NCBI GenBank assembly: GCA_965220085.1 | Contig: CBDCOZ010000003.1 | Location: 704,001-768,000 of the forward strand | Direction: 5' to 3' | From: Candidatus Oxydemutatoraceae bacterium | GTDB taxonomy: Bacteria; Pseudomonadota; Gammaproteobacteria; Poriferisulfidales; Oxydemutatoraceae | Length of the DNA: 64,000 nucleotides | Shown here: piece by piece, positions 1 to 64,000 of the stretch | Numbering within the stretch: position 1 is the stretch's first letter | How the letters are laid out: every line of letters starts with the position of its first letter | The notes under the pieces: model-generated | The model's input: the letters and a program-made list of their open reading frames with translations, nothing else | Told to the model about the DNA's origin: nothing | Databases searched by the model: none | Program-made: the position numbers and the translations under genes

Positions 1-446
1 TTTTTCTCCTTGCCGCCGATATAAGTTTCATCTGTCTCTACTTGCCCATGCAGCGCCTGCATATCCCCGCCACATATAACCCGCAAGCGGTGAAGCATAT
101 ACCACGCTGTTCTTTGTTGCACTCCAATCTCTTTGCTTAATTGCAGACTGCTTATCCCTTTGCGTGAAGTGAGCAGGGTATAGGAAGCATAAACCCATTT
201 TCTGGCATCTACTTTATTCCGCTCTAGCGGTGTATTGGTGAATACATTGAAGTATGAACGACAGCTACCGCACCAATAATCGCCAGCTTTCTTTTGCTCT
301 GTAATTTTGTTATCACATCCGCATTTAGAACATACCGGCTTATCACTCCATGCCAGACTTTCAAGGTATCGTATGGTCGCTTCATCGGTCGGGTATTGCT
401 CCATAATCTGATATAGGCTTAATATTTCTGCTTTTCTCTTACTCAT
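1..446 (-). CDS. IS1595-family transposase (partial, not in ORF track)
   Basis: My translation from ATG 446: MSKRKAEILSLYQ...PVCSKCG...YWCGSC (Zn ribbon)...KGISSLQLSKEIGVQQRTAWYMLHRLR...VETDETYIGGKEK. Confidence 0.9.
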   Translation of the reverse strand, partial: MSKRKAEILSLYQIMEQYPTDEATIRYLESLAWSDKPVCSKCGCDNKITEQKKAGDYWCGSCRSYFNVFTNTPLERNKVDARKWVYASYTLLTSRKGISSLQLSKEIGVQQRTAWYMLHRLRVICGGDMQALHGQVETDETYIGGKEK

Positions 447-567
447 AGTCCTAATCCCCAAAGTGGTTTAACAACGAATTAAGATATAGGTATATAGCGT
501 ACTGGTATCTTTGTCAAGTTTCCTGCCTGACATAATCCGCCTCTGTCAAGTTAAATACATAATTCCC
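1..567 (-). mobile_element. IS1595-family insertion sequence (left end and 5' part; runs off window)
   Basis: Minus-strand end GGGAATTATGTA at 567 upstream of a transposase ORF; it abuts a truncated + strand gene at 569. Confidence 0.75.
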
Positions 568-568
568 A

Positions 569-832
569 AAAGAATTTGCCGAGTTCAAGTCAGAAATCCG
601 AAAAGAAATAGCTGAGTTCAAGTCAGAAATCCGAAAAGAGATAGCTGAGTTAAGAAAAGAAATAGATGAGTTAAGAAAAGAAATAGACGAGCTAAGAAAA
701 GAAGTAGTTGAGTTGAAAGTAATGATATCCGAGCAAACAGCAAAAATCACAACTCTGTTCATGATAGTCTCCCTTGGGTTAGCGGCTTTTGTTGTTACGG
801 CGCTAACTATATTTATTGCATTTTTCACTTAG
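569..832 (+). pseudogene. 3' fragment of coiled-coil repeat protein with C-terminal TM helix (DUF1640/Bdr-like), cut by IS1595
   Basis: Frame reads KEFAEFKSEIRKEIAEFKSEIRKEIAELRKEIDELRKEIDELRKE...LFMIVSLGLAAFVVTALTIFIAFFT*; no start codon before the IS end. Confidence 0.6.
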
Positions 833-943
833 GTCTGTGCCGTATCTTGTTCGCGCCGACAGAGAGGGAGATGCTTCACAGACAGCGTTCCCTCTCTGGC
901 GTAGCGCAGTTGCGCCGACTCCGCCGCGAGGGGATTGCTCGCG

Positions 944-1556
944 CTATCGCAACGGGCCTTCAAGGAAGACGCGCAAGCGCAGGCGCGGGCCCGGAGTGCA
1001 GTTCGGATAGTCGCCGAAGTGCGAAGCCGGATTGCATACGCATTCGGTTTCGCCGTTGAGGTTGTGGGCCGGCGGATAGCTGCCGGGGACTGTGCCACTG
1101 AGGCTACAGTCTGCAACAAAGGCGATTCCGCTGTTTTGGCGGACACGAGGATGGTCCTCCGCTCTTGGAAAAACTGGCGGGTTGCCATATAAGTCTGTGC
1201 AAGTGGGGACGTTTCCGTGTAAGAAGCAGCTATCACTTGCACCTCCTAATATACTGTGTGACGGGATGAGGCAAGACAACTCTAACGACGCAACGCTTGA
1301 CCAGGACCAACCCGCGTCTTCACAGTCCTCCAGAATTGGAATTAGGGCATCGTCAAAGCAACCAGTGTTGGGCAAAGCAGGATCGCTTTGATCCGTAACT
1401 CGCGTTTGCCCTTCGGGGCATTCGGTTTGCGCGTATGCGCTGTTTGCAAATGTGCAAGCAAGTATTACCGCCGCGCAAATTCTAAGCGTAGCGGGGGGGG
1501 GGGGGGGGGGTAGCGGTATTAAAAATTTGTTGGTTCATGATATTTCGTTGATTCAT
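944..1556 (-). CDS. LEGPLR-tail secreted Cys-rich protein 1, frameshifted at poly-C (18 C)
   Basis: AGGAG RBS, ATG 1556 MNQRNIMNQQIFNTATPPPPP then stop; removing one C joins ATLRICAAVILACTFANSAYA|QTECPEGQ to ORF 944..1375 ending PRLRLRVFLEGPLR. Confidence 0.8.
1493..1510 (-). repeat. poly-C tract (18) in signal-peptide coding region
   Basis: G x18 on + strand. Confidence 0.9.
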
Positions 1557-1589
1557 GGTTTTACTCCTGATAAATATATCTGTACAAGC

Positions 1590-1756
1590 AGTATCGCACC
1601 ATACTATAAATTCAGTCATTCACAAGTGCAACCGTTGCTCTCCTCCTCATGGATTTCGTTGCACTGTATCATAAATTCCGTCATTTGCAAGTTTAACTAT
1701 TATTCTCCTCCTATGGGATTCTGTCGCACTATATCACAAGTTCAATCATTTGCAAG
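1590..1756 (-). promoter_or_regulatory. Three tandem sigma70-like promoter units (TTGCAA-N16-TATAGT-like), ~65 bp period
   Basis: Minus strand ttgcaaatgattgaacttgtgatatagt / ttgcaaatgacggaatttatgatacagt / ttgtgaatgactgaatttatagtatggt. Confidence 0.55.
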
Positions 1757-1953
1757 CGCTTTTTTGTCAAGCCTCAACGACCGCCTTCGGCGACCGGTTG
1801 TGTCGTCGTTGCGAGGTGTCGCTATTGCCTGTCGGCCTTTGTTGAAGCCAAGAATCCGGAATGTTTCCGGCATGATTCGGTCATTTGCAAGCGCCTTTTC
1901 ACCCCTTTGTGCGCCCCCTAATATTCCCCGTTCTCCGCCGCAGGATATTCGCG

Positions 1954-3293
1954 CTATCGCAACGGGCCTTCAAGGAAAAGGCGCAACCGCAAGCGCAGGT
2001 ATGGCTGGCGAACGCATTCCGTCGCACCATTCAGATTCGCCCTCGCCGGAATCATGCCCTCCCCGCAGTTGAAAACATACGGCTCCCGAACCGGAATCAT
2101 GTTAAACGCCGCCCTGATTCGCGCGATAATTTCATTGTCGCTTGCCCCGAGGCGCAGCGAAAAGGGAATCCCGTTGTCCCGGAACACTTGTATCAAAATA
2201 AATTCGTTGCCAACTTCGACTTGCAACTGCTCGCGGCTGACTTGACTGATGGCTTCGTTAATATAGTCCGGCTCGCCGTTGTATCGCCCCAAAACCGCAT
2301 TCGCATAAGCCAGCGCCACAGTGCCAAGAGTGTCGCTTCGTCGGAAATTTATCAACTGAAAGCCGTCATAAAGATTTTGCACCAGCGGCGGCAGAGCCGG
2401 CGGAAAGGCGTATTCCTCGCCGAACACATCATCGCACAGAGGCATGTCCGTGCCCGTGCTCGCGATAACAAAGCAGCCGTCATAATCCGTATCCGTCTCG
2501 TCCGAAGTCAGCGGGATTTCGCATTTGATGGGGGTGGTGGTAGTGGAAATAGTCCACCCTTGACTCGTGCATATGCCAACCGCCTCCCGCTGGGCGCGGG
2601 TCAAAGTCGGCGCGGCAACGCAGTCCGGCCATTCGCCGATGTGCGAGTCCAAGTCGCAGGAGCATTCGGTTTCGCCGTTGAGGTTATGGTCGGGCGGATA
2701 GCCGCCGGGGACATTTCCGTCCCGGTCGCAGTTCGCCACAAAAGAATCCCCGCCGGACCCATCAGCTTTAACATTGGTGTGGTCCGCCGCTTTCGGAAAA
2801 ACTGGCGGGTCGCCAAACATATCTGTGCATAACAAAACACTTCTTCCCTCTATGTCGCATATGTCCCCGCTATTCAAGCTGGACCCTGTATACAAAGCGA
2901 CCCCAATCTGACAACCCAATTCTCCAGACGAGATAAACACACTCGTCGAATCCCTGCCCAACCAACCCGCACCTTCACAGTCCTTCAGAATTTCGATTGC
3001 GGCATCGGTAAAACAATTCGTGGCATTGGAGAGGGAGTCTCGGGTTACCCTCGTGACTCGCGTTTCCCCTTCTTCGCAGACATCGTGGCAGGAGCCGAGT
3101 TCGGAAACCATCTCCTGTCCCGCCAGACAGGTTTGCGCTGACGCGTTGTTCGCGGCGAATACAAAAGTAAATACGAGCGCTATCGCCGCACAAATTCGGC
3201 TATTGCGGAGGGAGCACCGCCTGCCCGTTAGGGGGGGGGGGGGGGGGTAGAGGTATTAAAAGTTCTCTGGTTCATGCCATTTTGTCGTTTCAT
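1954..3293 (-). CDS. LEGPLR-tail secreted Cys-rich protein 2, frameshifted at poly-C (17 C)
   Basis: RBS AGGAG, ATG 3293 MKRQNGMNQRTFNTSTPPPPP*; adding one C gives LTGRRCSLRNSRICAAIALVFTFVFAANNASA|QTCLAGQEM in frame with ORF 1954..3111 ending YLRLRLRLFLEGPLR. Confidence 0.8.
3231..3247 (-). repeat. poly-C tract (17) in signal-peptide coding region
   Basis: G x17 on + strand. Confidence 0.9.
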
Positions 3294-3534
3294 AGTATTA
3301 CTCCTGATAAATGTAGTTGTACGGTATATGTACACAAGCTAGTGAGGCACAGTAATAAGAGGCACAAACGGTATGAGAGCACAAACAACTCAGTTGTGTG
3401 TCCTTGATTGTTGTTTGTGCTCCGCAAACTGCTTGCAGATTGTTTGATGTTGCACTATGCCACAGAGTGTCAGTCATTTGCAAATACCTTTGTATCCTGC
3501 GCCTGTGAAGGCTGTTATACGATAAATGTCGCAC

Positions 3535-3666
3535 TATATCACAAGTTCAATCATTTGCAAGCGCCTTTTCACCCCCTTTGTGCGCCCCCTAATATTCCCC
3601 GTTCTCCGTCGTAGGGTACTCGCACTATCGCAACGGCCCTTCAAGGAAAAGGCGCAACCGCAAGGC
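3535..3666 (-). repeat. Orphan LEGPLR tail + hairpin + promoter element heading the left cluster
   Basis: Encodes ALRLRLFLEGPLR* (stop 3625-3627) and the same downstream ~70 bp as 1880-1953, then TTGCAA...TATAGT. Confidence 0.8.
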
Positions 3667-3828
3667 TGTTGCCACAGGCAACGGTGGCACAGCGACCCTT
3701 CCGATGCGGGCGTGGGAAACCGATCCATGAAGCCATCCATCAAAGAGGCGCGCGGCGCGGTGGGTTGTCCGCATTGCCAGCAAAGGAAGGCTACCCGCAA
3801 GGGCAAGCGACTCGGTGATGACCGGCGC

Positions 3829-3996
3829 AAAGCATGCGATACGGAGTTTGCTGTGCGCCGATTCGTTGCGCGGAACAATTTCGCGCGAGGCGCAAAGCAT
3901 GTGATACGGAGTTTGTTGTGCGCCGACACGTGCTTTCGCATGCCACCCCACTCCATTCGAAAGCATGTGATACGGAGTTTGTTGTGCGCCGACACG
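3829..3996 (+). repeat. Three 37-bp direct repeats with unique 28/29-bp spacers
   Basis: aaagcatg(t/c)gatacggagtttg(t/c)tgtgcgccga(ca/tt)cg at 3829, 3894, 3960. Confidence 0.85.
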
Positions 3997-4016
3997 GCAA
4001 ACGATACCGCCGCAGG

Positions 4017-4925
4017 TCATCGGTTATGGCCGGAAGTAATCCCGCGTCTGAGGTTTGAAAACCACCAGAGGGTTATCACGCCGAACCAGATTGCGGCGCC
4101 CCAGCCGATAAACCCGTCGTAATTGCCGATCAGAAATGCGAAATCCGAGTCGGGATTGGCAGCGGTGAACTTTTTATTCAGTTTGACTACGATGATCCAA
4201 CCGCAGTGGACGCCGATGCACGGCATGATGTGGTTTGCCGATAACCTGACAAGCGCAAGAAAAGCGCCCGCCAGGAACAGGGCGGTTGCCGTCTGAATCG
4301 CATCATAAAACCCGTGCTTTTCGCGAATGCCTTCGGCAAGGTTCCATATCCCGGCATACCAAGGCGCGGTCGTGTCGGGCGGCGATTCTTGGATCGCAAT
4401 AAAATGCAGCGCGGCGAACAGCGCGGACGGCAGCAACACGGCCATGACTGTCTGGCCCTTTTTGACGAAGCCGTCCATCAACGCGCCGCGGAAGAAGCAT
4501 TCCTCGATGGTCGCTATCAGCAAAGCGGCCAGAGCTATGCGCGGCAGAGCGGACAGGATTTGGAAGTCTTTGTCCGGGGCGTTCAGGCCTATCATCCAAA
4601 AGAGCATTGCAAGCGTCAGAGCAATGAGGGTGCCGGCGAAGAGACCGGTCAAAAACAAACGCAACGGTTTTGGTTCCGTCTTGATAAAGCCGAACGTTTT
4701 TAACAACGGCAGCTTGCGCGCCTTGAGCGCAAAAACAACAAAGAGGATAATGGACAAGATGATGAGAACTTTTGCGAAGCGGCGAAACTTAATCAGCGAC
4801 TCCAACGCCGTCCATTCGTACAAAGGCCGGGATATTGCGGCGGCGGCGAGGATGGCGATAGCCGTCGTAAAGACCAGAATCAGAAAATGTTTCATGTTGT
4901 GACGAACATTATATCTATCCGACAA
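4017..4925 (-). CDS. CPBP (CAAX/Abi) family intramembrane glutamic protease
   Basis: Multiple TM segments; motifs EECFFRG, SALFAALHF, GVHCGW. Confidence 0.85.
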   Translation of the reverse strand: MSDRYNVRHNMKHFLILVFTTAIAILAAAAISRPLYEWTALESLIKFRRFAKVLIILSIILFVVFALKARKLPLLKTFGFIKTEPKPLRLFLTGLFAGTLIALTLAMLFWMIGLNAPDKDFQILSALPRIALAALLIATIEECFFRGALMDGFVKKGQTVMAVLLPSALFAALHFIAIQESPPDTTAPWYAGIWNLAEGIREKHGFYDAIQTATALFLAGAFLALVRLSANHIMPCIGVHCGWIIVVKLNKKFTAANPDSDFAFLIGNYDGFIGWGAAIWFGVITLWWFSNLRRGITSGHNR

Positions 4926-4992
4926 ATGCGCGCGCGCTCGCGCGGTGTCGCTCGCGCGGTTTGCCCGTCGCTTGGGTTAAGATAGGGGGCAT

Positions 4993-5078
4993 GCGGAAGT
5001 GGCGGAATCGGTAGACGCGCCGGCTTTAGGCGCCGGTGGGCTAGTCCTGTGAGAGTTCGAGTCTCTCCTTCCGCACCA
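4993..5078 (+). tRNA. tRNA-Leu(TAG)
   Basis: GCGGAAG acceptor, anticodon arm ccggc-TTTAGGC-gccgg, long variable arm, TTCGA, CCA end; upstream of tig. Confidence 0.95.
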
Positions 5079-5188
5079 GTTTTTGTGATGCGAGTTACGC
5101 TTTTTATGAGTTTGTTCACAATCGTTATGGCCTGATTGGGTATAATAACCCGCAATATACTATCCCGTTATTCATTCAAGAAGTATTG

Positions 5189-6448
5189 ATGGAAGTTTCA
5201 GTAGAAGATGTAGGCAGTCTGGGGAAGAAGTTGCATATCAGGGTTCCGTTTGCGGAAGTCCGACCGAGATTGAGCGAAGAAGCGCAGAGGATGAGCCGCA
5301 AGGCGCGAGTCGATGGCTTTCGTCCGGGCAAGGCGCCGTTGCGCGTCATAGAACAACGCTTTGGGCGGCAGATTTTTCAGGATGTCGCGAAGGATGTGAT
5401 TCGCGACTCTTATCTGCAGGCCGTGCGCAGCCATAAGTTTCGCCCGACAGGCAATCCGGATTTTGAAGATGTTTCAATGACGCCCGGCGAGGACATACAA
5501 TTTACGGCGAGCATAGAGTTGTACCCGCAGTTTCAAGTCGCGCCGATGGCCGGACATAAAATTGAAAAGCCGGTAGCCGAAGTGGCAGAACAAGATATCC
5601 AAAACATGATAGAACGGGTGAGAAAAAGCCACACGCGGTGGAGCGCTGTCGAGCGGCCGGCCCGCGAGGGCGATCGCCTGACCATACATCTTCAAGACGG
5701 CAACGAGCAGGGGAAAGATCCGCAGGTGGTTCTGGGCGGCGAAGGCGCGGTGGCGGCGGCTTTTACAAAACATCTGGCGGGGGCGCGCAACGGAGAAACG
5801 CGCACGGTTCGCTTGCAGCCCGATGAGACAGGCAAAGAAACGGAATACGAGGCGGAGGTCAAAGCGATTGAGGAGGGGGCTTTGCCGGAATTGGATGATG
5901 ACTTCTTTGCGCTATGCGGCGCAGACGGATTGGACGGTTTGCGGGAGATGCTTGCGAGCGGGATGGAAAAACAATTAAAGAGCAGTTTGGAAAGTATCGC
6001 CAAGACAAAGGTCATGAATGCCTTGTTGGAGCGGAATCCGATAGAATTACCCCGCAGTTTGATTGCGCAAGAGATAGAAGCGATGAGGAATGATTCTGTG
6101 AAACGCTTGAATTTGACCGCCGAGCAGGTTGCCGGCCTATCGGATGACTTGTATCGCGACACGGCGGAACGGCGGGTGAGGCTGAGCTTGCTGTTAAATC
6201 AATTTGCGAGGCAGCATCAACTGGCGGCGGAGCAACAGGCTGTCGAGGCCAAACTGGACGCTATCACGGCGGCTTATGAGGATGCCGAGAATATCAAGCA
6301 ACATTATCGCAATAATTCCGAGGCGCGCTCTGCGCTGGAGGCGATGGCGCTTGAAGATAAGGTGATTGCGGGCATATTGAGCGAGGCCGATGTGTTTGAG
6401 AAGCATTATTCCTTTGATGAAATCCTCGAGCAGGCGGCGGCGCATTAA
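5189..6448 (+). CDS. tig: Trigger factor
   Basis: DGFRPGKAP ribosome-binding motif; precedes clpP. Confidence 0.95.
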   Translation: MEVSVEDVGSLGKKLHIRVPFAEVRPRLSEEAQRMSRKARVDGFRPGKAPLRVIEQRFGRQIFQDVAKDVIRDSYLQAVRSHKFRPTGNPDFEDVSMTPGEDIQFTASIELYPQFQVAPMAGHKIEKPVAEVAEQDIQNMIERVRKSHTRWSAVERPAREGDRLTIHLQDGNEQGKDPQVVLGGEGAVAAAFTKHLAGARNGETRTVRLQPDETGKETEYEAEVKAIEEGALPELDDDFFALCGADGLDGLREMLASGMEKQLKSSLESIAKTKVMNALLERNPIELPRSLIAQEIEAMRNDSVKRLNLTAEQVAGLSDDLYRDTAERRVRLSLLLNQFARQHQLAAEQQAVEAKLDAITAAYEDAENIKQHYRNNSEARSALEAMALEDKVIAGILSEADVFEKHYSFDEILEQAAAH

Positions 6449-6464
6449 CAGAGCATAAGGAAAT

Positions 6465-7070
6465 ATGAACGACAGTCCCGAAATACAAGCACAGTTAATC
6501 CCGATGGTCATCGAGCAAACCTCGCGAGGCGAGCGCGCGTATGACATTTACTCAAGGCTCTTAAAGGAGCGATTGATTTTTATTGTCGGGCCGATCGATG
6601 ATCATATGGCGAATCTCGTTGTTGCGCAGATATTGTTTCTTGAATCGGAAAATCCGAACAAGGATATTTCTCTCTATATCAATTCTCCGGGCGGCTCGGT
6701 GTCCGCGGGGCTCGCAATTTACGATACGATGCAATTCACGACGCCCGATGTCAGCACGATGTGTATCGGGCAAGCCGCCAGCATGGGGGCGGTTTTGTTG
6801 GCCGGCGGCAGACGAGGCAAGCGCTATGCGTTGCCGCATTCGAGGGTTCTGATTCATCAGCCCTTGGGCGGTTTTCAAGGACAGGCGACCGACATTGAAA
6901 TTCATACCAAGGAGATTCTCAAGGTCAGGGAGACGCTCAATACGATATTGGCTTCCCACACCGGTCAAGCGATTGAGACGATTTTGGAGGATACCGAGCG
7001 CGATCGCTTTATGGGGGCGCGGGAAGCATGCGACTACGGCATCATAGATGAGATCATGTCAAAGCGGTAA
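6465..7070 (+). CDS. clpP: Clp protease proteolytic subunit
   Basis: [46 protein letters not shown]. Confidence 0.98.
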
Positions 7071-7173
7071 CGGGAATCGCGGATAGTCCAATGAAACAAA
7101 CGCCATATCACATAGTTCGCTTGCAAAGTTCATGGCTTTATGCTTCCATAGCTTCTCAACAGGGTAAATCCGA

Positions 7174-8454
7174 GTGACTAACGGCAAAGATAACCAAGGG
7201 CAAGGCGAGAAATTACTCCATTGCTCTTTCTGTGGCAAGAGTCAACGCGAGGTTCGCAAGTTGATTGCCGGTCCTTCCATTTTCATTTGCAACGAATGCA
7301 TTGATTTGTGCAATGACGTTCTGGCCGAGGAATATAACGAAGAAGGCGTTGCGGGCGATATGCATATCGCCAATCCGCAGACGATACATCGGGCGCTTGA
7401 CGAATATGTGATCGGCCAAGACCATGCCAAAAAGGTATTGTCGGTCTCGGTGCACAACCATTACAAACGTTTGCAAAGCGCAAAAGACAGCCGCGACGAT
7501 GTGGAGATTTCCAAAAGCAATATTCTTTTGATCGGCCCGACCGGTTGCGGCAAAACATTGCTCGCGCAGACCTTGGCAAAAACACTCAATGTGCCTTTTA
7601 CGATTGCCGATGCGACGACCCTGACCGAAGCGGGGTATGTCGGAGAGGATGTCGAAAATATTATTCAGCGGTTGTTGCAGACCTGCGACTACGATGTCGA
7701 AAAAGCGCAGCGCGGCATCGTCTATATCGACGAGATAGACAAGATTTCCCGCAAATCGGACAACCCGTCGATTACCCGGGACGTGTCGGGCGAGGGGGTG
7801 CAGCAGGCTCTGCTTAAGTTGATCGAAGGGACGGTTGCGTCGGTTCCCCCGCACGGCGGGCGCAAACATCCGCAGCAAGAATTTTTGCAGGTAGATACGA
7901 GCAATATCCTGTTCATTTGCAGCGGCGCCTTTGCCGGTTTGCACAAGGTGGTTCAACAGCGAACCGAGAAAGGCAGCATCGGGTTTTCCGCCGACATAAA
8001 ATCGATTGACGATAGCAAGTCTGTGACGGATATGTTGCGGATGGCAGAAGCGGAAGATCTCATTCGCTACGGTTTGATACCCGAGTTTGTCGGGCGTCTT
8101 TCGGTATCCGCGGTGCTGGATGAGTTGGATCAAGATGCGCTGATTACTATTTTGACCGAGCCTCGCAACGCATTGGTCAAACAATACCGGCATCTTTTTC
8201 GCATGGAAGGCGTCGAACTGGAATTCCAGCACGACGCATTGCTGTCTATCGCGCAGCGGGCGATGAAAAAGAAAGTCGGCGCGCGCGGCTTGCGCGGCAT
8301 CATAGAGGATGTGTTGCTCGATACGATGTACGAGTTGCCGGCCTTATCCAATGTGGAAAAAGTGATTGTTGACAAAGGGGCCGTTGAGAAAAATGGCGCG
8401 CCTATCATGGTTTACAAAGGCGATGACGAAGAGACATACAACAAAGCGGGCTAA
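7174..8454 (+). CDS. clpX: Clp protease ATP-binding subunit
   Basis: CSFCGK zinc finger, [25 protein letters not shown] loop. Confidence 0.98.
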
Positions 8455-8519
8455 GCTTCTCTTGACTATTCGGATTATTCCCATACATAAAGGCTATACA
8501 TTTTCGGAGGCATAGATCT

Positions 8520-10970
8520 ATGGCAAGCATACGCGACACTCAAAATATTATCGAAGAAGTTCCGGTTCTGCCCCTGCGCGATGTGGTCATATACCCGTCA
8601 ATGGTGACGCCGCTTTTTGTCGGGCGGCCCAAATCTGTCAATGCCCTTGAAAAAGCGATGCGCGATAACAAACAGATTATGTTGCTCACGCAAAAGAATG
8701 CCGAAGCGGATGCGCCGCAAGCCTCTGATATATACAAGGTCGGCGTTCTGAGTTCCGTTATTCAATTTTTGAAACTGCCCGACGGCACCAACAAAGTGCT
8801 GGTCGAAGGCGAAGACCGGGCCGAGGTGTTGCGCTTTGTCGATGGCGATAAGCTCTTGAGCGCGGATATCAAGATTGTCGAATCCGTATGCTCGGTTGAA
8901 AACAGAAAGCTGGATGCGATGGCGCGTATGGCGCTCGGGCAGTTTACCCAGTATGTGAAGCTGAACAAGAAGATGGGCGCGGAGGTTTTGCACGCGGTGG
9001 CCGGCATAGAAGACCCCGGTCGCTTGGCGGATACGCTGGCCAATCACTTGTCAATTAAGATCAAAGAAAGGCAAAAGCTGCTCGAAGCATATGACGAATA
9101 TAAACGGCTTGAGTTGCTCGCGGCTTATGTCAGCGAGGAAGTGGATATCCTGCAAATAGAGAAGCAAATTCGCGGGCGCGTACAGAAACAGATGGAGAAA
9201 AGCCAGCGCGAATACTATTTGAACGAGCAGATGAAAGCGATTGAGAAGGAACTCAGCGGCGAGGATGAGGATTCGCCCGGCGAAAAAGAAGAATATCAGG
9301 GGAAGATCAAGCAAGCCGGTATGCCAAAGGATGCCCGCGAGCGCGCCGAATCGGAGTTGAGCAAGCTGATGATGATGGCGCCGATGTCCGCAGAGGCTAC
9401 CGTTGTGCGCAATTATCTTGATTGGCTGATTGGGATTCCGTGGAGGAAGAAGAGCAGAATCAAGAAAGATTTGGATGTGGCAAGGAATATACTCGATGCC
9501 GATCACTACGGGTTGGAGAAAGTAAAAGAACGCATACTGGAATACCTCGCGGTACAACAGAAAGCGAAGAAGATTAAGGGCCCCATATTATGTTTTGTCG
9601 GCCCGCCCGGTGTCGGCAAGACCTCGTTAGGCAAATCCATCGCCCATGCGACGCAGCGGAAGTTCACGCGGATGGCGCTTGGCGGCGTGCGCGATGAGGC
9701 GGAAATACGCGGCCATCGGCGCACGTATATCGGCGCTTTGCCGGGCAAATTTATCCAGAATCTGGCTAAGGCGGGAGTGCGCAATCCGCTGTTTTTGCTC
9801 GATGAGGTTGACAAGATGTCCATGGATTTCAGAGGCGACCCGGCTTCTGCTTTGCTGGAAGTTTTGGACCCCGAGCAGAATCATACGTTTGCGGATCATT
9901 ATCTTGAAGTCGATTTTGACCTTTCCGATGTCATGTTTGTTTGTACCGCAAACAGTCTCAACATTCCGCCGCCGCTGCTGGACAGGATGGAGGTGATCAG
10001 ATTGCCGGGCTATACGGAAGAAGAAAAGATGCGCATTGCGCAAAATTATTTGATCCCAAAGCAAATGAAAGACAACGGCTTGGAGGAGAGAGAAATTCAG
10101 ATAGCGTCGGCGGTGATTCGGGACATTATCCAGTACTACACCCGCGAAGCCGGAGTCAGGAATCTGGAAAGAAACATATCCAAAGTCTGTCGCAAGGTGG
10201 TCAAAGACATCATGATGAAAAAGGTCAAAAAAGGCGCCAAAGTTCATGTGCGCTCAAACTCCTTGGAGAGATATCTGGGAGTGCGGAAGTTCCGCTACGG
10301 GGTTGTCGATGAGGAAAACCGTATCGGACAGGTCAGCGGTCTGGCCTGGACCGAGGTCGGCGGCGATTTATTGACGGTGGAGGCGACCAGTGTGCCGGGC
10401 AAGGGCAAACTGATTCAAACCGGCCAATTGGGGGATGTGATGCGCGAATCCGGAGAGGCGGCGATGACAGTGGTGCGTAGCCGCAGCGCCTTGTTGAACC
10501 TTGAGCAAAAGTTTTATGAAAACAAAGATATCCATGTGCATGTGCCGGAAGGGGCGACGCCGAAAGACGGTCCGAGCGCCGGTGTCGCGATGTGTACCGC
10601 GATCATATCGGCGCTGACAGGCATTGCGGTGAAGTCTGATGTGGCGATGACCGGCGAGATCACTCTGCGTGGCGAAGTGCTTGCAATCGGCGGTCTGAAG
10701 GAGAAACTCCTGGCCGCATTGCGAGGCGGCATCAGGATGGTGATGATCCCCGAAGAAAACGCCAAGGATTTGAAGGAAATCCCGTCTAATATTTCAAGCC
10801 GCATCGACATCCATCCGGTGCGCTGGATCGATGAGGCGCTGAGGCAGGCGCTGGTTGAGATGCCCGCAATAGCGGCGGAATCCGAGAGAAATCAACTGGG
10901 CGGCAAATCTCAGGACGATGAGAAAATATCCGATAAATCAAGCGGGTTAGGGGGTTCCCAACCCCACTGA
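8520..10970 (+). CDS. lon: Lon protease
   Basis: PVLPLRD, GPPGVGKTS, PKDGPSAG. Confidence 0.98.
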   Translation: MASIRDTQNIIEEVPVLPLRDVVIYPSMVTPLFVGRPKSVNALEKAMRDNKQIMLLTQKNAEADAPQASDIYKVGVLSSVIQFLKLPDGTNKVLVEGEDRAEVLRFVDGDKLLSADIKIVESVCSVENRKLDAMARMALGQFTQYVKLNKKMGAEVLHAVAGIEDPGRLADTLANHLSIKIKERQKLLEAYDEYKRLELLAAYVSEEVDILQIEKQIRGRVQKQMEKSQREYYLNEQMKAIEKELSGEDEDSPGEKEEYQGKIKQAGMPKDARERAESELSKLMMMAPMSAEATVVRNYLDWLIGIPWRKKSRIKKDLDVARNILDADHYGLEKVKERILEYLAVQQKAKKIKGPILCFVGPPGVGKTSLGKSIAHATQRKFTRMALGGVRDEAEIRGHRRTYIGALPGKFIQNLAKAGVRNPLFLLDEVDKMSMDFRGDPASALLEVLDPEQNHTFADHYLEVDFDLSDVMFVCTANSLNIPPPLLDRMEVIRLPGYTEEEKMRIAQNYLIPKQMKDNGLEEREIQIASAVIRDIIQYYTREAGVRNLERNISKVCRKVVKDIMMKKVKKGAKVHVRSNSLERYLGVRKFRYGVVDEENRIGQVSGLAWTEVGGDLLTVEATSVPGKGKLIQTGQLGDVMRESGEAAMTVVRSRSALLNLEQKFYENKDIHVHVPEGATPKDGPSAGVAMCTAIISALTGIAVKSDVAMTGEITLRGEVLAIGGLKEKLLAALRGGIRMVMIPEENAKDLKEIPSNISSRIDIHPVRWIDEALRQALVEMPAIAAESERNQLGGKSQDDEKISDKSSGLGGSQPH

Positions 10971-11177
10971 GGCAGACTGCGTTGCCAAATAACTGAGTTT
11001 TATTCGGTTTTGCCTTGTGATTTGTTATAAAATGCAGGCGGTTAGGTCAACATGCTTCTTTGCCCATGTGCTAGAAACAGGGCGAGGGAAGCAAGAATCC
11101 GGTCGCTAAGCCGGATGTTTTGAGAGGGCAAGTTGACTGTCTTATATATTTTTCTTTATTTATGGAGAGCTATAACA

Positions 11178-11450
11178 ATGAATAAATCCGAACTGATCGA
11201 ATCTATTGCAAATTCCGCGAGTTTGTCAAAGAGTGACGCGACTCGCGCGTTGGAAGCGGTAGTTGACTCTATCACCGGCAGCCTGAAGCAAGGCAACCCG
11301 GTGGCTATAGTCGGCTTTGGGACATTTCTTATCCGCGAGCGTAATGCGCGTATGGGGCGCAATCCGCGAACCGGCGAGACGATTAGCATTGCCGCCAGTA
11401 AGGTCCCCGCTTTTAAGGCAGGCAAAGCCCTGAAGGACGCTTTGCGTTAA
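11178..11450 (+). CDS. hupB: DNA-binding protein HU-beta
   Basis: MNKSELI...GFGTF...GRNPRTGE...[11 protein letters not shown]; after lon. Confidence 0.95.
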
Positions 11451-11466
11451 TACCCGTGCGATTTCC

Positions 11467-11541
11467 GGGTGCTTAGCTCAGCCCGGTCAGAGCGCCGCCC
11501 TTACAAGGCGGAGGTCGGGGGTTCGATCCCCTCAGCACCCA
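11467..11541 (+). tRNA. tRNA-Val(TAC)
   Basis: GGGTGCT/AGCACCC acceptor, ccgcc-CTTACAA-ggcgg; followed by CCG rather than CCA. Confidence 0.93.
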
Positions 11542-11604
11542 CCGCTCGGACATCTGCGCAAAGCGGAAGGGGCGGCAAGTTTGGTGGTGACATCTGTTGA
11601 ACAT

Positions 11605-11681
11605 GGAGTGGTAGTTCAGTTGGTTAGAATACCGGCCTGTCACGCCGGGGGTCGCGGGTTCGAGTCCCGTCCACTCCGCCA
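11605..11681 (+). tRNA. tRNA-Asp(GTC)
   Basis: ccggc-CTGTCAC-gccgg anticodon arm, TTCGA, CCA end. Confidence 0.95.
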
Positions 11682-11749
11682 CTAGGCTAGAGCGTAATAC
11701 ATTTAAAAGCGGCGGGGCAAGTTAAACATATGATTGCCCTGTCGCTACT

Positions 11750-13642
11750 TTGGCTTTTGATATTGTGTTAAATAGAATTCGTGATGCCTCAAGCGGCTGG
11801 ATCGCTTATGTAATCGTCGGCTTGCTGGCGATTCCGTTTGCGTTATGGGGCGTGCAGAGTTATTTCGGCGCCTTGTCCTCTGTCGTGATGGAGGTCGGAG
11901 GGATCGAGATAGATGCGAATCAATTTAATCAGGCCCTGATCGAACGAAAACGCTACTTGCAGACCGTTGATCCCGATGCCGATTTGCCCCCCGATGACAA
12001 AATCAAGAATGACACGATCAGTGTTCTTGCCATACAAGCGATGATAGAAGAGGCGACAGACCGCTACGGTTACCGCATCTCTGATCGGTTTCTGGCGCAT
12101 GCTATCAGGCAGACCCCCGGCTTCCTCAATGAGGCCGGTCAGTTTGATAATGAGAGATATCAAGCGTATTTGAAAGGCGAGCAGATATCGCGTGTCAAGT
12201 ATGAAAATCGCCTGAGAGAGCAGATGAAACAGGACCAGGTGTTGCAAGCGCTGGATGGCTCCGGTTTTGTTCTCAAAGCGGAGCAGGCCGCATTTGACAC
12301 ACTCCGCAGCCAGGAGAGAAAAGTGCGTTATCTGGAGTTGAATACCGATGATTATCGCGATGCTGTCAGTGTTACCGACGAAGAAGTCAAGCAGCGTTAC
12401 GATAACAATCCGCAGAATTACCAGTCTGAGTTTGAGTTCCGTTTGCGTTATGCCGAGGTGAAGCTCGCGGATTTGATGGAGTCGGAAGAAGTCGATGAAA
12501 GTTTGGCGAGACTATACTATGAGGAGAATGCGGATTCGTTTATTGAGCCGGAAAAACGACGCTTGCGGCATATCCTGTTTGACCCGACCGAACACGATGC
12601 GTCCGAACTCAAAGCGCGCATCGCGGAAGTGGGCGAAAAACTGGCTGCCGGAGAAAGTTTCTCGGAGCTTGCCAAAGAGTACTCGGATGACTTTTTGACC
12701 GCCGCAAGCGGCGGCGAGTTGCCGGTGATGAGCGAGTTTGATATTGAAGACGATGCGATCAGGGAAGCGGTGTTTGCATTGTCGGAGGGCGAGGCCAGCG
12801 AGCCGTTGCAAAGCCAGTTCGGAACCCAGATGTTTGAATTGGCTGAAATTACGCCCGAAGCGCAACGCGCATTTGATGAGGTTGCCGAAGAAGTGATTGA
12901 AGAGATAAAGCTTGAGAACGCGCAAGACAAATATGCCGAACAATTGGAGCGCGCAGAAGCGATCGCATTTGTCAGCCACAAAGATGTGTTTGATGATTTG
13001 GCAACGGCCATGGGCATATCGAGCACCCTGACGGAATGGCTGAAGCGGGATAGTCGGGAAGGCATTTTTGCCGATTCAAAAGTGCGCCGGGTGACTTTCA
13101 ATCGGCTGTTCACGGATGAATTGGTGAATAGCGGACCGGTCGAGTTGGTGGAAGGCAGTCATATGGTCGTGTTTTCGGTAAACAATGTCCGCCCGCCCGA
13201 GCAACAGACATTTGAGCAAGTGGAAGAGAAAATACGCGAAGGAATATTGGCTGAGAAATCTTCAAATGCCGCTGTTAAAGATCGCAACGCCTGGTTGCAA
13301 GAGGCGAAGAAGGGGGAGAAGACGGTCGAGCAAATCGCCGAAGCAAGCGAAAGCGCTACGCTCCATGATCCCGGATATGTCGGTCGGGATGCGCGGGACA
13401 CAGCGCCGCCGCCGGTGCTTTTGGCGGCGTTTGATGCGACCTTTTCCGACAAGGATAAGCCCCTTTATCTGCCGACCCGTATTGCGGGAAATCATGCGAT
13501 CGTTGAGATATCCGGCGTGAAACAGAACGAAGATGCGGATTCGCAACCCATTTCTTTTTCGGCGCGCGAGCAACGCGCGATCCTTGAGAGCCTCACCAGA
13601 GTCTTTGAGGTCGAGATTTTTGAAGATAACATTCCCGAATGA
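11750..13642 (+). CDS. ppiD: Periplasmic chaperone/PPIase PpiD
   Basis: N-terminal TM (FALWGV), SurA-like domain, parvulin HIL...FSELAKEYSDD..GG; canonical position. Confidence 0.9.
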   Translation: MAFDIVLNRIRDASSGWIAYVIVGLLAIPFALWGVQSYFGALSSVVMEVGGIEIDANQFNQALIERKRYLQTVDPDADLPPDDKIKNDTISVLAIQAMIEEATDRYGYRISDRFLAHAIRQTPGFLNEAGQFDNERYQAYLKGEQISRVKYENRLREQMKQDQVLQALDGSGFVLKAEQAAFDTLRSQERKVRYLELNTDDYRDAVSVTDEEVKQRYDNNPQNYQSEFEFRLRYAEVKLADLMESEEVDESLARLYYEENADSFIEPEKRRLRHILFDPTEHDASELKARIAEVGEKLAAGESFSELAKEYSDDFLTAASGGELPVMSEFDIEDDAIREAVFALSEGEASEPLQSQFGTQMFELAEITPEAQRAFDEVAEEVIEEIKLENAQDKYAEQLERAEAIAFVSHKDVFDDLATAMGISSTLTEWLKRDSREGIFADSKVRRVTFNRLFTDELVNSGPVELVEGSHMVVFSVNNVRPPEQQTFEQVEEKIREGILAEKSSNAAVKDRNAWLQEAKKGEKTVEQIAEASESATLHDPGYVGRDARDTAPPPVLLAAFDATFSDKDKPLYLPTRIAGNHAIVEISGVKQNEDADSQPISFSAREQRAILESLTRVFEVEIFEDNIPE

Positions 13643-13669
13643 TCGGGGCTGTTTAACCGAGCATACATA

Positions 13670-14935
13670 ATGATGAAACAAGTTCCGCTTTATTTGCAAA
13701 TTCTAATCAGTCTGGCTCTCGCGGTCATAGTCGGCACCGCGTTCTCGCCGCAGTCCGCAATATTCGGCATTGAGATTTACAGCATACTGTCTTTTGTCGG
13801 CAAGATGTTTCTCAATGCGTTACAAATGATCGTGGTCCCGTTAGTGCTGTCTTCCATTGTCGTCGGTATTGCCGGCATGGCGCAAGACGATCATTTCAAG
13901 CGGCTCAGCGGCGGCACGTTGGCGTATTACCTGCTGACCAGCTTGATCTCTATCCTCGTCGGGTTGACATTGGTCAACCTAATCCAGCCGGGCGTGATGC
14001 AGGGCGGAGGAATGCTGGAAGGTCTCGGCAGTTTGCCGGAAGAGATATCGGCGAAGGTGGCGGGGCGCGACACCTCCGATATTGCGGAAGTGTTTCTGCG
14101 CATGGTGCCGACTAATATATTTGAGGCGGCCGCCGAAGGACAGCTCCTCGGTTTAATCTTCTTTGCCATTTTGTTCGGCTTTTTTACCGCCAAGGTAGAG
14201 AGCAAACTGTCTGTCGTTATGTTGAATTTCTGGCAGGCGGTATACGAAGTGATGATGAAGATCACCATGTGGGTGATACGGTTTGCGCCTATCGGTGTGT
14301 TTGGTCTGGTCGGCAAGGTGGTGATGGATTCGGGAATCGATGTGTTTCAGGTGATGCTGTTCTTCTTCCTTACGGTATTGGCCGCTCTGGCGGTGCATTT
14401 CTTCATCGTATTGCCGACCATCCTCTGGCTCGTCGGCGGAATCAACCCGTGGGCTTATTTGCGCGCCATGTCGCCGGCGGTGCTGATGGCATTTTCAACC
14501 GCATCATCATCGTCCACCTTGCCGTTGACGATTAGTTGCATACAAAACAAGGTCGGCGTGTCAAAGCGTGTCAGCAGCTTTGTCTTGCCGCTCGGCGCGA
14601 CGGTGAATATGGACGGAACCGCTCTTTACGAATGTGTCGCGGTCATCTTTATTGCCCAACTCTATGGTCTTGAAATGGGGTTTGTCACCCAATTCACCGT
14701 GGTTTGGCTTGCCCTGCTGACCTCCATCGGCGTCGCCGGTATTCCCGCTGCGAGCCTGGTGGCAATTACGCTTATTTTATCGGCGGTCGGATTGCCGCTG
14801 GAAGCAATCGCACTCATTCTGGCTGTGGACAGGGTATTGGATATGTGCCGCACCAGCGTCAATGTCTATAGCGACTCGTGTGCGGCGGGCGTGATTGCAA
14901 AGCGTATGGGAGAGCGTTTTTCTCCCGCCGCTTAA
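13670..14935 (+). CDS. Dicarboxylate/amino acid:cation symporter
   Basis: AFSTASSSSTLP, GATVNMDGTALY, DRVLDMCRTSVNV. Confidence 0.95.
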   Translation: MMKQVPLYLQILISLALAVIVGTAFSPQSAIFGIEIYSILSFVGKMFLNALQMIVVPLVLSSIVVGIAGMAQDDHFKRLSGGTLAYYLLTSLISILVGLTLVNLIQPGVMQGGGMLEGLGSLPEEISAKVAGRDTSDIAEVFLRMVPTNIFEAAAEGQLLGLIFFAILFGFFTAKVESKLSVVMLNFWQAVYEVMMKITMWVIRFAPIGVFGLVGKVVMDSGIDVFQVMLFFFLTVLAALAVHFFIVLPTILWLVGGINPWAYLRAMSPAVLMAFSTASSSSTLPLTISCIQNKVGVSKRVSSFVLPLGATVNMDGTALYECVAVIFIAQLYGLEMGFVTQFTVVWLALLTSIGVAGIPAASLVAITLILSAVGLPLEAIALILAVDRVLDMCRTSVNVYSDSCAAGVIAKRMGERFSPAA

Positions 14936-14940
14936 TCCGC

Positions 14941-15726
14941 TTAATCCCTGGCGGCCATTCCGACCAAGTTATAGCCGGCATCGACATGGATGACTTCGCC
15001 GGTCACCCCGCTCGCCAGTTCCGAGCAGAGGAAGGCGCCGACATTGCCGATATCCTCCAGCGTGATGTTGCGCCGCAGAGGGGCTGTTTGTTCGGTATGT
15101 CGGAGCATTTCGCGAAAGCCTTCTATCCCCGCCGCGGCGAGTGTTTTAACGGGGCCCGCCGAAATGGCATTGACTCTGATGTTTTGCGGCCCGAGACAGG
15201 CGGCAAGGTAACGTACGTTTGCTTCCAGACTGGCTTTGGCCAAGCCCATGACGTTGTAGTTCGGAATGTATCTTTCCGCGCCGAGGTAGCTCAGTGTCAG
15301 TATGGAGCCGTTGCTTTGCGCCAGCAATGTCCGCGCTTCTTTGGCGAGCGCACTGAGGCTGTAACAACTGATTTCGTGGGCGGCGGCAAAGCCTTGGCGG
15401 GTTGTGTTGTCCGGATAGTCGCCGCTAAGTTCCTCGCGCGGCGCGTAGGCGATGGAATGGACCAGCGCATCGAGACCGTCCCAGTCGCGCCGGATAGCAT
15501 CAAACACGGCGCTGATTTCCGCATCGTTTTGCACGTCACAAATCAGCGTCAACTTTGAATCGCATTGTTGCGCGAGTTCCTCGATACGTTCCTTCAGCCG
15601 TTCGTTTTGGCATGCGAAAGCGAGTTCCGCCCCTTGCCGGCGCATCGCTTCGGCGATTCCCCACGCAATGGAGCGCTTGCTTGCGACTCCCGTAATTAAG
15701 ACACGTTTTCCGTTGATCATTCCCAT
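14941..15726 (-). CDS. fabI: Enoyl-ACP reductase
   Basis: GVASKRSIAWGIA, YNVMGLAKASLE, VNAISAGPVKTLAA. Confidence 0.97.
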   Translation of the reverse strand: MGMINGKRVLITGVASKRSIAWGIAEAMRRQGAELAFACQNERLKERIEELAQQCDSKLTLICDVQNDAEISAVFDAIRRDWDGLDALVHSIAYAPREELSGDYPDNTTRQGFAAAHEISCYSLSALAKEARTLLAQSNGSILTLSYLGAERYIPNYNVMGLAKASLEANVRYLAACLGPQNIRVNAISAGPVKTLAAAGIEGFREMLRHTEQTAPLRRNITLEDIGNVGAFLCSELASGVTGEVIHVDAGYNLVGMAARD

Positions 15727-15773
15727 GGTATTTCTCCTTATTATTCCTCGCAGTTAGGATATATAATACCACT

Positions 15774-17921
15774 ATGATGACAGAAGGACAGACCAGAACC
15801 GCTATCTTCTTTGTTCTGTGTTTTGTATTGCCGGGATGCGACGACCGACCGTGGAACAATCCTTATGCGGAGACAGAAGCGGCCAATATTCTGTATTCCA
15901 GTTTTTCCGAACGCCCCAAGTATCTGGATCCGGTGCGCGCATACAGCAGCAACGAATACGGGTTTCTGGGACAAATATACGAACCGGTTCTGCAGTACCA
16001 TTACCTGAAGCGGCCCTATGCGTTAGCGCCGCTGACCGCGCGGCGGATGCCGACCCTGCGTTACTTTGACGACAATCATCGGGCGGTCGAGCGCGACAAA
16101 GCCGCTTATGTCACTTATGACATAGAGATAAAACCCGATATCATGTTTCAGCCCCATCCGGCCTTTGTCCGCGACGAGCGGGGAGGATATCTGTATCACG
16201 ATACGGGCAAAGGACACAAAAGGACGTTTCGCCGCTTGTCCGACTTCCCGTTGACGGACAGCCGGACGCTGCGCAGCGAGGATTATTTGTATCAGATAAA
16301 GCGGCTTGCCGACCCCGGTTTGCACTCGCCGATTGCGGGTATTCTGCTCAAGCATATCGTCGGTTTTGCGGACTTGCGCGAGCGCATTGCGCAGGCGCGG
16401 GAGCGGCACTCGGGCGGCTGGCTCGATTTGCGTCAGTTTGATTTTGACGGCGTTGAAATCCTTGGCGATTACCGCTACCGCATCACCGTACATGCCGGTT
16501 ATCCGCAGTTTATATATTGGCTTTCGATGCCTTTTTTCTCGCCGATGCCGTGGGAAGCCGATGCGTTTTACAGCCAGCCCGAGTTTGACCGGCACAATAT
16601 CACCCTGAACTGGTATCCGGTGGGCACCGGGGCATATATGTTGAGCGAGAACAATCCCAATCTGCGGATGGTACTGACGCGCAATCCTAATTTCCGCGAT
16701 GACAACTACCCCGTTGCCGGCGAAGACGGCGACCGCGATGCCGGTTTGTTACGAGATGCGGGCGCGCGTTTGCCGTTTATAGATAAGGCCATCTTCAGTT
16801 TGGAGAAAGAGAATATCCCATACTGGAATAAGTTTCTGCAAGGGTACTATGACAGGTCGGGGATCAGTTCCGACAGTTTTGATCAGGCCGTGCAGTTGGA
16901 AGAAGGCGGCGAGTTTGAACTGACGGAGGATATGCAAGACAAGGACATACGCCTTTCCATCGCGCACCAACCGACAACCGTCTACATCGGTTTTAATATG
17001 CTGGATTCGGTAGTGGGCGGTTATAGCGCGCGCGCGATCAAATTGCGCCAGGCTCTGTCTATCGCGGTTGATATTGAGGAATACATCTCAATATTTTTGA
17101 ACGGTCGCGGCTCGGCTGCGCAGAGCCCTCTGCCGCCGGGCATCTTCGGACATGTGGGCGGCGCCGAAGGCGCGAATCCGATCGTCTATGACTGGATCGG
17201 CGGGCAAGCGCAACGGAAGCCGCTTGCCGAGGCCAAACGCCTGCTCGCCGAGGCCGGCTATGCCGACGGCATCGACCAACAAAATGGCAAACCGTTGACG
17301 CTTTATTTTGACGCGGTCGGCACCGGCCCCGATGCCAAAGCGTGGTTAAACTGGATTACAAAACAGTTTGAGAAAATCGGCGTACAGTTGGTCGTGCGAA
17401 GCACCGACTACAACCGTTTTCAGGAAAAGATCGCGGAAGGCACCGGACAAATTTTCCGTTGGGGCTGGAATGCCGATTACCCCGACCCGGAAAACTTTCT
17501 GTTTTTATTCTATGGCCCCAATGCAAAAGCCAAGAAACAAGGCGAGAATGCGGCAAACTATGACAATCCGCGCTTCAACGAACTGTTTCGTCAGATGCAA
17601 GGCATGCCAAATGGTCCCGCGCGGCAGAAAGTGATAGATGAGATGCTGGATATATTGCGTTATGAATCGCCTTGGATGTGGGGGTATCACCCGAGGTCTT
17701 TTGTCTTGCATCACGATTGGCTGGGGAATGTCAAACCCAATCTGATGGCGCACAATACGCTTAAATATCTTCGCATCGACACGCCGAGCCGCGATCGCAA
17801 ACGCGAAGAATGGAATCAGCCGGAGCTGACCCCGGTATTCGGATTGCTGGTTTTGTTGCTCATCTTTGTGCTGCCGGTTATCAATATATATTACAAGCGA
17901 CGCCGTCAAACAATCCTATGA
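15774..17921 (+). CDS. ABC transporter substrate-binding protein (peptide/nickel family), lipoprotein-like
   Basis: LPGC lipobox-like, LDPV, PVGTGAY, WNADYPDPENFL. Confidence 0.85.
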   Translation: MMTEGQTRTAIFFVLCFVLPGCDDRPWNNPYAETEAANILYSSFSERPKYLDPVRAYSSNEYGFLGQIYEPVLQYHYLKRPYALAPLTARRMPTLRYFDDNHRAVERDKAAYVTYDIEIKPDIMFQPHPAFVRDERGGYLYHDTGKGHKRTFRRLSDFPLTDSRTLRSEDYLYQIKRLADPGLHSPIAGILLKHIVGFADLRERIAQARERHSGGWLDLRQFDFDGVEILGDYRYRITVHAGYPQFIYWLSMPFFSPMPWEADAFYSQPEFDRHNITLNWYPVGTGAYMLSENNPNLRMVLTRNPNFRDDNYPVAGEDGDRDAGLLRDAGARLPFIDKAIFSLEKENIPYWNKFLQGYYDRSGISSDSFDQAVQLEEGGEFELTEDMQDKDIRLSIAHQPTTVYIGFNMLDSVVGGYSARAIKLRQALSIAVDIEEYISIFLNGRGSAAQSPLPPGIFGHVGGAEGANPIVYDWIGGQAQRKPLAEAKRLLAEAGYADGIDQQNGKPLTLYFDAVGTGPDAKAWLNWITKQFEKIGVQLVVRSTDYNRFQEKIAEGTGQIFRWGWNADYPDPENFLFLFYGPNAKAKKQGENAANYDNPRFNELFRQMQGMPNGPARQKVIDEMLDILRYESPWMWGYHPRSFVLHHDWLGNVKPNLMAHNTLKYLRIDTPSRDRKREEWNQPELTPVFGLLVLLLIFVLPVINIYYKRRRQTIL

Positions 17922-18895
17922 GCGCATATATCATCCGCCGTTTTTTATACGCGATACCGATCCTCATCGGCGTGAACTTATTCACCTTCGCTTTGTTCTT
18001 TGTCGTCAATACCCCGGATGATATCGCGCGTATGCATCTGGGTCACCGCCACATCACGCAGGAGCAAATCGACACTTGGAAAATGCAACGCGGCTACGAT
18101 AAGCCCTTGCTTTACAATGCCGCGGCGGATGGTCTCGAACAAGCGACCGACACCATATTTTTTAACGAGTCGGTGCGTCTTTTCCTGTTTGACTTTGGCC
18201 GCTCCGACAGCGGTCGCTCTATCGGCCAAGACATCGCCGAGCGCATGTGGCCGAGTCTTGCGATAGCGGCGCCGACCCTGTTGCTGGGGGTGTTGCTGAA
18301 CATTACCTTCGCATTGACGATGGTATTTTTTCGCGCCACATATGTTGACTTTTGGTCCGTCATACTCTGTATCGTGCTGATGTCGATATCGGGTCTGTTT
18401 TACATAATCGGCGGGCAATTTCTTATCGGCAAGCTATTGAAGTTGGTGCCGATTTCCGGATACGGCGGCGGCTTGGAAGCGATTAAATTTCTGATCTTGC
18501 CGATCATCGTGGGGGTCATCGGCGGCATCGGGGCGGGCAGCCGATGGTACCGCACCATCTTTCTTGAAGAGTCGGGAAAGGATTATGTGCGCACTGCGCG
18601 CGCCAAGGGCCTCAGCGAAGCCGCCGTATTGTTTCGCCATATCTTGCCGAACGCGCTGATTCCGATTCTCACCGGCATCGTGGTCATCTTGCCGTTGCTG
18701 TTTATGGGCAGTTTGATCATTGAATCGTTCTTCGGGATTCCGGGGCTTGGCAGCTACACCATCGACGCCATTGCGCGGCAAGACTTTGCCATTGTCCGGG
18801 CGATGGTCTTTCTCGGCTCCTTCCTGTATATCGTGGGATTATTGCTGACCGATATTTCTTATACCCTGGTTGATCCCCGGGTGAGGCTGAGTTGA
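17918..18895 (+). CDS. ABC transporter permease (OppB/DppB-like)
   Basis: YIIRR, DFGRS, YVRTARAKGLSE, DPRVR. Confidence 0.92.
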   Translation: MSAYIIRRFLYAIPILIGVNLFTFALFFVVNTPDDIARMHLGHRHITQEQIDTWKMQRGYDKPLLYNAAADGLEQATDTIFFNESVRLFLFDFGRSDSGRSIGQDIAERMWPSLAIAAPTLLLGVLLNITFALTMVFFRATYVDFWSVILCIVLMSISGLFYIIGGQFLIGKLLKLVPISGYGGGLEAIKFLILPIIVGVIGGIGAGSRWYRTIFLEESGKDYVRTARAKGLSEAAVLFRHILPNALIPILTGIVVILPLLFMGSLIIESFFGIPGLGSYTIDAIARQDFAIVRAMVFLGSFLYIVGLLLTDISYTLVDPRVRLS

Positions 18896-18896
18896 T

Positions 18897-20297
18897 ATGC
18901 CGGTTATCCTTGCCACCGATGCGTTTTTCTTTCTGTTGATTGTTTTTGCGACCGTCTATGCCGTTCGCATCCGCAAACATCCGCATCTGGCCATCGCCTG
19001 GGGCAAATTGATGCGCAACCGGAGCGCGATGGTCGCAATGGTCTTCCTCGCGTTCTATTTTGTCGTTGCGGCGCTTGATTCTTTGCACTTCAAGCGACAG
19101 GCCGGCATCGCCGACAACGGCGCCCCCGTCTATTCCAATCAGGTGCACAGCGTGTTGGATGCCGCGCTGAATCATCTCAAACTGCGAACCGAAACAACCT
19201 ACTCGGAACCGCTGGCGACCCGCTCCTATGTCAAGGAGGCGCTGACATCCGAACAGGGGCGGTTGATTCGCGATTACCCGCGACTGCGATACGGCGGCCG
19301 GCACTTGAACGATTCGGGCGTTTCCAAGCGCGCCGACATAGCGCTGACGGTCGCCCGAGGGCTCTTGCTCGGCGCCGTTGCGATGTTATTTTTCTTTCTG
19401 CTGGCATGCGCATATGTCGCCCGCCGCCGACATATCGGGATTGCCGTTGTCGCGATGCGCATTGTGCGAGACAAAACGGACATTCCGTGGCGGGCGATTT
19501 TTCTCGCGTTGCTATTGTTGGCTCTGGTTATATCCGTCATTGCCGGCCTTGCCGTCAACTATCATGTGTTTGGCACCGATAAGATCGGCCAAGATATTCT
19601 CTATCAGGCGATGAAGAGCATCCGCACCGGATTTTTAATCGGCACGTTGACCACATTGATCATGCTGCCTTTTGCATTGATGCTGGGCATTTGCGCGGGG
19701 TATTTTCTGGGCCGGATAGATGACCTGATCCAATATCTTTATACGACGCTCAACTCTATCCCCGGCGTCTTGTTGATCGCCGCAATGGTGCTGATGTTGC
19801 ACCTTTATATGGATCAAAACCCCGACCGCTTCGGGGATATAGTGACCCGCGCGGATACCCGTCTGCTTTTTCTCTGCGCGATTCTGGGCATTACCAGTTG
19901 GACCGGTTTGTGCCGCTTGTTGCGGGCGGAAACGCTCAAGGTCAAAGAGATCGACTATGTCGAAGCCGCGCGCGCGCTGGGCGTGTCTCATCTGCGTGTG
20001 ATATGGAACCACATCACTCCCAACATCATGCATATCGTTTTCATCACCATCGCGCTTGATTTCAGCAGTCTGGTGCTGGCCGAAGTGGTTTTGTCTTATG
20101 TCAACATCGGTGTTGATCCGACCATGCACAGCTGGGGCAATATGATCAACAGCGCGCGACTGGAGTTGGCGCGGGAACCGATCGTGTGGTGGCCGCTGTT
20201 TGCGGCGATGATATTCATCTTTGTCTTCGTATTGTGCGCCAATTTGTTTGCCGACGGCGTACGCGACGCATTTGATCCGAAACTGGAACAAAGATAG
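18897..20297 (+). CDS. ABC transporter permease (OppC/DppC-like)
   Basis: FGTDKIGQD, YVEAARALG, SWGNMI, DGVRDAFDP. Confidence 0.92.
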   Translation: MPVILATDAFFFLLIVFATVYAVRIRKHPHLAIAWGKLMRNRSAMVAMVFLAFYFVVAALDSLHFKRQAGIADNGAPVYSNQVHSVLDAALNHLKLRTETTYSEPLATRSYVKEALTSEQGRLIRDYPRLRYGGRHLNDSGVSKRADIALTVARGLLLGAVAMLFFFLLACAYVARRRHIGIAVVAMRIVRDKTDIPWRAIFLALLLLALVISVIAGLAVNYHVFGTDKIGQDILYQAMKSIRTGFLIGTLTTLIMLPFALMLGICAGYFLGRIDDLIQYLYTTLNSIPGVLLIAAMVLMLHLYMDQNPDRFGDIVTRADTRLLFLCAILGITSWTGLCRLLRAETLKVKEIDYVEAARALGVSHLRVIWNHITPNIMHIVFITIALDFSSLVLAEVVLSYVNIGVDPTMHSWGNMINSARLELAREPIVWWPLFAAMIFIFVFVLCANLFADGVRDAFDPKLEQR

Positions 20298-20304
20298 GCC
20301 GTCT

Positions 20305-21963
20305 GTGAGCGCTTTGCTTGAAATAAAAGATCTGAGTGTCAGGGCGCGCGCCGGCGGCGCGCGCGATATGTTGCTTAACAATGTCAACTTGAGCGCGCAG
20401 GAAGGGCAAAGTTTTGCGCTGATAGGCGAGTCCGGTTCGGGCAAATCCATAACCGCTCTGTCTGTTGTGCGCTTGCTGCCGGATGGTTTGGATATCTGCG
20501 GCGGCAATGCGTACTTTCAAGGACAGAGTTTGTTTCAGCTGACAGAAGCGCAGATGCAAAGTGTCAGAGGCGGTTCCATAGGGTTTATATTTCAGGAGCC
20601 AATGACCTCTCTGAACCCGGTGATGACGGTCGGCGAACAGATTCTGGAAACGGTGTATAAACACCGCAGTATGCGCGGCGCGGCGGTGCGCGAATATGTT
20701 TTGAGCCTGTTGGATGATGTCGGCATCGCGGCGCCGAAAAGGGTGTTTGCTTCGTATCCGCACGAATTGTCCGGCGGCATGAAGCAACGGATTATCATCG
20801 CCATAGCGCTTGCCGGCGACCCGAAACTCTTGATTGCCGATGAGCCGACGACAGCGCTCGATGTGACCGTGCAAGCGCAGATTTTGCAGTTGCTGAAATC
20901 GCTGCAACAAAAATTCGGGATGACAATCCTGTTTATCTCCCACGATTTGGCGGTCGCCTCCGCGGTGGCCGATCACATTGCCGTCATGCAACACGGCGAG
21001 ATCGTTGAGCAATTGCCGAGCGAGAACTTTTTCCGCAATGCGCGTCATCAATACAGCCGGAAGTTGCTCAAAATGTTGCCGGATATCAGCAAGCGCGGCC
21101 GCGCTCTGAGCATAGAGCACAAAGTTTTTGAGCCGTCTTATGCGGCGGATGAAACCGTTGTCAAAGTGGATGATCTCAAAGTGCATTTTCCAATCAAGAA
21201 AGGCGTATTCAAACGCGCGACGGCCTTTGTCAAGGCGGTGGACGGCGTGTCGTTTTCGCTCAGGCGCGGCAAGACACTCGCGCTGGTAGGCGAATCCGGC
21301 AGCGGCAAGACGACGATTGCGCGAGCGCTTTTGCGCTTGATAGAACCGACTGCGGGGAATATATCTTTTTCAACCAACGGCGATAGCGCCGGCCGCAATG
21401 GCGATTTGGGCTGGAGCAAGTTCGCACACGCGACACAAATCGTTTTTCAGGATCCTTTTTTATCGTTAAACCCCAAGATGCCGGTCGGCGAAGCCATCGC
21501 CGAGGGGGTCAGGATTCGGTCTCCGAATGCAACCGAGGCGCGGGCACAAGAGAAAGTGGCGGAACTGTTGGAGCAGGTCGGTTTGTTGCCGGATTATGCG
21601 CGGCGTTACCCGCATCAATTTTCGGGCGGGCAGCGCCAACGCATTTGTATCGCCCGCGCGCTCTCGGTAGAGCCGGATTTTATTATCTGGGACGAGCCGA
21701 CCAGCGCATTGGATATATCCGTGCAGGCGCAGATTCTGGATTTGTTCCAGCAACTGCAGGCCGACCATGGGCTCGGTTATTTGCTGATCACACACGATAT
21801 CTCGGTTGTCGCATACATGGCCGATGAACTGGTTGTGATCAATCGCGGTCGCGTCGTTGAGCAAGGCGAAGTAGTGCGCCTTCTTGAAAAGCCCGACAAC
21901 GACTATACCCGCGAGTTGCTGGCGGCGGTGCCGTTAATACCCAAGCAAGGCCGATGGGTTTGA
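20305..21963 (+). CDS. ABC transporter ATP-binding protein with duplicated NBD
   Basis: Two GESGSGK Walker A motifs, LSGG/FSGGQ, DEPT. Confidence 0.95.
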   Translation: MSALLEIKDLSVRARAGGARDMLLNNVNLSAQEGQSFALIGESGSGKSITALSVVRLLPDGLDICGGNAYFQGQSLFQLTEAQMQSVRGGSIGFIFQEPMTSLNPVMTVGEQILETVYKHRSMRGAAVREYVLSLLDDVGIAAPKRVFASYPHELSGGMKQRIIIAIALAGDPKLLIADEPTTALDVTVQAQILQLLKSLQQKFGMTILFISHDLAVASAVADHIAVMQHGEIVEQLPSENFFRNARHQYSRKLLKMLPDISKRGRALSIEHKVFEPSYAADETVVKVDDLKVHFPIKKGVFKRATAFVKAVDGVSFSLRRGKTLALVGESGSGKTTIARALLRLIEPTAGNISFSTNGDSAGRNGDLGWSKFAHATQIVFQDPFLSLNPKMPVGEAIAEGVRIRSPNATEARAQEKVAELLEQVGLLPDYARRYPHQFSGGQRQRICIARALSVEPDFIIWDEPTSALDISVQAQILDLFQQLQADHGLGYLLITHDISVVAYMADELVVINRGRVVEQGEVVRLLEKPDNDYTRELLAAVPLIPKQGRWV

Positions 21964-22715
21964 CCTTCATGCCATTGCAAGTATCACAGCAACTGTCGCA
22001 GTGGTACGGCACCCCCAAGGGGCGGCAACTGTTGCAAGAGACGACCGCGGTAATCACCCCCTGGCTGTCGGAACTGACGGGGTATTATGCTGTCAAGCTG
22101 TCGTACTTTGATGATGGCGAGGACTGGGGCAAGGCCGGGCATATCCAATCGCAATTATCGGTCGCGCCCGTTGCTTCCGATAAGAGTCATGTGGCGAGCG
22201 ACTTCGCCATGTTGCCGTTTGATGCCGACAGCGTTGATCTGGTCATAGCGCACCATGTGTTTGAATTCGTTGACAACCCGCACGCCTTGTTGCGCGAGGC
22301 GCATCGCATACTGATTCCCGACGGGCAATGCATCATCATCTCGTTCAATCCGTTCGGAATATATGGCGCGATGAAACCGTTTAAGCGCAGAGCGACAATA
22401 CCGTGGCGCGGACATTTCTTTTCGTCGTATCGTATTCGCGATTGGCTGTCGGTGCTTGATTTTGAGGTCTGTCAGGCAAACTATTTCGCGCCGCCGTGTT
22501 TGCGCCTGGAGAAAAGTCACAGCCGTTTGAATTGGTTGCCGACGGCATGCCGTCGCTATCTCCCGATCAGCGGCGGATTGTTCGCGCTATCGGCGACCAA
22601 GCATGTTATGAGCCCGCTCATCAAAGACCTTGGCTGGCGCGCTCCGGCCGCTATCCCAAGCGGCAGAATAGCGCCTCCGACGACTTCGCAACCCTGTCAA
22701 TGCCGCGAGCGATGA
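21954..22715 (+). CDS. Class I SAM-dependent methyltransferase (YafS-like)
   Basis: LPFDADSVDLVIAHH..EF..NPH.LLRE..R.L.PDG; upstream of rnhA. Confidence 0.8.
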   Translation: MGLTFMPLQVSQQLSQWYGTPKGRQLLQETTAVITPWLSELTGYYAVKLSYFDDGEDWGKAGHIQSQLSVAPVASDKSHVASDFAMLPFDADSVDLVIAHHVFEFVDNPHALLREAHRILIPDGQCIIISFNPFGIYGAMKPFKRRATIPWRGHFFSSYRIRDWLSVLDFEVCQANYFAPPCLRLEKSHSRLNWLPTACRRYLPISGGLFALSATKHVMSPLIKDLGWRAPAAIPSGRIAPPTTSQPCQCRER

Positions 22716-23188
22716 GCGATTCGCGTCTTAAAATATATACCGACGGCGCCTGTAGCGGCAATCCCGGCCCCGGCGGTTGGGCGGCGCTGCTGGTTTGGGA
22801 CGGGCGCCATAAAGCGGTCGCCGGGGCATCGCCGGATACCACCAACAACCGCATGGAATTGATGGCGGCGATTGGCGGCTTATCGGCGGTGAAGAAAAAA
22901 TGCCCTATTTGTTTGACGACCGACTCCACGTATTTGCGCGATGGGATCACACAGTGGTTGCCCAAGTGGAAGCGCAACGGGTGGCAAACGGCGCAGCGCA
23001 AAGCCGTGCGCAACAAAGATTTGTGGGAGCGTTTGGATGCGCTCGTCGCGCAGTTTGACATACAGTGGGAGTGGGTCAAAGGACACAGCGGTCATCGCTA
23101 CAACGATATGGTTGACGAATTGGCGCGACAGGCGATTAACGGGGCCTCGCCTTTGAATGATTCGGACTCGGACAAACCGGGAGTGTGA
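22712..23188 (+). CDS. rnhA: Ribonuclease HI
   Basis: IYTDGACSGNPGPGG, TTNNRMEL, WVKGHSG. Confidence 0.97.
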   Translation: MSDSRLKIYTDGACSGNPGPGGWAALLVWDGRHKAVAGASPDTTNNRMELMAAIGGLSAVKKKCPICLTTDSTYLRDGITQWLPKWKRNGWQTAQRKAVRNKDLWERLDALVAQFDIQWEWVKGHSGHRYNDMVDELARQAINGASPLNDSDSDKPGV

Positions 23189-23190
23189 CT

Positions 23191-23853
23191 ATGCGACAGA
23201 TTGTAATGGATGCCGAAACAACCGGGCTGGAGGTCAAGGAAGGCAATAGAATCGTTGAAATTGCTTGTATTGAACTGGTCAGCCGCAGTCTGGGCAATCA
23301 GTTTCATCGCTTGATCAACCCGCAACGCAAGAGCGAAGCCGGCGCGCTGAAAGTGCACGGCCTGAGCGATGAAAAGTTGAAAAAGCAACCGCTGTTCCAT
23401 GAGATATGGGATGAGTTGCGCGAATTCGTCAAGGACGCCGAGGTGATAATCCACAACGCGCCTTTTGATCTCTCCTTTCTTGATGCCGAGTTGGAGCGCA
23501 TGGGACGCGGCGGTTTTCTGGAAGAAACAAACTGCACCGCCTTTGACACTTTGGATCTTGCGCGCGCGCTCCACCCCGGAGCGGGGCATAGTTTGGATAT
23601 GCTGAGCGACCGCTACGGAATCGATCGGTCGCAGCGCGCCGAGTACCATAGCGCGATAGTCGATACCGAGCTTTTGGCCAGAGTCTATTTTGCAATGACA
23701 AGCGGTCAGGCAACGATGGCTTTTGCCGCCGAGAGCGGCGCGGATGACACAGATATTGAAATAAGCCTCGATGGCGAAGGCTTGCCGGTTATCCGGGCGG
23801 ATGCGGATGAGCGCCGCAAACACGATGATTTTATGAAGCAGGCTGCGAAATAA
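23191..23853 (+). CDS. dnaQ: DNA polymerase III epsilon subunit
   Basis: D.ETTGL, HNAPFD..FL, H.A..D exonuclease motifs; follows rnhA. Confidence 0.95.
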   Translation: MRQIVMDAETTGLEVKEGNRIVEIACIELVSRSLGNQFHRLINPQRKSEAGALKVHGLSDEKLKKQPLFHEIWDELREFVKDAEVIIHNAPFDLSFLDAELERMGRGGFLEETNCTAFDTLDLARALHPGAGHSLDMLSDRYGIDRSQRAEYHSAIVDTELLARVYFAMTSGQATMAFAAESGADDTDIEISLDGEGLPVIRADADERRKHDDFMKQAAK

Positions 23854-23975
23854 CTGCCGTTTCTTATAGGAAATTTCCGAACTGGCGGGAATTCTATGCG
23901 GATAGCATATATACCTGTTATTATGGTAAGACTTAACTATTTAATTTATATTTGTAGCAATGAGAGGAGTACAAA

Positions 23976-24236
23976 ATGAAGAAATATAAAGTTATATGCA
24001 TATCCGCACTCGCTTCCGTCTTGTTATTCGGATGCGGCGGCGAACCGGAAGGCATGTGGGAAGCGACCGTTACCTCATCGCAAAACGGCAAAGAGGAAGC
24101 GGTCGGTCAGTATATGAGCCGTGACGAATGCCAGCATGCCGGTTTGATGCACATTGCGGGTGACAAGGAGCAAGCGCACAAGCGAATGGAGAGAAACAAA
24201 ATGGCGGTGAGTTGCTCTTTTGTTCCGGCTAGTTAG
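23976..24236 (+). CDS. Small putative lipoprotein
   Basis: AGGAG RBS; LLFGC lipobox. Confidence 0.6.
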   Translation: MKKYKVICISALASVLLFGCGGEPEGMWEATVTSSQNGKEEAVGQYMSRDECQHAGLMHIAGDKEQAHKRMERNKMAVSCSFVPAS

Positions 24237-25110
24237 CATATCCGGACCTCTTCCGTATGACAGTTGCAATGGCCGAGGAATCAAACTCGCCATTGCCTTC
24301 TGCCACGAGTTGTCGCATGTGCCTAAGCGCGCGCTTTGCCCCCGGCAAATCAAGTTGCATTTCGTCGGCAAGGGTATCGACGATACGCAAATCTTTCAGG
24401 TGCAGACGCGCCTTGAATCCGGGGGCGAAGTCCTGATTGAGGATTCTCGCGCCGTGTATTTCAAGGACTTTGCTGCCGGCAAACCCTCCGAGCAGGGCTT
24501 GTTGCACGAGTTTGGCATCCGCCCCCGCGGCTTGCGCGAGGATCAGCATCTCCGCGGTTGCCGCGATGGTCTGCGCAACCAGCAGTTGGTTGCAGGCTTT
24601 GGCAACTTGCCCGGCGCCGTGCCCTCCGATGCGGACGATATTGCTTCCCATCGCTTTCAGTATCGGCAAAGCCCGATGAAAGATCGCTTCGTCGCCGCCG
24701 ACCATAACGGAGAGCGCGCCGTCGATAGCCCCTTGCTCGCCGCCTGAGACAGGCGCATCCAATGCGTGAACTTTGTTCTCGGCAAGCCGTTGCGCAATCG
24801 TTTTGCTGAGCGCGGGGGCAATGGTGCTCATGTCAATGACGACGCTATCCGCGGCAGCCCCGAAGATGATGCCATCGTCTCCCAGAGTGACTGCTTCGAC
24901 GTCCGGGGTATCGGACAACATCGTTATGCAAAAATCCGCGGCGGCCGCGGCGGCGGCCGGGCTGTCGCAGACGGTCACCGCCGAGGATTCAAAGTCGGCG
25001 AGCGTCTGCGCCCGTCGGGCGTAAACCGATAGCCGGTATCCCGCTTTCAACAGGTTTGCGGCCATCGGTTTCCCCATGATTCCAAGACCGATAAATGCGA
25101 TTTTTTTCAT
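24229..25110 (-). CDS. NAD(P)-dependent beta-hydroxyacid dehydrogenase (tartronate semialdehyde reductase-like)
   Basis: FIGLGIMGKPMA, DAPVSGG, GAGQVAKACNQ, KDL. Confidence 0.9.
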   Translation of the reverse strand: MKKIAFIGLGIMGKPMAANLLKAGYRLSVYARRAQTLADFESSAVTVCDSPAAAAAAADFCITMLSDTPDVEAVTLGDDGIIFGAAADSVVIDMSTIAPALSKTIAQRLAENKVHALDAPVSGGEQGAIDGALSVMVGGDEAIFHRALPILKAMGSNIVRIGGHGAGQVAKACNQLLVAQTIAATAEMLILAQAAGADAKLVQQALLGGFAGSKVLEIHGARILNQDFAPGFKARLHLKDLRIVDTLADEMQLDLPGAKRALRHMRQLVAEGNGEFDSSAIATVIRKRSGYAN

Positions 25111-25144
25111 TGCGGTAAAATAGCCGTTCCCAATCGTTTGTCCG

Positions 25145-26194
25145 ATGAAAGCATATTTTAACGAATTACCCGGTTTGCTGAAAAAAGGTCTTGCGCCTTT
25201 TTATCTGATTTCCGGCGAAGAGCCTCTGCAGCGCATGGAAGCGACCGATATGATACGCGCGGCGGCGGACAGAGCGGGCTACCGCAACCGCGAGTTTTTC
25301 TTTGTCGAAGGGGACTTTGACTGGAATACGCTCACGCTGTCGTCCGGCAATGTGTCGCTGTTCGGCGGCAAGCAGTTTCTGGATATTCGCTTGCAGACCA
25401 ATAAGCTCGGCAGCGCCGGCGCGGCATTCCTGCAGTCGGTTTTGGACACCCCGTGTGATGACCGGCTGTTTTTAGTGCAAGCGGACAAAGCGGACGGACG
25501 TTTGGCATGGGTAAAGAAGGCAGCGAAAGCGGGGGTCTGGGTGCAAGTGTATCAAAAGAATATGCGCGATATGAAAGCCTGGCTTGGCGAGCGCGCCCTG
25601 CGCGCCGGTTTGACCGCGGAGGACGGGGTGATTCACTTCATCGCGCAGTATTCCGAAGGCAATATGCTTGCCGCGGCACAGGAGGTGGACAAGCTCGGAC
25701 TATCGGTCAAGGACAAAAGTCGGGCAATCCGGTTGCAAGATGTCGAGCAGGCGATCACCAATAGCGCGCACTATACCGTTTGGGATCTTGCCGATGCGGT
25801 GGCTGTCGGCGATGCGCATCGCGCGGTGCGGATACTGTGCGGTTTGGAAACCGACAACGCGCCGCTGCCGTTGGTAATCTGGGCATTGGCCGATCAATTC
25901 CGCAAAATGGCGGCGATGCAGCAACAGATTGCAGAAGGCGCTTCGCCGGAGAGCGCGCTGCGATCGGTTTGGAAAAGCCGCCAGCCTGTTTTGCGCAAAG
26001 CGCTCGCCAGAAAACTGCGCCCCGGCTGGTGGAATGAAATGTTACACGGTTGCTATCAGGTGGACAAAGCGATCAAGGGGCACGGGCAAGACGAAAGTTG
26101 GAATGAGTTATTGCGGATTGTTATGCGGGGGGTCGGCATTGCGCCGTTGCGCAAGCCCAAGACCGCGCTGATGATTCCGGCAGCGGCGCGTTGA
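25145..26194 (+). CDS. holA: DNA polymerase III delta subunit
   Basis: YLISGEEPL, SLFG, EGNMLAAAQEVDKL. Confidence 0.92.
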   Translation: MKAYFNELPGLLKKGLAPFYLISGEEPLQRMEATDMIRAAADRAGYRNREFFFVEGDFDWNTLTLSSGNVSLFGGKQFLDIRLQTNKLGSAGAAFLQSVLDTPCDDRLFLVQADKADGRLAWVKKAAKAGVWVQVYQKNMRDMKAWLGERALRAGLTAEDGVIHFIAQYSEGNMLAAAQEVDKLGLSVKDKSRAIRLQDVEQAITNSAHYTVWDLADAVAVGDAHRAVRILCGLETDNAPLPLVIWALADQFRKMAAMQQQIAEGASPESALRSVWKSRQPVLRKALARKLRPGWWNEMLHGCYQVDKAIKGHGQDESWNELLRIVMRGVGIAPLRKPKTALMIPAAAR

Positions 26195-26203
26195 TGGCGG
26201 GGC

Positions 26204-29200
26204 ATGCGGATTCTCTATAGCAGCTCCCCTGTGTCCGGCGCGCAGAAGCTGCGCGCGTTTGAGGCGCTCAGGCAAATTCACCCGGCGGCGGAGGACTTGC
26301 GACTGCGCAAGGTTTATATCCTGGAGATCGATTCCCCGCCGGATGCGGAGGAAGAACGCCGCATCCGCGATCTGTTGCGCGCGCGGCGGCATGACGATAC
26401 CGCGGCGGAGAGTCCGCCGAATCTTTCTTTTTATGTCATGCCGCGTCGCGGCGCTATTTCATCCTGGTCCAGCAAGGCGACCGATATTTTTCACATCTGC
26501 GGTTTGCGCAAGGTGTCGCGAGTCGAGTGCGCCGACCATTATCGTATTGCCTGCCGCAGCGCGCCGCCGCCCGCTGTCATTGACAAGATGATGGGTTCGC
26601 TTTGCGATCGCATGACCGAAGAAGCGCATCGTCATCTGCCGCCGGATATTTTTGCGCATATTGCCACTCGCAAGTTGCGGGTTTTTGCGCTCGACGACAA
26701 CACGGAGGAGCGGTTGTTTGCGCTAAACCGCGAACAAGGCCTGGCGATGACCGAGGCCGAGATCAAACTGCTGGCGGACTACTATCAAAAAAGCGACAAA
26801 CAACCGACCGATGCCGAGTTGATGATGTTTGCGCAAGTGAATTCGGAACATTGCAGGCACAAACTGTTTAACGCCAAATGGACGGTCGATGGCATTCCCC
26901 AAGACCGGACTTTGTTTGAGATGATTCGCCGCACCAGCGCGCGCGCGCCCGCCGGCATATTGTCGGCCTATGATGACAATGCGGCGGTGTTGCAAGGCGC
27001 GGCGGATGCGCGTCATTTCGGGGTCAATCCGCATAATCGGCGCTACGCATACTCGGGCGAGGAGCTCAGTCTCTCGATCAAGGTCGAAACCCACAACCAT
27101 CCGACGGCGATCTCTCCGGCGCCCGGAGCCGCAACCGGATCAGGCGGCGAAATTCGCGACGAAGCGGCCACCGGGCGCGGCGGGCGCTCCAGAATGGGAC
27201 TCATCGGTTTCTGCGTATCCGACCTTGAGATTCCCGCCCATCGGCAAGCGTGGGAAAAAGCGATTTCCCGCCCGCGACATATCGCTTCGCCGTTACAGAT
27301 TATGCTCGATGCGCCGCTCGGCGCGTCGCGCTTTAACAATGAATTTGGGCGTCCCGCCGTCGCCGGTTATTTCAGAACCTTTGAGCAGGTTCAAAACGAA
27401 GCGCACTGGGGTTATCACAAGCCCATCATGCTGGCCGGAGGGCTCGGTGAGTTGTACAAATCCCATATCAACAAAAAGACCTTCCCGGCGGGCGCCGCGC
27501 TGGCGGTGTTCGGCGGCCCGTCCATGCTCATCGGTCTTGGCGGAGGCGCCGCTTCGTCTATGACCGGCGGCGCGGGTTCGCAAGAATTGGATTTTGCATC
27601 GGTACAGCGCGACAACGCGGAGATGCAACGGCGCTGTCAGGAAGTGATCGAGAGTTGTGTCGCTTGCGGCAAGGACAATCCGATTCTCTCGATTCACGAT
27701 GTCGGAGCGGGAGGCCTGTGCAATGCGCTGCCGGAACTCGTCCGCGATGCGGGCGCAGGCGCGGTGTTTGAGCTCGGGAAGATTCCCAGCGCCGACAGCG
27801 GCTTGTCGCCGATGGAACGCTGGTGCAACGAATCGCAAGAGCGCTATGTCGCGGCGATAGATGCGCGGCATCTGGACGCCTTTCTCGGCTTTTGCCGGCG
27901 CGAGCGATGCCCGGCAGCGGTTGTCGGCCGCGCTACCGAAGATCAGCGCATCGTGCTCGCCGACGCCGATGCAGAGCGACACCCGGTCGATATGCCTATG
28001 GATGTCCTGTTCGGCTATTTGCCGCCGGCGCGCCGCGATGTCAAACGGCAGCGGAGGCCGGTGTGTGAGAGCGCGATACCGGGCGAGGGCGCGTTGGACG
28101 AGGCGGTACGGCGCGTTTTGAATCTGCCGGCAGTCGCGTCAAAGTCTTTTCTGATTACGATCGGCGATCGCAGTGTCGGCGGTCTGGTTGCGCGCGATCA
28201 GATGGTAGGGCCGTGGCAAGCGCCGGTCGCCGATGTGGCGGTGAGCGCGGCCGGTTATCAGACATACAGCGGCGAGGCGATGGCGGTCGGCGAGCGCCCC
28301 CCGGTCGCTTTAATCGATGCGTCGGCATCCGCGCGTCTGGCTGTCAGCGAGGCGATCTTGAATATCCTCGCCGCCGATGTCGCGTCTTTGGGCGATATCA
28401 AGTTATCCGCTAACTGGATGGTCGCAGCCGATGAGCCGGGGCAATCGCTCGCCTTGTTTGATGCGGTGAAAGCGGTGGCCGGCGAGTTGTGTCCGGCATT
28501 GGGGATTGCGATTCCGGTCGGCAAAGATTCGGTTTCTATGCGGATGGGTTGGAGCGAAGCGGACGGCGACAGAAAAGTGGTCGCGCCGTTATCGTTGGTC
28601 GTGTCGGCTTTCTCCCCGGTCGGCGATGTGCGAAAGACTCTGACCCCGCAACTAACCGTCGACCGTGATGCGGAAAGTAATACTCCTAATCTGTTTTTTA
28701 TAGATTTGACCGCCGCCGGCAATCATCTGGGCGGTTCGTCTTTGGCACAGGTATTTGATGCGCAAGATTCCGCCGCGCCCGATCTCAAAGACGCCGAGAG
28801 TTTGCTCGGATTTGCGCGCTTATTGCGCGCGTTGCGCGAATGCGACGGCGTTCTCGCCTACCACGATCGTTCCGACGGCGGATTGTTCGTGTGTCTTGCG
28901 GAAATGGCTTTTGCCGGACATTGCGGCATCGATTGCGATTTCAGCGCGTACGGAGACGAGTTGCTGCGCGTGCTGTTCTGCGAAGGGCCGGGCGCTGTCG
29001 TACAACTGAGCCGCGAAGCGATACCCCGGCTGTCGGAGTTGGCCGCACAGTACGGCGCGGATGTAAAACCGCTCGGGGCAGTGACCGCCGAGCGGAATGT
29101 CGTCATGCGTTTCCGCGACCGACGGCGGTCGTGGCCGACGATGCGGCTCAAGGAATGGTGGTCGCAGACATCCTTGCAAATTCGCCTCTTGCGGGACAAT

Positions 29201-30073
29201 CCGCAATGCGCCAAAGCAGAAGCGGAATGCGATTGTGATGCCGATAATCCGGGGCTTTCAAGCAGATTGAGTTTTGACCCTGCGCGGGTCATGATTGCAA
29301 CCGGCGCGCGTCCGAAATTTGCCATCTTGCGCGAGCAAGGCATAAACGGTCAAGCGGAAATGGCGGCGGCGTTTGAGCGCGCCGGTTTTGAAGCGTATGA
29401 CGCGCACACCGGCGACTTGCTTGCCGGCAACGTCAATATCAACGCATTTGACGGCTTTGCGGCCTGCGGCGGGTTTTCTTACGGGGATGTATTGGGCGCC
29501 GGCGTCGGTTGGGCGAGTTCAATCCTGCTTCACAGCATGGTTCGGGAGCAGTTTGAAGAATTTTTTATGCGCCCCGACACGCTGGCTCTCGGCGTCTGTA
29601 ACGGTTGTCAGATGATGGCGCATCTGCGCGAGATTATTCCCGGCAGCGAACGCTGGCCGCGGTTTGAACCGAATCTGTCGGGCAGGTTTGAAAGCCGTCT
29701 GACCGGCGTTGAAATCACACCCTCGCCATCGGTCTTTTTGGCCGGGATGGAAGGTTCGCACATCCCGATCGCGGTCGCCCACGGCGAAGGCCGCGCTGTT
29801 TTTGATAGCGCAAAAGATGCGGCGATGAGCGAACAGGTCTGCATGCGCTATATTGATAATCATGGCCGCAGCAACCCGTGCTATCCGTATAACCCGAACG
29901 GCAGTGCGGAAGGCATCACCGGCGTGTGCAACGCGAACGGTCGGGTGACGATCATGATGCCGCACCCCGAGCGGGTGTTTAGAAGCGTGCAGTTTTCCTG
30001 GTGTCCGCCCGAATGGGAAGGCGACAGCCCGTGGATGAAAATGTTTGGGAATGCGCGTAGTTGGTTTGATTGA
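26204..30073 (+). CDS. purL: Phosphoribosylformylglycinamidine synthase (large type)
   Basis: [33 protein letters not shown]. Confidence 0.98.
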
Positions 30074-30156
30074 GATGCCCTATAATACGGGCGCTCCGAA
30101 CGGCCGCTGCTGATTGGCTGCCGGGGCAAGCGCGCACTTTAATTTAAGCAATAGTT

Positions 30157-30741
30157 ATGCCGACCAGAATCCTTGTTCACGCCTTGTGCCTGCTGCCTAT
30201 GATATGGCTGCTCGCCTTGGCATACCGCTCCGGTCTCGGCGCCAATCCGATCGAATACATCACGCGCTACAGCGGCGATTGGACATTGCGCATGCTTTTG
30301 ATCACGCTGACATTCAGGCCTGTCGCGCACATCTTGCGGCGGCCGTTTTTGTTACGCTATCGTCGCGCGGCAGGCCTGTATACTTTTGCCTATGCTTTCA
30401 GCCACTTCACAACCTATCTGTGGCTCGATCAATTCTTTGATTGGTTGTCTATCGTTGAGGATATCGCCGAACGGCCTTTCATACTCGCCGGGTTTACTTC
30501 TTTCGTTCTGATGATACCGCTTGCGCTGACATCCAACGATTGGTCCGTACGGTTGCTACAGAACCGCTGGAAAACACTGCATCGTCTGGTTTATCTGATA
30601 GCGATCGTGGGGCTCGTCCATTATTGGTGGCTGGTGCGGGCCGACTTTTTGAAAGCGTCGGTCTACCTCGTCATGTTGACGATCTTACTCGGCTACAGGG
30701 CATATTTTTCGGTCTTCGTGCGGGAAATTCTCAAGCGGTGA
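30157..30741 (+). CDS. msrQ: Methionine sulfoxide reductase heme-binding subunit
   Basis: GANP, RRAAGLY, PLALTS, WKTLHRLVY..HY.W. Confidence 0.9.
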   Translation: MPTRILVHALCLLPMIWLLALAYRSGLGANPIEYITRYSGDWTLRMLLITLTFRPVAHILRRPFLLRYRRAAGLYTFAYAFSHFTTYLWLDQFFDWLSIVEDIAERPFILAGFTSFVLMIPLALTSNDWSVRLLQNRWKTLHRLVYLIAIVGLVHYWWLVRADFLKASVYLVMLTILLGYRAYFSVFVREILKR

Positions 30742-30993
30742 TAAACGGCTTCCCCTATTTTGCGGTGTCCTCGCTTATACCCTTGCTGGCCCTGCGGCTG
30801 CGCCTTTTCCTTCAAGATCCTTGCAATAATGCGGGTATCCTGCGGCAGAGCAGGGGAGTATTACGGGGCGCAGACAAGGGGAGCGAGGCAGGATATACAG
30901 GCACTTGCAAATGATTGACACTGTGGTATAGTGCGCTAAATGAGGGAAACAATGAACAATTCAACTCTTGTAAATGACTCGCACCTTGTGGCA
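30622..30993 (+). repeat. 372-bp direct repeat copy 1 (msrQ 3' end + degenerate tail/hairpin + promoters)
   Basis: Near-identical to 34886..35257. Confidence 0.9.
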
Positions 30994-31150
30994 CGGCTAT
31001 GTACCACAAACAACATTCATATGTGTGCAAACGATACGAGACCACAAACGATATTTAATCGCTTGTGCTCCATAAACTGTTTGCGGATTGTTTATAATGT
31101 GACTGGTTGCACAACTGTATTCACTAGCTCAGGCGATAAGGAGTAATGCC

Positions 31151-31781
31151 ATGAAACGAAAGATTTATAATACTACCCCCCCCCCCCCCCCCCCGCTGTG
31201 TAAATAAGGGGATTGCGGGCACTTGGCTGTATCGCCTCGCCGCCCGCTTTCTGCAAGCACTTCGCCCCTTCCCGCACTGGCGGGTAACACTAACCCGGCG
31301 TAGCCTCCGAGCACTGGTTCTGCTCGCCCTGCTCACCCTCTGCACTCAAGCGCAGGCGGCCGCGCCGATGATTGATCTGGACAGCATCATAAAAGTTCCC
31401 ATCAACGCAACCGCAGAAAATCCGTACTTCTTCAAAGCATCCGACTTTCCTTTTAGAGATGCCGATGGCGATGAACTGGAAATCGTGCACATACTCGGTG
31501 CCCCTGATGAGTCACAAGGCATATTGAGGGTGGGATCCACCGTTCTGACCGATCAGAATACGGCAGGTGCTGGTTTTGATGTGGCGGTGACCGACATCGG
31601 CACCATAAGCTACTATCCGATAGCGGGCCAATCCCCCAGAGTACACTCCGCCAGCTTTTTGTACTGGGTAACTGCCGGCGGCGACCTGTCCGATACTGGT
31701 GGTAGCATACGCATAGACCTGGTGCCACCACCGACCCTGCGGTTGCGCTTGCGCCTTTTCCTTGAGGGCCCGTTGCGGTAG
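31151..31781 (+). CDS. LEGPLR-tail secreted protein 3 (single cadherin/Ig-like domain), frameshifted at poly-C (19 C)
   Basis: ATG 31151 MKRKIYNTTPPPPPPLCK*; one C fewer gives RCVNKG...HWRVTLTRRSLRALVLLALLTLCTQAQA|AAPM in frame with ORF 31368..31781 ending LRLRLRLFLEGPLR. Confidence 0.8.
31176..31194 (+). repeat. poly-C tract (19)
   Basis: C x19. Confidence 0.9.
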
Positions 31782-31921
31782 TGCGTAGCTACAGCGAGGA
31801 GAGTGTTATGAGGCGCGCAAGAGGATGGAACAGGATACCAAGATACTTATGGACGTCTTTGTGGCGGAAGCGCTCATTGCGCAACCGCCTTCGCGAGACC
31901 CAAACCATAAGGAGAAATGCG

Positions 31922-33532
31922 ATGAACTACGAAATTTTTGATACTGCCCCCCGGCACCGGCAGGCAACGATGACGCGGCGTAGCTTCTGGTTGCCAGTTC
32001 TGCTTGCCCTGTTCGCTGTCTGCGCTCAGGCGCAGGCGCAAAATGCCACCGGCATACCGGCGGTCACCTACGCCAGCGGCATAATCGCTCCCACCGAAGA
32101 TTCCGCCATCACCGCCAACGGCGGCAGCGGTTCCACCGCCATAGCCGACACCGATGGCTTGGGCACTTTCAGTTGGCAGTGGAGTGCGGCCGATACCAAC
32201 GGCGGCGACTACGCCGACATCGCCATGGCGACCAATGCCGCATTCACTCCCGGCGATGATGAGGTGGGCAAGTTCCTGCGGGTCTGCGCATCTTTCAGAG
32301 ATAACGCCGGCAACAACGAGGAGCGATGCCTGCCGATAGCCACCGCCGTGGCCAACATCAACGACAAGCCGGTGCCCGTCGCCAACACAATTTCGGTGAG
32401 CACCACCGCCGATGCCGACAATCCTTATGTCTTCTCTGCGGATGACTTTCCATTCACGGATGTGGACGGCGACATGCTGGCGGGCATCGAAATAGCCGCC
32501 CTGCCAGGAAGAGATTCTACAGCCGGGCCAGGCAGTCCGGGCACCCTGGCATTGAACGGAACGGCCTTGACCGCTGTCCCCGCAAGCACCATCACCGTAG
32601 CCCAACTGGAGGCCGGCGCTCTGACCTATTACCCGCCAGAGGGCGAGCAACCCACCAACCCCAATGACCCCTTTGCCAGATTAGCCTTCTTCGGCTTTGA
32701 TGTGGTGGACGATGGCAGTGATGGCAACACCAACAATGTCAGCAATGTGGGCAGAACCATAGACATACGACTGGTGTCGGTGAATCAGACTGCCGCCAGC
32801 GGCAGACCCAGAATAGTAGTGCTGAATGTTCCCACCGATATCCACACCCACGCTGAGGGCACCCAACTGAGAGCCGACACCAGAGACATCGTTGAACCCA
32901 ACGGCATAGACCGCAGCACTCTGGAGTGGCAATGGCAGTTATCCTCTGTCGGCGATGGTGTCTTTGCCGACATAAGCGGCGCCACCGGAGGCACATTCAC
33001 CCCGGGCCATGCCCATGTGGGCATGCACATCCGCGTCTGCGCCAGTTTTATGGACAATCACGCCATGCCGGAGACTGTGGAAGACCTGTGCTCCGCCTCT
33101 ATCCGGGTGACTAATGCCAACGATGCCCCGGTGGCGCAAGACCACGCTATAAATGTGTCTGTGGATGCCACCATGGCCAACCCCTACGCTTTCAGCACAG
33201 ACGACTTTCCCTTTGACGATGAGGACGATGACAATCTGGCCAGTGTCATTCTGGAATCGTTGCCGCAATCCGGCGCCTTGCGCAACGGCTCCGCCGCCGC
33301 CGCGGTCGGCGATATCATAGCGGCCGATGCTATAGACGATCTGACGTACTATCCGGCCGCCGAGCAGAATGTCCAGACCGGCTACGCAAGATTCGACTTC
33401 AAGGTGACCGACGATGGCAGCGATGGCAGCGACAACAGGACCAGTGCCAACACCGCCGCCATCACCATCAATCTGGTGCCGGCCAACCTGCGCCTGCGCT
33501 TGCGCCTCTTCCTTGAGGGCCCGTTGCGGTAG
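31922..33532 (+). CDS. LEGPLR-tail secreted protein 4 (Ig-like and cadherin-like domains)
   Basis: AGGAG RBS; MNYEIFDTAP...TRRSFWLPVLLALFAVCAQAQA; SWQWS/EWQWQ Ig-like and DFPF.D.D.D.L cadherin-like repeats; tail NLRLRLRLFLEGPLR. Confidence 0.88.
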   Translation: MNYEIFDTAPRHRQATMTRRSFWLPVLLALFAVCAQAQAQNATGIPAVTYASGIIAPTEDSAITANGGSGSTAIADTDGLGTFSWQWSAADTNGGDYADIAMATNAAFTPGDDEVGKFLRVCASFRDNAGNNEERCLPIATAVANINDKPVPVANTISVSTTADADNPYVFSADDFPFTDVDGDMLAGIEIAALPGRDSTAGPGSPGTLALNGTALTAVPASTITVAQLEAGALTYYPPEGEQPTNPNDPFARLAFFGFDVVDDGSDGNTNNVSNVGRTIDIRLVSVNQTAASGRPRIVVLNVPTDIHTHAEGTQLRADTRDIVEPNGIDRSTLEWQWQLSSVGDGVFADISGATGGTFTPGHAHVGMHIRVCASFMDNHAMPETVEDLCSASIRVTNANDAPVAQDHAINVSVDATMANPYAFSTDDFPFDDEDDDNLASVILESLPQSGALRNGSAAAAVGDIIAADAIDDLTYYPAAEQNVQTGYARFDFKVTDDGSDGSDNRTSANTAAITINLVPANLRLRLRLFLEGPLR

Positions 33533-33671
33533 TGCGTAGCCGCGGAGAAGGATAGTTATGAGGCGCACAAGAGGATGGAACAGGATATCAGGATACTTGC
33601 GGATGGCTTTGTGGCGGAAGCGCTCACTGCGCAACCGCATTCACGAGATACAAACCATAAGGAGAAATGCG

Positions 33672-34595
33672 ATGCACTGCCAAATTTTTGATACTGCCCT
33701 CCGGCACTGGCGGGCAACGATGACGCGGCGCAACCTCTGGTCATTGGTTCTGCTCGCCCTGCTCGCTGTCTGCGGTCAGGCGCAGGCGCAAACCGCATGT
33801 CCCCAAGGGCAAACGCGAGTCACGAGTTCGGTCCTTCTGTCCACCGGTTGCTTTGACGATGCCTTAATCCCGATTCTGAATGACTGCAAAAAAGCGGGAT
33901 GGAGAGGCGAGGACGCGGAGGGAGTGTTTCTTAGTCTCGGGGAACTGGCTTGCGAGATTCCTTCGAGTGAAGCAGGTGGCTCCAGTGCGCAATCGTGCTA
34001 CATTGTTTCGGCAATCGGGAGCACCCCGCTCTGCGCAACTATGTATGGCGACCCGCCGGTTTTTCCAAAAGCGGCGGAATATCCTCATGTCCGCCCCGGA
34101 AGCGGACGCACTTTTACCGCAAACTGCGACAATTCGCCCGCCGGCACAACAGTCCCCGGCGGTTATCCGCCGAACCACAACCTCAACGGCGAAACCGAAT
34201 GCTCCTGCGATTTGGATTCGCACATCGGCACATGGCCGAACTGCGTTGCCACGCCGGATTTGACCCGCGCCCAACGGGAGGGGATTGGCACATGCGCGAG
34301 TCGGTGGAGTGTTTCCACCGCCACCGCTTCTATCAAATGCGAAATCCCGCTGACTTCGGGCGGGACGAATTATGACGGTTGCTTTTTTGGCGAGGGCCCG
34401 CCGCGGTGCGCCGATGTGTTCGGCGAAGAATATGCCTTTCCCGATGAAACGCTTCCGGTTCAGGAGCGATATGTTTTCAACTGCGGGGAGGGCATGATTC
34501 CGGCAGGTGCGAATCTGAATGGCGCGACGGAATGCGTGCGCCAACCGTACTTGCGGCTACGGTTGCGTCTTTTCCTTGAGGGCCCGTTGCGGTAG
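33672..34595 (+). CDS. LEGPLR-tail secreted Cys-rich protein 5
   Basis: MHCQIFDTAL...TRRNLWSLVLLALLAVCGQAQA; two NLNG(E/A)TEC-ending modules; tail YLRLRLRLFLEGPLR. Confidence 0.88.
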   Translation: MHCQIFDTALRHWRATMTRRNLWSLVLLALLAVCGQAQAQTACPQGQTRVTSSVLLSTGCFDDALIPILNDCKKAGWRGEDAEGVFLSLGELACEIPSSEAGGSSAQSCYIVSAIGSTPLCATMYGDPPVFPKAAEYPHVRPGSGRTFTANCDNSPAGTTVPGGYPPNHNLNGETECSCDLDSHIGTWPNCVATPDLTRAQREGIGTCASRWSVSTATASIKCEIPLTSGGTNYDGCFFGEGPPRCADVFGEEYAFPDETLPVQERYVFNCGEGMIPAGANLNGATECVRQPYLRLRLRLFLEGPLR

Positions 34596-34770
34596 CGCGA
34601 GTGACCGGCGGCGGAGCAGGGGAGTGTCGTGGGGTGTGCAAGGGTGAGGCAGGTACGGAGTATGTACACAAACAACATTTAATGAGGCACGGTAGTAAGA
34701 GCACAGTGATAAGAGCACAAACAATACTTAATTGTTTGTGGCTTCCTGAGTTGTTTGCGGATTGTTAATT

Positions 34771-34884
34771 GTTTGCGGAGTTTGAAGCGGGTTGTTGATG
34801 GCCGATACGCGGACATTCAATAATTGTCGGATAAAGTATCTGCTATGGTGTAACACCCAACGGCCGCGCTATGGACTGGAACTT
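34771..34884 (+). mobile_element. Degenerate fragment of IS481 transposase 3' region
   Basis: gtttgcggagtttgaagcggg...tatggtgtaacacccaacggccgcgctatgga aligns by eye to 54452-54560. Confidence 0.7.
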
Positions 34885-34885
34885 C

Positions 34886-35257
34886 TATTGGGGGCTGGTA
34901 CGGGCCGATTTTTTGAAAGCGTCGGTCTACCTCGTCATGTTGACAATCTTACTCGGCTACAGGGCATATTTTTCGGTCTTCGTGCGGGAAATTCTCAAGC
35001 GGTGATAAACGGCTTCCCCTATTTTGCAGTGTCCTCGCTTGTGCCCTTGCCGCCCCTGCGCCTGCGCTTTTTCCTTCAAGATCCTTGCAATAATGCGAGT
35101 ATCCTGCGGCAGAGCAGGGGAGTATTACGGGGCGCAGACAAGGGGAGCGAGGCAGGATACCAAGGCACTTGCAAATGACTGACACTGTGGTATAGTGCGC
35201 TAAATGAGGGAAACAATGGACAATTCAACTCTTGTAAATGACTCGCACCTTGTGGCA
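34886..35257 (+). repeat. 372-bp direct repeat copy 2 (msrQ 3' fragment to 35005 + degenerate tail/hairpin + promoters)
   Basis: Near-identical to 30622..30993. Confidence 0.9.
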
Positions 35258-35376
35258 GAGTGCGCCAAATGAGGGAAACAATGGACAACTCAACTTTTAT
35301 AAATGACTCGCACCTTGTGGCAGAGTACACAGCACTAGGCAATCCACAAACAGTTTGTGCCTCACTAAGAAGCCAC

Positions 35377-35513
35377 AAACAACGAATCAAGGACACACAA
35401 ACAACAAATCGAAGATACACAAACAACGAATCAAGGACACACAAACAACGAAGTTGTTTGTGCTTCTTATCATGTGCTTCTTATCATGTGCTTCTTATCA
35501 TGTGCCTCTCATC
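35377..35513 (+). repeat. Short tandem repeats in 5' leader: 22-bp x3.5 and 14-bp x3-4
   Basis: caaacaacgaatcaaggacaca units; tgtgcttcttatca units. Confidence 0.8.
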
Positions 35514-35574
35514 ACTGTGTACATATACCGTGCAACTACATTCACTAGGCACATGCCATAAGGAGTAATAGATT

Positions 35575-37003
35575 ATGAATAGACAAAACTTTAATACTAC
35601 CCCCCCCCCCCCCCCCCCCCCCTCGCTATGTAAATAAGGGGATTGCGGGCACTTGGCTGTATCGCCTCGCCGCCCGCTTTCTGCAAGTACTTCGCTCCTT
35701 CCCACACTGGCGGGTAACACTAACCCGGCTTAGCCTCCGGTCGCTTATTCTGTCGGTCCTGTTTGCCGTCTGCACACCGGCCCAGTCGCACAGCGCCCAT
35801 CCGCCTGGCAACGCAGACCCGACCACGGTTGGTCTGGCCAAACCGTTAGCCCTGAGTAACACCATATTAGTGTTGCAAGATGCTAACGCCGACAACCCGT
35901 ACACTTTCAAGCGGGCCGACTTCGGCTATTCGGATAGCGACCGAGACAGCCTGCAACACATAACCATAAAGAGCCTGCCGGCTCTTGGCACATTGCAGGT
36001 GGACGGCACCGCCGCCACTGAGGAACAGACTGTGGCGCCCGCCGACTTCGGCACCATCACCTGGTATCCGCCGGCAAATGCGTCGGCGAAGATTAGCTAC
36101 ACCAGTTTCACCTACAGCGTCACCGCCGGCAACGAGGAATCCAATTTAGACGCCACCGTGACCATAAATCTTTTATCAACCGAGCAAGTCCCTGCCACCG
36201 GCGCGCCCGAACTGACGAACTCGGAAACTTTCAGCAGTCAGACCACATACAACGATGGCAATAGGCTCCTGATCAGGATTGGGTCTTCGCCTGTCGACCT
36301 CAACGGCATAAACTACGATACTCTGGAATATATATACCAACAGTCCCCCGCCGCAGACGGCACATACGCCACTTTCAGAGGTCCGCTCGGTATAAGAGTG
36401 CGTAATAGCGAAGTATTCATAATCCGGCAGTCCAATGTGGGCCAATACATCCGCGTATGCGTGACCTTTATGGATCTGCACGCCACCCCCAACAGCGAGG
36501 GGCCGCTGTGCTCCGCCGGCGCCCTTGTAACAAATGTGAGCGACCAGCCCGTCGGCGGTGACAGCGTCGTTGAGGTGCCGGTAACTGCCAGTTCCGCCGA
36601 CCCGCACCGCTTTGTGCGGGCGGACTTTCCCTTCAGCGATGCGGATGGCGACACCATCAACGGCATACGCATAACCGCCCTGCCCGCGACGGGCACTTTG
36701 GCGCTGGCGGGCGATGCCGCTTTCACGATAAGCACAGGCACCGAGTTGACACTGGATCAGTTGGATACCTTGGCATACTATCCGGATGCCAATGCTGCCG
36801 TTGGCGCGGGCTATGCGACATTCGCCTACAGAGTGCGGGATACCGGCGATGTCAGCGCCACAGTCCGAAGGTGCACTCCAACGGGCGGGTGTAGATCGAT
36901 CCCCGGCAGCACCAACGAGGCCGCAGCCGATTCCACCCTCACCATAGACTTGGGGGTGATTGCCTTGCGCTTGCGTCTTTTTCTGGAGGGCCCGTTGCGA
37001 TGA
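35575..37003 (+). CDS. LEGPLR-tail secreted protein 6 (cadherin/Ig-like), frameshifted at poly-C (23 C)
   Basis: ATG 35575 MNRQNFNTTPPPPPPPSLCK*; one C fewer joins RYVNKG...HWRVTLTRLSLRSLILSVLFAVC to ORF 35870..37003 ending ALRLRLFLEGPLR. Confidence 0.8.
35600..35622 (+). repeat. poly-C tract (23)
   Basis: C x23. Confidence 0.9.
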
Positions 37004-37046
37004 TGGGAAACACACTTTATGTACAAACCACATTAGGAGTAATACT

Positions 37047-38033
37047 ATGAATCAACAAATTTCTAATACTGCCCCGCATTGGCGGGCAACGATGACGTGG
37101 CGTAGCCTCCGGTTGCCGGTTCTGCTCGCCATGCTCGCCGTCTGCGCTCAGGCGCAAACGCAAACTTGTCCGGTGGGGCAGGAGGATGTCGGCGGCGTTT
37201 GCCATGCTGTTTGTGCCGAAGGGCAGGCGCGAGTCACGAGCAGTGTGGTTGAAGTCGGAAGCGGCCCCGCTACCGGGTGCTTTTCCGATGTATTAGCCTC
37301 GTATGCGAAGGCTTGCGAAAACATGGGATGGTTAGCCGATTCGCTCGGGACGTTTCTGCACCTCGGAGAACTGGTTTGCGGGATCCCCTCTCAGTTGTAT
37401 CCTGATACTGGTCGTATTCAGTCGGGTTCCTCGTGCTTTCTGGCAGGAAGCGCCGACCGGCTGTGTACGGACATGTATGGTGATCCGCCTGTTTTTCCCA
37501 AAGCGGAAGACCACCCTAATGTTAATCAATTTAGCGAGAGGGGGGGAAATCACCTCAGCGATTCCTTTGTGGCAAATTGTGCTCGGGGCGGGAATGTTCC
37601 CGGCGGCTATCCGCCGGGTCACAACCTCAACGGCGAAACCGAATGCACCTGCGATTTGGACTCGCACATCGGCACATGGCCGGACTGCACGGCCTTTCCG
37701 ACCGGCTTAACCTCCGCCGAGCGGGAGGGGGTTCGCACATGTGCGAATCAAGGGTGGGATGTTTCCACCGGCACCGCCTTCTTCAAATGCGACATCCCGC
37801 TGATCTCCGGCGAGGGTACTTTTGACGAGTGCTTTTTCGGTCCGGGTACGCCGCAGTGCGCGGATGTATTCGGCGCGGAGTTTGCCTTCCCGGAACAGGA
37901 GGATTCGGTTCGGTATGTTTTCAGTTGCGGGGCGGGCATGTTTCCGGCGGGGGCGAATACGAATGGCGCAACGGAATGTACCGCCCACCTGCGCTTGCGG
38001 TTGCGCCTTTTTCTGGAGGGCCCGTTGCGATGA
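37047..38033 (+). CDS. LEGPLR-tail secreted Cys-rich protein 7
   Basis: AGGAG RBS; MNQQISNTAPHWRATMTWRSLRLPVLLAMLAVCAQAQ; two Cys modules; tail HLRLRLRLFLEGPLR. Confidence 0.88.
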   Translation: MNQQISNTAPHWRATMTWRSLRLPVLLAMLAVCAQAQTQTCPVGQEDVGGVCHAVCAEGQARVTSSVVEVGSGPATGCFSDVLASYAKACENMGWLADSLGTFLHLGELVCGIPSQLYPDTGRIQSGSSCFLAGSADRLCTDMYGDPPVFPKAEDHPNVNQFSERGGNHLSDSFVANCARGGNVPGGYPPGHNLNGETECTCDLDSHIGTWPDCTAFPTGLTSAEREGVRTCANQGWDVSTGTAFFKCDIPLISGEGTFDECFFGPGTPQCADVFGAEFAFPEQEDSVRYVFSCGAGMFPAGANTNGATECTAHLRLRLRLFLEGPLR

Positions 38034-38076
38034 TGGGAAACACACTTTATGTACAAACCACATTAGGAGTAATACT

Positions 38077-39687
38077 ATGAATCAACAAATTTCTAATACT
38101 GCCCCGCATTGGCGGGCAACGATGACGTGGCGTAGCCTCCGGTTGCCGGTTCTGCTCGCCATGCTCGCCGTCTGCACTCAGGCGCAGGCGCAGGGCAATG
38201 CCACCGGCATGCCGGAAGTTACCTACGCCAGCGGCATAATGGTTCCCACCGAAGACTCCGCCATCACCGCAAACAAGGGCAACATACAAGACCCGGACAA
38301 CACTCCGACGACCGCCATCGGCGCCATCAGTTGGCAATGGAGCGCGGCCGATACCGATGGCGGCAACTACACCGACATAGCCATGGCGACCAATGACGCC
38401 TTTACTCCGGGCGATGACGAGGTGGGCAAGTTCCTGCAGGTCTGCGCATCTTTCACGGATAACGCCAGCAACAACGAGAAGCGCTGCCTGCAGATAGCCA
38501 CCGCCGTTGCCAACATCAACGACAAGCCGGTGCCTATCGCCAACACAATTTCGGTGAGCACCGCCGCCGATGCCGACAATCCCTACGTCTTCTCCGCGGA
38601 TGACTTTCCATTCACCGATGCGGACGACGACATGCTGGCGGGCATCAATTTAGTCACCCTGCCAGGAAGAGATCCTACAGCCGGGCCAGGCAGTCCGGGC
38701 ACCATGGCATTGAACGGAACGGCCTTGACCGCTGTCCCCGCAAGCACCATCACCGTAGCCCAACTGGAGGCCGGCGCCCTGACCTATTACCCGCCGCCGG
38801 GCGAGCAACCCACCGACCCCGATGCCCTCTTTCTCAGATTCGCCTTCTTCAACTTTGATGTGACGGACGATGGCAGCGATGGCAACACCAACAATGCCAG
38901 CAATGATGGCCAAACCATAGAGATACGACTGGTATCGGTGGCTCAGACTGCCGTCAGCGGCAGACCCAGAATAATAGTGGATGGCGCTCACGCCAGGGTC
39001 CGCACCCACGCTGAGGGCTCCCTGCTACAAGCCGACACCATTGGCATCGTTGAACCCAACGGCATAAACCGCAGCACTCTGGAGTGGCAGTGGCAGTCAT
39101 CCTCTGCCAGCGATGGCGCTTTCGCCGACATAAGCGGCGCCACCGAGGGCACATTCACCCCGGGCCAGGTCCATGTGGGCATGCACATCCGCGTCTGCGC
39201 CAGTTTTATGGACAATCACCCAACCCCGGAGACTGTGGAGGGCCTGTGCTCCCCCTCCATCCGGGTGACCGAGGCCAATGTTGCCCCCATCAGCGACGAT
39301 GCATCTGTGAGCGTATCCCCCGCCGCAACCGCGGCTCAGCCATACCGCTTCAAGGTCTCTGACTTCCCGTTCAGGGACACCGTCGGCGACCGCCTGCTCG
39401 GAATAACCATAGTTTCCACCGTAGAATCCGGCAAGGGCACGCTCCGCTTTTCGAGTCTGGAGATTACCCTCAGAGACAACCTAGACACCTTCGTCATAGA
39501 CGGGTCTCGAATACCAGAGTTCACCTACTACCCCCCTGCGGGTAGCGGTATCACCTCCGACTTCGCCACTTTCAGATTCAGAGTAAGCGATGGCAAAGCG
39601 GAAAGCGCAATCCACGCCATGACCATACATCTGGCGGAGCACCTGCGGTTGCGCTTGCGCCTTTTCCTTGAGGGCCCGTTGCGGTAG
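38077..39687 (+). CDS. LEGPLR-tail secreted protein 8 (Ig-like and cadherin-like domains)
   Basis: Leader nearly identical to protein 7; body paralogous to protein 4 except the last domain; tail HLRLRLRLFLEGPLR. Confidence 0.88.
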   Translation: MNQQISNTAPHWRATMTWRSLRLPVLLAMLAVCTQAQAQGNATGMPEVTYASGIMVPTEDSAITANKGNIQDPDNTPTTAIGAISWQWSAADTDGGNYTDIAMATNDAFTPGDDEVGKFLQVCASFTDNASNNEKRCLQIATAVANINDKPVPIANTISVSTAADADNPYVFSADDFPFTDADDDMLAGINLVTLPGRDPTAGPGSPGTMALNGTALTAVPASTITVAQLEAGALTYYPPPGEQPTDPDALFLRFAFFNFDVTDDGSDGNTNNASNDGQTIEIRLVSVAQTAVSGRPRIIVDGAHARVRTHAEGSLLQADTIGIVEPNGINRSTLEWQWQSSSASDGAFADISGATEGTFTPGQVHVGMHIRVCASFMDNHPTPETVEGLCSPSIRVTEANVAPISDDASVSVSPAATAAQPYRFKVSDFPFRDTVGDRLLGITIVSTVESGKGTLRFSSLEITLRDNLDTFVIDGSRIPEFTYYPPAGSGITSDFATFRFRVSDGKAESAIHAMTIHLAEHLRLRLRLFLEGPLR

Positions 39688-39749
39688 CGCGAGTGACCGG
39701 CGGCGGAGCAGGGGAGTGTCGTGGAGTGCGCAAGGGGGTGAGGATACAA

Positions 39750-39971
39750 ATGAATGCATTCAATGAGCGCTTATCGCCTCTTTTTGAAGGGTTTGCAGAA
39801 TTGAAGCGGGTTTGTTGCTGACCGATACGCGGGCATTCAATAATTGTCGGATAGGCTATCCGCTATGGTTTCACACCGCCGCGAAGGGACTACACTACGG
39901 GCTGAGGCTTCAAGCGCCTATGACACACACAATATTTGCCTCAGGCGTCCGATATGTCATGGCATCATGCA
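39750..39971 (+). mobile_element. Degenerate IS481 3' end including right terminal repeat
   Basis: atgaatgcattcaatgagcg...ggcatcatgca aligns by eye to 54408-54632. Confidence 0.75.
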
Positions 39972-40034
39972 ACCGCTTCCCCGACGGCAAAATACTTTGC
40001 TATAATTGGCTTTCTGACTCAGGGGGTATTACAA

Positions 40035-41285
40035 ATGTTTAAGTCTGATATGAATATTGCGGAGTTTGATCCGCAGTTGGCCGCCGCTCTTGCCGCAGAA
40101 CGCAAGCGACAGGAAGAGCATGTTGAATTAATTGCTTCCGAAAATTATGCGAGTCCGCGGGTGATGGAAGCGCAAGGGTCGGCGATGACCAACAAATATG
40201 CCGAAGGGTATCCGGCCAAGCGCTATTACGGCGGTTGCGAGCATGTCGATGTGGCCGAGCAGTTGGCGATCGATCGCTTGAACGAGCTCTACGGCAGCGA
40301 CTACGCAAACGTGCAACCGCATTCCGGTTCGCAAGCGAACGCGGCGGTTTATCTTGCGTTGTGCCTGCCGGGCGATACGATTATGGGCATGAGTCTCGCC
40401 CATGGCGGACACTTGACGCACGGCGCCAAAGTAAACTTTTCCGGCAAGATATTCAATGCGGCGCAATACGGCATCGATGACGACGGCCGGTTGGAGTATG
40501 ACAAGATTCGCCAACTGGCGCTGGAAAGCAAGCCGAAAATGCTGATCGCCGGGTTCTCGGCTTATTCGCAAGTGATTGACTGGCAACGGATGCGCGCGAT
40601 TGCCGATGAGGTCGGGGCCTATTTTGTGGTCGATATGGCGCATGTCTCGGGCCTGGTTGCGGCGGACGAATATCCCAACCCGGTGCCGCACGCGCATGTG
40701 GTTACCTCGACGACGCACAAAACTTTGCGCGGCCCGCGCGGCGGTTTTATCATTTGCCGGGCAAACGAGGAGCTCGAGAAGAAATTAAACTCGATGGTTT
40801 TTCCGGGCATGCAGGGCGGGCCGTTGATGCATGTGATCGCGGCCAAAGCGGTCGCTTTCAAGGAAGCGTTGCAACCGGACTTCAAAGACTACATACGCGC
40901 GGTCAAGAGCAACGCGCGGATTATGGCAAAGACTTTGACGGAGCGCGGTTACGATGTGGTTTCCGGCGGCACGGAGAATCATCTGATGTTGGTCAGTTTG
41001 ATTGCAAAAGGGATTACCGGCAAGGCCGCCGACGCCGCATTGGGGCGGGCGAATATCACGGTGAATAAAAACAGCGTTCCGAATGACCCCAATTCGCCTT
41101 TTGTAACCGGCGGCCTGCGTTTTGGCACGCCCGCTATTACGACACGCGGGTTTGACGGCGAGACGACGGTTTATCTGACCGGGCTGATTTGCGATGTGCT
41201 CGATGACATCGGGAACGAAGACAAGATTCGCGAAGTCAAAGCCAAAGTCGTTGAGTTGTGTCGCAAATATCCGGTCTATGGATAA
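40035..41285 (+). CDS. glyA: Serine hydroxymethyltransferase
   Basis: [34 protein letters not shown]. Confidence 0.98.
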
Positions 41286-41293
41286 GCATACGC

Positions 41294-41794
41294 GTGAAGT
41301 GCCCCCGTTGCGGATCTGACAAAGACAACATCAAGGTCGTTGATTCCCGACCGATCGATGACGGTATCAGACGGCGGCGCAAATGCGACGCATGCGGACA
41401 CCGATTCACGACCGTTGAAACGGTCAGCGCCAAGCGCGCAAAAATTATCAAACGCGCCGGTCGCCGTGAGAGCTTCGATGACAGAAAACTGCGCGCCGGC
41501 ATCGAAGCGGTTCTTGCAAAGCGCGATGTGCCGGACGCAAAAATAAACGAGTTGATCGAAAGCATTCAATGCCACGTTACTTCCACGCACCATCCCGAAA
41601 TAAAATCGGCGGAGATTGCGCGCATGGTGATGCGCGGTCTGGAAGAGATCGATCCCATCGCCTATGTCCGCTACGCCTCGTCATATCGCCGCTTTAAGGA
41701 TGCCGGAATCTTAGACGCGGCTCAGCATATTCATGCGCAGAATCTCGCACAGGAAAACTTCCCGTTTGAAGATATCGCAGACGATGACGACTGA
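41294..41794 (+). CDS. nrdR: Transcriptional repressor NrdR
   Basis: KCPRC...VVDSR...IRRRRKC..C..RFTT.E, ATP-cone, AYVRYAS. Confidence 0.95.
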   Translation: MKCPRCGSDKDNIKVVDSRPIDDGIRRRRKCDACGHRFTTVETVSAKRAKIIKRAGRRESFDDRKLRAGIEAVLAKRDVPDAKINELIESIQCHVTSTHHPEIKSAEIARMVMRGLEEIDPIAYVRYASSYRRFKDAGILDAAQHIHAQNLAQENFPFEDIADDDD

Positions 41795-42902
41795 AGTCAC
41801 ATATATGCGGCGCGCTCTGGAGTTGGCGCGGCGCGGAATATATACGACGCACCCGAATCCGAGAGTCGGTTGTGTCATCGTCAAGGGCGGCGAGATCGTC
41901 GGCGAAGGTTTCCATGCGCATGCCGGCGGGCCGCATGCCGAAATCGTCGCGCTGGAGGCGGCTGGCAAGGCGGCGCAGGGCGCCGATGTCTATGTCACTT
42001 TGGAGCCGTGCAACCATACCGGCAGGACCGGGGCGTGTTGCGATGCCTTGCTTGCGGCGGGCGTAGCGCATGTCTTTGTCGGCTCGCGTGATCCGAACCC
42101 GCTGGTAGACGGCGGCGGAGTCAAGGCGCTGGAAGCGGCCGGCGCACGGGTCACATGCGGTGTGTGTTCCGCCGAGTGCGAAGCGCTGAATGACGGATTC
42201 TTTTCCAGAATGCGTCGCAAGCGGCCTTGGGTCAGGATTAAATCCGCCATCAGCCTGGACGGGCGCAGCGCGCTCGCAACGGGCAAAAGCGCATGGATTA
42301 GCGGCGAGGCGGCGCGGCGCGATGTGCAGTTCTGGCGCGCCCGCAGCGATGTGCTGATGACAGGACACGGCACGGCGCTTGCCGACAACCCCCGTCTCAA
42401 TGTGCGTTTGAGCGCCGCCGAATTGGGTATTGCCGGCGCCGTGCGCCAACCTATGCGCGTAGTGGCGGACAGCCGCTTGCGCACATCGCCGACGGCTGCG
42501 GTATATCGTCGGGACAGCGGCAGGGCGGCTGTTGCGACATGCGCGGGCGATGCGGCAAGGCGCGCTATGTTTCGGGATGGCGGCACGGAGGTCTTGGAGT
42601 TTGAGGCGGAAGATGACCGTGTGCCGTTGGGCGCTTTGTTTGAAACCTTGAGCCGTCGGTTTGAAATCAACGAAGCGCAAGTCGAAGCCGGGCCCGTGCT
42701 ATGCGGCAAATTGATAGAGGAAGGTTTGTGTGACGAGCTGTTGTTATATGTCGCGCCTAAGCTTATCGGACAGCGGGGCCGGGCGCTGGCGCAGTTCAAA
42801 AATGTCATTGAAGATATGAGCGGTTGCTCTGAATTTGATTATCACGATACGCGCATGGTCGGAGCGGATATGAGGCTCTTGCTGCGCCCTGCCGGCGTCT
42901 GA
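41784..42902 (+). CDS. ribD: Riboflavin biosynthesis deaminase/reductase
   Basis: PNPRVGC, HAE, TLEPC, SLDG, VEAGP. Confidence 0.96.
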   Translation: MTTEVTYMRRALELARRGIYTTHPNPRVGCVIVKGGEIVGEGFHAHAGGPHAEIVALEAAGKAAQGADVYVTLEPCNHTGRTGACCDALLAAGVAHVFVGSRDPNPLVDGGGVKALEAAGARVTCGVCSAECEALNDGFFSRMRRKRPWVRIKSAISLDGRSALATGKSAWISGEAARRDVQFWRARSDVLMTGHGTALADNPRLNVRLSAAELGIAGAVRQPMRVVADSRLRTSPTAAVYRRDSGRAAVATCAGDAARRAMFRDGGTEVLEFEAEDDRVPLGALFETLSRRFEINEAQVEAGPVLCGKLIEEGLCDELLLYVAPKLIGQRGRALAQFKNVIEDMSGCSEFDYHDTRMVGADMRLLLRPAGV

Positions 42903-42920
42903 GAGACAAGAGCGGAGTTT

Positions 42921-43520
42921 ATGTTTAGCGGAATCGTTCGTTCTATGGGTGAAGTCGTCGCGGTGACGCCGACCGGCGGCGGGCGGCGGCTGACATTGGC
43001 GATTGAGGAGGGTTTTGCAAAAAATGTGACCGTCGGCGCCAGCGTAGCGGTTGCGGGCGTTTGCCTGACCGTCGTTGAGCGCGATGATAAGAGTTTTGCG
43101 GCGGATGTATCCGCTGAAACGCTGTCGTGTACGACCCTCGGCGAACTGACAGTGTCCGAGCGCGTCAATCTTGAGCCGGCGTTGCTGGCTGCGCAAGCGA
43201 TCGACGGACATTTTGTCAGCGGTCATGTGGACTGCACGGGAGCGATCAAAGCGCTGGAAGCGCGCGGCGAATCCGCCCGCCTTGCGGTCGAAGCGCCGGC
43301 GCATGTCATGCCTTATATTGCCGTCAAAGGGTCGGTCTGTCTGGATGGCGTCAGCCTGACGGTCAATCGCGCCGACGACCGGCTGTTTGAGGTCAATCTG
43401 ATACCGCATACATTTGCGGTCACCACTTTTTCATTCCGCAAAGTCGGTGATTGCGTTAATATTGAAGCGGATTTGATTGTGCGCTATCTCAAAAAACTGA
43501 TGAGCGAGAAAGGATTATGA
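42921..43520 (+). CDS. ribE: Riboflavin synthase (alpha chain)
   Basis: MFSGIV, GVCLTV, GHFVSGHVD, GVSLTVN. Confidence 0.93.
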   Translation: MFSGIVRSMGEVVAVTPTGGGRRLTLAIEEGFAKNVTVGASVAVAGVCLTVVERDDKSFAADVSAETLSCTTLGELTVSERVNLEPALLAAQAIDGHFVSGHVDCTGAIKALEARGESARLAVEAPAHVMPYIAVKGSVCLDGVSLTVNRADDRLFEVNLIPHTFAVTTFSFRKVGDCVNIEADLIVRYLKKLMSEKGL

Positions 43521-43849
43521 TTGCGAAACTAGGCGGGGCGGTTATGCCGAAGTTATTGATCGCAACGCTGTTGCTTGCGTTTTTTTCTCTGCAATGGTCG
43601 CTGTGGGGGGAGCGCGGGGCATGGCGTTGGTTTGAATTGGAGCGCGCCAACGAGGATGCGCGGGTTGCGAACGAAGTCATGCGCGAACGCAACGAAGAAC
43701 TCGCGCACAAGATAGATGATTTGAAAACCGGCGTCGGCACTTTGGAAGAACAGGCGCGCGAGGACCTCGGCATGGTGAAGAAAGGGGAGACATTCTATCG
43801 GATCATCGAGCCTGCCGGGCGCGACACCGACACAGGAGAGCAAAAATGA
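43517..43849 (+). CDS. ftsB: Cell division protein FtsB
   Basis: LQWSLWG TM, coiled coil, EEQAREDLGMVKKGETFY. Confidence 0.92.
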   Translation: MIAKLGGAVMPKLLIATLLLAFFSLQWSLWGERGAWRWFELERANEDARVANEVMRERNEELAHKIDDLKTGVGTLEEQAREDLGMVKKGETFYRIIEPAGRDTDTGEQK

Positions 43850-44550
43850 CAGCAAAGCACTGGGGGATTGTGCCGGCGGCGGGGGAGGGCGCGCGGATGG
43901 GCGCGGAAGCGCCCAAGCAATACCTCAAAGCGGAAGGAACGTATATCTTGGACCACAGTATTCGCGCCTTGCTCGCCTGCGATGCAATAGAGAAAATCGT
44001 TGTCGCATTGGCGCCGCAAGACACACGGTGGAACGATACGGATGCGTCGCGGGATGCGCGGGTGCTGTCTTGTGCGGGCGGCGCGCACCGTTTTGCTTCG
44101 GTCGTCAAAGCGCTTGATCATCTGGGTTCAAAGGCGGACATATCCGACGACGATTGGATTGTGGTGCACGACGGCGCGCGTCCGTGTCTTGCCCGTCGGG
44201 ACCTCGAGCGTCTGTTACATGAGATTGCCGACGAGCCGACGGGGGGCATTTTGGCGCTGCCCATTGACGACACGGTGAAGCATCTCGATGACGGGTATAT
44301 CGATAAGACGCTTGAGCGCGAGCGCTTGGTGCGCGCCGCAACACCGCAGGTTTTTCGTTACCATATTCTGAAACACGCATTTGAGCGCGCGCGCCTGCGC
44401 GATGTTGTGCCGCCCGATGAGGCGGCGGCGGCGGAGTACGCCGGCCACAGTGTCAAAGCGGTCGCTTGTGGCGGCAGTAATATCAAAGTAACCCGCCCGC
44501 AAGATTTGGCGTATGTGACAGCATTTTTGAAACAACATTCCGACGGCTAA
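43846..44550 (+). CDS. ispD: MEP cytidylyltransferase
   Basis: PAAGEGARM..PKQYL, VHDGARP, NIKVT. Confidence 0.95.
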   Translation: MTAKHWGIVPAAGEGARMGAEAPKQYLKAEGTYILDHSIRALLACDAIEKIVVALAPQDTRWNDTDASRDARVLSCAGGAHRFASVVKALDHLGSKADISDDDWIVVHDGARPCLARRDLERLLHEIADEPTGGILALPIDDTVKHLDDGYIDKTLERERLVRAATPQVFRYHILKHAFERARLRDVVPPDEAAAAEYAGHSVKAVACGGSNIKVTRPQDLAYVTAFLKQHSDG

Positions 44551-44552
44551 AA

Positions 44553-45035
44553 ATGACTGCATTGCGCATCGGACACGGCTATGATGCCCACCGCTTCTGC
44601 GAAGGAGACCGCTTGATATTGGGCGGCGCGCGCATTCCTTTTGCATACGGCATTGCGGCGCATTCCGACGGCGATGTGCTGATTCATTCCCTGTGCGATG
44701 CCTTGTTGGGAGCCGCGGCTCTGGGCGATATCGGCCGCCATTTCCCGGATGACGACCCGCAATATGAGGCGATCGACAGCCGCCGTCTGTTGGCAAAAGT
44801 CCGCGCCATGCTTCTTCGGCAGGGCTATCAATTTGTCAATGCGGATATGACTTTGCTGGCCCAAAAACCGCGGCTGAGTCCGTATATCGGAGAAATGCGA
44901 CAGAATATCGCATCCGTCCTTGCGTGTCCCGAAGAGTGTGTCAGTATCAAGGCGACGACGACCGAAGCCATGGGCTTTGTCGGCCGCTTGGAAGGCCTTG
45001 CGGCGCATAGCGTCGTTTTGATGGAACATAAATGA
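44553..45035 (+). CDS. ispF: MEcPP synthase
   Basis: RIGHGYDAH, HSDGDV, GDIG.HFPD, KATTTE. Confidence 0.97.
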   Translation: MTALRIGHGYDAHRFCEGDRLILGGARIPFAYGIAAHSDGDVLIHSLCDALLGAAALGDIGRHFPDDDPQYEAIDSRRLLAKVRAMLLRQGYQFVNADMTLLAQKPRLSPYIGEMRQNIASVLACPEECVSIKATTTEAMGFVGRLEGLAAHSVVLMEHK

Positions 45036-45042
45036 TACGGCA

Positions 45043-46962
45043 ATGAACAAAAATTTAGTTAATGACAGCGTGGACATGTTATCCGCGCACAGCCCGCTTG
45101 CCGACTTGGCGGACGGTTTCAGGGACCGCCCGCCGCAGAGAGAGATGGCAACCCACCTCGCGCAGGCGATTCTCGATGGGACCGACTATGTTGCCGAGGC
45201 GAGCACCGGCATCGGCAAGACATTCGCTTATCTCGTGCCGGCTTTGTTATCGGGCAAGCGAACCGTCATCTCAACCTATACCCGCCACCTTCAGGATCAG
45301 ATTTATTTCAAAGATCTGCCGATCGTGCTCAAAGCGGTCGGAGGCAGGCACAAGGTCACCTTGCTCAAAGGCCGCTCCAATTACTTGTGCCTTGAGCGCC
45401 TGCAACACGCGCTGTCCGAAAACGCTTTAATAGATAACAACCGCGATGTGTTATCGGCGATAAAACAATGGGCGGAAGAGACCGAAGACGGCGATATCAG
45501 CCTTCTCAACCTGATAGAAGAAGGCGACCCGTTGCGCCCTTCGCTGGTATCCAATACGGATAACTGTCTCGGCTCAAAGTGCCCTCATCATCGGGATTGT
45601 TTCATCGTTAAAGCCAGAAACAAAGCGTTGCAATCCGATCTTGTCATTGTCAATCACCAGTTGTTGGTATCCGACATGGTTCTCAAGGAGGAAGGTTTTG
45701 GCGAATTGTTGCCCGATGTCGATACGGTGATCGTGGACGAAGCGCACAAGTTCAAATCGGTATCGGAGAGCAGCTTTTCCGAAGCTTTGTTCAGCGGGCG
45801 CATCGCAGAGCTCTTGCGCGAGCTCGGCGAACGCGCAGAGAAAGAATCCGACGAAGCCGGGCGGATAAGTGCCGCGGCGGCGCGGTGCCGCGGCGCATTG
45901 GATGCGTTGGTCAGATATCTGTCCGATATGCCGGAATATAAAACCCTCGGTCAGCTGCTTGCGCAGCCCAAATTTAAATCCTGTTACGAAGGTTTGCAAC
46001 AACAGATTGCCGACCTGAGCGAAGCGTTAAAACCGTTGCGCGCGCAAACCGAGACGCTGGAGAATTTCTGGCAGCGCGCGCAAACGCTGCGCGGGTTTTT
46101 GGAATCGGCGACAGAAGAGAACGAAGAGATAGTGGCGTGGGTGCGCAGCGCCGAGCGTTCGTTTCAGATACACCGCAGCCCGCTGGATGTTTCCAAACTG
46201 CTGGCCGAGAAGATTCGCCTGTACGATGCAAACTGGATTTACACATCCGCCACCCTTGCGGTCGGCGGCAAGTTTGACCTGTTCTTGAAGTCGCAGGGCC
46301 TGCCCGAAGACAGCGCCTGCGGCGCTTTTGAAAGCCCGTTCGACTACCGCGAGCAGGCCGCGATATATCTGCCGCCCAAGATACCGGAGCCGAATCATCC
46401 CGACTATACGAAAGCGGTTATCAGAGAGGCCCGTCCTCTGCTGGACATATTTGAAGGCAGAAGTTTTTTGCTGTTTACGAGTTATCGCGCTCTGCGCGAA
46501 GGCCGCGACTTGCTCGCCGATCAAACCGACTACAAACTGCTGGCGCAGGGAGATATGCCGAAGATAGACTTGCTCGAACAATTCGGCGACGGACATAACC
46601 GCCTGTTGCTGGGGACGACAAGCTTTTGGGAAGGGGTCGATGTCAAAGGCCCGGCATTGAGTTGTGTCATTATCGACCGTTTGCCGTTTGCCCACCCGGG
46701 AGACCCGCTGACGAAGGCCAGAATGAAATATGCCGCTCAAAACAATATCAACTTTTTTGTTGAGACCACTTTGCAGGATGCGGTCATCATGTTGCGGCAA
46801 GGGGTCGGCCGCCTGATTCGCTCCGAGAGCGATTACGGCGTCGTGATGCTCGCCGACAAACGGATTCGCACCAAGCCGTACGGGAGAGTATTCATGGACA
46901 GCCTGCCCCCGATGAAAGTCTTTTCCGAAATTGAGCCGTTAAAAGAGTATTGCAGGCTGTGA
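45043..46962 (+). CDS. yoaA: ATP-dependent DNA helicase, DinG/YoaA family
   Basis: EASTGIGKT, KGRSNYLC, DEAH, FWEGVDV, QGVGRLIR. Confidence 0.9.
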   Translation: MNKNLVNDSVDMLSAHSPLADLADGFRDRPPQREMATHLAQAILDGTDYVAEASTGIGKTFAYLVPALLSGKRTVISTYTRHLQDQIYFKDLPIVLKAVGGRHKVTLLKGRSNYLCLERLQHALSENALIDNNRDVLSAIKQWAEETEDGDISLLNLIEEGDPLRPSLVSNTDNCLGSKCPHHRDCFIVKARNKALQSDLVIVNHQLLVSDMVLKEEGFGELLPDVDTVIVDEAHKFKSVSESSFSEALFSGRIAELLRELGERAEKESDEAGRISAAAARCRGALDALVRYLSDMPEYKTLGQLLAQPKFKSCYEGLQQQIADLSEALKPLRAQTETLENFWQRAQTLRGFLESATEENEEIVAWVRSAERSFQIHRSPLDVSKLLAEKIRLYDANWIYTSATLAVGGKFDLFLKSQGLPEDSACGAFESPFDYREQAAIYLPPKIPEPNHPDYTKAVIREARPLLDIFEGRSFLLFTSYRALREGRDLLADQTDYKLLAQGDMPKIDLLEQFGDGHNRLLLGTTSFWEGVDVKGPALSCVIIDRLPFAHPGDPLTKARMKYAAQNNINFFVETTLQDAVIMLRQGVGRLIRSESDYGVVMLADKRIRTKPYGRVFMDSLPPMKVFSEIEPLKEYCRL

Positions 46963-47645
46963 ATACGCAGACGCGACAAACTATCCTTGCGGTCGATACC
47001 GCGACCGAGGCTTGTTCCGCGGCATTGCTGAAAGATGGCAAGACCTATAGCCGCTATGAGGTCGCGCCGCAAAAGCACAACACGTTGCTGTTTGACATGT
47101 GCCGCTCTGTGTTTGACGAAGCGGGCGGCGGTCTGAATGATATTCATGGCTTGGCATTCGGGCGCGGCCCGGGCGCGTTTACCGGCGTTCGTATTGCCGC
47201 GGCGTTTGTGCAGGGCATCGCGTATGCGAGGTCGTTGCCGGTGGTGTCGGTTTCCAGTTTGCGGACGGTCGCCCAACGGACAATGGATGCGCGCCGGGCG
47301 CAGCGGGTTTTTGTCGCGATGGATGCGCGCATGGAAGAGGTTTACTACGCCTGCTATCAACGCGATGCGAGCGGCTTGGCGCAGCCGCTTGCCGACGATG
47401 CGATTGCCCGCCCGCAGCGGGCACAATTGCCCGAGGACTTTGACGGCGTCGGCGCCGGCAGCGGCTGGAAAGTGGCGCGCGATGCGTTGCTTGAGGCTGC
47501 GGGCAAACGCATAGAGGCGGTGTATCCGGATATGCTCCCCGATGCGGCGACCATACTCAAGCTCGCGCTGCCGGACTTTGAGGCGGCAAAGACCTTGACC
47601 GCAGAGCAGGCTTTGCCGGTGTATCTGCGCGACCCGGTTGCGTGA
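46959..47645 (+). CDS. tsaB: t6A biosynthesis protein TsaB
   Basis: ILAVDTATEACSAAL, GPGAFTGVRI, DARMEEVY, PVYLR. Confidence 0.95.
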   Translation: MNTQTRQTILAVDTATEACSAALLKDGKTYSRYEVAPQKHNTLLFDMCRSVFDEAGGGLNDIHGLAFGRGPGAFTGVRIAAAFVQGIAYARSLPVVSVSSLRTVAQRTMDARRAQRVFVAMDARMEEVYYACYQRDASGLAQPLADDAIARPQRAQLPEDFDGVGAGSGWKVARDALLEAAGKRIEAVYPDMLPDAATILKLALPDFEAAKTLTAEQALPVYLRDPVA

Positions 47646-48008
47646 CGCCCCGCAAAGAAGTACGCTTGCAATCGGATAGACTCGTTGCCGAGTGTGGCGC
47701 TAGTTGCGCGATTGCCCGCAAAGAGTGCGCTTGCGACCGGATAGACTCGTTGCTGAATGTAGCGCTAGTTGCGTGACTGCCCGCAAAGAAGTACGCTTGC
47801 AATCGGATAGACTCGTTGCTGAATGTGGCGCTAGTTGCGTGACTGCCCGCAAAGAAGTCCGCTTGCAGCCGGATAGACTCGTTGCTGAATGTGGCGCTAG
47901 TTGCGTGACTGCCCGCAAAGAAGTCCGCTTGCACCGGTTGGCGGCGCATACATCTAAGGAGCTTGGTTGCGTGACCGCCCGCAAAGAAGTACGCTTGCAA
48001 TCGGATAG
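47637..48008 (+). repeat. ~66-bp tandem repeat, 5-6 units, starting in the tsaB stop region
   Basis: gttgcgtgactgcccgcaaagaagtacgcttgcaatcggatagactcgttgctgaatgtggcgcta. Confidence 0.9.
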
Positions 48009-48041
48009 AAACAAAAGAATGCTAACAAGGAGGATAAAACA

Positions 48042-48455
48042 ATGAAGAATGTTCTGGTGATGTGTCGGCAGAATGCATGCCGTTCCATTTTGGCCGAAGG
48101 AATTATCAACGGCCTGTTTGCGGACAAGCTCAAGGCGGTCAGCGCCGGCAGCGAACCTGTGGGGGAAGCGCACCCCAAAGCGATTTTGACACTCAAGCGG
48201 CACGGCATCGACTGCTCTGGCTTGCGGAGCAAATCGTGGGATGCATTTGCCGAGCGGGAGTTTGATGCGATTATTACCGTTTGTAATTCCGCTAACAAAG
48301 CCTGCCCGCATTTCCCCGGCGACTATACGCGGTTGCACTGGAATACGCCGGACCCCGCCAAGCTCAAAGGAAGCGAAGAAGAGATTGAGCAAGCGTTTGA
48401 AGGCACATTCGCCTTGCTGAAAAGCCGGATCAAGAGCGAACTGCTATCGCTATGA
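48042..48455 (+). CDS. arsC: Arsenate reductase, LMW-PTP fold
   Basis: C..N.CRS P-loop, SAGS.P, TVC...CP.FP, W..PDP. Confidence 0.85.
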   Translation: MKNVLVMCRQNACRSILAEGIINGLFADKLKAVSAGSEPVGEAHPKAILTLKRHGIDCSGLRSKSWDAFAEREFDAIITVCNSANKACPHFPGDYTRLHWNTPDPAKLKGSEEEIEQAFEGTFALLKSRIKSELLSL

Positions 48456-48458
48456 TTC

Positions 48459-49172
48459 TTAGAACAGCAGTTTCACACCGAGCGCGCCGATGATGGCGTC
48501 ATCGTCTTCGCCATGGCGTTTGGCGATAGATGCTGTTTCGCCAAATTTGCGTTCGTAGCGTATGTCCAAATAGGGAGCGAAGGCGCGCGTAAATCCGTAA
48601 CTGGCATGGATTCCGATCTCCGCTTCGGCAAGACCGGCGCCGACTCCGAGCTCGGGCACATCTTGTGCGAACAAGTCCGCTTCCGCATAGGGTTCTATCA
48701 CCAGTTTTTGTGTGAGCAGAAACTCATTTTCTTGCTTGATACGGATGCTGACGTCTTCATCCTCGCTGACAAACAGATATGCCTCTGTCTCAAAAAAGTA
48801 GGGGGCAAGGCCTCTGAACGAGAGGACGCCGTAGCTGAGCGTGTCGGGTTGCGTATCGTGGCGGATGCCGACTTGCACATCCCAGAACGTGCTGATTGTG
48901 CGGCTGTACATGACCCGCAACTCGGCTTGTTCGGTCGCGCCGTTCTCGCGCTCTCCTTCGGCTTCAAACCAAACTTTATTTTCATCCGTCCCAACCCAGC
49001 CGCTAAACTCCCAGCTGGCGACTCCCGCGCCGTCATCGGAACCGCCGGCATCGGTCTCAAGCTCAAAGGCATGATAGACAGCCGCGCCGTGTTCGCCGCC
49101 GGCGGATGCCGCTAATGGCAACAATGGCAGGGCGGCAATAAGAAGAGCTGCTATCGTGTTTTTAGGAATCAT
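48459..49172 (-). CDS. copB: Copper resistance protein B (outer membrane)
   Basis: Signal peptide; W.G.D.NK, WDVQVG.RHD, GLAPY.FE, FAPY; downstream of copA. Confidence 0.9.
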   Translation of the reverse strand: MIPKNTIAALLIAALPLLPLAASAGGEHGAAVYHAFELETDAGGSDDGAGVASWEFSGWVGTDENKVWFEAEGERENGATEQAELRVMYSRTISTFWDVQVGIRHDTQPDTLSYGVLSFRGLAPYFFETEAYLFVSEDEDVSIRIKQENEFLLTQKLVIEPYAEADLFAQDVPELGVGAGLAEAEIGIHASYGFTRAFAPYLDIRYERKFGETASIAKRHGEDDDAIIGALGVKLLF

Positions 49173-49211
49173 GATTGCGCCTTGTTGTGCGATGCCGTTT
49201 TGCGACGGTTA

Positions 49212-50990
49212 TCAGTGATGCGCGGAATGATCAACATCTTCCGTTTTGTGCCGACCGTAATCTTTCGTCTTTTGCGTTCCGGATGAGTATGTTTTTGTCG
49301 GCGCTCGCGCTTCATCCACCTTGGCGACAACGATTTTATTCATCATCCCCGCCATCATGTGATAGAGCAGGTGGCAGTGAAATGCCCACTCACCGGCCTC
49401 GTCAGCGGTCAGAAGGGCGGAATAAGTATCCCCCGGCGCGACGATGATCGTGTGCTTGTTCGGCAGTTTTGACGCGGGCTGGCCATTTTCCAGTTGCACA
49501 AACATTCCGTGCAAGTGCATCGGGTGCGCCATCATCGTCTCATTGACAAAGGTCAGGCGCACGCGCTCGCCATAGTCAAGGCTGATCGGTTCTGCGTCCT
49601 CAAACTTTTTGCCATTGAGTGTCCAGATATAACGCTCCATATTGCCGCCCAAGCGAACGACGATCTCGCGCTCCGGCACACGCTGATCTTGTTGCGCGCC
49701 CGCATAGCGGAGGTCTTTATAGCTCAGCGTCTTGTAGCCTGCGGGCGTCTTGGCATCGGCCCAACCGCTGCCGGGCACACCCGTATCAAAGTCCTCGGCC
49801 GGAGGGTTAGCGAGGCCCTCGCTGTCATCCGAATGATGCATATCGGCCATGTCATGCCCGGAGTGATCCATATGCATCATGTCATGACCGGCGTGATGCG
49901 CGCCCGGCGTATGGTGAGACATGCTCATATCGGCCATCGTCAAAAGACTTATCGGGCGCTGTGCGGGAATCTCGCCGCGCATCCCTTCGCGGGGGGCGAT
50001 GGTGGCCAAGGCAAAGCCGGTGCGATCAAGCGGCTCGGCGGCGATGGTGTACGCTTTGTTTGCCTCGGGCTCAACAATCACATCATAGGTTTCCGCAACC
50101 CCAAACCGGAACTCATCAACCGTTATCGGCTCAACCGGTTGCCCGTCCGCGGCGACAACAGTCATTTCAAGTCCCGGGATACGGACATCATAAAATGACA
50201 TGGCCGAAGCGTTGATAAAACGTAAGCGCACTTTTTCTCCGGGTTCAAAAATACCGGTCCAGTTCTGTTCGGGCGTTTTGCCGTTAACGAGGAAAGTGTA
50301 GTTGCCAACATCCGTCAAGTCGACAGGCGACATACGCATCTCGCCCCACATCGCGGCATTTTCCCAAGCCTTCCCGAACCCCCTTTGTTTGACATCGGCA
50401 AAGAAGTCGCCAAGAGTTCTGCGGACATACACATAGTATTCGGAAGACTTCTTCAGGTTGGACATAATGGTGCTGCCTTCATCCTCATGAAAGTCGGAGA
50501 GGAGCACGACATAGTCGCGGTCGGCTTCTATATCATCTCCGCCTTCGGGGCGGATAATGATGGAACCGTAGTGCCCATCCTGTTCCTGCGCCATTGAGTG
50601 CGCGTGATACCAATATGTTCCGCGCTGCCGTATCTTAAAACGATAGGTGAAAGTATCGCCCGGTTCAATTCCCGCAAAGCCATTAAAGCCCGAAACGCCA
50701 TCCATCTCACCGGGCAGAAGGAGCCCATGCCAGTGAACAGAAGTGTTCTCCTTCAGCTTATTAGTGACATGGATAACGGCGTCATCGCCCTCTGTGAATT
50801 CCAAAGTCGGCCCCGGGATGTTGCCATTCACCGTGATACGGTCTAGCAGGGAACCCGTAATGCTTACGGCTTCTTTATCAATGACCAGCGAATACTCTTG
50901 CGTCTTGGCAAATGCGGGAGCGCCCGCGCTGACTAGCAAACTCGCAAGAGTTATTGCCTTTGTAAAGTTTTTGAGCGTTGTATGACTCAT
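49212..50990 (-). CDS. copA: Copper resistance multicopper oxidase CopA/PcoA
   Basis: HWHG, WYHAH, HPMHLHG, HCHLLYHM; His/Met-rich linker. Confidence 0.93.
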   Translation of the reverse strand: MSHTTLKNFTKAITLASLLVSAGAPAFAKTQEYSLVIDKEAVSITGSLLDRITVNGNIPGPTLEFTEGDDAVIHVTNKLKENTSVHWHGLLLPGEMDGVSGFNGFAGIEPGDTFTYRFKIRQRGTYWYHAHSMAQEQDGHYGSIIIRPEGGDDIEADRDYVVLLSDFHEDEGSTIMSNLKKSSEYYVYVRRTLGDFFADVKQRGFGKAWENAAMWGEMRMSPVDLTDVGNYTFLVNGKTPEQNWTGIFEPGEKVRLRFINASAMSFYDVRIPGLEMTVVAADGQPVEPITVDEFRFGVAETYDVIVEPEANKAYTIAAEPLDRTGFALATIAPREGMRGEIPAQRPISLLTMADMSMSHHTPGAHHAGHDMMHMDHSGHDMADMHHSDDSEGLANPPAEDFDTGVPGSGWADAKTPAGYKTLSYKDLRYAGAQQDQRVPEREIVVRLGGNMERYIWTLNGKKFEDAEPISLDYGERVRLTFVNETMMAHPMHLHGMFVQLENGQPASKLPNKHTIIVAPGDTYSALLTADEAGEWAFHCHLLYHMMAGMMNKIVVAKVDEARAPTKTYSSGTQKTKDYGRHKTEDVDHSAHH

Positions 50991-51087
50991 GGGGATATAT
51001 TACTTGTTTTCATGCGCGAGTTCAATAAGACTTCCTGGGTGACTTTTGACGTTATCTACTGTCAGCCAGTATGGTCTTTGAGTTTTT

Positions 51088-52824
51088 CTAAGTGGATGAT
51101 TCCCATTGATTGTGTCCTAGAAATCGATTGAGTCGTTCCGCCACCAATTTACGGCGCACTTTCAAAAAATCCTCATAGGCATCCATCTCCCATAGCGATT
51201 TATCATTGGGAATACATTGTTTGTCTAATTTGTTTGCACCTCCTTTTTTTATGACATCGGGTAAATAGATGGCTGGCTCTTTATCGCTGATTCTCTTGTT
51301 TGTTCTTTCACCAATAAAAGCCATATTGCAAATATCATTGATTCTCTGCGGAGGCATGCCAACCTTTTCCAATAATGCCTTTGGGAATATGTGATGGAAT
51401 TGAAGTTTGTGTGTTGTGCCTGAGTGTTTCAGTGAGATACTCAGTTGATCTTCCCAATCTCGAGCATTGTCCGCTTGAAAAGCTAAAAACATCGTTTTGA
51501 AGTAGGCGCTTCTGGTACTTCTATTTTCCAAGTCTTCAGGCAGGATATCTAAACGTCCGACCTGAGTTTCTAGAGATTGTAATAACTTGCCAATATTTTT
51601 ATTGCGGTGGATAGTGGTTAAATCCTGATCCAAGAGACTTTCCGACGACCCTTTGGAATATCGAGCTTTCGCGTTTGCTACCAAGATCCAATAGCGGAGT
51701 TGTTTCTCCTCATTGTCCGACAACTCATACCCCTTAGAGTCTGCATACTTGGCCAGCGTAATAAGGATATATGGTGATGACAACAGACTCTGATTTTCTA
51801 CATTTACGTTGCTACTCAAGAAATTAAGAGCATACTCCATACCCTTTTTTGCATTTTCCCACCCTTTCTCAAGATCTTCTTTGGATAAACGGCCCAATAT
51901 TTTGAAACGAGACTGATTGGTTACAAAAGCGACAAGGTTCTTAATGTGGATTGACAAATCAATATCAAACCCATGTTTTGTAGCACATTCCTCTTTGAAA
52001 TTTTGAAATAACTGAAGAGAATTTCGCCATTTTGCGGTAATTTGGGCTAGTGCTAAATCGGATCCTCGAAGCTTTGCCCCGAGTGAATTTACCCGAACAA
52101 ATATTTCTGTTACTTCTTCATACGTCTTATCACGGTCTAGAATATGTACCCGGTAGCTATAATTTTTGATATCCCTAAGCCGTGTTAGGCGGGTTGTGTA
52201 TTTGTCGTACCTTGGGTCCTCCATCTCTGTAACACCTGCCTTTTTGAGGAATGGCTTATCGCTACTTTCTGTGAACACCTCAGTAACAGGAACCCAATGG
52301 GGTAATTGAGCGAGTTTTTTGGAATGGACAACAAAAGTCATACTCTCAAAGCGCTTCATGAGTTCATCTTCGGATGCATCTATTGTGTTCTCATTCAAAT
52401 CAATGTCTGTGTTGTCTTCAGCTTCTTCATCCTCAATGACCTCGGTTACTAACCCAACTTCTTCCGGATGTTCCAAATTGAAAAGAATGTCAATTGGTCG
52501 CTTAAGGCCTTTCACATAGACTGGCTCGCCTAGCAAAATAGCTGACAGCGAAGTTAATCGTTGTTGACCGTCTAACAAAAGCTGGTGACCGCGCTGTTTT
52601 TGTTGTGATAAATCTTGGTTAATATCAAATTTTCGTGTCGCAACTTCTCCGTCTGTTTCCCATGTGAGAATTGTCCCTGAGGGATATTTCCTATAAAGTG
52701 AGTCCAGCAAATCCCGCACACGAGTTTTTTGCCAAACGTATTGGCGTTGCATCTCCGGCAGTTTGATATCGCCGCGTTTGATTTTTGCCACAAGTTCATG
52801 TATTGGTATATCTTGCTCTGCCAT
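51088..52824 (-). CDS. GmrSD-like modification-dependent restriction protein (DUF262 + HNH)
   Basis: P.MQR.YVW, LDGQQRLT, F.RVN..G; C-terminal HHIFPK...N....N. Confidence 0.85.
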   Translation of the reverse strand: MAEQDIPIHELVAKIKRGDIKLPEMQRQYVWQKTRVRDLLDSLYRKYPSGTILTWETDGEVATRKFDINQDLSQQKQRGHQLLLDGQQRLTSLSAILLGEPVYVKGLKRPIDILFNLEHPEEVGLVTEVIEDEEAEDNTDIDLNENTIDASEDELMKRFESMTFVVHSKKLAQLPHWVPVTEVFTESSDKPFLKKAGVTEMEDPRYDKYTTRLTRLRDIKNYSYRVHILDRDKTYEEVTEIFVRVNSLGAKLRGSDLALAQITAKWRNSLQLFQNFKEECATKHGFDIDLSIHIKNLVAFVTNQSRFKILGRLSKEDLEKGWENAKKGMEYALNFLSSNVNVENQSLLSSPYILITLAKYADSKGYELSDNEEKQLRYWILVANAKARYSKGSSESLLDQDLTTIHRNKNIGKLLQSLETQVGRLDILPEDLENRSTRSAYFKTMFLAFQADNARDWEDQLSISLKHSGTTHKLQFHHIFPKALLEKVGMPPQRINDICNMAFIGERTNKRISDKEPAIYLPDVIKKGGANKLDKQCIPNDKSLWEMDAYEDFLKVRRKLVAERLNRFLGHNQWESST

Positions 52825-53124
52825 AATCTCTTCACTCTGATACAGTGCACAGTGTTCTTTACTGCGGCTTTGTTATTTTACGCATTTATGATACCTCAAC
52901 GGTCAAATATTTCTACTAATATGCGCTATCTGTTTGCTACTTATTCCCAAGGATTATAATTCTGAAGGGTGATATATAGCTAGTAAAACCGTGATATTTT
53001 GTCACCCTACTATGAGTATGTCGTAGGAAGTAAGGGGCTATCGGTGTTGTTGATGGTGTATGCGAAGAAATCTCGCAGGGCAAACGCTAATTATTTGTTT
53101 GCTGTGTGTTTTAGTTTCTTGACT

Positions 53125-53213
53125 TGGCGGAGAGGGAGGGATTCGAACCCCCGGTGGGCGCAAACCCACAACGGTTTTCAAGACCGCCGCTTTCAACTAC
53201 TCAGTGCCTCTTC
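53125..53213 (-). tRNA. tRNA-Ser(TGA) degenerate copy (3' ~70 nt intact, 5' end decayed)
   Basis: Identical to 58634.. through the anticodon arm, then diverges (ttcaactactcagtgcctcttc). Confidence 0.75.
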
Positions 53214-53214
53214 G

Positions 53215-53547
53215 TGAATAGTGCCAGAAACATTCCGGATTTCTGGCATCAACAAGAAATGTAGCCGACATGCAGTATCAACACATCGGCTACGACAGTT
53301 TGCTATCGCCGCCTATCGTAGTGCTACCGCCGCCTTCTTTGTGAGACCGGTGATGAAAGTCTTTCCCGGCAAGATAGACCAAGCGCTCACCGACAACGGC
53401 TCCGAGTTCTGCGGCATGTCTGATTGCTGCCTGCAACTATCTGCTATGGTTTCACACCCGGCGACCATGCTACGGACTGCAACTTCAAGCGCCCATGACA
53501 CAGCACAGCATTTGCCTCATGTGCCCAACGCACCTTGGCGCCACACA
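53215..53547 (+). mobile_element. Internally deleted IS481 derivative
   Basis: Patchwork of the neighbouring IS left end, TDNGSEFCG segment and right end. Confidence 0.75.
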
Positions 53548-53551
53548 ATAA

Positions 53552-54632
53552 TGCATAATGCCAGAAACATTCTGGATTCTTGGCTTCAACAACAAACGTA
53601 GCCGACATGCAATATCAACACATCGGCCACGGCATCAAAGGTTTCTATAAAATAGCTGCTTTTTCAATAGACGAGGCAACTATGAGCTATAAAGCAAAAC
53701 AGAAACTTGAAGCCCTTATATTATGGGAGAACCACAACATAAAAGCCAGCATGGACGCTTACCACATCAGCAAATCATCGCTCTATGAGTGGCGGAGACA
53801 ATATCGGCTTTATGGCATTAACGGCTTAATCAATCAGAGCACTTGCCCGCGCCAGCCACGCCGGCGCGACTGGCCTGAGGAGATTATCGACGAGATTCGG
53901 CGACACCGCGAAAACTATCCCTACGGCGCACCCAAGATATACCTGCTGATTCAACCGTGGTGTGACGAGCGCGGCTTGCGTTGTCCCAAGCCGCGCACCA
54001 TCGCGCGACTGATTGCCGGCGAAGCCGATAAGATGCGCTGGGTGCCCGCAAAACCGCGTCGGCAACGCACAACGCAAAGCAAGCGCAAGCACCGTCTTAA
54101 AAAGGGTTCCAAGGCCACGTATCCCGGGTATTGCATCGCTATGGATACCGTGCAACGATTTATTCAAGGTCATCGCCGTTATCTGTTCACGGCCGTAGAT
54201 TTGTATAGCCGGTTTGGTTTTGCTATCGGCGTCCCACGTGGCAACAGCATCGCTGCCGAGTTCTTTATGAAGTTGGTGATGCAAGTGTTTCCCGCCAAGA
54301 TAGAGCAAGTGCTCACCGACAACGGCTCCGAATTCTGCGGCGCGTTTGATCGCTGCTTGCAAGAGCAGGGCATCCGGCACTGCTACACGTATCCCAAATG
54401 TCCGAAGATGAACGCATTCAACGAACGCTTTAACCGCACACTCCAGGAAGAGTTTGTGGAGTTTGAAGAGGGTTTGTTGCTGACCGATATTCAGGCATTC
54501 AATGATCGTATGATAGACTATCTGTCATGGTTTAATACCCAACGACCACACTATGGATTGAGGCTCCAAACACCTATGAAACAAATTGCACAACATTTGC
54601 CCAAAGTTTCCAATATGTACTGGCATCATACA
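53552..54632 (+). mobile_element. IS481-family insertion sequence with AATAA target duplication
   Basis: Imperfect IRs tgcataatgccagaaacatt / rc tgtatgatgccagtacatat; AATAA at 53547-53551 and 54633-54637. Confidence 0.85.
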
Positions 54633-54641
54633 AATAATTGA
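53607..54641 (+). CDS. IS481-family DDE transposase
   Basis: HTH N-terminus; MDT, TDNGSEF, ERFNRTLQEEF, N..RPH. Confidence 0.9.
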   Translation: MQYQHIGHGIKGFYKIAAFSIDEATMSYKAKQKLEALILWENHNIKASMDAYHISKSSLYEWRRQYRLYGINGLINQSTCPRQPRRRDWPEEIIDEIRRHRENYPYGAPKIYLLIQPWCDERGLRCPKPRTIARLIAGEADKMRWVPAKPRRQRTTQSKRKHRLKKGSKATYPGYCIAMDTVQRFIQGHRRYLFTAVDLYSRFGFAIGVPRGNSIAAEFFMKLVMQVFPAKIEQVLTDNGSEFCGAFDRCLQEQGIRHCYTYPKCPKMNAFNERFNRTLQEEFVEFEEGLLLTDIQAFNDRMIDYLSWFNTQRPHYGLRLQTPMKQIAQHLPKVSNMYWHHTNN

Positions 54642-54688
54642 CGGTTCGAAAAAGTTTCTATACACTTATAGTATGCGAATCAATTCCG
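54638..54688 (+). promoter_or_regulatory. Promoter TTGACG-N17-TACACT with two CGAA-N5-TTCG-like boxes
   Basis: cgaaaaagtttct (54647-54659) and cgaatcaattccg (54676-54688). Confidence 0.55.
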
Positions 54689-54697
54689 AGATCCACT

Positions 54698-56404
54698 ATG
54701 ATCACTAAACGCCAAAAACAAGTTCTTGACTGCATAGCGCAGTATGGTCAAAAGCACGGCTACAGCCCCTCGCTCGAAGAAGTGGGAGACAAACTCGGCC
54801 TCTCCTCTCTCTCTACTGTGCGCTACCACTTGGAGAAGTTGAAAAAGGCGGGCTATCTGGAAAAAGAGACAAGCAAGCCCCGCTCAATCAACATTGCCAA
54901 ACAAGAAATGGTTCAGGTTCCCATACTCGGAGCGATTGCTGCCGGACGTCCCATTGAAGCGATTACAGATCGCGAGGACACAATAGCCGTATCACGAAGC
55001 AGTATTCCAAGAGGCACGGAAGTTTACGCCCTCAAAGTCAGGGGCGATAGCATGATTGACGAAGATATTTCTGATGGCGATGTTGTGATAGTGCAGCATC
55101 AGCCAACTGCGGATGATGGCGATAGGGTCGTCGCCCTCATTGACAATAGCGAAGCAACATTAAAGAAACTGTACCGCGAGAAAGACAGAATCCGATTGCA
55201 ACCCGCCAATCCCAAACTTCTGCCGATTTATATTGACCCGGAATATTTGCAAATACAAGGGCGTGTTTTAACGGTTGTAAAGACTTCGGAACGAATAAAA
55301 GCGGGCCCTATTTTCAGTACGCCTGTTGCCAAAACCAAAGAGACTCATCAGAGCGCTCTTTTTTTGGCGCCCAAGAACGCCAAATTTCCCTCGACACGTT
55401 TTCAAGGAAGCAAAACAAAGCTGGCGGATAACATTTGGGAATGCATAAAAGATTTAAATTTTCAAGCGCCTTTGGATTTGTTTGGCGGCACAGGAGCGGT
55501 CGGATATATGCTCAAAACCAAAGGCAAGCAAGTTTATTACAACGACTATTTGGCTTTTAACTATCTGACCGGACTCGCTTTGATTGAAAACTCAAAAGAA
55601 ACTCTGAACGACAAAGATTTGGATTTCATACTTTCCAAGCATAGCAACATTGAATACCCAAACTTCATTGAGAAAACTTTTCACGACATTTACTTTACTG
55701 ACGACGAGAACAAATGGCTTGATATTGTATCAACGAATATTCGGCAGGTGAGAGACAAATACAAGCAAGCGCTGGCTTACTTTGCGCTTTTTCAGGCGTG
55801 CATTATCAAGCGCCCGTATAACCTCTTCCATCGCAAAAATTTATATGTCCGTTTTGCGGATGTCGAGAGAAGTTTTGGAAACAAAACGACTTGGGATAAG
55901 CCGTTTGAGAAGCATTTTTTGAAGTTTGTCGGCGAAGCAAACAACGCTGTATTTGATAACGGACAAAAGAACAGCGCGCTAAACAAAAGCGCTTTTAATC
56001 TCGATGCAAAAGCGGACTTGATTTACATTGACACGCCCTATATTTCTAAAAAAGGAATAGGGGTGGATTACATAGGTTTTTATCACTTTCTTGAAGGGCT
56101 GAGTGATTATCAAAATTGGTACAAGCATATTAATTTCGATAGCAAACATAGAAAATTCAAAAACAAAAAGTCTGTCTGGTCTGACAAAAATAAAATTACC
56201 GACGCTTTTGACAGACTTTTTGCAAAATACAAAGAGTCTGTTCTTGTTGTTTCCTATCGCTCGGATGGCATTCCGTCACCGGAAACGTTGCAAAGTCTCA
56301 TGAAGCAATACAAAAGGAATGTGTACGAAGCATTTCGCAGCGAGTACAAGTATGCTTTAAGCAAAAATGGCGACTCAAAAGAAATACTGCTGATTGGCAG
56401 ATAA
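54698..56404 (+). CDS. LexA repressor fused to N6-adenine DNA methyltransferase (D12/FokI-like)
   Basis: LexA wHTH, IAAG.P cleavage site, GDSM, EATLKK; then RFQGSK, DLFGGTG, IYIDTPY. Confidence 0.88.
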   Translation: MITKRQKQVLDCIAQYGQKHGYSPSLEEVGDKLGLSSLSTVRYHLEKLKKAGYLEKETSKPRSINIAKQEMVQVPILGAIAAGRPIEAITDREDTIAVSRSSIPRGTEVYALKVRGDSMIDEDISDGDVVIVQHQPTADDGDRVVALIDNSEATLKKLYREKDRIRLQPANPKLLPIYIDPEYLQIQGRVLTVVKTSERIKAGPIFSTPVAKTKETHQSALFLAPKNAKFPSTRFQGSKTKLADNIWECIKDLNFQAPLDLFGGTGAVGYMLKTKGKQVYYNDYLAFNYLTGLALIENSKETLNDKDLDFILSKHSNIEYPNFIEKTFHDIYFTDDENKWLDIVSTNIRQVRDKYKQALAYFALFQACIIKRPYNLFHRKNLYVRFADVERSFGNKTTWDKPFEKHFLKFVGEANNAVFDNGQKNSALNKSAFNLDAKADLIYIDTPYISKKGIGVDYIGFYHFLEGLSDYQNWYKHINFDSKHRKFKNKKSVWSDKNKITDAFDRLFAKYKESVLVVSYRSDGIPSPETLQSLMKQYKRNVYEAFRSEYKYALSKNGDSKEILLIGR

Positions 56405-56406
56405 GT

Positions 56407-57153
56407 TTACTTTTGCTTTTCTTTCCACTCAAGGTACTCCTTGATGTTTCTGTAGGGTTGCTCTTTGCCTTGGTCGCGCGCGACTTTTTTCTGCACAAAA
56501 TTGCGCCAGTAGTCCTCAAAGACCGCTTCGCCGTATTTTGCAAATGGCCCGGCGCCTTTTTCCAGCCGTTTAATTTCCGTAACAGAGCCGATATTTGCGG
56601 TATTGCCGTTGCCGAGATATTCGGAAGAGATTTTGTATTTCGGCTGGACAATGATTTCTATGTCTTTTATCGCAGATTCTATTTCATCCATTTTATCGAT
56701 AGGGGCAATGCTGACTTCCACATCACCGACGCGAGAATAAATAAATCCCAAAATCCAATGTTCCTTGTACTCGTCATATGGGAACATGATATTTTTTGTC
56801 GGATTGCGCAGGTAGCCGGCATAGGAACCGAGAGTAAATCCGGTTACTCGCTTGTCATTTTTGCGATAGGCGCTTTTCACATCCAAAGCAATCTTGGATT
56901 TGTCGGGCATTATGAAAGTAAAATCAGGGTAAACCGTTTGCCTGTCGGATTCAAGCGCTTCAAGATTGTGAGACGCTGCCATATCCAAAATGATAGGCGC
57001 AGTCACCAACTCAAAAACTTTGGAGATGAACTTGGCGTCATTATTGATCGTATAGATACGCTTCTGCGAATCAATAATGCCTTTAATGTCCCAGCCCAAC
57101 CCAATCTTATTTACTTCTTCTTCAAGAATTGTTTTGATGTCACATTTTTTCAT
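56407..57153 (-). CDS. Type II restriction endonuclease, EcoRV family
   Basis: YPDFT...IALDVK, FTLGSY, NPTKNI.FPY..Y..HWILG, GNGNTANIGS. Confidence 0.88.
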   Translation of the reverse strand: MKKCDIKTILEEEVNKIGLGWDIKGIIDSQKRIYTINNDAKFISKVFELVTAPIILDMAASHNLEALESDRQTVYPDFTFIMPDKSKIALDVKSAYRKNDKRVTGFTLGSYAGYLRNPTKNIMFPYDEYKEHWILGFIYSRVGDVEVSIAPIDKMDEIESAIKDIEIIVQPKYKISSEYLGNGNTANIGSVTEIKRLEKGAGPFAKYGEAVFEDYWRNFVQKKVARDQGKEQPYRNIKEYLEWKEKQK

Positions 57154-57157
57154 GATT

Positions 57158-57364
57158 TTACGAAAGCAACTCGGACGGCTTTACGCCTAACGCTTTGGCT
57201 ATTTTCCCAATATTCTCAACGGAAACATTGCGCTCACCGCGTTCAATATCGCTCATATATGTGCGGTGCAAACCCGATCTGGAAGCCAGTTCCTCCTGCG
57301 AGTACCCCCCGCGCTGGCGCAGTTCTTTAACTTTCCGCCCTAATTTTTTCTTTATATCCGTCAT
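57158..57364 (-). CDS. R-M controller (C) protein, XRE HTH
   Basis: SQEELA..SGLHRTY.S.IERGERN; directly upstream of REase; ACTTATAGTCTGTAG C-box-like sequence upstream. Confidence 0.88.
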   Translation of the reverse strand: MTDIKKKLGRKVKELRQRGGYSQEELASRSGLHRTYMSDIERGERNVSVENIGKIAKALGVKPSELLS

Positions 57365-57765
57365 ACAAAGTCTGGTAACTTATTGGCTACATACTATACC
57401 TTCGCGTAAAAATGTATCTACAGACTATAAGTAACATAGCGCTTTACGCAAATCACAAGGTAGCGGAGCCCCCTGAGACATGTCAGGCATTGCGTTCAAA
57501 ATGGGTTCGCATAAAGAATCTTGAGCGTCGCAAAGCGAGACTCAAAAATTTGCCATAAGAATCAAAGACGGCGAGGCGCGAAGGAGCCCCTATTTCAATG
57601 GCGCAATACCCAAAGAAAAGAGGGTTATGCCCCCTCATTCGTTCGCGATACCTGTCCGGTGTTGCTTTATGCTCGTCCTCATCTGTATGCGACATCTAAT
57701 TCTCTATATTTTCTATCACCTGCCTGAGCCTCTGCCTCTGCTGTGGGAAATGTCGATTCAGATAA

Positions 57766-58062
57766 TCAATTATCTCTTGTAAAAAGCTTTTTTATAGCGT
57801 CGTTTAGTTGGGCTTTGGTTAATTGGGATTTGGCTTTATCAGAAAAACCGCACGCATACGTAAGATTATCTCTACACTTTTTTGAGATTAGCAGTTCACT
57901 CACAGACTTTACTTTTTTGAGCTCTCTATAAAAATCCTTTGCTTCTTTTACAAACGGATCCGCCCTTTTGGTTTTTTGCATAGCCTGCTCAAGAAATCCG
58001 TCACAAATAGCCTGAGGTTTGGTTTGCAGGTCTGTTGCTGATTTTATAAATTTAGGAGTCAT
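57766..58062 (-). pseudogene. Truncated AvaI/BsoBI-family restriction endonuclease (N-terminal 98 aa)
   Basis: IKSATDLQT...GFL.QA..K.KRADPFV..A...GFSDKAKSQLT resembles the BsoBI N-terminus as I recall it; stops early. Confidence 0.65.
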
Positions 58063-58067
58063 GCTTG

Positions 58068-58277
58068 CTAATCAAAGAAGTCACCTATGCTAATTTTTAG
58101 CGCCTTGGCAATTTTTCCAATATTCTCAAGAGTTATATTTTTTTCTGCTCGCTCAATCATTCCGACATATGTGCGATGAACGCCGGCGAGCGAAGCAAGT
58201 TGTTCCTGCGAAAGCTCTTGTTTTGTCCTTTCTTCTCGGACCCTATTGCCAAACTTTATGAGGATTTCTTTTTTCAT
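58068..58277 (-). CDS. R-M controller (C) protein, XRE HTH
   Basis: LSQEQLA..AGVHRTYVGMIERAEKNITL; upstream AATCATAGTATGTAGAACTAAAGT resembles a PvuII-type C-box. Confidence 0.88.
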   Translation of the reverse strand: MKKEILIKFGNRVREERTKQELSQEQLASLAGVHRTYVGMIERAEKNITLENIGKIAKALKISIGDFFD

Positions 58278-58633
58278 AATTGATAACTATAGTTACATGC
58301 TAACTTTAGTTCTACATACTATGATTAGCATATGCTTTTGTTAACAATAGCAACGGATTAAGCCGAAAATTTTCTTCTCCTTCCTTCCGCCTTGCGGCAG
58401 GGGCGCACAAAAATGAGATGAAAGTTTTTAGATTTGCGCCGCGACCGGAGCGAGGGCGGCTAAGGCGCGGCGGGGTTATCGTTGTTCTCGCCCCGCAGGG
58501 CGCGAGATACTGCGCAGGCTTTGCTTGCCTCCGTTTTTAACCGCTTAAAAAACTTGTGGCTTTTGCCCGCACAATGTTTGAGCTTCGTCCCTCAACACCG
58601 CCAACCCTCGTTCGCTTGGAGCAAAGCGCAGAT

Positions 58634-58723
58634 TGGCGGAGAGGGAGGGATTCGAACCCCCGGTGGGCGCAAACCCACAACGGTTTTCAAGACCGCCGCT
58701 TTCGACCACTCAGCCACCTCTCC
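58634..58723 (-). tRNA. tRNA-Ser(TGA)
   Basis: GGAGAGG acceptor, gcggt-CTTGAAA-accgt, long variable arm, CCA. Confidence 0.95.
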
Positions 58724-58771
58724 GCAAGGCAAGGTATTCTAGCACTCAGGAGGTTGCGGTATGCAAGGTGC

Positions 58772-58801
58772 TGTATGATGCCATGACATATTGGACACTA
58801 A
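58772..58801 (+). mobile_element. Isolated IS481 terminal repeat
   Basis: tgtatgatgccatgacatattggacact resembles rc of the IS right end tgtatgatgccagtacatattggaaact. Confidence 0.6.
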
Positions 58802-58916
58802 CTTTATATTGACTGCCTTTGCAATTCTCTTGGGAGCTCACTCCTTTTTCATTTGTGGTTATGTGGCGATTCGCTTTGGCATTCTCTTGAAATAAAATAA
58901 TACGGATGGAAACTGT

Positions 58917-58969
58917 TTGCATGTTCGATATATTTTCGATTATGATTAGCATATCGAAAATATATCGAA
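58917..58969 (+). promoter_or_regulatory. Promoter TTGCAT-N18-TATGAT with perfect 17-bp inverted repeat (two CGAA-N5-TTCG-like boxes)
   Basis: ttcgatatattttcgat (58924-58940) / atcgaaaatatatcgaa (58953-58969). Confidence 0.65.
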
Positions 58970-58987
58970 ACTGAGCCAATCAATACT

Positions 58988-60853
58988 ATGCTTACAAAAC
59001 GCCAAAAAGAGGTTCTGGATTTTGTTAAATCTTACAAGAAAAAGAACCGATACGCTCCTTCATTAAATGATGTAAAGGAGCATCTAAAGCTCTCTTCCGT
59101 TTCTACTGCGCATTATCATGTAAAAAGATTGCAAGAGGGAGGGTATTTGCAAAAAGAATATAACCAAGCGAGATCGATTTCCGCAGTAAAGTCAAAACAG
59201 TCCGTAGAGATTCCCATTTCAGGGACCATTGCGGCAGGACGGCCAATTGAAGCAATAGAAGTTCCTGGCGAAACAATCACTGTTACGAAAAATGAAGTTG
59301 GGAGATTTGGAAAGCATTATGCTTTGCGCGCCTCGGGAAGCAGCATGATTGATGAGGGCATTTTTGACGGAGATATTGTTGTTATTCGTCAAGAACAAAC
59401 TGCAGACGATGGGCAAACTGTCGTGGCTATAATAAATGACAATGAAGCAACGCTTAAAAAACTATACAGGGAAAAAGATCGTTTTCGCCTCCAGCCAGCC
59501 AATCCAAGATTGTTTCCAATTTATACAGACGAAGCAGAGGTGCGGGGCGTTGTAGTAAAAATTATCCGAAACCTTGAATCCCAAACTGAAAAGGAGAAGG
59601 TATCAGACAATAAATTAAGTCGCCGAATTGATTATTCGTGGGACTTTAAAGGTGTCAAAACAAAATCTCATACGCATATATTTCACACTTACCCTGCAAT
59701 GTTTATCCCCCAAGTTGCGCGTCGACTTTTGTTAACCTACACCAAAAAAGGAGATACGGTTTGTGATATTTTTTGTGGTTCGGGAACCGCGCTTGTTGAG
59801 AGCCGGTTGGCCGGGCGCAATTCATATGGAATAGACCTTAACCCGCTTGCAGTATTTTTAGCAACAGTTAAAACAACCGTTATCGATCCCAATAAATTAT
59901 CGTCTGAATACATAAAGTTGCTTGCTCGAATAAGGAAAACAAAGATAGGCGAAAACGAAGCGCCTCAATTTAATAATATAGAGTTTTGGTTTAAAGAAAA
60001 TGTAATTATAGAATTGGCTAAAATTAAAAAAGCCATAAGCGAAACAAAAGATGCGAATGTGAAAAACTTTTTTATGGTTGCTTTTAGCGAAATAGTCAGA
60101 AAGTCTTCAAACTCAAAAAACGGAGAGTTTAAATTAGTCAGAATAAAAGGTGAAAAATTGAGAAAATTTAATCCGGATGTTCTGGGGTTATTTAGCCAAA
60201 AAGCTGAGGCAAATATCATGGGCATGTCTGGCTTCTATGATGATGTTGATAAGAAATCATGGACGAAGACTATTTTAGGGGATTCGTCAAAGGGCAACGG
60301 CATCAAAGGGGATTCTATTGATTGTATTATCACATCTCCGCCATACGGAGACAGTCGCACAACTGTTGCTTATGGCCAATTCTCACGCCTCTCCGCACAA
60401 TGGGTTAATCTGTTTGAAGAGCCTAACAATGCTTCGGGAGTAGATAATGATTTGCTTGGGGGAAAGACAACGAAGAGGTTGGAGCATAAACTCTCATCAA
60501 AATATTTGCTGGAGGCTTTGGATAGGATTTCCAGAAAAGATGAGAAGAGGGCGAGAGAGGTTTTGAGTTTTAATTTGGGATTAAACGACTGCTTAAAACA
60601 AGCCTATGAAATGTTAAAGCCGAAGGGATATTTTTGTATTGTAATAGGGAATAGACAAGTTAAACAAGTCAGAATCCCTACGGACTTTATCATTGCTGAG
60701 ATGGCTCAAGAAGCCGGTTTCACTTGTGAGGATATTTCTGTCAGAAATATACCAGGCAAACGAATGCCAATTAAGAATTCTCCAACAAATATTGCCGGAG
60801 ATTTAGAAGAAACAATGACCAAAGAAAGTATTGTTATTTTGAGGAAAAACTAA
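58988..60853 (+). CDS. LexA repressor fused to N4-cytosine DNA methyltransferase (M.MvaI-like)
   Basis: LexA wHTH, IAAG.P, GSSM, EATLKK; then H.YPAMFIPQ, DIFCGSGT, ITSPPYGDSRTTVAYGQFS. Confidence 0.88.
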   Translation: MLTKRQKEVLDFVKSYKKKNRYAPSLNDVKEHLKLSSVSTAHYHVKRLQEGGYLQKEYNQARSISAVKSKQSVEIPISGTIAAGRPIEAIEVPGETITVTKNEVGRFGKHYALRASGSSMIDEGIFDGDIVVIRQEQTADDGQTVVAIINDNEATLKKLYREKDRFRLQPANPRLFPIYTDEAEVRGVVVKIIRNLESQTEKEKVSDNKLSRRIDYSWDFKGVKTKSHTHIFHTYPAMFIPQVARRLLLTYTKKGDTVCDIFCGSGTALVESRLAGRNSYGIDLNPLAVFLATVKTTVIDPNKLSSEYIKLLARIRKTKIGENEAPQFNNIEFWFKENVIIELAKIKKAISETKDANVKNFFMVAFSEIVRKSSNSKNGEFKLVRIKGEKLRKFNPDVLGLFSQKAEANIMGMSGFYDDVDKKSWTKTILGDSSKGNGIKGDSIDCIITSPPYGDSRTTVAYGQFSRLSAQWVNLFEEPNNASGVDNDLLGGKTTKRLEHKLSSKYLLEALDRISRKDEKRAREVLSFNLGLNDCLKQAYEMLKPKGYFCIVIGNRQVKQVRIPTDFIIAEMAQEAGFTCEDISVRNIPGKRMPIKNSPTNIAGDLEETMTKESIVILRKN

Positions 60854-61551
60854 ACAATCTTCACTCTCTTGTCAAAACAATTATAAAGTTGTCTGGTTTT
60901 CACTCTGAAGCCGGTGCCGTGGTTGCGCACAGATCCGTTCGGACGGTAATACATCCTAAAATCAACAACAATGGCATCCTTTTTCACCATGTTTTTGAAG
61001 CGCGCAAAACCAAAACCCTCTAAGAAGTATGCTTCGTTGAAATGAAAATGTTCGGTTCCTTTTATTTCCTTTGAATCAGCCAGAGCATAGACAAGCGCCG
61101 GAAGTTTGGTCTCAAATTTTCTCTTCAAGTCTTCCATATTCCAGCAGATATTTAGTCTTTCCCCCCTGCCAACAACGCGAACTTTATCCCTTTCAACTTT
61201 AAGCTTTAGCCCTTGATTATTATATCGTTTGCAAGAAAGAGAGCTGTGCAGTTCTTTGGATCGTCCATTTTCTCTTTTTGAATATCCAAAATTATTAAGC
61301 AGTATTCGGTTGCGATTGCCGCCTTTGGGTTGTGGTTCAAGAGTAAACAGAGTTAGCATTGACGTTGCATTTTTTCGGCACGTCTTGAGTTCGGCAATCT
61401 CACCAATGTCGGGAAGCGGAATATTATTTTCTTTTATTTTAAGCAAATCTTCGAGAGTTTTGCCAATTCCCGTATCCCCCTTGCGGTGCGTTTTAACAAA
61501 GCCAAGAGATTCTATTCTATTCAGTTTCTTTTTGAGCTGGTTTAGTGTCAT
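60850..61551 (-). CDS. Type II restriction endonuclease, MvaI/BcnI family
   Basis: GDTGIGKTLEDLL.I.ENN...PD...ELK..R, LTLFT.EP, RNHGTGFR. Confidence 0.88.
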   Translation of the reverse strand: MTLNQLKKKLNRIESLGFVKTHRKGDTGIGKTLEDLLKIKENNIPLPDIGEIAELKTCRKNATSMLTLFTLEPQPKGGNRNRILLNNFGYSKRENGRSKELHSSLSCKRYNNQGLKLKVERDKVRVVGRGERLNICWNMEDLKRKFETKLPALVYALADSKEIKGTEHFHFNEAYFLEGFGFARFKNMVKKDAIVVDFRMYYRPNGSVRNHGTGFRVKTRQLYNCFDKRVKIV

Positions 61552-61552
61552 G

Positions 61553-61774
61553 TTACTTCACAAAATAATCCAAGGGCTTTTTATATAACCTGGCAAACTC
61601 TTTTAGTTGCAGCACATCAAAACGCCTCTGCCCTGATTCAATTTTGGAAATATAGGACTGTGTTCGGCCAATAGCTTTCGCTGCCTGCGCCTGATCCAAG
61701 CCCGCTTCAAAGCGCGCCTTTTTCAGACGCTTCACAATCTTTTGGTGCTCTTCCTTGTATATTGCTCGTGGCAT
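61553..61774 (-). CDS. XRE-family HTH regulator (controller-like)
   Basis: LDQ..AA..IGRTQSYISKIESGQRR; TATTCC-N5-GGAATA palindrome upstream (61791-61807). Confidence 0.85.
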   Translation of the reverse strand: MPRAIYKEEHQKIVKRLKKARFEAGLDQAQAAKAIGRTQSYISKIESGQRRFDVLQLKEFARLYKKPLDYFVK

Positions 61775-61893
61775 ATGCCTCAAGATTTAATATTCCATTT
61801 AGGAATATTCCAAAATGTCATATAGTATCTATGTGATGAGATGGTGTGCCACTTTGCGACACTGTTCGGCGGTTTCGGGCAGAAAGCGCAGAT

Positions 61894-61983
61894 TGGCGGA
61901 GAGGGAGGGATTCGAACCCCCGGTGGGCGCAAACCCACAACGGTTTTCAAGACCGCCGCTTTCGACCACTCAGCCACCTCTCC
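61894..61983 (-). tRNA. tRNA-Ser(TGA)
   Basis: Identical to 58634..58723. Confidence 0.95.
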
Positions 61984-62312
61984 GCAGGGCGGGTATTCTA
62001 GCACTCAGGAGGTTGCGGTACGCAAGGCGCACAACAGCCGCCTCTCCGCAGGGCGGGTATTCTAGCGCTCAGGAGGCCGCGATGTGCGGGGCGCACTATT
62101 CTAGCACTCAGGAGGTTGCGGTATGCAAGGCGCACAACAGCCGCCTCTCCGCAGGGCGGGTATTCTAGCGCTCAGGAGGCCGCGATGTGCGGGGGCGCAC
62201 TATTCTAGCGCTCAGGAGGCCGCGATGTGCGGGGGCGCACTATTCTAGCGCTCAGGAGGCCGCGGTATGCAAGGCGCACAACAGCCGCCTCTCCGCAAGG
62301 CAGGTATCCTGG
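61971..62312. repeat. Compound tandem repeats of tRNA-Ser 5' end/promoter region
   Basis: cagccgcctctccgca.ggc.ggtattctagc and tattctagc(a/g)ctcaggagg units repeated. Confidence 0.85.
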
Positions 62313-62390
62313 CGCTTGCCAACCATGCCCAGCTCTTGCCAACTATGATATGATTTACAAATATGCCTGAATAATCATAGGAGGATTACC

Positions 62391-63050
62391 ATGGAAAGAG
62401 CAATTTCCCATCAACACACTTTAACGTTGGCGACTAACCGCGTCATACGCAACACATATCTGCTGTTATCACTGACGCTCGCTGTCAGCGCGCTAACGGC
62501 CTTGTTTGCCATGGCCGCCAACGCCAGACCCGTGAATTTCATCGTGGTCTTAGCGGTGTTCATCGGCATGCCATTTGTGATACACCGGTTTCGCACCAGC
62601 GTGTGGTCATTGCCACTCACCTTTTTGTTCACCGCGTTCATGGGGTATGTCATCGGCCCGATTCTCGGCTATTATCTGGCCTTGCCGAACGGCTCGCAGA
62701 TTGTGTTCTCCGCCTTCGCGACAACCGCGGTCATGTTCTTCGGCTTGTCGGCGTATGCGCTGGCAACCCGCCGTGACTTCAGTTTCATGCGCGGCTTCCT
62801 GTTCACCGGTCTGATCATCGTCATACTGGCAATCGTTGCGAACTTGTTTCTCAATATTCCGGCGTTATCACTGACCATCTCCGCCGCAGCGGTCATTCTG
62901 ATGACAGGGATGATCCTGTTTGACACCAGCCGCATGGTAAACGGCGGCGAGACCAACTACGTCCTGATGACCGTATCCCTGTTTGCCAACATCTATGTGC
63001 TGTTCATGCACCTGCTCAACTTGTTCTCAGCGCTCTACGGGCACGAATAA
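62391..63050 (+). CDS. yccA: Bax inhibitor-1/YccA family membrane protein
   Basis: NRVIRNTYLLLSLTL, seven TM segments, ILFDTSRM..GGETNY. Confidence 0.92.
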   Translation: MERAISHQHTLTLATNRVIRNTYLLLSLTLAVSALTALFAMAANARPVNFIVVLAVFIGMPFVIHRFRTSVWSLPLTFLFTAFMGYVIGPILGYYLALPNGSQIVFSAFATTAVMFFGLSAYALATRRDFSFMRGFLFTGLIIVILAIVANLFLNIPALSLTISAAAVILMTGMILFDTSRMVNGGETNYVLMTVSLFANIYVLFMHLLNLFSALYGHE

Positions 63051-63077
63051 ATCCGCCCGAGCTTCTGTTTAGAACCG

Positions 63078-63113
63078 ACCCCCGCTATTCTCTGTCAAGA
63101 GAGTAGCGGGGGT
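63078..63113 (+). terminator. Hairpin after yccA (putative terminator)
   Basis: acccccgctattctct-gtca-agagagtagcgggggt; U-tract is weak. Confidence 0.55.
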
Positions 63114-63114
63114 T

Positions 63115-63420
63115 GTCCGCCATGCAACCGCCATGCAATCCGCCCTACAGATGCCCCTGCGGCGCACCCAAGATACACCCGCCGATTCAAGTCGTATCCG
63201 CCGTGCAGTCCGCCACACATCCGTCATGCAACCGCCGTGCAGCCCGCATGCAGTCCGCCCTACAGCCCGCATGCAACCGCCGTGCAGTCCGCATGCAGTC
63301 CGCCCTACAGATGTCCCCACGGCGCACCCAAGATACACCCGCCGATTCAAGTCGTATCCGCCGTGCAATCCGCCACACATCCGTCATGCAGTCCGCCGTG
63401 CAGCCCGCCACAGATGCCCA
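63115..63420 (+). repeat. Compound tandem repeats containing an IS481-derived segment
   Basis: cggcgcacccaagatacacccgccgattcaa x2 resembles 53924-53954; catgca(a/g)(c/t)cgcc motifs. Confidence 0.7.
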
Positions 63421-63511
63421 GTGCGTGTCCAATCTCATCGCCGCCGCATCATGCATGCCTATTGCAAGCGACAAAGGCATGGGTATAAATCAGATACACA
63501 GATTGGAAGTC

Positions 63512-63592
63512 ATGATTATCAGCGTACCCAAAGAATCATTTGCCGGTGAAAAGCGGGTTGCGCTAACCCCCGATGTCGCACGTCGCCGTGCT
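63512..63592 (+). pseudogene. Short duplicated 5' fragment of pntA
   Basis: MIISVPKESFAGEKRVALTPDVA then unrelated sequence. Confidence 0.7.
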
Positions 63593-63704
63593 CCGTTTCG
63601 GGGAAGGGCAGGCCGCGCCGCGCCGCCGAGCGTCGCCGCATAATGCATGCCTATTGCAAGCGACAAAGGCATAGGGTATAAATCAGATACACAGCTTGGA
63701 AGTC

Positions 63705-63965
63705 ATGATTATCAGCGTCCCCAAAGAATCATTTGCCGGTGAAAAGCGGGTTGCGCTAACCCCCGATGTCGCACCGCGCATAGCCAAGTTGGGTTATGTG
63801 TTGCGCATAGAGCGCGGCGCGGGCGCGGCCGCCGGCTTTGCCGATGCCGACTACGAACAAGCGGGCGTCGCGCCGACGGATGCCGTTGCGATTTGGCGCG
63901 ATACCGACATCATCATGAAGGTGCGACCGGTGAGCGCAGAAGAAGCCGACAAGATTGGGCGCGGC
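63705..63965 (+). pseudogene. pntA: NAD(P) transhydrogenase alpha N-terminal fragment, interrupted by a third promoter copy
   Basis: MIISVPKESFAGEKRVALTP...ERGAGAAAGFADADYEQAG...DIIMKVRP; alanine dehydrogenase cannot be fully excluded. Confidence 0.6.
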
Positions 63966-64000
63966 CGCCGCATCATGCATGCCTATTGCAAGCGACAAAG

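Follow-up and report, generated by a model that had tools for sequence, protein, structure and literature searches.

A C-terminal tail on about 190 proteins of a sponge-associated bacterium is probably the detached first strand of a two-part domain

The window analysed here, a stretch of DNA of 64,000 nucleotides, carries two kinds of genes for secreted proteins that end in the same short peptide. All eight stops listed in an earlier note as sharing this tail (944 and 1954 on the minus strand; 31781, 33532, 34595, 37003, 38033 and 39687 on the plus strand) close frames reading ...(L)RLRL[RL][LV]FLEGPLR-stop, and a ninth copy, absent from that list, stops at 3625 on the minus strand. A degenerate DNA pattern for FLEGP gave nine matches in the window against 0.07 expected, a number reached in none of 100 shuffles. 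The features are as follows.

944..1556, minus strand: gene A, Cys-rich secreted protein; tail and stop at 944-988; leader ATG (about 1556 or 1538) not in the frame of the body
1493..1510, minus strand: homopolymer of gene A, 18 nt (poly-C on the coding strand), between leader and signal peptide
1954..3293, minus strand: gene B, larger Cys-rich secreted protein; tail and stop at 1954-1998; leader ATG (about 3293) out of the body frame
3231..3247, minus strand: homopolymer tract of gene B, 17 nt
3625..4023, minus strand: copy C, frame of 132 codons without signal peptide; tail and stop at 3625-3669
31151..31781, plus strand: gene D, small cadherin-like secreted protein; tail and stop at 31737-31781; leader ATG (about 31151) out of frame
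31176..31194, plus strand: poly-C tract of gene D, 19 nt
31284, plus strand: GTG, signal-peptide start of gene D
31922..33532, plus strand: gene E, cadherin/Ig-like secreted protein; leader MNYEIFDT, in frame, at 31922; signal-peptide Met at 31970; tail and stop at 33488-33532
33672..34595, plus strand: gene F, Cys-rich secreted protein; leader at 33672; signal-peptide Met at 33720; tail and stop at 34551-34595
35575..37003, plus strand: gene G, cadherin-like secreted protein; tail and stop at 36959-37003; leader ATG (about 35575) out of frame
35600..35622, plus strand: poly-C tract of gene G, 23 nt
35714, plus strand: GTG, signal-peptide start of gene G
37047..38033, plus strand: gene H, Cys-rich secreted protein; leader at 37047; signal-peptide Met at 37092; tail and stop at 37989-38033
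38077..39687, plus strand: gene I, cadherin/Ig-like secreted protein; leader at 38077; signal-peptide Met at 38122; tail and stop at 39643-39687

The frames span 132 to 627 codons and, as the earlier note had claimed, their bodies are unrelated, being either Cys-rich and without a family or weakly similar to Cadherin_4, Cadherin_5 or ZirU (gene G scored 26.0 bits against Cadherin_5, whose cut-off is 26.5). Copy C is probably a duplicated gene-end fragment, since the DNA behind its stop is nearly identical to that behind the stop of gene B. The segment M-x3-[IFT]-[FYS]-[ND]-T, previously taken for the start of an extended signal peptide common to all the genes, turned out to be a short leader located 5' of a poly-C tract or a tract remnant, with an ordinary Sec signal peptide downstream; it is in frame with the body in genes E, F, H and I only, and in another frame in this assembly in A, B, D and G.

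A search of the whole genome (G000, 2.49 Mb) for the tail at C-termini, which the earlier note had suggested, returned 218 in-frame copies of FLEGP, and in 213 of them L, R and a stop come next. The stop is replaced by Gln in one copy and by Trp in another, and three copies are N-terminal, directly behind a signal peptide, which argues that the tail needs no free C-terminus. ORFs with the tail make up about 19.6% of the genome, the longest being giants of up to 15,193 codons, and when those with 100 or more codons (188) were examined by a heuristic made for this analysis, 176 had a signal-peptide-like segment. Poly-C tracts are borne by 82 of these genes (hereafter donors), and many of the approximately 190 tail proteins would, to judge from the sequence, be phase-variable. 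As a point against the reading favoured below, a crude frame test placed 52 of the 82 out of frame in the assembly.

The tail peptide itself is, on the evidence of its codons, under selection, because the first two positions of its codons do not vary, whereas synonymous sites do and each of the three stop codons occurs. In the last ten codons (n = 213), positions 1 and 2 show zero entropy wherever a residue would change, against 0.5 to 1.4 bits at position 3 and, in Leu codons, at position 1; the stop is TAG in 134 copies, TAA in 51 and TGA in 28. The synonymous variation seen earlier in the window thus holds across all 213 copies, and in the last eight codons the residues F, L, E, G, P, L and R are altered in none of them. 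In other genera, the tail is written in quite different codons and with small variants of its end (PLR, P[LF][RQ], AL[EQN] and AVIP), V, K and I standing in for the Leu/Arg alternation; in G011, the same peptide appears in other codons.

A conserved gene end could alternatively act at the level of DNA, as a recombination or gene-conversion handle by which bodies are shuffled between expression sites, as they are in other variable surface-antigen families, the peptide then having no function. Such a handle would be in keeping with the partial conservation of the six bases 3' of the stop (n = 213), with the few common classes into which the DNA 3' of the stops sorts, with the conserved 5' leaders and with the 25 of 213 tails that sit on ORFs of fewer than 100 codons, several of which lie in tandem arrays of gene ends. 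We nevertheless consider it very improbable, given that the variation is mostly synonymous and spares the residues of the last eight codons, that three stop codons are used, that G011 encodes the same peptide differently and that three copies are N-terminal. DNA homology may well help shuffling, but it cannot account for the pattern of the tail.

The tail comprises 14 residues without a hydrophobic helix. Its L-R-L-R-L-R-L alternation gives one hydrophobic and one cationic face, and its strongest conservation lies in F-L-E-G-P, above that of the Leu/Arg run. LPXTG/sortase, PEP-CTERM/exosortase and MYXO-CTERM are short C-terminal sorting signals that are processed by enzymes dedicated to them. 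GlyGly-CTERM/rhombosortase is described as another, with a dedicated enzyme (PMC3237569, PMC6219818). Like these, the tail is one short, genome-wide C-terminal tag on unrelated secreted proteins, in a many-to-one relation with a single partner gene, and this gene sits in a rhombosortase/type II secretion neighbourhood. In contrast to them, however, the tail has neither a transmembrane helix nor a basic cluster after one and matches no such model, its partner is the remainder of a domain rather than an enzyme, and the tag would also work at the N-terminus. The BAM beta-signal is an alternating hydrophobic strand closed by a C-terminal aromatic residue, whereas each of the 213 copies of the tail closes with Arg. 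In Bacteroidota, many secreted or surface proteins likewise end in a common element, the type IX C-terminal domain, but this is a complete domain of 70 to 100 residues that is removed by a sortase-like protease, while the tail has 14 residues and its host is a gammaproteobacterium-like symbiont. The earlier view that the tail is no BAM signal and fits no described sorting signal was thus borne out, no NCBIfam or Pfam sorting-signal model matching the nine window proteins at E ≤ 1.

The earlier note had likened the tail to the first strand, of KVFLEGPY type, in a domain of Bacteroidota, and this proved correct. The profile of this domain matches 5367 representative proteins, in which the tail motif is the near-universal first strand. 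Whole domains consist of a beta-module, for which there is no Pfam or NCBIfam model, followed by a putative dockerin, and are common in records of Bacteroidota, Ignavibacteriota, Chlorobiota and Calditrichota. Their strand reads [KRT]-h-[FYLVM]-L-[EQ]-G-[PAS]-[YFL], where L and G are unchanged throughout an alignment of 33 whole domains, and the tail, R-[LIV]-F-L-E-G-P-L, fits it. Among the best 150 of the 5367 matches, 50 are short proteins in which DWVL occurs within the first 115 residues, and 41 of these proteins lack the strand motif; the remaining 100 have it in strict (73) or loose (10) form. G000 encodes a protein of the strandless kind.

G000:C3:469169-470137, outside the window: acceptor, secreted protein of 322 residues

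In six-frame searches of G000, the acceptor profile (E 4e-67) and the whole-domain profile (E 8e-33) each had the acceptor as their sole significant match, and by tblastn the genome has exactly one homologue of the acceptor-type proteins of a related genus, g3 (E 1e-20 to 1e-22). Both the G000 and the g3 acceptors contain the rest of the module, namely, MxTxL..LPxxQPY, the VDWVLVELR strand, RAAFLL.DG.VVD and HRNHL. On the whole-domain model of 288 positions, the acceptor spans 71-274 and the tails 61-77, so that the two are complementary, although the alignment of the tails to those positions is weak (E about 8 to 10), the peptides being short. Strand and remainder are not in one polypeptide in G000, where the remainder is a gene of its own with its own signal peptide. 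Since the strand lies on 213 ORF ends and the remainder elsewhere, the G000 system is derived from the domain family by a split and does not belong to its ordinary members.

Relatives contain the domain in both states. In three genomes of g3, giant genes end in ...FLEGPFR-stop, and within about 30 nt after each follows a gene for a secreted protein of 276 to 287 residues that is the domain minus its first strand. In G001, of a related genus, the domain stands whole at the C-termini of giant ORFs (adhesins), starting with ..RV[YFWV]LQGA[YL].. about 50 residues before VDWVLVELR, and these giants have repeat modules in common with the tail-bearing giants of G000 (30 to 37% identity). Within the family, the acceptor was found in 10 of 10 genomes with at least five tails, and the two without an acceptor match (G008 and G014) had no tails; G004, G005, G009 and G013 have acceptor homologues with tails at control level for the patterns used here. 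In 22 genomes of other families, neither tails nor acceptor rose above control level.

These findings also bear on whether the tail could act alone, as an amphipathic strand that binds lipid A or the outer membrane or is read by some transporter, its likeness to strand 1 being a remnant of truncated whole domains. Peptides with one hydrophobic and one cationic face can bind lipopolysaccharide, and both the strict Leu/Arg alternation and the genomes with acceptors but without detectable tails, in which the coupling is not obligate, agree with this idea. Yet the stretch in which conservation peaks is the very one that does not vary in whole domains, V, K and I replace the Leu/Arg alternation in other genera, genomes without an acceptor never exceed control level for tails, and in g3 the acceptor gene lies directly 3' of the tail gene. 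Together with the co-folding controls described below, this makes action of the tail alone improbable in our view.

Co-folding of the tail with a strand-deficient protein of the genome, another suggestion of the earlier note, was carried out with acceptor residues 31-322 and the last 40 residues of gene D, using alignments made for this analysis. The pair scored 0.85, while the best of three controls scored 0.00; of 80 solved complexes 58 attain that mark, and of 110 mismatched pairs 2 do. The runs share at least 96% of contacts, with a partner pLDDT of at least 69, and the roughly 137 contacts all come from residues 24-40 of the tail segment, which is buried among several strands. The pLDDT of the acceptor was 67-68 with the tail versus 46-50 with unrelated partners. 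The prediction indicates that tail and acceptor would complete one domain, and not that both meet in the cell, because two parts of one domain are apt to pass such a test through their likeness to contiguous homologues. Modelled alone, the acceptor (mean pLDDT 68.7, pTM 0.73) is still predicted with its core strands (pLDDT 80-90), so the donor strand may not be strictly needed. Taken together, the single strandless acceptor, the whole and split relatives and the co-folding controls support the proposal, already made in the earlier note, of a donor strand that docks adhesins onto a common partner.

The whole-domain model (pLDDT 84.8, pTM 0.86) was compared with the PDB by Foldseek, and its nine best matches were all X-module-dockerin (XDoc) chains, among the entries for which are 2b59, 5k39, 4wi0 and 5m0y; the matches are weak, with E of 0.01 to 0.24 and none at or below 0.001 (probability 0.77-0.99, TM 0.36-0.63 by target length). 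The model of the acceptor alone gave no significant match to these chains (E 0.48-1.0, probability 0.14-0.21). XDoc dyads of clostridial cellulosome scaffoldins are described as binding type II cohesins of cell-surface anchoring proteins (PMC5141474). In both systems a beta-sandwich and then a calcium-type dockerin, putative in the present case, stand at the C-terminus of secreted proteins, and the role of XDoc in cellulosomes, surface attachment of a secreted assembly, resembles the one proposed here. The present case differs in its Gram-negative host, in the weakness of the structural match (E 0.01 or worse) and in that the sandwich is split over two polypeptides, a single acceptor facing about 190 donors; a search of 21 genomes, G000 included, found no cohesin (PF00963). 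We know of no split XDoc. When seven library proteins and the G001 whole domain were scanned with Dockerin_1 (PF00404, cut-off 22.9 bits), three of the seven exceeded the cut-off (P0060, 31.2; P0035, 33.2; P0126, 23.8), and the G001 whole domain (18.9) lay below it, as did a g3 acceptor (15.8). In the alignment consensus, Ca-loop signatures like those of dockerins persist in most stand-alone acceptors. Neither Pfam nor NCBIfam gave any match to the G000 acceptor, whose dockerin half appears degenerate.

Completion of a fold by a foreign strand has parallels in chaperone-usher pili and in the type V pili of Bacteroidota, which use donor-strand complementation or strand exchange, PapD capping the grooves of pilins. 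There, too, an Ig-like fold lacking one strand is completed by an alternating-hydrophobic strand of another polypeptide, and an extensive contact is predicted here. Pilus subunits, however, each combine a groove with a donor strand and polymerise, whereas the arrangement here is hub and spoke; moreover, strand 1 of the domain serves as the donor strand and lies at the C-terminus of the cargo (at the N-terminus in three), the fold families are unrelated and no usher was found in G000. The engineered tags SpyTag/SpyCatcher (a split CnaB2 domain) and GFP11/GFP1-10 likewise rely on a strand of 11 to 16 residues from a beta-rich domain; the strand binds what is left of the domain after its removal, and any cargo can carry it at either end, but they are man-made whereas the present system is natural, and the isopeptide bond formed by SpyTag has no counterpart indicated for the tail.

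The acceptor gene lies about 3 kb downstream of the gsp (type II secretion) cluster, and the order gsp cluster, rhodanese, acceptor(s), giant protein, rhombosortase is kept in G000, G006, G007, G011 and G015. In all five the giant protein ends, as read by eye, in a run of 5 to 10 Gly, a hydrophobic stretch and an Arg-rich cluster, and the large neighbour in G013 has a similar end by the same reading. In the three genomes scanned for rhombosortase (TIGR03902), the scores of 144 bits (G007), 139 (G015) and 96 (G000) all exceed the cut-off of 84; the GlyGly-CTERM model TIGR03501 had no match in G000 at E ≤ 1, and the choice-of-anchor U model reached 30.3 bits on the giant neighbour against a cut-off of 32.

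This setting would suit a transient contact, in which the acceptor is a periplasmic chaperone or targeting adaptor that releases its cargo at the type II or another exporter, the tail being an export signal and not a permanent anchor. One acceptor gene per approximately 190 donors fits a recycling factor better than a stoichiometric anchor, the degenerate dockerin half of the acceptor points the same way, and with neither autotransporter barrel (PF03797) nor usher (PF00577) found in G000, type II secretion is the obvious route for Sec-exported proteins. On the other hand, the G001 domain is permanently fused to its cargo and is better understood as a structural end-piece, Ca-loop signatures are retained in most stand-alone acceptors, the very large predicted interface suggests a stable product, and the domain is tied to the type II machinery by gene neighbourhood alone. 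We therefore regard a merely transient role as rather unlikely.

In the reading that we favour, and which we think probable, the tail corresponds to strand 1, now detached, of a domain made in two parts, an Ig-like X-module-type sandwich plus dockerin, whose fold is complemented in trans by some 190 plugs for one socket; we infer tail binding, export route and anchoring alike. Donor and acceptor would both be exported by Sec, after which the Leu/Arg strand and FLEG turn of the donor would enter the strand-deficient sandwich of the acceptor and complete its fold. Any of the tail proteins, whether cadherin-like adhesin, Cys-rich protein or giant, would thus be clipped to a common adaptor, and the three N-terminally tagged proteins would dock likewise. 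With less certainty, the adaptor might tie its cargo to the cell surface through its neighbourhood, that is, the type II secretion cluster, the giant protein and rhombosortase, and the poly-C tracts 5' of about 80 donors might set the plugs that are in competition for the socket at any one moment. If this is true, many interchangeable surface proteins of a sponge-associated bacterium would share one anchoring socket, and a natural split tag would serve about a tenth of the genes of one genome.

Reading of both strands of the window identified nine frames that terminate in RLRL[RL][LV]FLEGPLR-stop, namely, all eight tail genes listed in the earlier note and a ninth on the minus strand, with its stop at 3625. 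A degenerate DNA pattern for FLEGP matched nine times in the window, versus 0.07 matches expected by chance. Six-frame translation of the whole genome (G000; 2,492,841 bases in 3 contigs, with the window at C3:704001-768000) yielded 218 in-frame copies of FLEGP, 213 of which are directly followed by L-R-stop. The stop is replaced by Gln in one copy and by Trp in another. The Gln-for-stop tail (G000:C3:629118-629934) lies in a frame that continues for 161 codons into an apparent ferredoxin-like gene; this is probably either a pseudogene or a gene that lost its stop codon recently. Three further copies are located near the N-terminus, about 25 residues past a signal peptide that the three paralogues share:

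G000:C1:23864-25292, N-terminally tagged paralogue, tag followed by a Gly/Ser linker
G000:C1:36354-38001, N-terminally tagged paralogue, tag followed by a Gly/Ser linker
G000:C3:1171406-1173515, N-terminally tagged paralogue, tag followed by a Gly/Ser linker

Past the linker, two of these proteins carry PPC repeats and one a weak trypsin-like domain. Since the tag is N-terminal in these paralogues, a free C-terminus is apparently not required.

Of the 213 tails, 188 are on stop-to-stop frames that span 100 codons or more. Together, these frames amount to 487,797 nt, equal to 19.6% of the genome, a slight overestimate because such frames begin ahead of the true start codons. By a simple heuristic, a signal-peptide-like segment is present in 176 of these 188 open reading frames (ORFs), the other 12 being at contig ends or 5'-truncated in appearance. 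The remaining 25 tails are on frames shorter than 100 codons, several of which are gene ends duplicated in tandem at intervals of about 156 to 168 bp (e.g., window 3625-4023 on the minus strand, G000:C3:513720-514187 and 908934-909356); recombination between conserved ends is their likely cause.

Across the last ten codons of the 213 copies, all residue-altering positions are invariant, while the third positions and the first position of Leu codons vary, with an entropy of 0.5 to 1.4 bits, and the stop codon is TAG in 134 copies, TAA in 51, and TGA in 28. This codon-position pattern ruled out that the tail is merely a DNA repeat. Because variation in G000 is synonymous only and a relative, G011, encodes the same ending with other codons, selection acts on the peptide, as the earlier note had suggested. 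The six bases after the tail stop (mostly CGCGAG; e.g., window 31782-31787) are partly conserved, about as well as synonymous sites, and the DNA downstream of the stops falls into a few shared classes.

The tail had also been said to fit no described sorting signal, and our scans agree: none of the sorting-signal models in NCBIfam and Pfam matched the nine window proteins at E≤1. The bodies of these proteins gave weak matches to Cadherin_4, Cadherin_5, and ZirU or none in the same libraries. In the library of full texts searched, no paper mentions the tail string or the domain motifs described below.

The strict tail pattern was run on 41 related genomes and was present in five; three of these belong to genus g3 and have only one or two copies each. 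At the g3 loci read, each giant gene ending in FLEGPFR-stop has, no more than about 30 nt behind it, a gene for a secreted protein of 276 to 287 residues; the surrounding DNA was inspected in two of the three low-copy genomes, and an acceptor-homologue locus in a third. These secreted proteins have a single homologue in G000, which we call the acceptor (322 residues):

G000:C3:469169-470137, acceptor gene, sole G000 homologue of the g3 secreted proteins

The acceptor matches the g3 proteins with tblastn E values of 1e-20 to 1e-22 and is the only significant six-frame match to the acceptor profile in G000 (E 4e-67). It carries a signal peptide, and searches of Pfam and NCBIfam found no family in it. 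Used as a query on the 41 relatives, it matched 13 of 18 members of the same family and none of 22 genomes from outside.

In G001, a genome of the same family, the acceptor matches sit at the C-termini of giant ORFs and belong to a complete domain of about 265 residues (eight matches inspected), in which RV[YFWV]LQGA[YL] is followed by about 50 residues, VDWVLVELR, HHRNHLSVMS, and a dockerin-like GDxDxNGxID pair. The stand-alone acceptors start, past their own signal peptide, right behind strand 1 of this domain, at an MxTxL..IPxxDPY segment. A profile search of 1.84 billion representatives returned 5367 relatives at E≤0.001. Among the best 150 of these 5367, 50 short proteins carry DWVL within the first 115 residues; the strand motif is absent from 41 of the 50, several of these being N-terminally truncated entries, and the remaining nine are small whole domains or match the motif only loosely. 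In the other 100 of the best 150, the motif is strict in 73, loose in 10, and recognized by eye as a variant spelling in 11, and six are without DWVL. The L and G of the motif are invariant across an alignment of 33 whole domains. On the 288-position whole-domain profile, the G000 acceptor spans positions 71 to 274 and the tails align to positions 61 to 77. Judged from these alignments, tail and acceptor are complementary pieces of one domain, and this complementarity verifies the link to a KVFLEGPY-type first strand that the earlier note had drawn. Pfam recognizes only the C-terminal part of the domain, as Dockerin_1, which is over the cut-off in three scanned library proteins and under it in the G001 domain and a g3 acceptor. 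Taken together, these data indicate a genuine tail that is under selection at the peptide level, occurs only on secreted proteins, and shares ancestry with strand 1 of a domain, the rest of which is encoded by a single gene.

The AlphaFold model of the G001 whole domain (pLDDT 84.8, pTM 0.86) has a confident N-terminal strand, and its nine best PDB matches are all X-module-dockerin (XDoc) chains of type II cohesin-dockerin complexes, at weak E values of 0.01 to 0.24, none reaching 0.001. For the less confident AF2 model of the acceptor alone (pLDDT 68.7), Foldseek also listed XDoc chains first, without significance. For a co-fold, acceptor residues 31-322, represented by an alignment of 40 stand-alone acceptors, were paired with the C-terminal 40 residues of window gene D, for which the nine window tails were aligned. 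The score was 0.85, versus 0.00 for the best of three controls; a mark of 0.85 is attained by 58 of 80 solved complexes and also by 2 of 110 mismatched pairs, counts that apply only roughly because self-made alignments were used, and halves of a split domain can pass it through their likeness to contiguous relatives. Runs agreed in at least 96% of contacts, with a partner pLDDT of at least 69. Only partner residues 24-40, which correspond to the tail, contact the acceptor, making about 137 contacts over several strands (residues 106-113, 129-141, 172-177, 213-221, and 242-247), and the acceptor pLDDT is 67 to 68 with the tail versus 46 to 50 with unrelated partners. The predicted complex supports binding of the tail by the acceptor.

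A looser tail pattern, R/K-h-x-L-[EQ]-G-[PA]-x-x-stop, was searched on both strands, with reversed-pattern controls giving 0 to 5 matches per genome.

Looser-pattern tails per genome
g1, G000: 216
g3, G002: 15
g3, G007: 36
g3, G011: 16
g3, G015: 16
g3, G017: 12
g4, G016: 29
g4, G018: 17
g4, G003: 7
g4, G012: 5

All genomes counted beyond these ten were at control level. The g4 tails mostly read FLEGAL[EQN]-stop, and g2 has two or three copies of a variant, FLEGAVIP-stop; in g5, three looser patterns gave counts at control level. The acceptor profile matched 16 of the 18 family genomes and none of the 22 that belong to other families. All ten genomes with at least five tails have an acceptor and the two family genomes with no acceptor match (G008 and G014) have no tails, counts that are not independent because the genomes are kin. 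The g2 genomes G006 and G010 have three or four tandem acceptor genes in a conserved locus; given the two or three tails found there, g2 donors may use further tail variants. Within the family, the domain occurs in three states: whole on its cargo (G001), split between adjacent genes (g3), and as one acceptor with many donors (G000). Repeat modules are common to the giants of G001 and the tail-bearing giants of G000. Among named GTDB records, full-length acceptor matches were found only in metagenome-assembled genomes titled 'uncultured candidatus Porisulfidus sp.', and partial matches, from DWVL onwards, in records of Bacteroidota, Ignavibacteriota, Chlorobiota, Calditrichota and similar groups.

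The M-x3-[IFT]-[FYS]-[ND]-T motif noted earlier at the 5' ends of the tail genes is not part of an extended signal peptide: it is a short leader, behind which come a poly-C tract and a signal peptide of the usual kind. In the window, such tracts are found at the following positions:

1493-1510, poly-C tract between leader and signal peptide
3231-3247, poly-C tract between leader and signal peptide
31176-31194, poly-C tract between leader and signal peptide
35600-35622, poly-C tract between leader and signal peptide

At tail genes of G000 the tracts reach 28 nt, and tail-bearing ORFs have 82 of the 90 G/C homopolymers of at least 9 nt in this genome at their 5' ends. In a rough test of frame, and with tract lengths that may be wrong in the assembly, the leader is in frame in 20 of these 82 ORFs, out of frame in 52, and without an ATG in 10. 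In window genes A, B, D, and G, the leader is out of frame as assembled, again with homopolymer lengths that may be wrong. No raw reads of a Hi-C run mapped to window 30900-39800, and contigs of a further sequencing run stop at repeats and at the tract near 35589-35633. The tract-bearing tail genes apparently rank among the largest sets of surface genes controlled by slippage.

The acceptor locus itself is conserved. In G000, G006, G007, G011, and G015, a type II secretion (gsp)-type cluster, a rhodanese, the acceptor or acceptors, a giant protein of 1369 to 3633 residues, and a rhombosortase occur in this order. The secretin of the G000 gsp cluster scores 133 bits for PF00263, and the rhombosortases of the three genomes that were scanned score 96, 144, and 139 bits with TIGR03902 (cut-off 84). 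In G000, the last two genes are as follows:

G000:C3:470148-474257, 1369-residue giant, ending in eight Gly, a transmembrane stretch, and RRQRRYE
G000:C3:474930-475607, adjoining rhombosortase

The C-terminus of the giant neighbor, with a Gly run, a hydrophobic stretch, and an Arg-rich cluster, has a GlyGly-CTERM-like architecture. The GlyGly-CTERM model TIGR03501 has no match in G000, and the choice-of-anchor U model places the giant neighbor just below its cut-off; giant and rhombosortase look like a GlyGly-CTERM pair missed by the curated signal model. The 1369-residue giant contains no Pfam family, and an Atlas look-up gave scores all below 0.8, to generic Ig/cadherin-like clusters. In Vibrio cholerae, according to PMC6219818, rhombosortase cleaves GlyGly-CTERM signals, and the protein is then lipid-modified, exported by the type II system, and retained at the surface. 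We therefore propose that the acceptor could tie its cargo to the surface-anchored giant or pass it to type II secretion.

Cohesin (PF00963) was found in none of the 21 genomes searched, and neither the autotransporter barrel PF03797 nor the usher PF00577 was found in G000, which has two PF00263 secretins, one of them within the gsp cluster, and one TolC-type OEP protein. Autotransporter barrels over the cut-off were found in 0 of 13 genomes of the window's family, while four genomes of its sister family had 32, 9, 8, and 1 matches, some of them on giant ORFs. The tail/dockerin-type system may have replaced autotransporters as a display device.

Among the mechanisms considered, fold complementation in trans has the best support; tail and acceptor would form a naturally occurring tag-and-socket system. 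The principle is established in pili, where an incomplete Ig-like fold is completed by a donated strand; its use as a genome-wide address tag, as proposed for G000, was not found in print. To our knowledge, bacterial sorting tags are read by enzymes or transporters, whereas the G000 tail follows a different logic, being apparently the missing piece of its receptor, and unrelated proteins can therefore have one 14-residue ending in common. A wider scenario, which we offer as plausible though somewhat short of even odds, is that the acceptor would be the obligatory adaptor for about 190 secreted proteins, a fifth of the genome, exported by the type II system and shown on a giant scaffold that is anchored by lipid. 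The plugs that compete for limited sockets would keep changing through slippage in about 80 poly-C tracts, giving a combinatorially variable coat towards the sponge host, and the series from whole domain to adjacent split to one socket would reflect evolution by gene fission.

If true, this would be a natural proteome-scale 'tag and catcher' and a new sorting class, in which the address label is part of the receptor's own fold. A short natural peptide that completes a small secreted domain is also a candidate tool for protein ligation or display. The system suggests a role, open to testing, for an unnamed domain family of 5367 representative proteins that is common among Bacteroidota and their allies, and provides a clear example of a domain that underwent fission and then expanded one-to-many. 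It takes in about 190 genes of a streamlined symbiont, or about 20% of the genome. Its link to an unusually large set of probably phase-variable surface genes bears on how sponge symbionts handle being recognized by their host.

What the first reader, a model, noticed from the sequence alone, without database searches (positions are those of the whole stretch)
1493..35622. Poly-C switch at the same codon of the first gene behind each promoter; all four read OFF
Seen: tracts of 18 (1493-1510), 17 (3231-3247), 19 (31176-31194) and 23 C (35600-35622) lie just after the N-T-(x)-T motif of the leader. In each case the RBS-preceded ATG hits a stop within four codons of the tract. A 1-nt change (17, 18, 18, 22 C) fuses it to a complete signal peptide and passenger. 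The four downstream genes in the operons have only 3-6 C at the homologous position and are in frame. Established: homopolymer slippage drives phase variation of surface proteins. Inference: each lead gene is a stochastic ON/OFF switch, possibly polar on downstream genes. Caveat: long homopolymers are also error-prone in assembly.
Basis: partly seen in the sequence, partly recalled or inferred. Interest (0 to 1): 0.75.

Follow-up and report, generated by a model that had tools for sequence, protein, structure and literature searches.

The report
Poly-C on/off switches in surface-protein genes
Four very long runs of C sit at the same spot near the start of four surface-protein genes, each the first gene behind a strong promoter, and most likely act as random on/off switches of a familiar kind, here in a large protein family that no database or searched paper describes.

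Summary
The window has exactly four homopolymers of 8 or more bases: 18, 17, 19 and 23 C, at the stated coordinates. Each lies 8-10 codons after a homologous RBS-preceded ATG, just after an N-T-(x)-T motif. Each puts that ATG out of frame, with a stop 0-4 codons later. The other frame then runs unbroken for 182-459 codons through a signal peptide and a folded domain.

Only the four promoter-proximal genes carry a tract; the four downstream paralogs have 3-6 C.

The genes belong to an undescribed family: 59 of 81 fetched relatives share its tag, nearly all from one 2.05-Mb contig. Members have a Cys-rich or Ig/cadherin-like domain and an invariant 14-residue C-terminal tag, LRLRLRLFLEGPLR. Some paralogs carry the run in frame as 4-8 prolines, and a sister family has its own variable proline run.

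Best reading: slipped-strand phase variation, as in Neisseria opa. Tract-length polymorphism could not be tested. "All four OFF" is unremarkable (chance about 0.2) and depends on the assembly's length calls. Polarity on downstream genes is inferred.

The parts
1493..1510 (-). Poly-C tract of 18 in the leader of lead gene A1. Out of frame as assembled.
3231..3247 (-). Poly-C tract of 17 in the leader of lead gene A2. Out of frame; TAA follows directly.
31176..31194 (+). Poly-C tract of 19 in the leader of lead gene B1. Out of frame.
35600..35622 (+). Poly-C tract of 23 in the leader of lead gene C1. Out of frame.
944..1556 (-). Lead gene A1, Cys-rich type. ATG at 1556-1554, with a second in-frame ATG at 1538-1536. 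After the tract, 182 codons are open to the tag and stop. It has its own promoter and no downstream paralog.
1954..3293 (-). Lead gene A2, Cys-rich type. ATG at 3293-3291. After the tract, 424 codons are open to the tag and stop.
31151..31781 (+). Lead gene B1. One Ig/cadherin-like beta-sandwich follows an extended leader. After the tract, 194 codons are open.
35575..37003 (+). Lead gene C1, Ig/cadherin-like repeats. After the tract, 459 codons are open.
31922..33532 (+). Downstream gene B2, cadherin-like type. Has 6 C at the homologous site, is in frame, and keeps an internal MTRRS start.
33672..34595 (+). Downstream gene B3, Cys-rich type. The site reads GCCCTCC and is in frame.
37047..38033 (+). 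Downstream gene C2, Cys-rich type. Has 4 C at the site and is in frame. Lies 43 nt after the stop of C1, with the same RBS as the lead genes.
38077..39687 (+). Downstream gene C3, cadherin-like type. Has 4 C at the site and is in frame.
30905..30932 (+). Promoter-like site TTGCAA-16-TATAGT with TG before the second hexamer, upstream of B1.
35169..35196 (+). The same promoter-like site upstream of C1. It is the first unit of a 65-bp tandem array of 2.5 copies at 35168-35326.
3533..3560 (-). The same promoter-like site upstream of A2.
1728..1755 (-). The same promoter-like site upstream of A1, inside a 65-bp tandem array of 2.5 copies at 1594-1756.
30807..30824 (+). Decayed copy of the DNA that encodes the C-terminal tag. 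It lies after the msrQ stop, opens the conserved promoter-leader block of B1, and is not part of a gene.
35071..35088 (+). Decayed tag copy that opens the block of C1. It lies inside the duplicate of the msrQ 3' end: 34886-35185 is 95% identical to 30622-30921.
3625..3672 (-). Tag-encoding remnant with a stop codon, heading the block of A2. The ORF 3625-4020 that holds it has no family domain.

Best explanation
Each tract is a hypermutable homopolymer inside the translated N-terminal leader of the promoter-proximal gene of an expression site for a large family of exported surface proteins. The tract lies upstream of the signal-peptide core.

Slipped-strand mispairing during replication adds or removes C's. 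One length in three reads the run as 5-7 prolines and joins the start codon to the signal peptide, the domain and the C-terminal tag (ON). The other two lengths end translation within a few codons (OFF). The lead genes have no usable start after the tract, so OFF means no exported protein.

Four independent switches give a population that is mixed for which family members are displayed.

What is shown: position, frames, intact downstream ORFs, restriction to lead genes, in-frame proline runs in paralogs, and a parallel run in a sister family.

What is inferred: slippage itself and its rate, and the surface location of the proteins. Polarity is also inferred. In the two three-gene units (B1-B3, C1-C3), early termination would leave 0.6-1.4 kb of untranslated, C-rich RNA and would lower expression of the downstream paralogs, probably through Rho.
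For: - The four tracts are the only homopolymers of 8 or more bases in 64 kb.
- They lie at the same leader position in an alignable block: tag remnant, promoter, 5' UTR, RBS, MNxQxFNT.
- The frames are as described, and 182-459 codons stay open after the tract.
- A promoter-like site TTGCAA-16-TATAGT with an upstream TG precedes each of the 4 lead genes. The scan found none on the coding strand before B2, B3, C2 or C3.
- Downstream genes have 3-6 C and keep an in-frame ATG (MTRRS...) at the start of the signal-peptide core. B1 and C1 read L at that codon, and A1 and A2 have no start there.
- Of the 81 proteins examined (78 distinct search hits, the three window-encoded ones stored twice), 7 have 4 or more prolines within the first 45 residues. 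Six of these follow the normal leader (P0012, P0015, P0016, P0029, P0033, P0080). P0052 begins directly at the run, as expected for an OFF allele annotated from an alternative start.
- Many other relatives are annotated from a Met inside or after the signal peptide, for example P0008, P0010, P0019, P0020, P0032, P0034 and P0035.
- In a sister family, 36 of 104 further relatives share a different C-terminal module. Several have the leader MQRCC-P(n)-RKFEIKFALRR, with a run of 3-8 prolines and two different frames read upstream of the run.
- Relatives P0057, P0066 and P0178 carry PF03797 autotransporter beta-domains at 37, 50 and 39 bits against a cut-off of 26. B1 models as an Ig-like sandwich with mean pLDDT 87. 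Both fit an exported adhesin-like role.
- Precedent: opa phase variation works through CTCTT repeats in the region that encodes the leader peptide, at about 1e-3 per cell per generation (PMC3960869, passages read). Homopolymeric tracts in Bordetella tcfA and bapC vary within single cultures (PMC1891110, abstract).
Against: - No read data and no second genome were available, so no tract has been seen at two lengths at the same locus.
- Tracts of 17-23 are well beyond the lengths I recall for classical contingency loci (about 8-14). Length calls in an assembly are unreliable at that size. If the assembly over-called each tract by one base, three of the four would be ON.
- Runs this long may also slip during transcription or translation, so OFF may be leaky.
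- The absence of internal promoters rests on a crude consensus scan. That scan found no more promoter-like sites overall than shuffled sequence did (7 against 6.6, and 5 against 4.2).
- All four being OFF is expected by chance about one time in five.
Confidence: 0.7

Rival explanations
1. Rheostat, not switch. The runs are so long that RNA polymerase slippage, ribosomal frameshifting on CCC-C, or both restore the frame in a fraction of products whatever the DNA length. The tract would then set a low, graded expression level, further modulated by the EF-P-dependent cost of 5-7 prolines, rather than a binary state.
For: - Three of the four tracts (A1, B1, C1) need the equivalent of a +1 shift. 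In a C run every frame offers a cognate CCC codon.
- tRNAPro is prone to +1 frameshifting on slippery CCC-C sites (PMC7577736 and PMC4519876, abstracts in the listing).
- Transcriptional slippage produces mixed mRNAs at runs of about 9 A or T and can restore disrupted ORFs (PMC1088944, abstract).
Against: - The slippage paper I read deals with A and T runs only. Five phrases for G or C runs found nothing in it.
- With normal m1G37 and EF-P, frameshifting at proline codons is low (my recollection, not read here).
- This reading does not explain why only lead genes keep a tract.
- It is compatible with DNA-level switching rather than an alternative to it.
Confidence: 0.2
2. The tracts are real, but their assembled lengths are wrong or are the mode of a mixed culture. 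'All four OFF' would then be a property of the assembly and not of the cells.
For: - Homopolymers of 17-23 are hard to size on most sequencing platforms (general knowledge).
- A uniform over-call of one base would put A1, B1 and C1 in frame (derived).
- The source record is a single 2,046,636-bp contig, which suggests a finished or long-read assembly. Its method is unknown to me.
Against: - No uniform error puts all four tracts in frame.
- Mis-sizing does not remove the tracts or their position, so it changes the reported state and not the mechanism.
- ON and OFF paralogs coexist in the annotated protein set.
Confidence: 0.35
3. The four lead genes are dead. Runaway homopolymers inactivated them, and the family is expressed only from tract-free copies.
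For: - All four are out of frame.
- One relative with an in-frame run, P0029, has a further frameshift in its body and lacks the tag, so some copies do decay.
Against: - All four keep 182-459 stop-free codons, an intact signal peptide and a perfect tag after the tract.
- They sit behind the only strong promoter-like sites of the loci.
- The tract-free downstream genes have no promoter-like site of their own in that scan.
Confidence: 0.05

Closest known systems
Neisseria opa genes (CTCTT repeats in the region that encodes the leader peptide)
   Same: Both are multigene families of surface proteins. In both, a simple repeat inside the leader/signal-peptide coding region shifts the frame, so each copy switches ON or OFF on its own and the population is mixed (PMC3960869, passages).
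   Different: - The repeat here is a homopolymer of 17-23 C read as polyproline, not a pentamer.
- The proteins are unrelated: Cys-rich or Ig-like domains with a 14-residue tag, not 8-stranded barrels.
- Only promoter-proximal copies carry the tract. Tract-free paralogs lie downstream in the same unit.
Homopolymer switches in Neisseria pilC (poly-G in the signal-peptide region) and nalP (poly-C). Both are recalled, not read here.
   Same: A G or C homopolymer inside the 5' coding region of an exported protein gates translation.
   Different: As I recall them, those tracts are about 8-14 long, lie in single genes, and are not part of a promoter-leader cassette shared by paralogs.
Homopolymeric tracts in Bordetella autotransporter genes tcfA and bapC
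   Same: These are G/C homopolymers in genes for exported proteins, and they vary in length within single cultures (PMC1891110, abstract).
   Different: They lie in different proteins, at different positions in the gene, and in classical autotransporters that have their own barrel.
Classical (type Va) autotransporters
   Same: There is an N-terminal signal peptide with an extension, followed by repeated adhesin-like domains. Relatives P0057, P0066 and P0178 have the same domains followed by a PF03797 beta-domain.
   Different: The window's eight genes end in the 14-residue tag directly after the last domain and have no beta-domain. How they cross or attach to the outer membrane is unknown.

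Membership tests
Simple-sequence-repeat contingency locus (translational phase variation) | A long homopolymer or repeat lies inside the 5' coding region. | tested here: met
   Tracts of 17-23 C begin 8-10 codons after the homologous ATG.
Simple-sequence-repeat contingency locus (translational phase variation) | A change in repeat number toggles between a full-length ORF and early termination, and the downstream ORF is otherwise intact. | tested here: met
   Stops come 0-4 codons after the tract in the start frame. The adjacent frame stays open for 182-459 codons.
Simple-sequence-repeat contingency locus (translational phase variation) | Repeat number is polymorphic at the same locus within a culture or between isolates. 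| not testable with these tools
   There are no reads. The only evidence is indirect: paralogs with in-frame runs of 4-8 prolines and a sister family with runs of 3-8.
Simple-sequence-repeat contingency locus (translational phase variation) | High-frequency, reversible ON/OFF switching of the phenotype. | not testable with these tools
   This needs culture work.
Type Va autotransporter | A C-terminal beta-barrel translocator domain (PF03797). | tested here: not met
   None of the family genes scanned hit PF03797, and none hit any NCBIfam autotransporter model. Three relatives from other contigs do hit PF03797.
Extended signal peptide region of type V proteins (ESPR; Pfam accession PF13018 recalled) | The N-terminal extension matches the ESPR model. 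| tested here: not met
   Full leaders were included in the Pfam scan (for example 36960-38033 and 31781-33532) and none matched ESPR at E up to 0.01. The MNxQI/F-N-T opening only looks similar.
C-terminal sorting signals cut by CPBP (Mrt-type) intramembrane proteases (MYXO-, JDVT-, Synerg-CTERM) | A tripartite C-terminal signal (motif, transmembrane helix, basic cluster) together with a cognate Mrt protease. | tested here: not met
   The tag is 14 residues of alternating Leu/Arg followed by FLEGPLR, with no hydrophobic helix. The neighbouring CPBP protein at 4017-4925 scores 38 bits against MrtS, far below the 130-bit cut-off. No C-terminal-signal model hit any family gene.
Neisseria Opa family | An Opa-type outer-membrane barrel protein with CTCTT repeats. 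| tested here: not met
   No Pfam or NCBIfam hit of that kind was found, and the repeat is a homopolymer. The resemblance is one of mechanism only.

The most novel reading that the evidence does not exclude
The tract may be more than a frame switch. It would be the 3' edge of a portable expression cassette made of a tag remnant, tandem strong promoters, a 5' UTR, an RBS and MNxQxFNT-C(n). The cassette would gate whole arrays of otherwise silent paralogs. When translation stops just after the run, the naked poly(C) RNA would load Rho and shut the operon. The homopolymer may also serve as the joint at which the cassette is recombined onto different gene bodies.

The family itself, with at least 59 tagged members, would use the invariant 14-residue tag LRLRLRLFLEGPLR in place of an autotransporter barrel. 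That would imply a shared partner acting in trans that exports or anchors many different domains, which would be an undescribed route.
Probability: 0.15. Interest if true: 0.8.

Novelty: new member of a known kind. Interest (0 to 1): 0.5.

Why it matters
If the tracts switch as proposed, a bacterium with a genome of about 2 Mb spends several percent of it on a variable coat. At least 59 tagged paralogs exist, nearly all on one contig. A few promoter-leader switches would decide which paralogs are displayed. That is typical of organisms under immune, phage or grazing pressure.

For annotation, these genes are not pseudogenes. Their 'truncated' protein entries that begin after the signal peptide are artefacts of phase.

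The less ordinary part is the family itself. It has a Cys-rich domain found in only 114 of 1.84 billion protein clusters, with no match among solved structures. It also has an invariant C-terminal tag where relatives have an autotransporter barrel. Finding what reads that tag could reveal a new way of exporting or anchoring surface proteins.

Tried and rejected
- **Related loci.** The search for related loci with the family alignment matched 17 stretches, of which 1 was a relative, and returned 0 loci. Orthologous tracts in other genomes therefore stayed unchecked, and so did the closed metagenome and viral collections.
- **Organism.** It was not identified. clpX is 69% identical in DNA to E. 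coli, and the gene order is tig-clpP-clpX-lon ... ppiD. Both fit a proteobacterium outside the Enterobacterales. No over-represented uptake-sequence-like word turned up. An IS481-type transposase searched against plasmids gave identities of 41-44% among the 15 records listed, which says nothing.
- **Protein atlas.** No usable hit.
- **Leader-only search.** P0080 residues 1-80 found only itself.
- **Family libraries.** Pfam and NCBIfam hold no family for the genes. There are only sub-threshold cadherin-like and ZirU hits.
- **Fold search.** The Cys-rich model (pLDDT 71) had 0 PDB matches at E up to 0.001. The Ig-like model also had 0 at that level; its best matches, at 3e-3 to 3e-2, are pilus adhesins and cadherins.
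- **Rfam.** Only tRNAs in the window, and nothing in the 5' UTRs. The B1 5' UTR folds no better than shuffles, z = -0.04. I dropped the idea of a riboswitch-like leader.
- **C-rich RNA downstream of the tracts.** The excess of C over G is largely the tract itself, so it adds little to the Rho idea.
- **Cassette boundary at the tract.** Identity between the A-type and B/C-type genes is 67-70% in the 60 nt upstream and 56-61% in the 90 nt downstream. This is suggestive only.
- **Tag as a DNA-level repeat.** Rejected as the main cause of its conservation. Codons vary synonymously while the residues stay invariant.
- **Papers.** 'FLEGPL' searched anywhere in the text found 0 papers. Searches on poly-C, signal peptide and paralogous families returned only known systems.

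Full report
**1. The observation**

A search for twelve consecutive C's on both strands found 33 overlapping matches. They collapse into four tracts: 1493-1510 (18, C on the minus strand), 3231-3247 (17, minus), 31176-31194 (19, plus) and 35600-35622 (23, plus). Shuffled sequence gave 0.02 matches on average. A scan for C/G runs of 7 or more and A/T runs of 9 or more found nothing else except a G7 at 37540-37546. So these four are the only long homopolymers in 64 kb of about 55% G+C.

**2. Frames**

Each tract follows an ATG preceded by AGGAG. From that ATG the products are:
- A1: MNQRNIMNQQIFNTATPPPPPRYA*
- A2: MKRQNGMNQRTFNTSTPPPPP*
- B1: MKRKIYNTTPPPPPPLCK*
- C1: MNRQNFNTTPPPPPPPSLCK*

In a neighbouring frame the sequence stays open from the tract to the normal stop, for 182, 424, 194 and 459 codons. 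It encodes a classical signal peptide (for example ...LRICAAVILACTFANSAYA/QTECPEG and ...RRSLRALVLLALLTLCTQAQA/AAP) followed by the body of the protein.

There is no ATG, GTG or TTG in the ON frame between the preceding stop and the tract. The first internal starts lie after the signal peptide. As assembled, none of the four can give an exported product.

Any out-of-frame tract is one base from an in-frame one. Four of four OFF has probability of about 0.2 under random phase.

**3. Anatomy of the loci**

The four lead genes share an alignable upstream block. In order it contains:
- a copy or decayed remnant of the DNA that encodes the family's C-terminal tag;
- a conserved spacer;
- a promoter-like site, TTGCAA-16-TATAGT, with TG before the second hexamer (30905-30932 and 35169-35196 on the plus strand; 3560-3533 and 1755-1728 on the minus strand);
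- at two loci, a tandem array of 2.5 copies of a 65-bp unit that holds this site (1594-1756 and 35168-35326);
- a 5' UTR of 200-350 nt rich in CACAAAC/GTTTGTG repeats;
- the RBS and the leader MNxQxFNT.

The tract comes next. The shared codon position is therefore inherited with the cassette and did not arise four times.

A1 and A2 each stand alone behind their own block. B1 is followed by B2 and B3, and C1 by C2 and C3. The consensus scan found no promoter-like site on the coding strand between these genes. That scan is crude, and overall it found no more sites than in shuffles.

The C unit begins with a 300-nt duplicate, 95% identical, of the msrQ 3' end plus the promoter that precedes B1. 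B and C are therefore tandem duplicates of one expression site lying between msrQ and glyA.

At the homologous leader position the downstream genes have 6, 3, 4 and 4 C and are in frame. They also keep an in-frame ATG (MTRRS/MTWRS...) that opens the signal-peptide core. B1 and C1 read Leu at that codon, and A1 and A2 have no start there. Translation of the lead genes therefore has to pass through the tract. The split of 4 of 4 lead genes against 0 of 4 downstream genes has a one-sided exact probability of 1/70.

**4. What the genes are**

Pfam and NCBIfam give no family, only sub-threshold cadherin-like and ZirU matches.

All eight genes end in LRLRLRLFLEGPLR followed by a stop (A1 has V for the last L of the repeat). 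The codons differ synonymously between copies (CTG/TTG/CTA, CGC/CGG/CGT, GAA/GAG, TAG/TGA) while the residues do not. The tag is therefore conserved as protein.

There are two body types. A1, A2, B3 and C2 have a Cys-rich domain. B1, B2, C1 and C3 have Ig/cadherin-like repeats.

Two searches of the 5.8-billion-protein collection found 28 and 55 relatives. Of these, 25 and 30 come from one contig of 2,046,636 bp, a few come from contigs of 215,991 and 230,214 bp, and the rest come from small unnamed contigs. One search examined 81 stored proteins: 78 distinct hits, with the three window-encoded ones (C2, B3, B2) stored twice. Of the 81, 59 end in the tag.

A profile of the Cys-rich type matched only 114 clusters among 1.84 billion. 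Of the 104 new proteins, 7 carry the tag.

The Cys-rich model (mean pLDDT 71) has no match among solved structures at E up to 0.001. B1 models with mean pLDDT 87 as a beta-sandwich. Its best matches, all weak, are pilus adhesins and cadherin domains. In both models the tag is left unstructured.

Three relatives (P0057, P0066, P0178) have the same domains followed by an autotransporter beta-domain above Pfam's cut-off. The family therefore looks like exported adhesin-type domains that have a 14-residue tag where relatives have a barrel. They are not autotransporters by the defining feature.

**5. Evidence that the run is a switch and not a lesion**

First, the long intact frames after the tract are not what decayed genes would keep.

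Second, 7 of the 81 proteins examined have four or more prolines in their first 45 residues.
- Six follow the normal leader, for example MKRKTFNTTPPPPPLKI..., MKLRITNTTPPPPPPSHRR..., MNRQIINITPPPPTALRI..., MNHKILNIDTPPPPPTPH... and MNRQDFNTTPPPPPPPRYV....
- So the run is read as 4-8 prolines when in frame, and its length differs between copies.
- The seventh, P0052, begins MLILPPPPPPP, which is the ON frame annotated from just before the run. That is what an OFF allele looks like to a gene caller.
- Many further relatives are annotated from a Met inside or after the signal peptide, which is the expected footprint of out-of-frame leaders. I could not see their DNA.

Third, a sister family has a different conserved C-terminus (...NRKALNPFFCGEKCG..C). 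It accounts for 36 of the 104 new hits. Its leader, MQRCC-P(n)-RKFEIKFALRR, has runs of 3, 4, 5 and 8 prolines or interrupted versions, and different copies read two different frames upstream of the run. A homopolymer at a fixed leader position thus recurs in a second lineage of the same domain superfamily.

**6. Mechanism**

The best-supported reading is slipped-strand mispairing at the C run. It gives reversible frame changes in the leader, as established for the CTCTT repeats in the leader-peptide region of opa genes (PMC3960869, passages). The same is established for homopolymers in Bordetella genes for exported proteins, which vary within single cultures (PMC1891110, abstract). I put this at 0.7. 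Slippage itself was not observed here.

Polarity is an inference. In OFF phase, ribosomes stop within four codons of the run. That leaves 0.6 kb (B1) or 1.4 kb (C1) untranslated upstream of genes that have no promoter-like site of their own. Poly(C) is the classical best activator of Rho (textbook knowledge, not tested here). My C/G window count adds little, because the signal is the tract itself.

**7. Rivals**

(a) Leaky rheostat. In a C run every frame is CCC, and tRNAPro is prone to +1 shifts at CCC-C (PMC7577736 and PMC4519876, abstracts in the listing). Three of the four tracts need exactly a +1 shift. RNA polymerase slips at runs of about 9 A or T (PMC1088944, abstract), but the paper I read says nothing about C runs. 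This can coexist with DNA switching (0.2).

(b) Mis-sized tracts. This is likely for at least one of the four tracts at these lengths (0.35). It alters the reported state and not the mechanism. A uniform over-call of one base would make three of the four ON.

(c) Dead genes (0.05). The intact frames and the promoters argue against it.

**8. Comparison, novelty and what stayed open**

In mechanism this is a contingency locus of the opa / pilC / nalP kind. The last two are recalled, not read here. It differs in several ways:
- the very long tract;
- its translation as polyproline in an N-terminal extension;
- its restriction to the promoter-proximal gene of units whose downstream paralogs lack it;
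- the protein family.

I file it as a new member of a known kind.

The family, its tag and the Cys-rich domain are in neither Pfam nor NCBIfam. The string FLEGPL occurs in none of the roughly 8.4 million texts searched.

Several things stayed open:
- The organism was not identified.
- Orthologous loci, the rest of the genome, and the metagenome and viral collections stayed unchecked.
- I did not read supplements of any paper.

Noticed in passing
944-991, 1954-2001, 31734-31781, 33485-33532, 34548-34595, 36956-37003, 37986-38033, 39640-39687: All eight family genes end in an invariant 14-residue tag, LRLRLRLFLEGPLR (A1 has one V). Codons vary synonymously between copies. 59 of 81 relatives, and 7 of 104 more, carry the tag. 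AlphaFold leaves it unstructured. Relatives elsewhere have an autotransporter barrel at that place. Its function is unknown; it may be a docking or anchoring signal.
   Followed up: partly
protein library, e.g. P0088, P0104, P0108, P0119, P0137, P0175, P0176: A sister family shares the Cys-rich domain. It ends in a conserved ...NRKALNPFFCGEKCG..C module, and its leader is MQRCC-P(n)-RKFEIKFALRR with 3-8 prolines and frame changes around the run. This looks like a second poly-C leader switch in another lineage. Some members exceed 5,000 residues, with up to 31 domain copies.
   Followed up: partly
30622-30921 and 34886-35185: A 300-nt direct repeat, 95% identical, covers the 3' end of msrQ and the promoter. 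The B and C units are therefore tandem duplicates of one expression site. 34762-34857 also resembles 39782-39877 upstream of glyA (78%).
   Followed up: yes
35374-35519, and the corresponding parts of 30990-31110 and 3340-3450(-): The 5' UTRs of the lead genes are full of CACAAAC / GTTTGTG repeats (22-bp and 14-bp tandem arrays). They contain a hairpin followed by a U-rich stretch at 35440-35462, which looks like a terminator. The whole B1 UTR folds no better than shuffles, and there is no Rfam match.
   Followed up: partly
4017-4925 (-): A CPBP/Rce1-like intramembrane protease lies directly upstream of locus A. Proteases of this class process C-terminal sorting signals in other systems. This one scores far below the cut-offs of the Mrt models, and the tag lacks a transmembrane segment. 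The link is unproven.
   Followed up: partly
54638-56404 with 56407-57153 (-); 58988-60853 with 60850-61551 (-): Two proteins fuse a LexA DNA-binding domain and an S24 peptidase to a DNA methyltransferase (D12 class and N6_N4 class). Each lies next to a restriction endonuclease gene (EcoRV-like and MvaI/BcnI-like). They sit in a low-G+C island (41-46%) with a GmrSD-like gene at 51088-52824.
   Followed up: no
58634-58723 and 61894-61983 (-); 53128-53213 (-): tRNA-Ser(tga) is present twice about 3.3 kb apart, flanking one of the restriction-modification units. A weak tRNA-like match lies at 53128-53213. This suggests islands inserted at tRNA-Ser. 103-bp and 40-bp tandem repeats follow at 61994-62264.
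   Followed up: no
47637-48009: A tandem array of 5.7 copies of a 66-bp unit (85% matches) overlaps an ORF on the minus strand (47700-48392) that has no family assignment.
   Followed up: no
3-461 (-) and 564-734: A partial ORF at the window edge looks to me like an IS1595-type transposase (my reading of the translation; no library scan was run). It is followed by 21-, 33- and 42-bp tandem repeats just downstream of gene A1.
   Followed up: no
63113-63643: An ORF of 176 codons is built of 11-, 22- and 45-bp tandem repeats (TGCAGTCCGCA-like units). It has no Pfam or NCBIfam match.
   Followed up: no

Follow-up and report, generated by a model that had tools for sequence, protein, structure and literature searches.

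Two restriction-modification methyltransferases fused to complete LexA modules, with a conserved operator in their promoters

The window, a 64,000-nucleotide stretch of the genome of a Candidatus Oxydemutatoraceae bacterium, contains two genes in which a complete LexA is joined in frame to a DNA methyltransferase. Fusion 1 (54698..56404, plus strand; 568 amino acids) carries a D12-class N6-adenine methyltransferase, as judged from the ORF list, Pfam, alignments, the motifs of relatives and the AlphaFold2 layout. Its LexA module spans residues 1-196, with the scissile bond at Ala82-Gly83 (54941-54946), Ser118 (55049-55051) and Lys156 (55163-55165). A linker predicted to be disordered (residues ~200-232) leads to the methyltransferase part (residues ~235-568), whose FGGTG and DTPY motifs are invariant in 46 relatives, both fused and unfused. 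The ORF list opens the frame at a TTG at 54638, and the ATG at 54698 is preferred, in agreement with the N termini of relatives. Fusion 2 (58988..60853, plus strand; 621 amino acids), supported by the ORF list, Pfam, alignments and relatives, has its LexA module at residues 1-195, with Ala83-Gly84 (59234-59239), Ser119 (59342-59344) and Lys157 (59456-59458), joined to an N6_N4_Mtase-type methyltransferase. The translation of the latter reads FCGSG and SPPY, and the SPPY motif suggests N4-cytosine specificity.

The preliminary description held that both reading frames begin with about 195 residues of LexA retaining the winged helix-turn-helix, the Ala-Gly site and the catalytic Ser and Lys, and both Pfam and structure alignments agree. 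LexA_DNA_bind scores 57.8 bits (E 9.7e-16) in fusion 1 and 51.6 bits (E 8.4e-14) in fusion 2, against a Pfam cut-off of 23.7 bits, and Peptidase_S24 scores 108.2 bits (E 2.5e-31) and 94.5 bits (E 4.4e-27). Solved LexA structures align over residues 2-196 (Thermotoga maritima 3K2Z, E 1.3e-37 and 6.2e-28; Escherichia coli entries, ~1e-21), pairing IAAGRP with the E. coli cleavage site VAAGEP, GDSM or GSSM with GMSM, and ATLKK with VTVKR. A LexA-type winged helix and an S24 domain with a Ser nucleophile, a Lys base and an Ala-Gly bond in the linker are therefore present in both proteins. Pairwise comparison gave 52% identity over 199 residues for the two LexA modules and no similarity between the two methyltransferase parts. 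Together with the Pfam assignments, MethyltransfD12 (E 1.1e-16) and N6_N4_Mtase (E 7.2e-24), both above the cut-off, this bears out the earlier view that one LexA runs into an N6-adenine methyltransferase and the other into an unrelated enzyme. In the AlphaFold2 layout of fusion 1 the domains are strung like beads, and 30 residues of disordered linker precede the methyltransferase.

The fusion of LexA to a methyltransferase is real in both genes and is no assembly artefact. Both frames are open from LexA into the methyltransferase in the ORF list, and an independent Logan assembly of run X1, possibly the source sample, covers 54604-58652 and 58739-61900 without a single difference or indel. 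A stop or frameshift splitting lexA from the methyltransferase gene, a concern raised at the outset, is absent from the X1 assembly, and relatives share the fused architecture.

Each fusion converges on an operon of a C (controller) protein and a restriction endonuclease, as first proposed and as Pfam now indicates. Opposite fusion 1 lies an EcoRV-family endonuclease gene (56407..57153, minus strand; 248 amino acids; Endonuc-EcoRV, E 2.2e-68), whose product matches EcoRV structures across residues 20-244 (phmmer, E 2.3e-46). It is preceded by a 68-residue C protein gene (57158..57364, minus strand; HTH_3), with repeats at 57375-57435 as its presumed C-box. Opposite fusion 2 lies an MvaI/BcnI-family endonuclease gene (60850..61551, minus strand; 233 amino acids; MvaI_BcnI, E 6.9e-51), its product matching R.MvaI (E 5.8e-22) and R.BcnI (E 3.7e-12) and its stop overlapping that of fusion 2 by 4 nt. 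The second C protein (61553..61783, minus strand; 76 amino acids; HTH_3) has a presumed C-box, AATATTCC-N5-GGAATATT, found by repeat search at 61789-61809. Recognition sites of GATATC and CCWGG for the two systems are guesses from family membership. PvuII and Esp1396I are C-protein-controlled Type II systems, and both window systems resemble them in having the C gene immediately upstream of the endonuclease gene with repeats in front, whereas the methyltransferase gene here has a second, independent layer of control with a proposed damage input.

Copies of tRNA-Ser(tga), all on the minus strand, delimit the two restriction-modification islets. The first islet is bounded on the left by a degenerate copy with its flanks (53114..53221), which belongs to direct-repeat family D1 and shares 79% identity with the 108-nt reference copy. 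A middle copy (58634..58723; ARAGORN, D1) lies between the islets, and the right-hand copy (61894..61983; ARAGORN, D1, 99%) is presumably the original gene. An insertion sequence of 1081 bp with an rve transposase (53552..54632, plus strand; Pfam rve, rve_3 and HTH_28; repeat D5) stops 5 bp short of the -35 of the fusion-1 promoter and has many copies in the genome, aligning over query 353-1433 by blastn. An older truncated copy of the insertion sequence lies at 53215-53551.

The fusion promoters share a conserved direct repeat, TTC-N8-TTC, in the spacer that separates their -35 and -10 elements. The fusion-1 promoter, TTGACG-17-TACACT (54638..54666, plus strand), was found by promoter scan, in a region where promoter-like sites are not commoner than in shuffles (11 versus 14.9), and is laid out as in loci L009 and L025. 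By pattern match, the direct-repeat operator occupies its 17-nt spacer (54644-54660), GTTCGAAAAAGTTTCTA. The fusion-2 promoter region (58917..58970, plus strand) has a presumed -35, TTGCAT (58917-58922), and a presumed -10, TATGAT (58941-58946), which failed the consensus promoter scan and were assigned by register with relatives. Operator 1 (58923-58939; GTTCGATATATTTTCGA) and an inverted operator 2 (58954-58970) overlap the arms of a perfect 17-nt inverted repeat (58924-58940 and 58953-58969) with an 11-bp-period direct repeat inside each arm. Such a second, inverted copy is often found just downstream in fusion promoters; that of fusion 1 is degenerate. In the 2.49-Mb genome only 10 sites reach 16 bits or more in an operator-matrix scan, and the fusion-2 operators are the top two (25.1 and 21.2 bits).

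The operator is conserved well beyond the window. A strict pattern is found in 51 of 80 upstream regions (those of 78 related loci and both window genes), whereas 200 shuffles averaged 0.6 and never exceeded 3; a relaxed pattern finds it at 68 of the 78 related loci, and under the pattern used 10 of the 78 have no recognizable operator. All 10 other fusion types found in metagenomes have it, and it is absent from stand-alone LexA genes in the metagenome scan (0/19) and from stand-alone Patescibacterial lexA promoters (0/20). A CGG operator half-site accompanies Glu or Gln in the recognition helix at 12/12 loci versus 0/57 others, and a tree that leaves out the head shows half-site and recognition helix changing together in six of six independent pairs (p 0.031). 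This covariation could stem from co-transfer instead of recognition, since operator and head are physically adjacent. From these patterns we strongly infer that the LexA head binds the conserved operator in its own promoter, and the position of the operator within the fusion promoters strongly implies that the fusions repress themselves. The operator circuit is private to the fusions, and the conserved operator is a new result.

The family is large. Relatives of fusion 2 occur in 565 or more species genomes, the majority from Patescibacteria, and all 120 of its best matches have the fused architecture and a similar length; fusion 1 has 38 other full-length fusion clusters. The combination of LexA_DNA_bind, Peptidase_S24 and a methyltransferase domain, which the preliminary description had proposed as a search, is present in both fusions and recurs in relatives, far beyond chance. 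The 150 nearest LexA modules include those of 42 long proteins, every one of them a DNA methyltransferase fusion, with N6_N4_Mtase (30), Eco57I (7), D12 (5), N6_Mtase (5) and C5 (2) domains, so that the head is joined to at least four methyltransferase classes; 43 of 44 fused LexA modules fall in one subtree. These counts uphold the idea of a modular chassis with specificity modules swapped behind LexA. All 42 long fusions retain the Ala-Gly, Ser and Lys without exception, although their modules are only ~35-50% identical. In the fusion-2 family, 79 of 80 genome loci lack an internal stop, 72 have an open frame with all three motifs, and 6 are unmatched by the AAGxP expression. A convergent endonuclease lies within 120 nt at 65 of the 80 loci, 73 of which have room for one. 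In the literature searched we found no published description of a LexA-methyltransferase fusion family, which is widespread yet apparently unstudied.

We favor, with a probability of roughly 0.6, the reading that each fusion is a self-contained, portable autorepressor of its methyltransferase and that RecA-driven cleavage raises synthesis after damage. The LexA head would dimerize via the S24 domain, and the winged helix would occupy the private operator filling the -35/-10 spacer, such that the fusion represses its own synthesis. Breaks or gaps, including cuts at unmethylated sites by the partner endonuclease, would load RecA on single-stranded DNA, and the head would cleave itself at Ala-Gly. 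With the DNA-binding head lost, the promoter would open and methyltransferase output would rise, the enzyme now existing as a fragment in which a flexible linker tethers it to S24. Overall, damage would enhance modification, and Type II systems would have their own counterpart to the restriction alleviation of Type I systems. Dimerization, cleavage stimulated by RecA, continued activity of the enzyme after cleavage and a physiological benefit are predictions from sequence, as are the rise in methylation after cleavage and self-restriction as a trigger. Accounts in PMC3874152 have Type II systems inducing SOS in post-segregational killing or imbalance, and PMC3874165 attributes the alleviation of Type I restriction that follows DNA damage to the appearance of unmodified sites. 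Counting against the mechanism, more methyltransferase during damage would weaken phage defense too. Further points against it are the related loci that have no recognizable operator or no AAGxP match, the failure of the fusion-2 hexamers in the consensus scan and, at fusion 1, the degenerate second operator and the insertion sequence next to the -35.

One alternative, which we consider unlikely, is that the head is an autoregulator only, its binding and dimerization setting the level and timing of the methyltransferase once the system enters a new cell, as do the N-terminal regions of M.SsoII or M.EcoRII, with cleavage playing no physiological part. The layout of the operator in the promoter would suffice for this, C proteins for timing are present too, and methyltransferase-borne autorepression is established in other systems described in PMC3874152. 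The invariance of Ala-Gly, Ser and Lys across the long fusions and the retention of all three motifs at most loci are hard to explain without selection on cleavage. Cleavage could instead have the opposite outcome, in which the methyltransferase is lost rather than boosted. Both fragments of E. coli LexA are rapidly degraded after cleavage, and were the S24-methyltransferase fragment degraded too, the safety valve would be reversed. The fusion would then act as a kill switch set off by damage: degradation signals exposed by cleavage would lead to removal or inactivation of the methyltransferase, and the longer-lived endonuclease would attack the chromosome. Such an abortive-infection or addiction device would respond to DNA damage from phage or other causes. 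Cleavage would leave Ile-Ala-Ala at the new C terminus, much like known ClpX tags. Restriction-modification systems act as toxin-antitoxin-like addiction modules in the treatment of PMC3874152. We regard this as distinctly improbable, as losing the repressor head must derepress new synthesis as well, the linker modeled as disordered would part the methyltransferase from the S24 domain, and so widespread a family would pay heavily if any DNA damage killed its host.

The host background bears on a further possibility, that the fusions replace LexA as SOS regulator of host genes. The genome encodes RecA, and a genome search found no LexA_DNA_bind protein beyond the two fusions; 0/18 same-family relatives of the host have one, which fits a LexA-less lineage. 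However, 0/30 relatives carry the fusions, so these appear to be recent cargo in this host lineage. No multi-gene SOS regulon emerged from the whole genome, where the best operator-matrix sites lie only at fusion promoters, the very best at that of fusion 2, and one match that was checked, at window position 17496, falls inside a transporter gene. The small number of genomic sites likewise argues against such a role, which we judge very improbable. That a sequencing error or frameshift joined lexA to a methyltransferase gene is refuted by the best matches of fusion 2, the other fusion-1 clusters, the stop-free loci and the X1 assembly, and its likelihood is negligible.

Methyltransferases with a head that binds their own promoter (M.SsoII, M.Ecl18kI, M.EcoRII and M.ScrFIA) are treated in PMC3874152, and the fusions resemble them, with binding here predicted. 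The window head differs in that it is an entire LexA, including a self-cleavage site and a protease-dimerization domain of the Ser/Lys kind, so that a signal could destroy the repressor. It also differs in being common to several methyltransferase classes, and the window systems keep a C protein as well. Shared descent with the SsoII/EcoRII N-terminal region is unlikely because the window head is LexA by Pfam. With canonical LexA (E. coli 1JHH and 3JSO; T. maritima 3K2Z) the fusions share full-length homology, the Ala-Gly bond, the Ser/Lys dyad and the winged helix, and, like it, they probably autoregulate; they differ in being joined to an enzyme, without a regulon, and with a private operator essentially only at their own promoter.

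As (G/T)TTC-N7-(G/T)TTC, an 11-bp-period direct repeat, the fusion operator resembles the alphaproteobacterial LexA box, GTTC-N7-GTTC, and is unlike the repeats at the 20 stand-alone Patescibacterial lexA promoters. Balneolaeota LexA binds direct-repeat boxes according to PMC7739468, which cites papers on direct-repeat-box LexA in Verrucomicrobia, Patescibacteria and Acidobacterium. Direct-repeat boxes elsewhere define chromosomal SOS regulons, whereas the fusion operator travels with a mobile gene. Type I alleviation works by proteolysis of the restriction subunit, so restriction is suppressed there, whereas the window proposal involves more modification via a cleavable repressor. The proposed purpose is alike, namely, chromosome protection when repair or recombination creates unmodified sites, as portrayed in PMC3874165.

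More tentatively, and at somewhat less than even odds, the promoter, operator and LexA head may form a mobile plug-in damage sensor for at least four methyltransferase classes, requiring only RecA of its host, in which damage-induced modification enhancement limits self-restriction and the private operator code diversifies with the recognition helix, letting several systems coexist. If true, genome self-protection would be wired to the DNA-damage alarm, the fusions would be the sole LexA-type RecA substrates in a LexA-less host, and two, perhaps three, such systems of the window would coexist in one cell through private codes. The third is a remnant (57766..58277, minus strand; Pfam and ORFs) made up of an orphan C protein (58068-58277, minus strand) and a BsoBI-family endonuclease reduced to its N-terminal third (57766-58062, minus strand; 98 amino acids, profile positions 3-93 of 313). 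An operator-like site, ATTCTCTATATTTTCTA (57699..57715, plus strand), the fourth-best operator-matrix match in the 2.49-Mb genome at 19.0 bits, may, speculatively, be what is left of the promoter of a third LexA-methyltransferase gene that was deleted.

Both genes encode a LexA module, here called the head, joined in frame to a DNA methyltransferase. Fusion 1 (54698-56404, + strand, 568 aa) and fusion 2 (58988-60853, + strand, 621 aa) match LexA_DNA_bind and Peptidase_S24 (S24) far above the Pfam cut-offs, and the LexA part is followed by MethyltransfD12 in the former and by N6_N4_Mtase in the latter. Both fusions align to solved LexA proteins between residue 2 and about residue 196, with IAAGRP at the E. 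coli cleavage site, GDSM/GSSM at the catalytic serine and ATLKK at the catalytic lysine. Over 199 residues the heads share 52% identity; the enzyme parts, by contrast, are unrelated. The preliminary description, which had read both ORFs as LexA with its cleavage site, Ser and Lys ahead of two different methyltransferases, is thus borne out by profile and by alignment. The structure that AlphaFold2 predicts for fusion 1 (mean pLDDT of 77.9) yields domain limits rather than inter-domain contacts. Its layout is bead-on-string: the winged helix spans residues 1-65 and the S24 beta domain residues 94-195, joined by a cleavage linker of poor order (66-93), and a further, disordered segment (about 200-232) leads to a confidently predicted methyltransferase fold (235-568). 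No stop or frameshift lies between lexA and the methyltransferase, as the Logan assembly of sequencing run X1, possibly the source sample, covers 54604-58652 and 58739-61900 with zero differences. A frameshift artefact joining the two genes is excluded by this assembly and by the massive recurrence of the fused form elsewhere.

Each fusion converges on an endonuclease gene that is preceded by a controller (C) gene, an arrangement already recognized in the preliminary description and now assigned to enzyme families. In islet 1, the endonuclease (56407-57153, - strand) matches EcoRV over near-complete length (E of 2.3e-46) and follows an HTH_3 controller gene of 68 aa (57158-57364, -). In islet 2, the partner (60850-61551, -) belongs to the MvaI/BcnI family, is closer to R.MvaI (E of 5.8e-22) than to R.BcnI (3.7e-12), and follows a controller gene of 76 aa (61553-61783, -).

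The head recurs with several classes of enzyme. A profile built from both window heads was compared to 1.84 billion representative proteins, and the sample consisted of all 42 proteins of at least 393 aa within the best 150 matches, with matches of 259-378 aa left aside as probably cut at contig ends. LexA_DNA_bind and Peptidase_S24 are present in 42/42, and the partner families, which can overlap, are N6_N4_Mtase (30 proteins), Eco57I (7), MethyltransfD12 (5), N6_Mtase (5) and C-5 DNA_methylase (2), so that the proposed modular LexA-methyltransferase chassis holds well beyond the window. Ala83, Gly84, Ser119 and Lys157 do not vary in any of the 42 long fusions. In a tree of 141 heads (11 of 152 modules, covering fewer than 170 profile positions, were removed), one 68-row subtree (SH-aLRT of 90) contains 43 of the 44 fused heads, 13 stand-alone rows and 12 of intermediate length; one fused head is among the remaining 73 rows. 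As the sample is biased to the query, this shows clustering of fused heads and not a single origin. Metagenome heads about 50% identical to those of the window lie in frames of 471-576 aa, and those with at most 42% identity lie in frames of about 220 aa.

The two fusions differ in how they are distributed. For fusion 1, 39 of the best 120 database clusters, counting the window's own, are proteins of 566-573 aa with all three domains and 55-85% identity, and unfused relatives, about 355 aa long, are 82-84% identical to the enzyme part. A metagenome scan with fusion 1 gave no full-length relative; its matches were limited to unfused methyltransferases, fusions of other kinds and stand-alone LexA genes. 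For fusion 2, the best 120 clusters are all fusions, of 611-640 aa and at least 70% identity, and in a search with one genome per species 565 of the 597 candidate stretches among the matches listed encode a relative, so that the family is present in at least 565 species, mostly Patescibacteria and less often Omnitrophota, Bdellovibrionota and other groups. Among the best 80 fusion-2 loci, 73 extend at least 750 nt beyond the gene; an endonuclease is visible in 67 and convergent within 120 nt in 65, a C gene is recognizable in 36, and an open frame with all three LexA motifs is present in 72. None of 829 matching plasmid records and none of 49 phage records covers at least 80% of fusion 2, and this absence of the fused form from both collections may account for the family escaping study.

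Several features of these relatives deserve mention. One genome carries two LexA-methyltransferase fusions 4.4 kb apart (G002:C93, loci L144 and L147; frames of 443 and 636 aa), and another, G001, has two on separate contigs (528 and 628 aa); in three genomes, including these, each LexA_DNA_bind match above 50 bits sits in a long frame. The 80 fusion-2 loci combine one methyltransferase family (66-80% identity to fusion 2) with two endonuclease subfamilies, with at least 60% identity to the window enzyme in 24 loci and less than 60% (mostly 33-42%) in 41, which may point to an exchange of partners or to diverged specificity, perhaps CCWGG versus CCSGG. Where the fusion-1 methyltransferase is unfused, its endonuclease is either upstream and co-directional without a C gene (L088-L093, L100 and L104) or convergent with a C gene (L094, L095 and L097); the LexA head is found only on the convergent, independently transcribed layout. 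In a sample of the phylum, LexA_DNA_bind is matched in 315 of 401 genomes, a tally that takes in the unpublished genome G157, and the 150 matches listed are mostly in frames of 203-298 aa, with 4 above 400 aa.

The fusion genes are preceded by a conserved direct repeat, NTTC(T/G)(A/G/T)-N5-NTTC(T/G)(A/G/T), or TTC-N8-TTC with an 11-bp period, which occupies the spacer between -35-like and -10-like hexamers and is often accompanied, past the -10, by an inverted second copy. Of 80 upstream regions (78 loci with sufficient upstream DNA and both window genes), 51 contain the strict pattern of this operator, compared to a mean of 0.6 and a maximum of 3 in 200 shuffles, and a relaxed pattern is found in 68/78 loci. 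It also precedes all 10 metagenome fusions with other enzymes, and none of the 19 stand-alone LexA genes of the metagenome scan carries it. The fusion-1 promoter reads TTGACG (54638), GTTCGAAAAAGTTTCTA (54644-54660) and TACACT (to 54666), and since a 1081-bp insertion sequence upstream stops at 54632, the core promoter is intact. The fusion-2 operators form a perfect 17-nt inverted repeat (58924-58940 and 58953-58969) with the direct repeat within each arm. A consensus promoter scan, whose counts were no higher than in shuffles, called the fusion-1 promoter and not the fusion-2 hexamers. Separately, a perfect DnaA-box-like nonamer, TT[AT]TCCACA, usually TGTGGATAA, occurs in 36 of the 80 fusion upstream regions (shuffle mean of 0.18), directly upstream of or within the promoter, and by eye at seven of the 20 promoters of stand-alone Patescibacterial lexA genes (L151, L152, L155, L158, L164, L166 and L169); it is in neither window promoter. 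This motif may reflect coupling to replication initiation or a general promoter feature of Patescibacteria.

Operator and head covary. At 69 loci where operator and helix were both readable, a CGG half-site accompanies Glu or Gln at the helix position aligned to E. coli Glu45, a base-contacting residue, in 12/12 cases versus 0/57 others, and a CGA half-site accompanies Ser one turn earlier in the helix in 14/16 versus 0/41. A tree drawn from the S24 and enzyme parts only has seven changes of operator type, and the helix residue changes the same way in 6/6 independent pairs (sign test, p of 0.031). This covariation is supportive and not decisive, because physical linkage of head and operator could yield it without function.

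The circuit seems to be private to the cassette. The operator is in none of the 20 stand-alone Patescibacterial lexA promoters, G157 excluded (shuffle mean of 0.29), which carry GTATAC-type repeats instead. Across the 2.49-Mb window genome, the operator matrix scores no more than 10 sites at 16 bits or higher, of which the top two are the fusion-2 operators and one, at window position 17496, lies within a transporter gene; a host regulon run by the fusions was therefore rejected. RecA is present in this genome, and its LexA_DNA_bind matches are the two fusions only. Among 30 related genomes, none of which has the fusions, such a match is absent from all 18 that belong to the same family and present in one of the 12 from elsewhere in the order. 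A private operator in a LexA-less genome with RecA argues that the cassette carries its own repressor and operator, with RecA the sole need from the host. In this lineage without LexA, the only S24 protein besides the fusions and a 54-codon fragment (C3:1436359) is a peptidase-only protein of 133 aa without a DNA-binding head, at G000:C3:392029-392262 (locus L003, 1435-1836, -), adjoining a 2OG-oxygenase-like gene.

In the mechanism that we propose, the head would dimerize and repress its own promoter; RecA filaments at breaks or gaps, including partner endonuclease cuts at unmodified sites, would set off self-cleavage of the fusion; and the promoter would then open and more methyltransferase would be made. 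Judged from sequence, autorepression is the likely behavior of these proteins, damage-induced cleavage with derepression is predicted with a probability of about 0.6, and a net protective rise in methylation is a tentative prediction, at slightly less than even odds. Passages of the literature indicate that unbalanced Type II systems induce SOS (PMC3874152) and that damaged DNA leads Type I systems to relax restriction because repair and recombination create unmodified sites (PMC3874165), a context that fits the proposed mechanism.

Two other readings keep the head and change its consequence. It could serve autoregulation alone, which we regard as unlikely given that its catalytic residues are invariant. 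Alternatively, cleavage could be a kill switch, with the enzyme degraded once cleaved, an unlikely outcome in our estimate. Under the favored reading, damage-induced derepression, a cleavable LexA head would, if true, let DNA breakage feed back directly on the supply of methyltransferase. Type II systems are known to be controlled by C proteins, methyltransferase heads and antisense RNA, and methylation can lag on entry to a new cell, after repair or recombination, or under stress; how the host is spared at such times is only partly understood.

Among known devices, those nearest to the fusions are the methyltransferases whose N-terminal region is autoregulatory (SsoII and EcoRII), canonical LexA, C-protein control and direct-repeat LexA boxes (PMC7739468). 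What is new is the combination of a predicted signal-destructible repressor with an antitoxin-like enzyme in one fusion, common to enzyme classes and with its own operator code. No description of a LexA-methyltransferase fusion was found in the literature searched, which comprised main texts, with PubMed 28618189 outside this scope; in the available excerpts, a Thermus phage paper has LexA-like genes as separate genes only, and the 2013 review PMC3874152 mentions LexA for toxin-antitoxin systems only. Even counted for a single methyltransferase type, the family is large and sits mainly in uncultured ultra-small bacteria; its annotation merely as "LexA" also distorts inferences on SOS regulation in those phyla. 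The window offers two intact fusions with clear operators in a 2.5 Mb bacterium, and the head with its private operators is a possible orthogonal damage-responsive switch.

The stretch from 54.6 to 62.0 kb, with a GC content of 0.38-0.47 versus 0.52-0.60 for the genome, is foreign DNA, and its islets are arranged between three copies of a 108-nt unit containing tRNA-Ser(tga), one degenerate (79%; 53114-53221) and two intact (58623-58730 and 61883-61990). Between the islets lies the remnant of a third restriction-modification system (57440-58345), which consists of an orphan C gene (58068-58277), accompanied by an inverted repeat of its own at 58297-58331, and the first third, 98 codons only, of a BsoBI-family endonuclease (both genes together 57766-58277). 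An operator-like site (57699-57715; 19.0 bits, rank 4 genome-wide with the operator matrix) lies just past the truncation. A single deletion that took out a LexA-methyltransferase gene together with most of the endonuclease would produce such a remnant. The BsoBI family was matched in none of 401 sampled genomes, but the control likewise matched nowhere, and the search is hence uninformative on a relic fusion.

Directly left of the degenerate tRNA copy, another low-GC block (0.40) holds a GmrSD-family gene for a Type IV, modification-dependent endonuclease (51088-52824, -; 578 aa), making the tRNA-Ser site a small defence island. Tandem repeats of 40 nt and about 100 nt (61994-62338) adjoin the right-hand tRNA-Ser, and one of their units is also present beside the middle copy (58735-58774). 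The genome is rich in insertion sequences: the 1081-bp rve-type element recurs on each of the three contigs, in many copies both full and decayed, and in the window a truncated copy abuts a full one (53215-54632).
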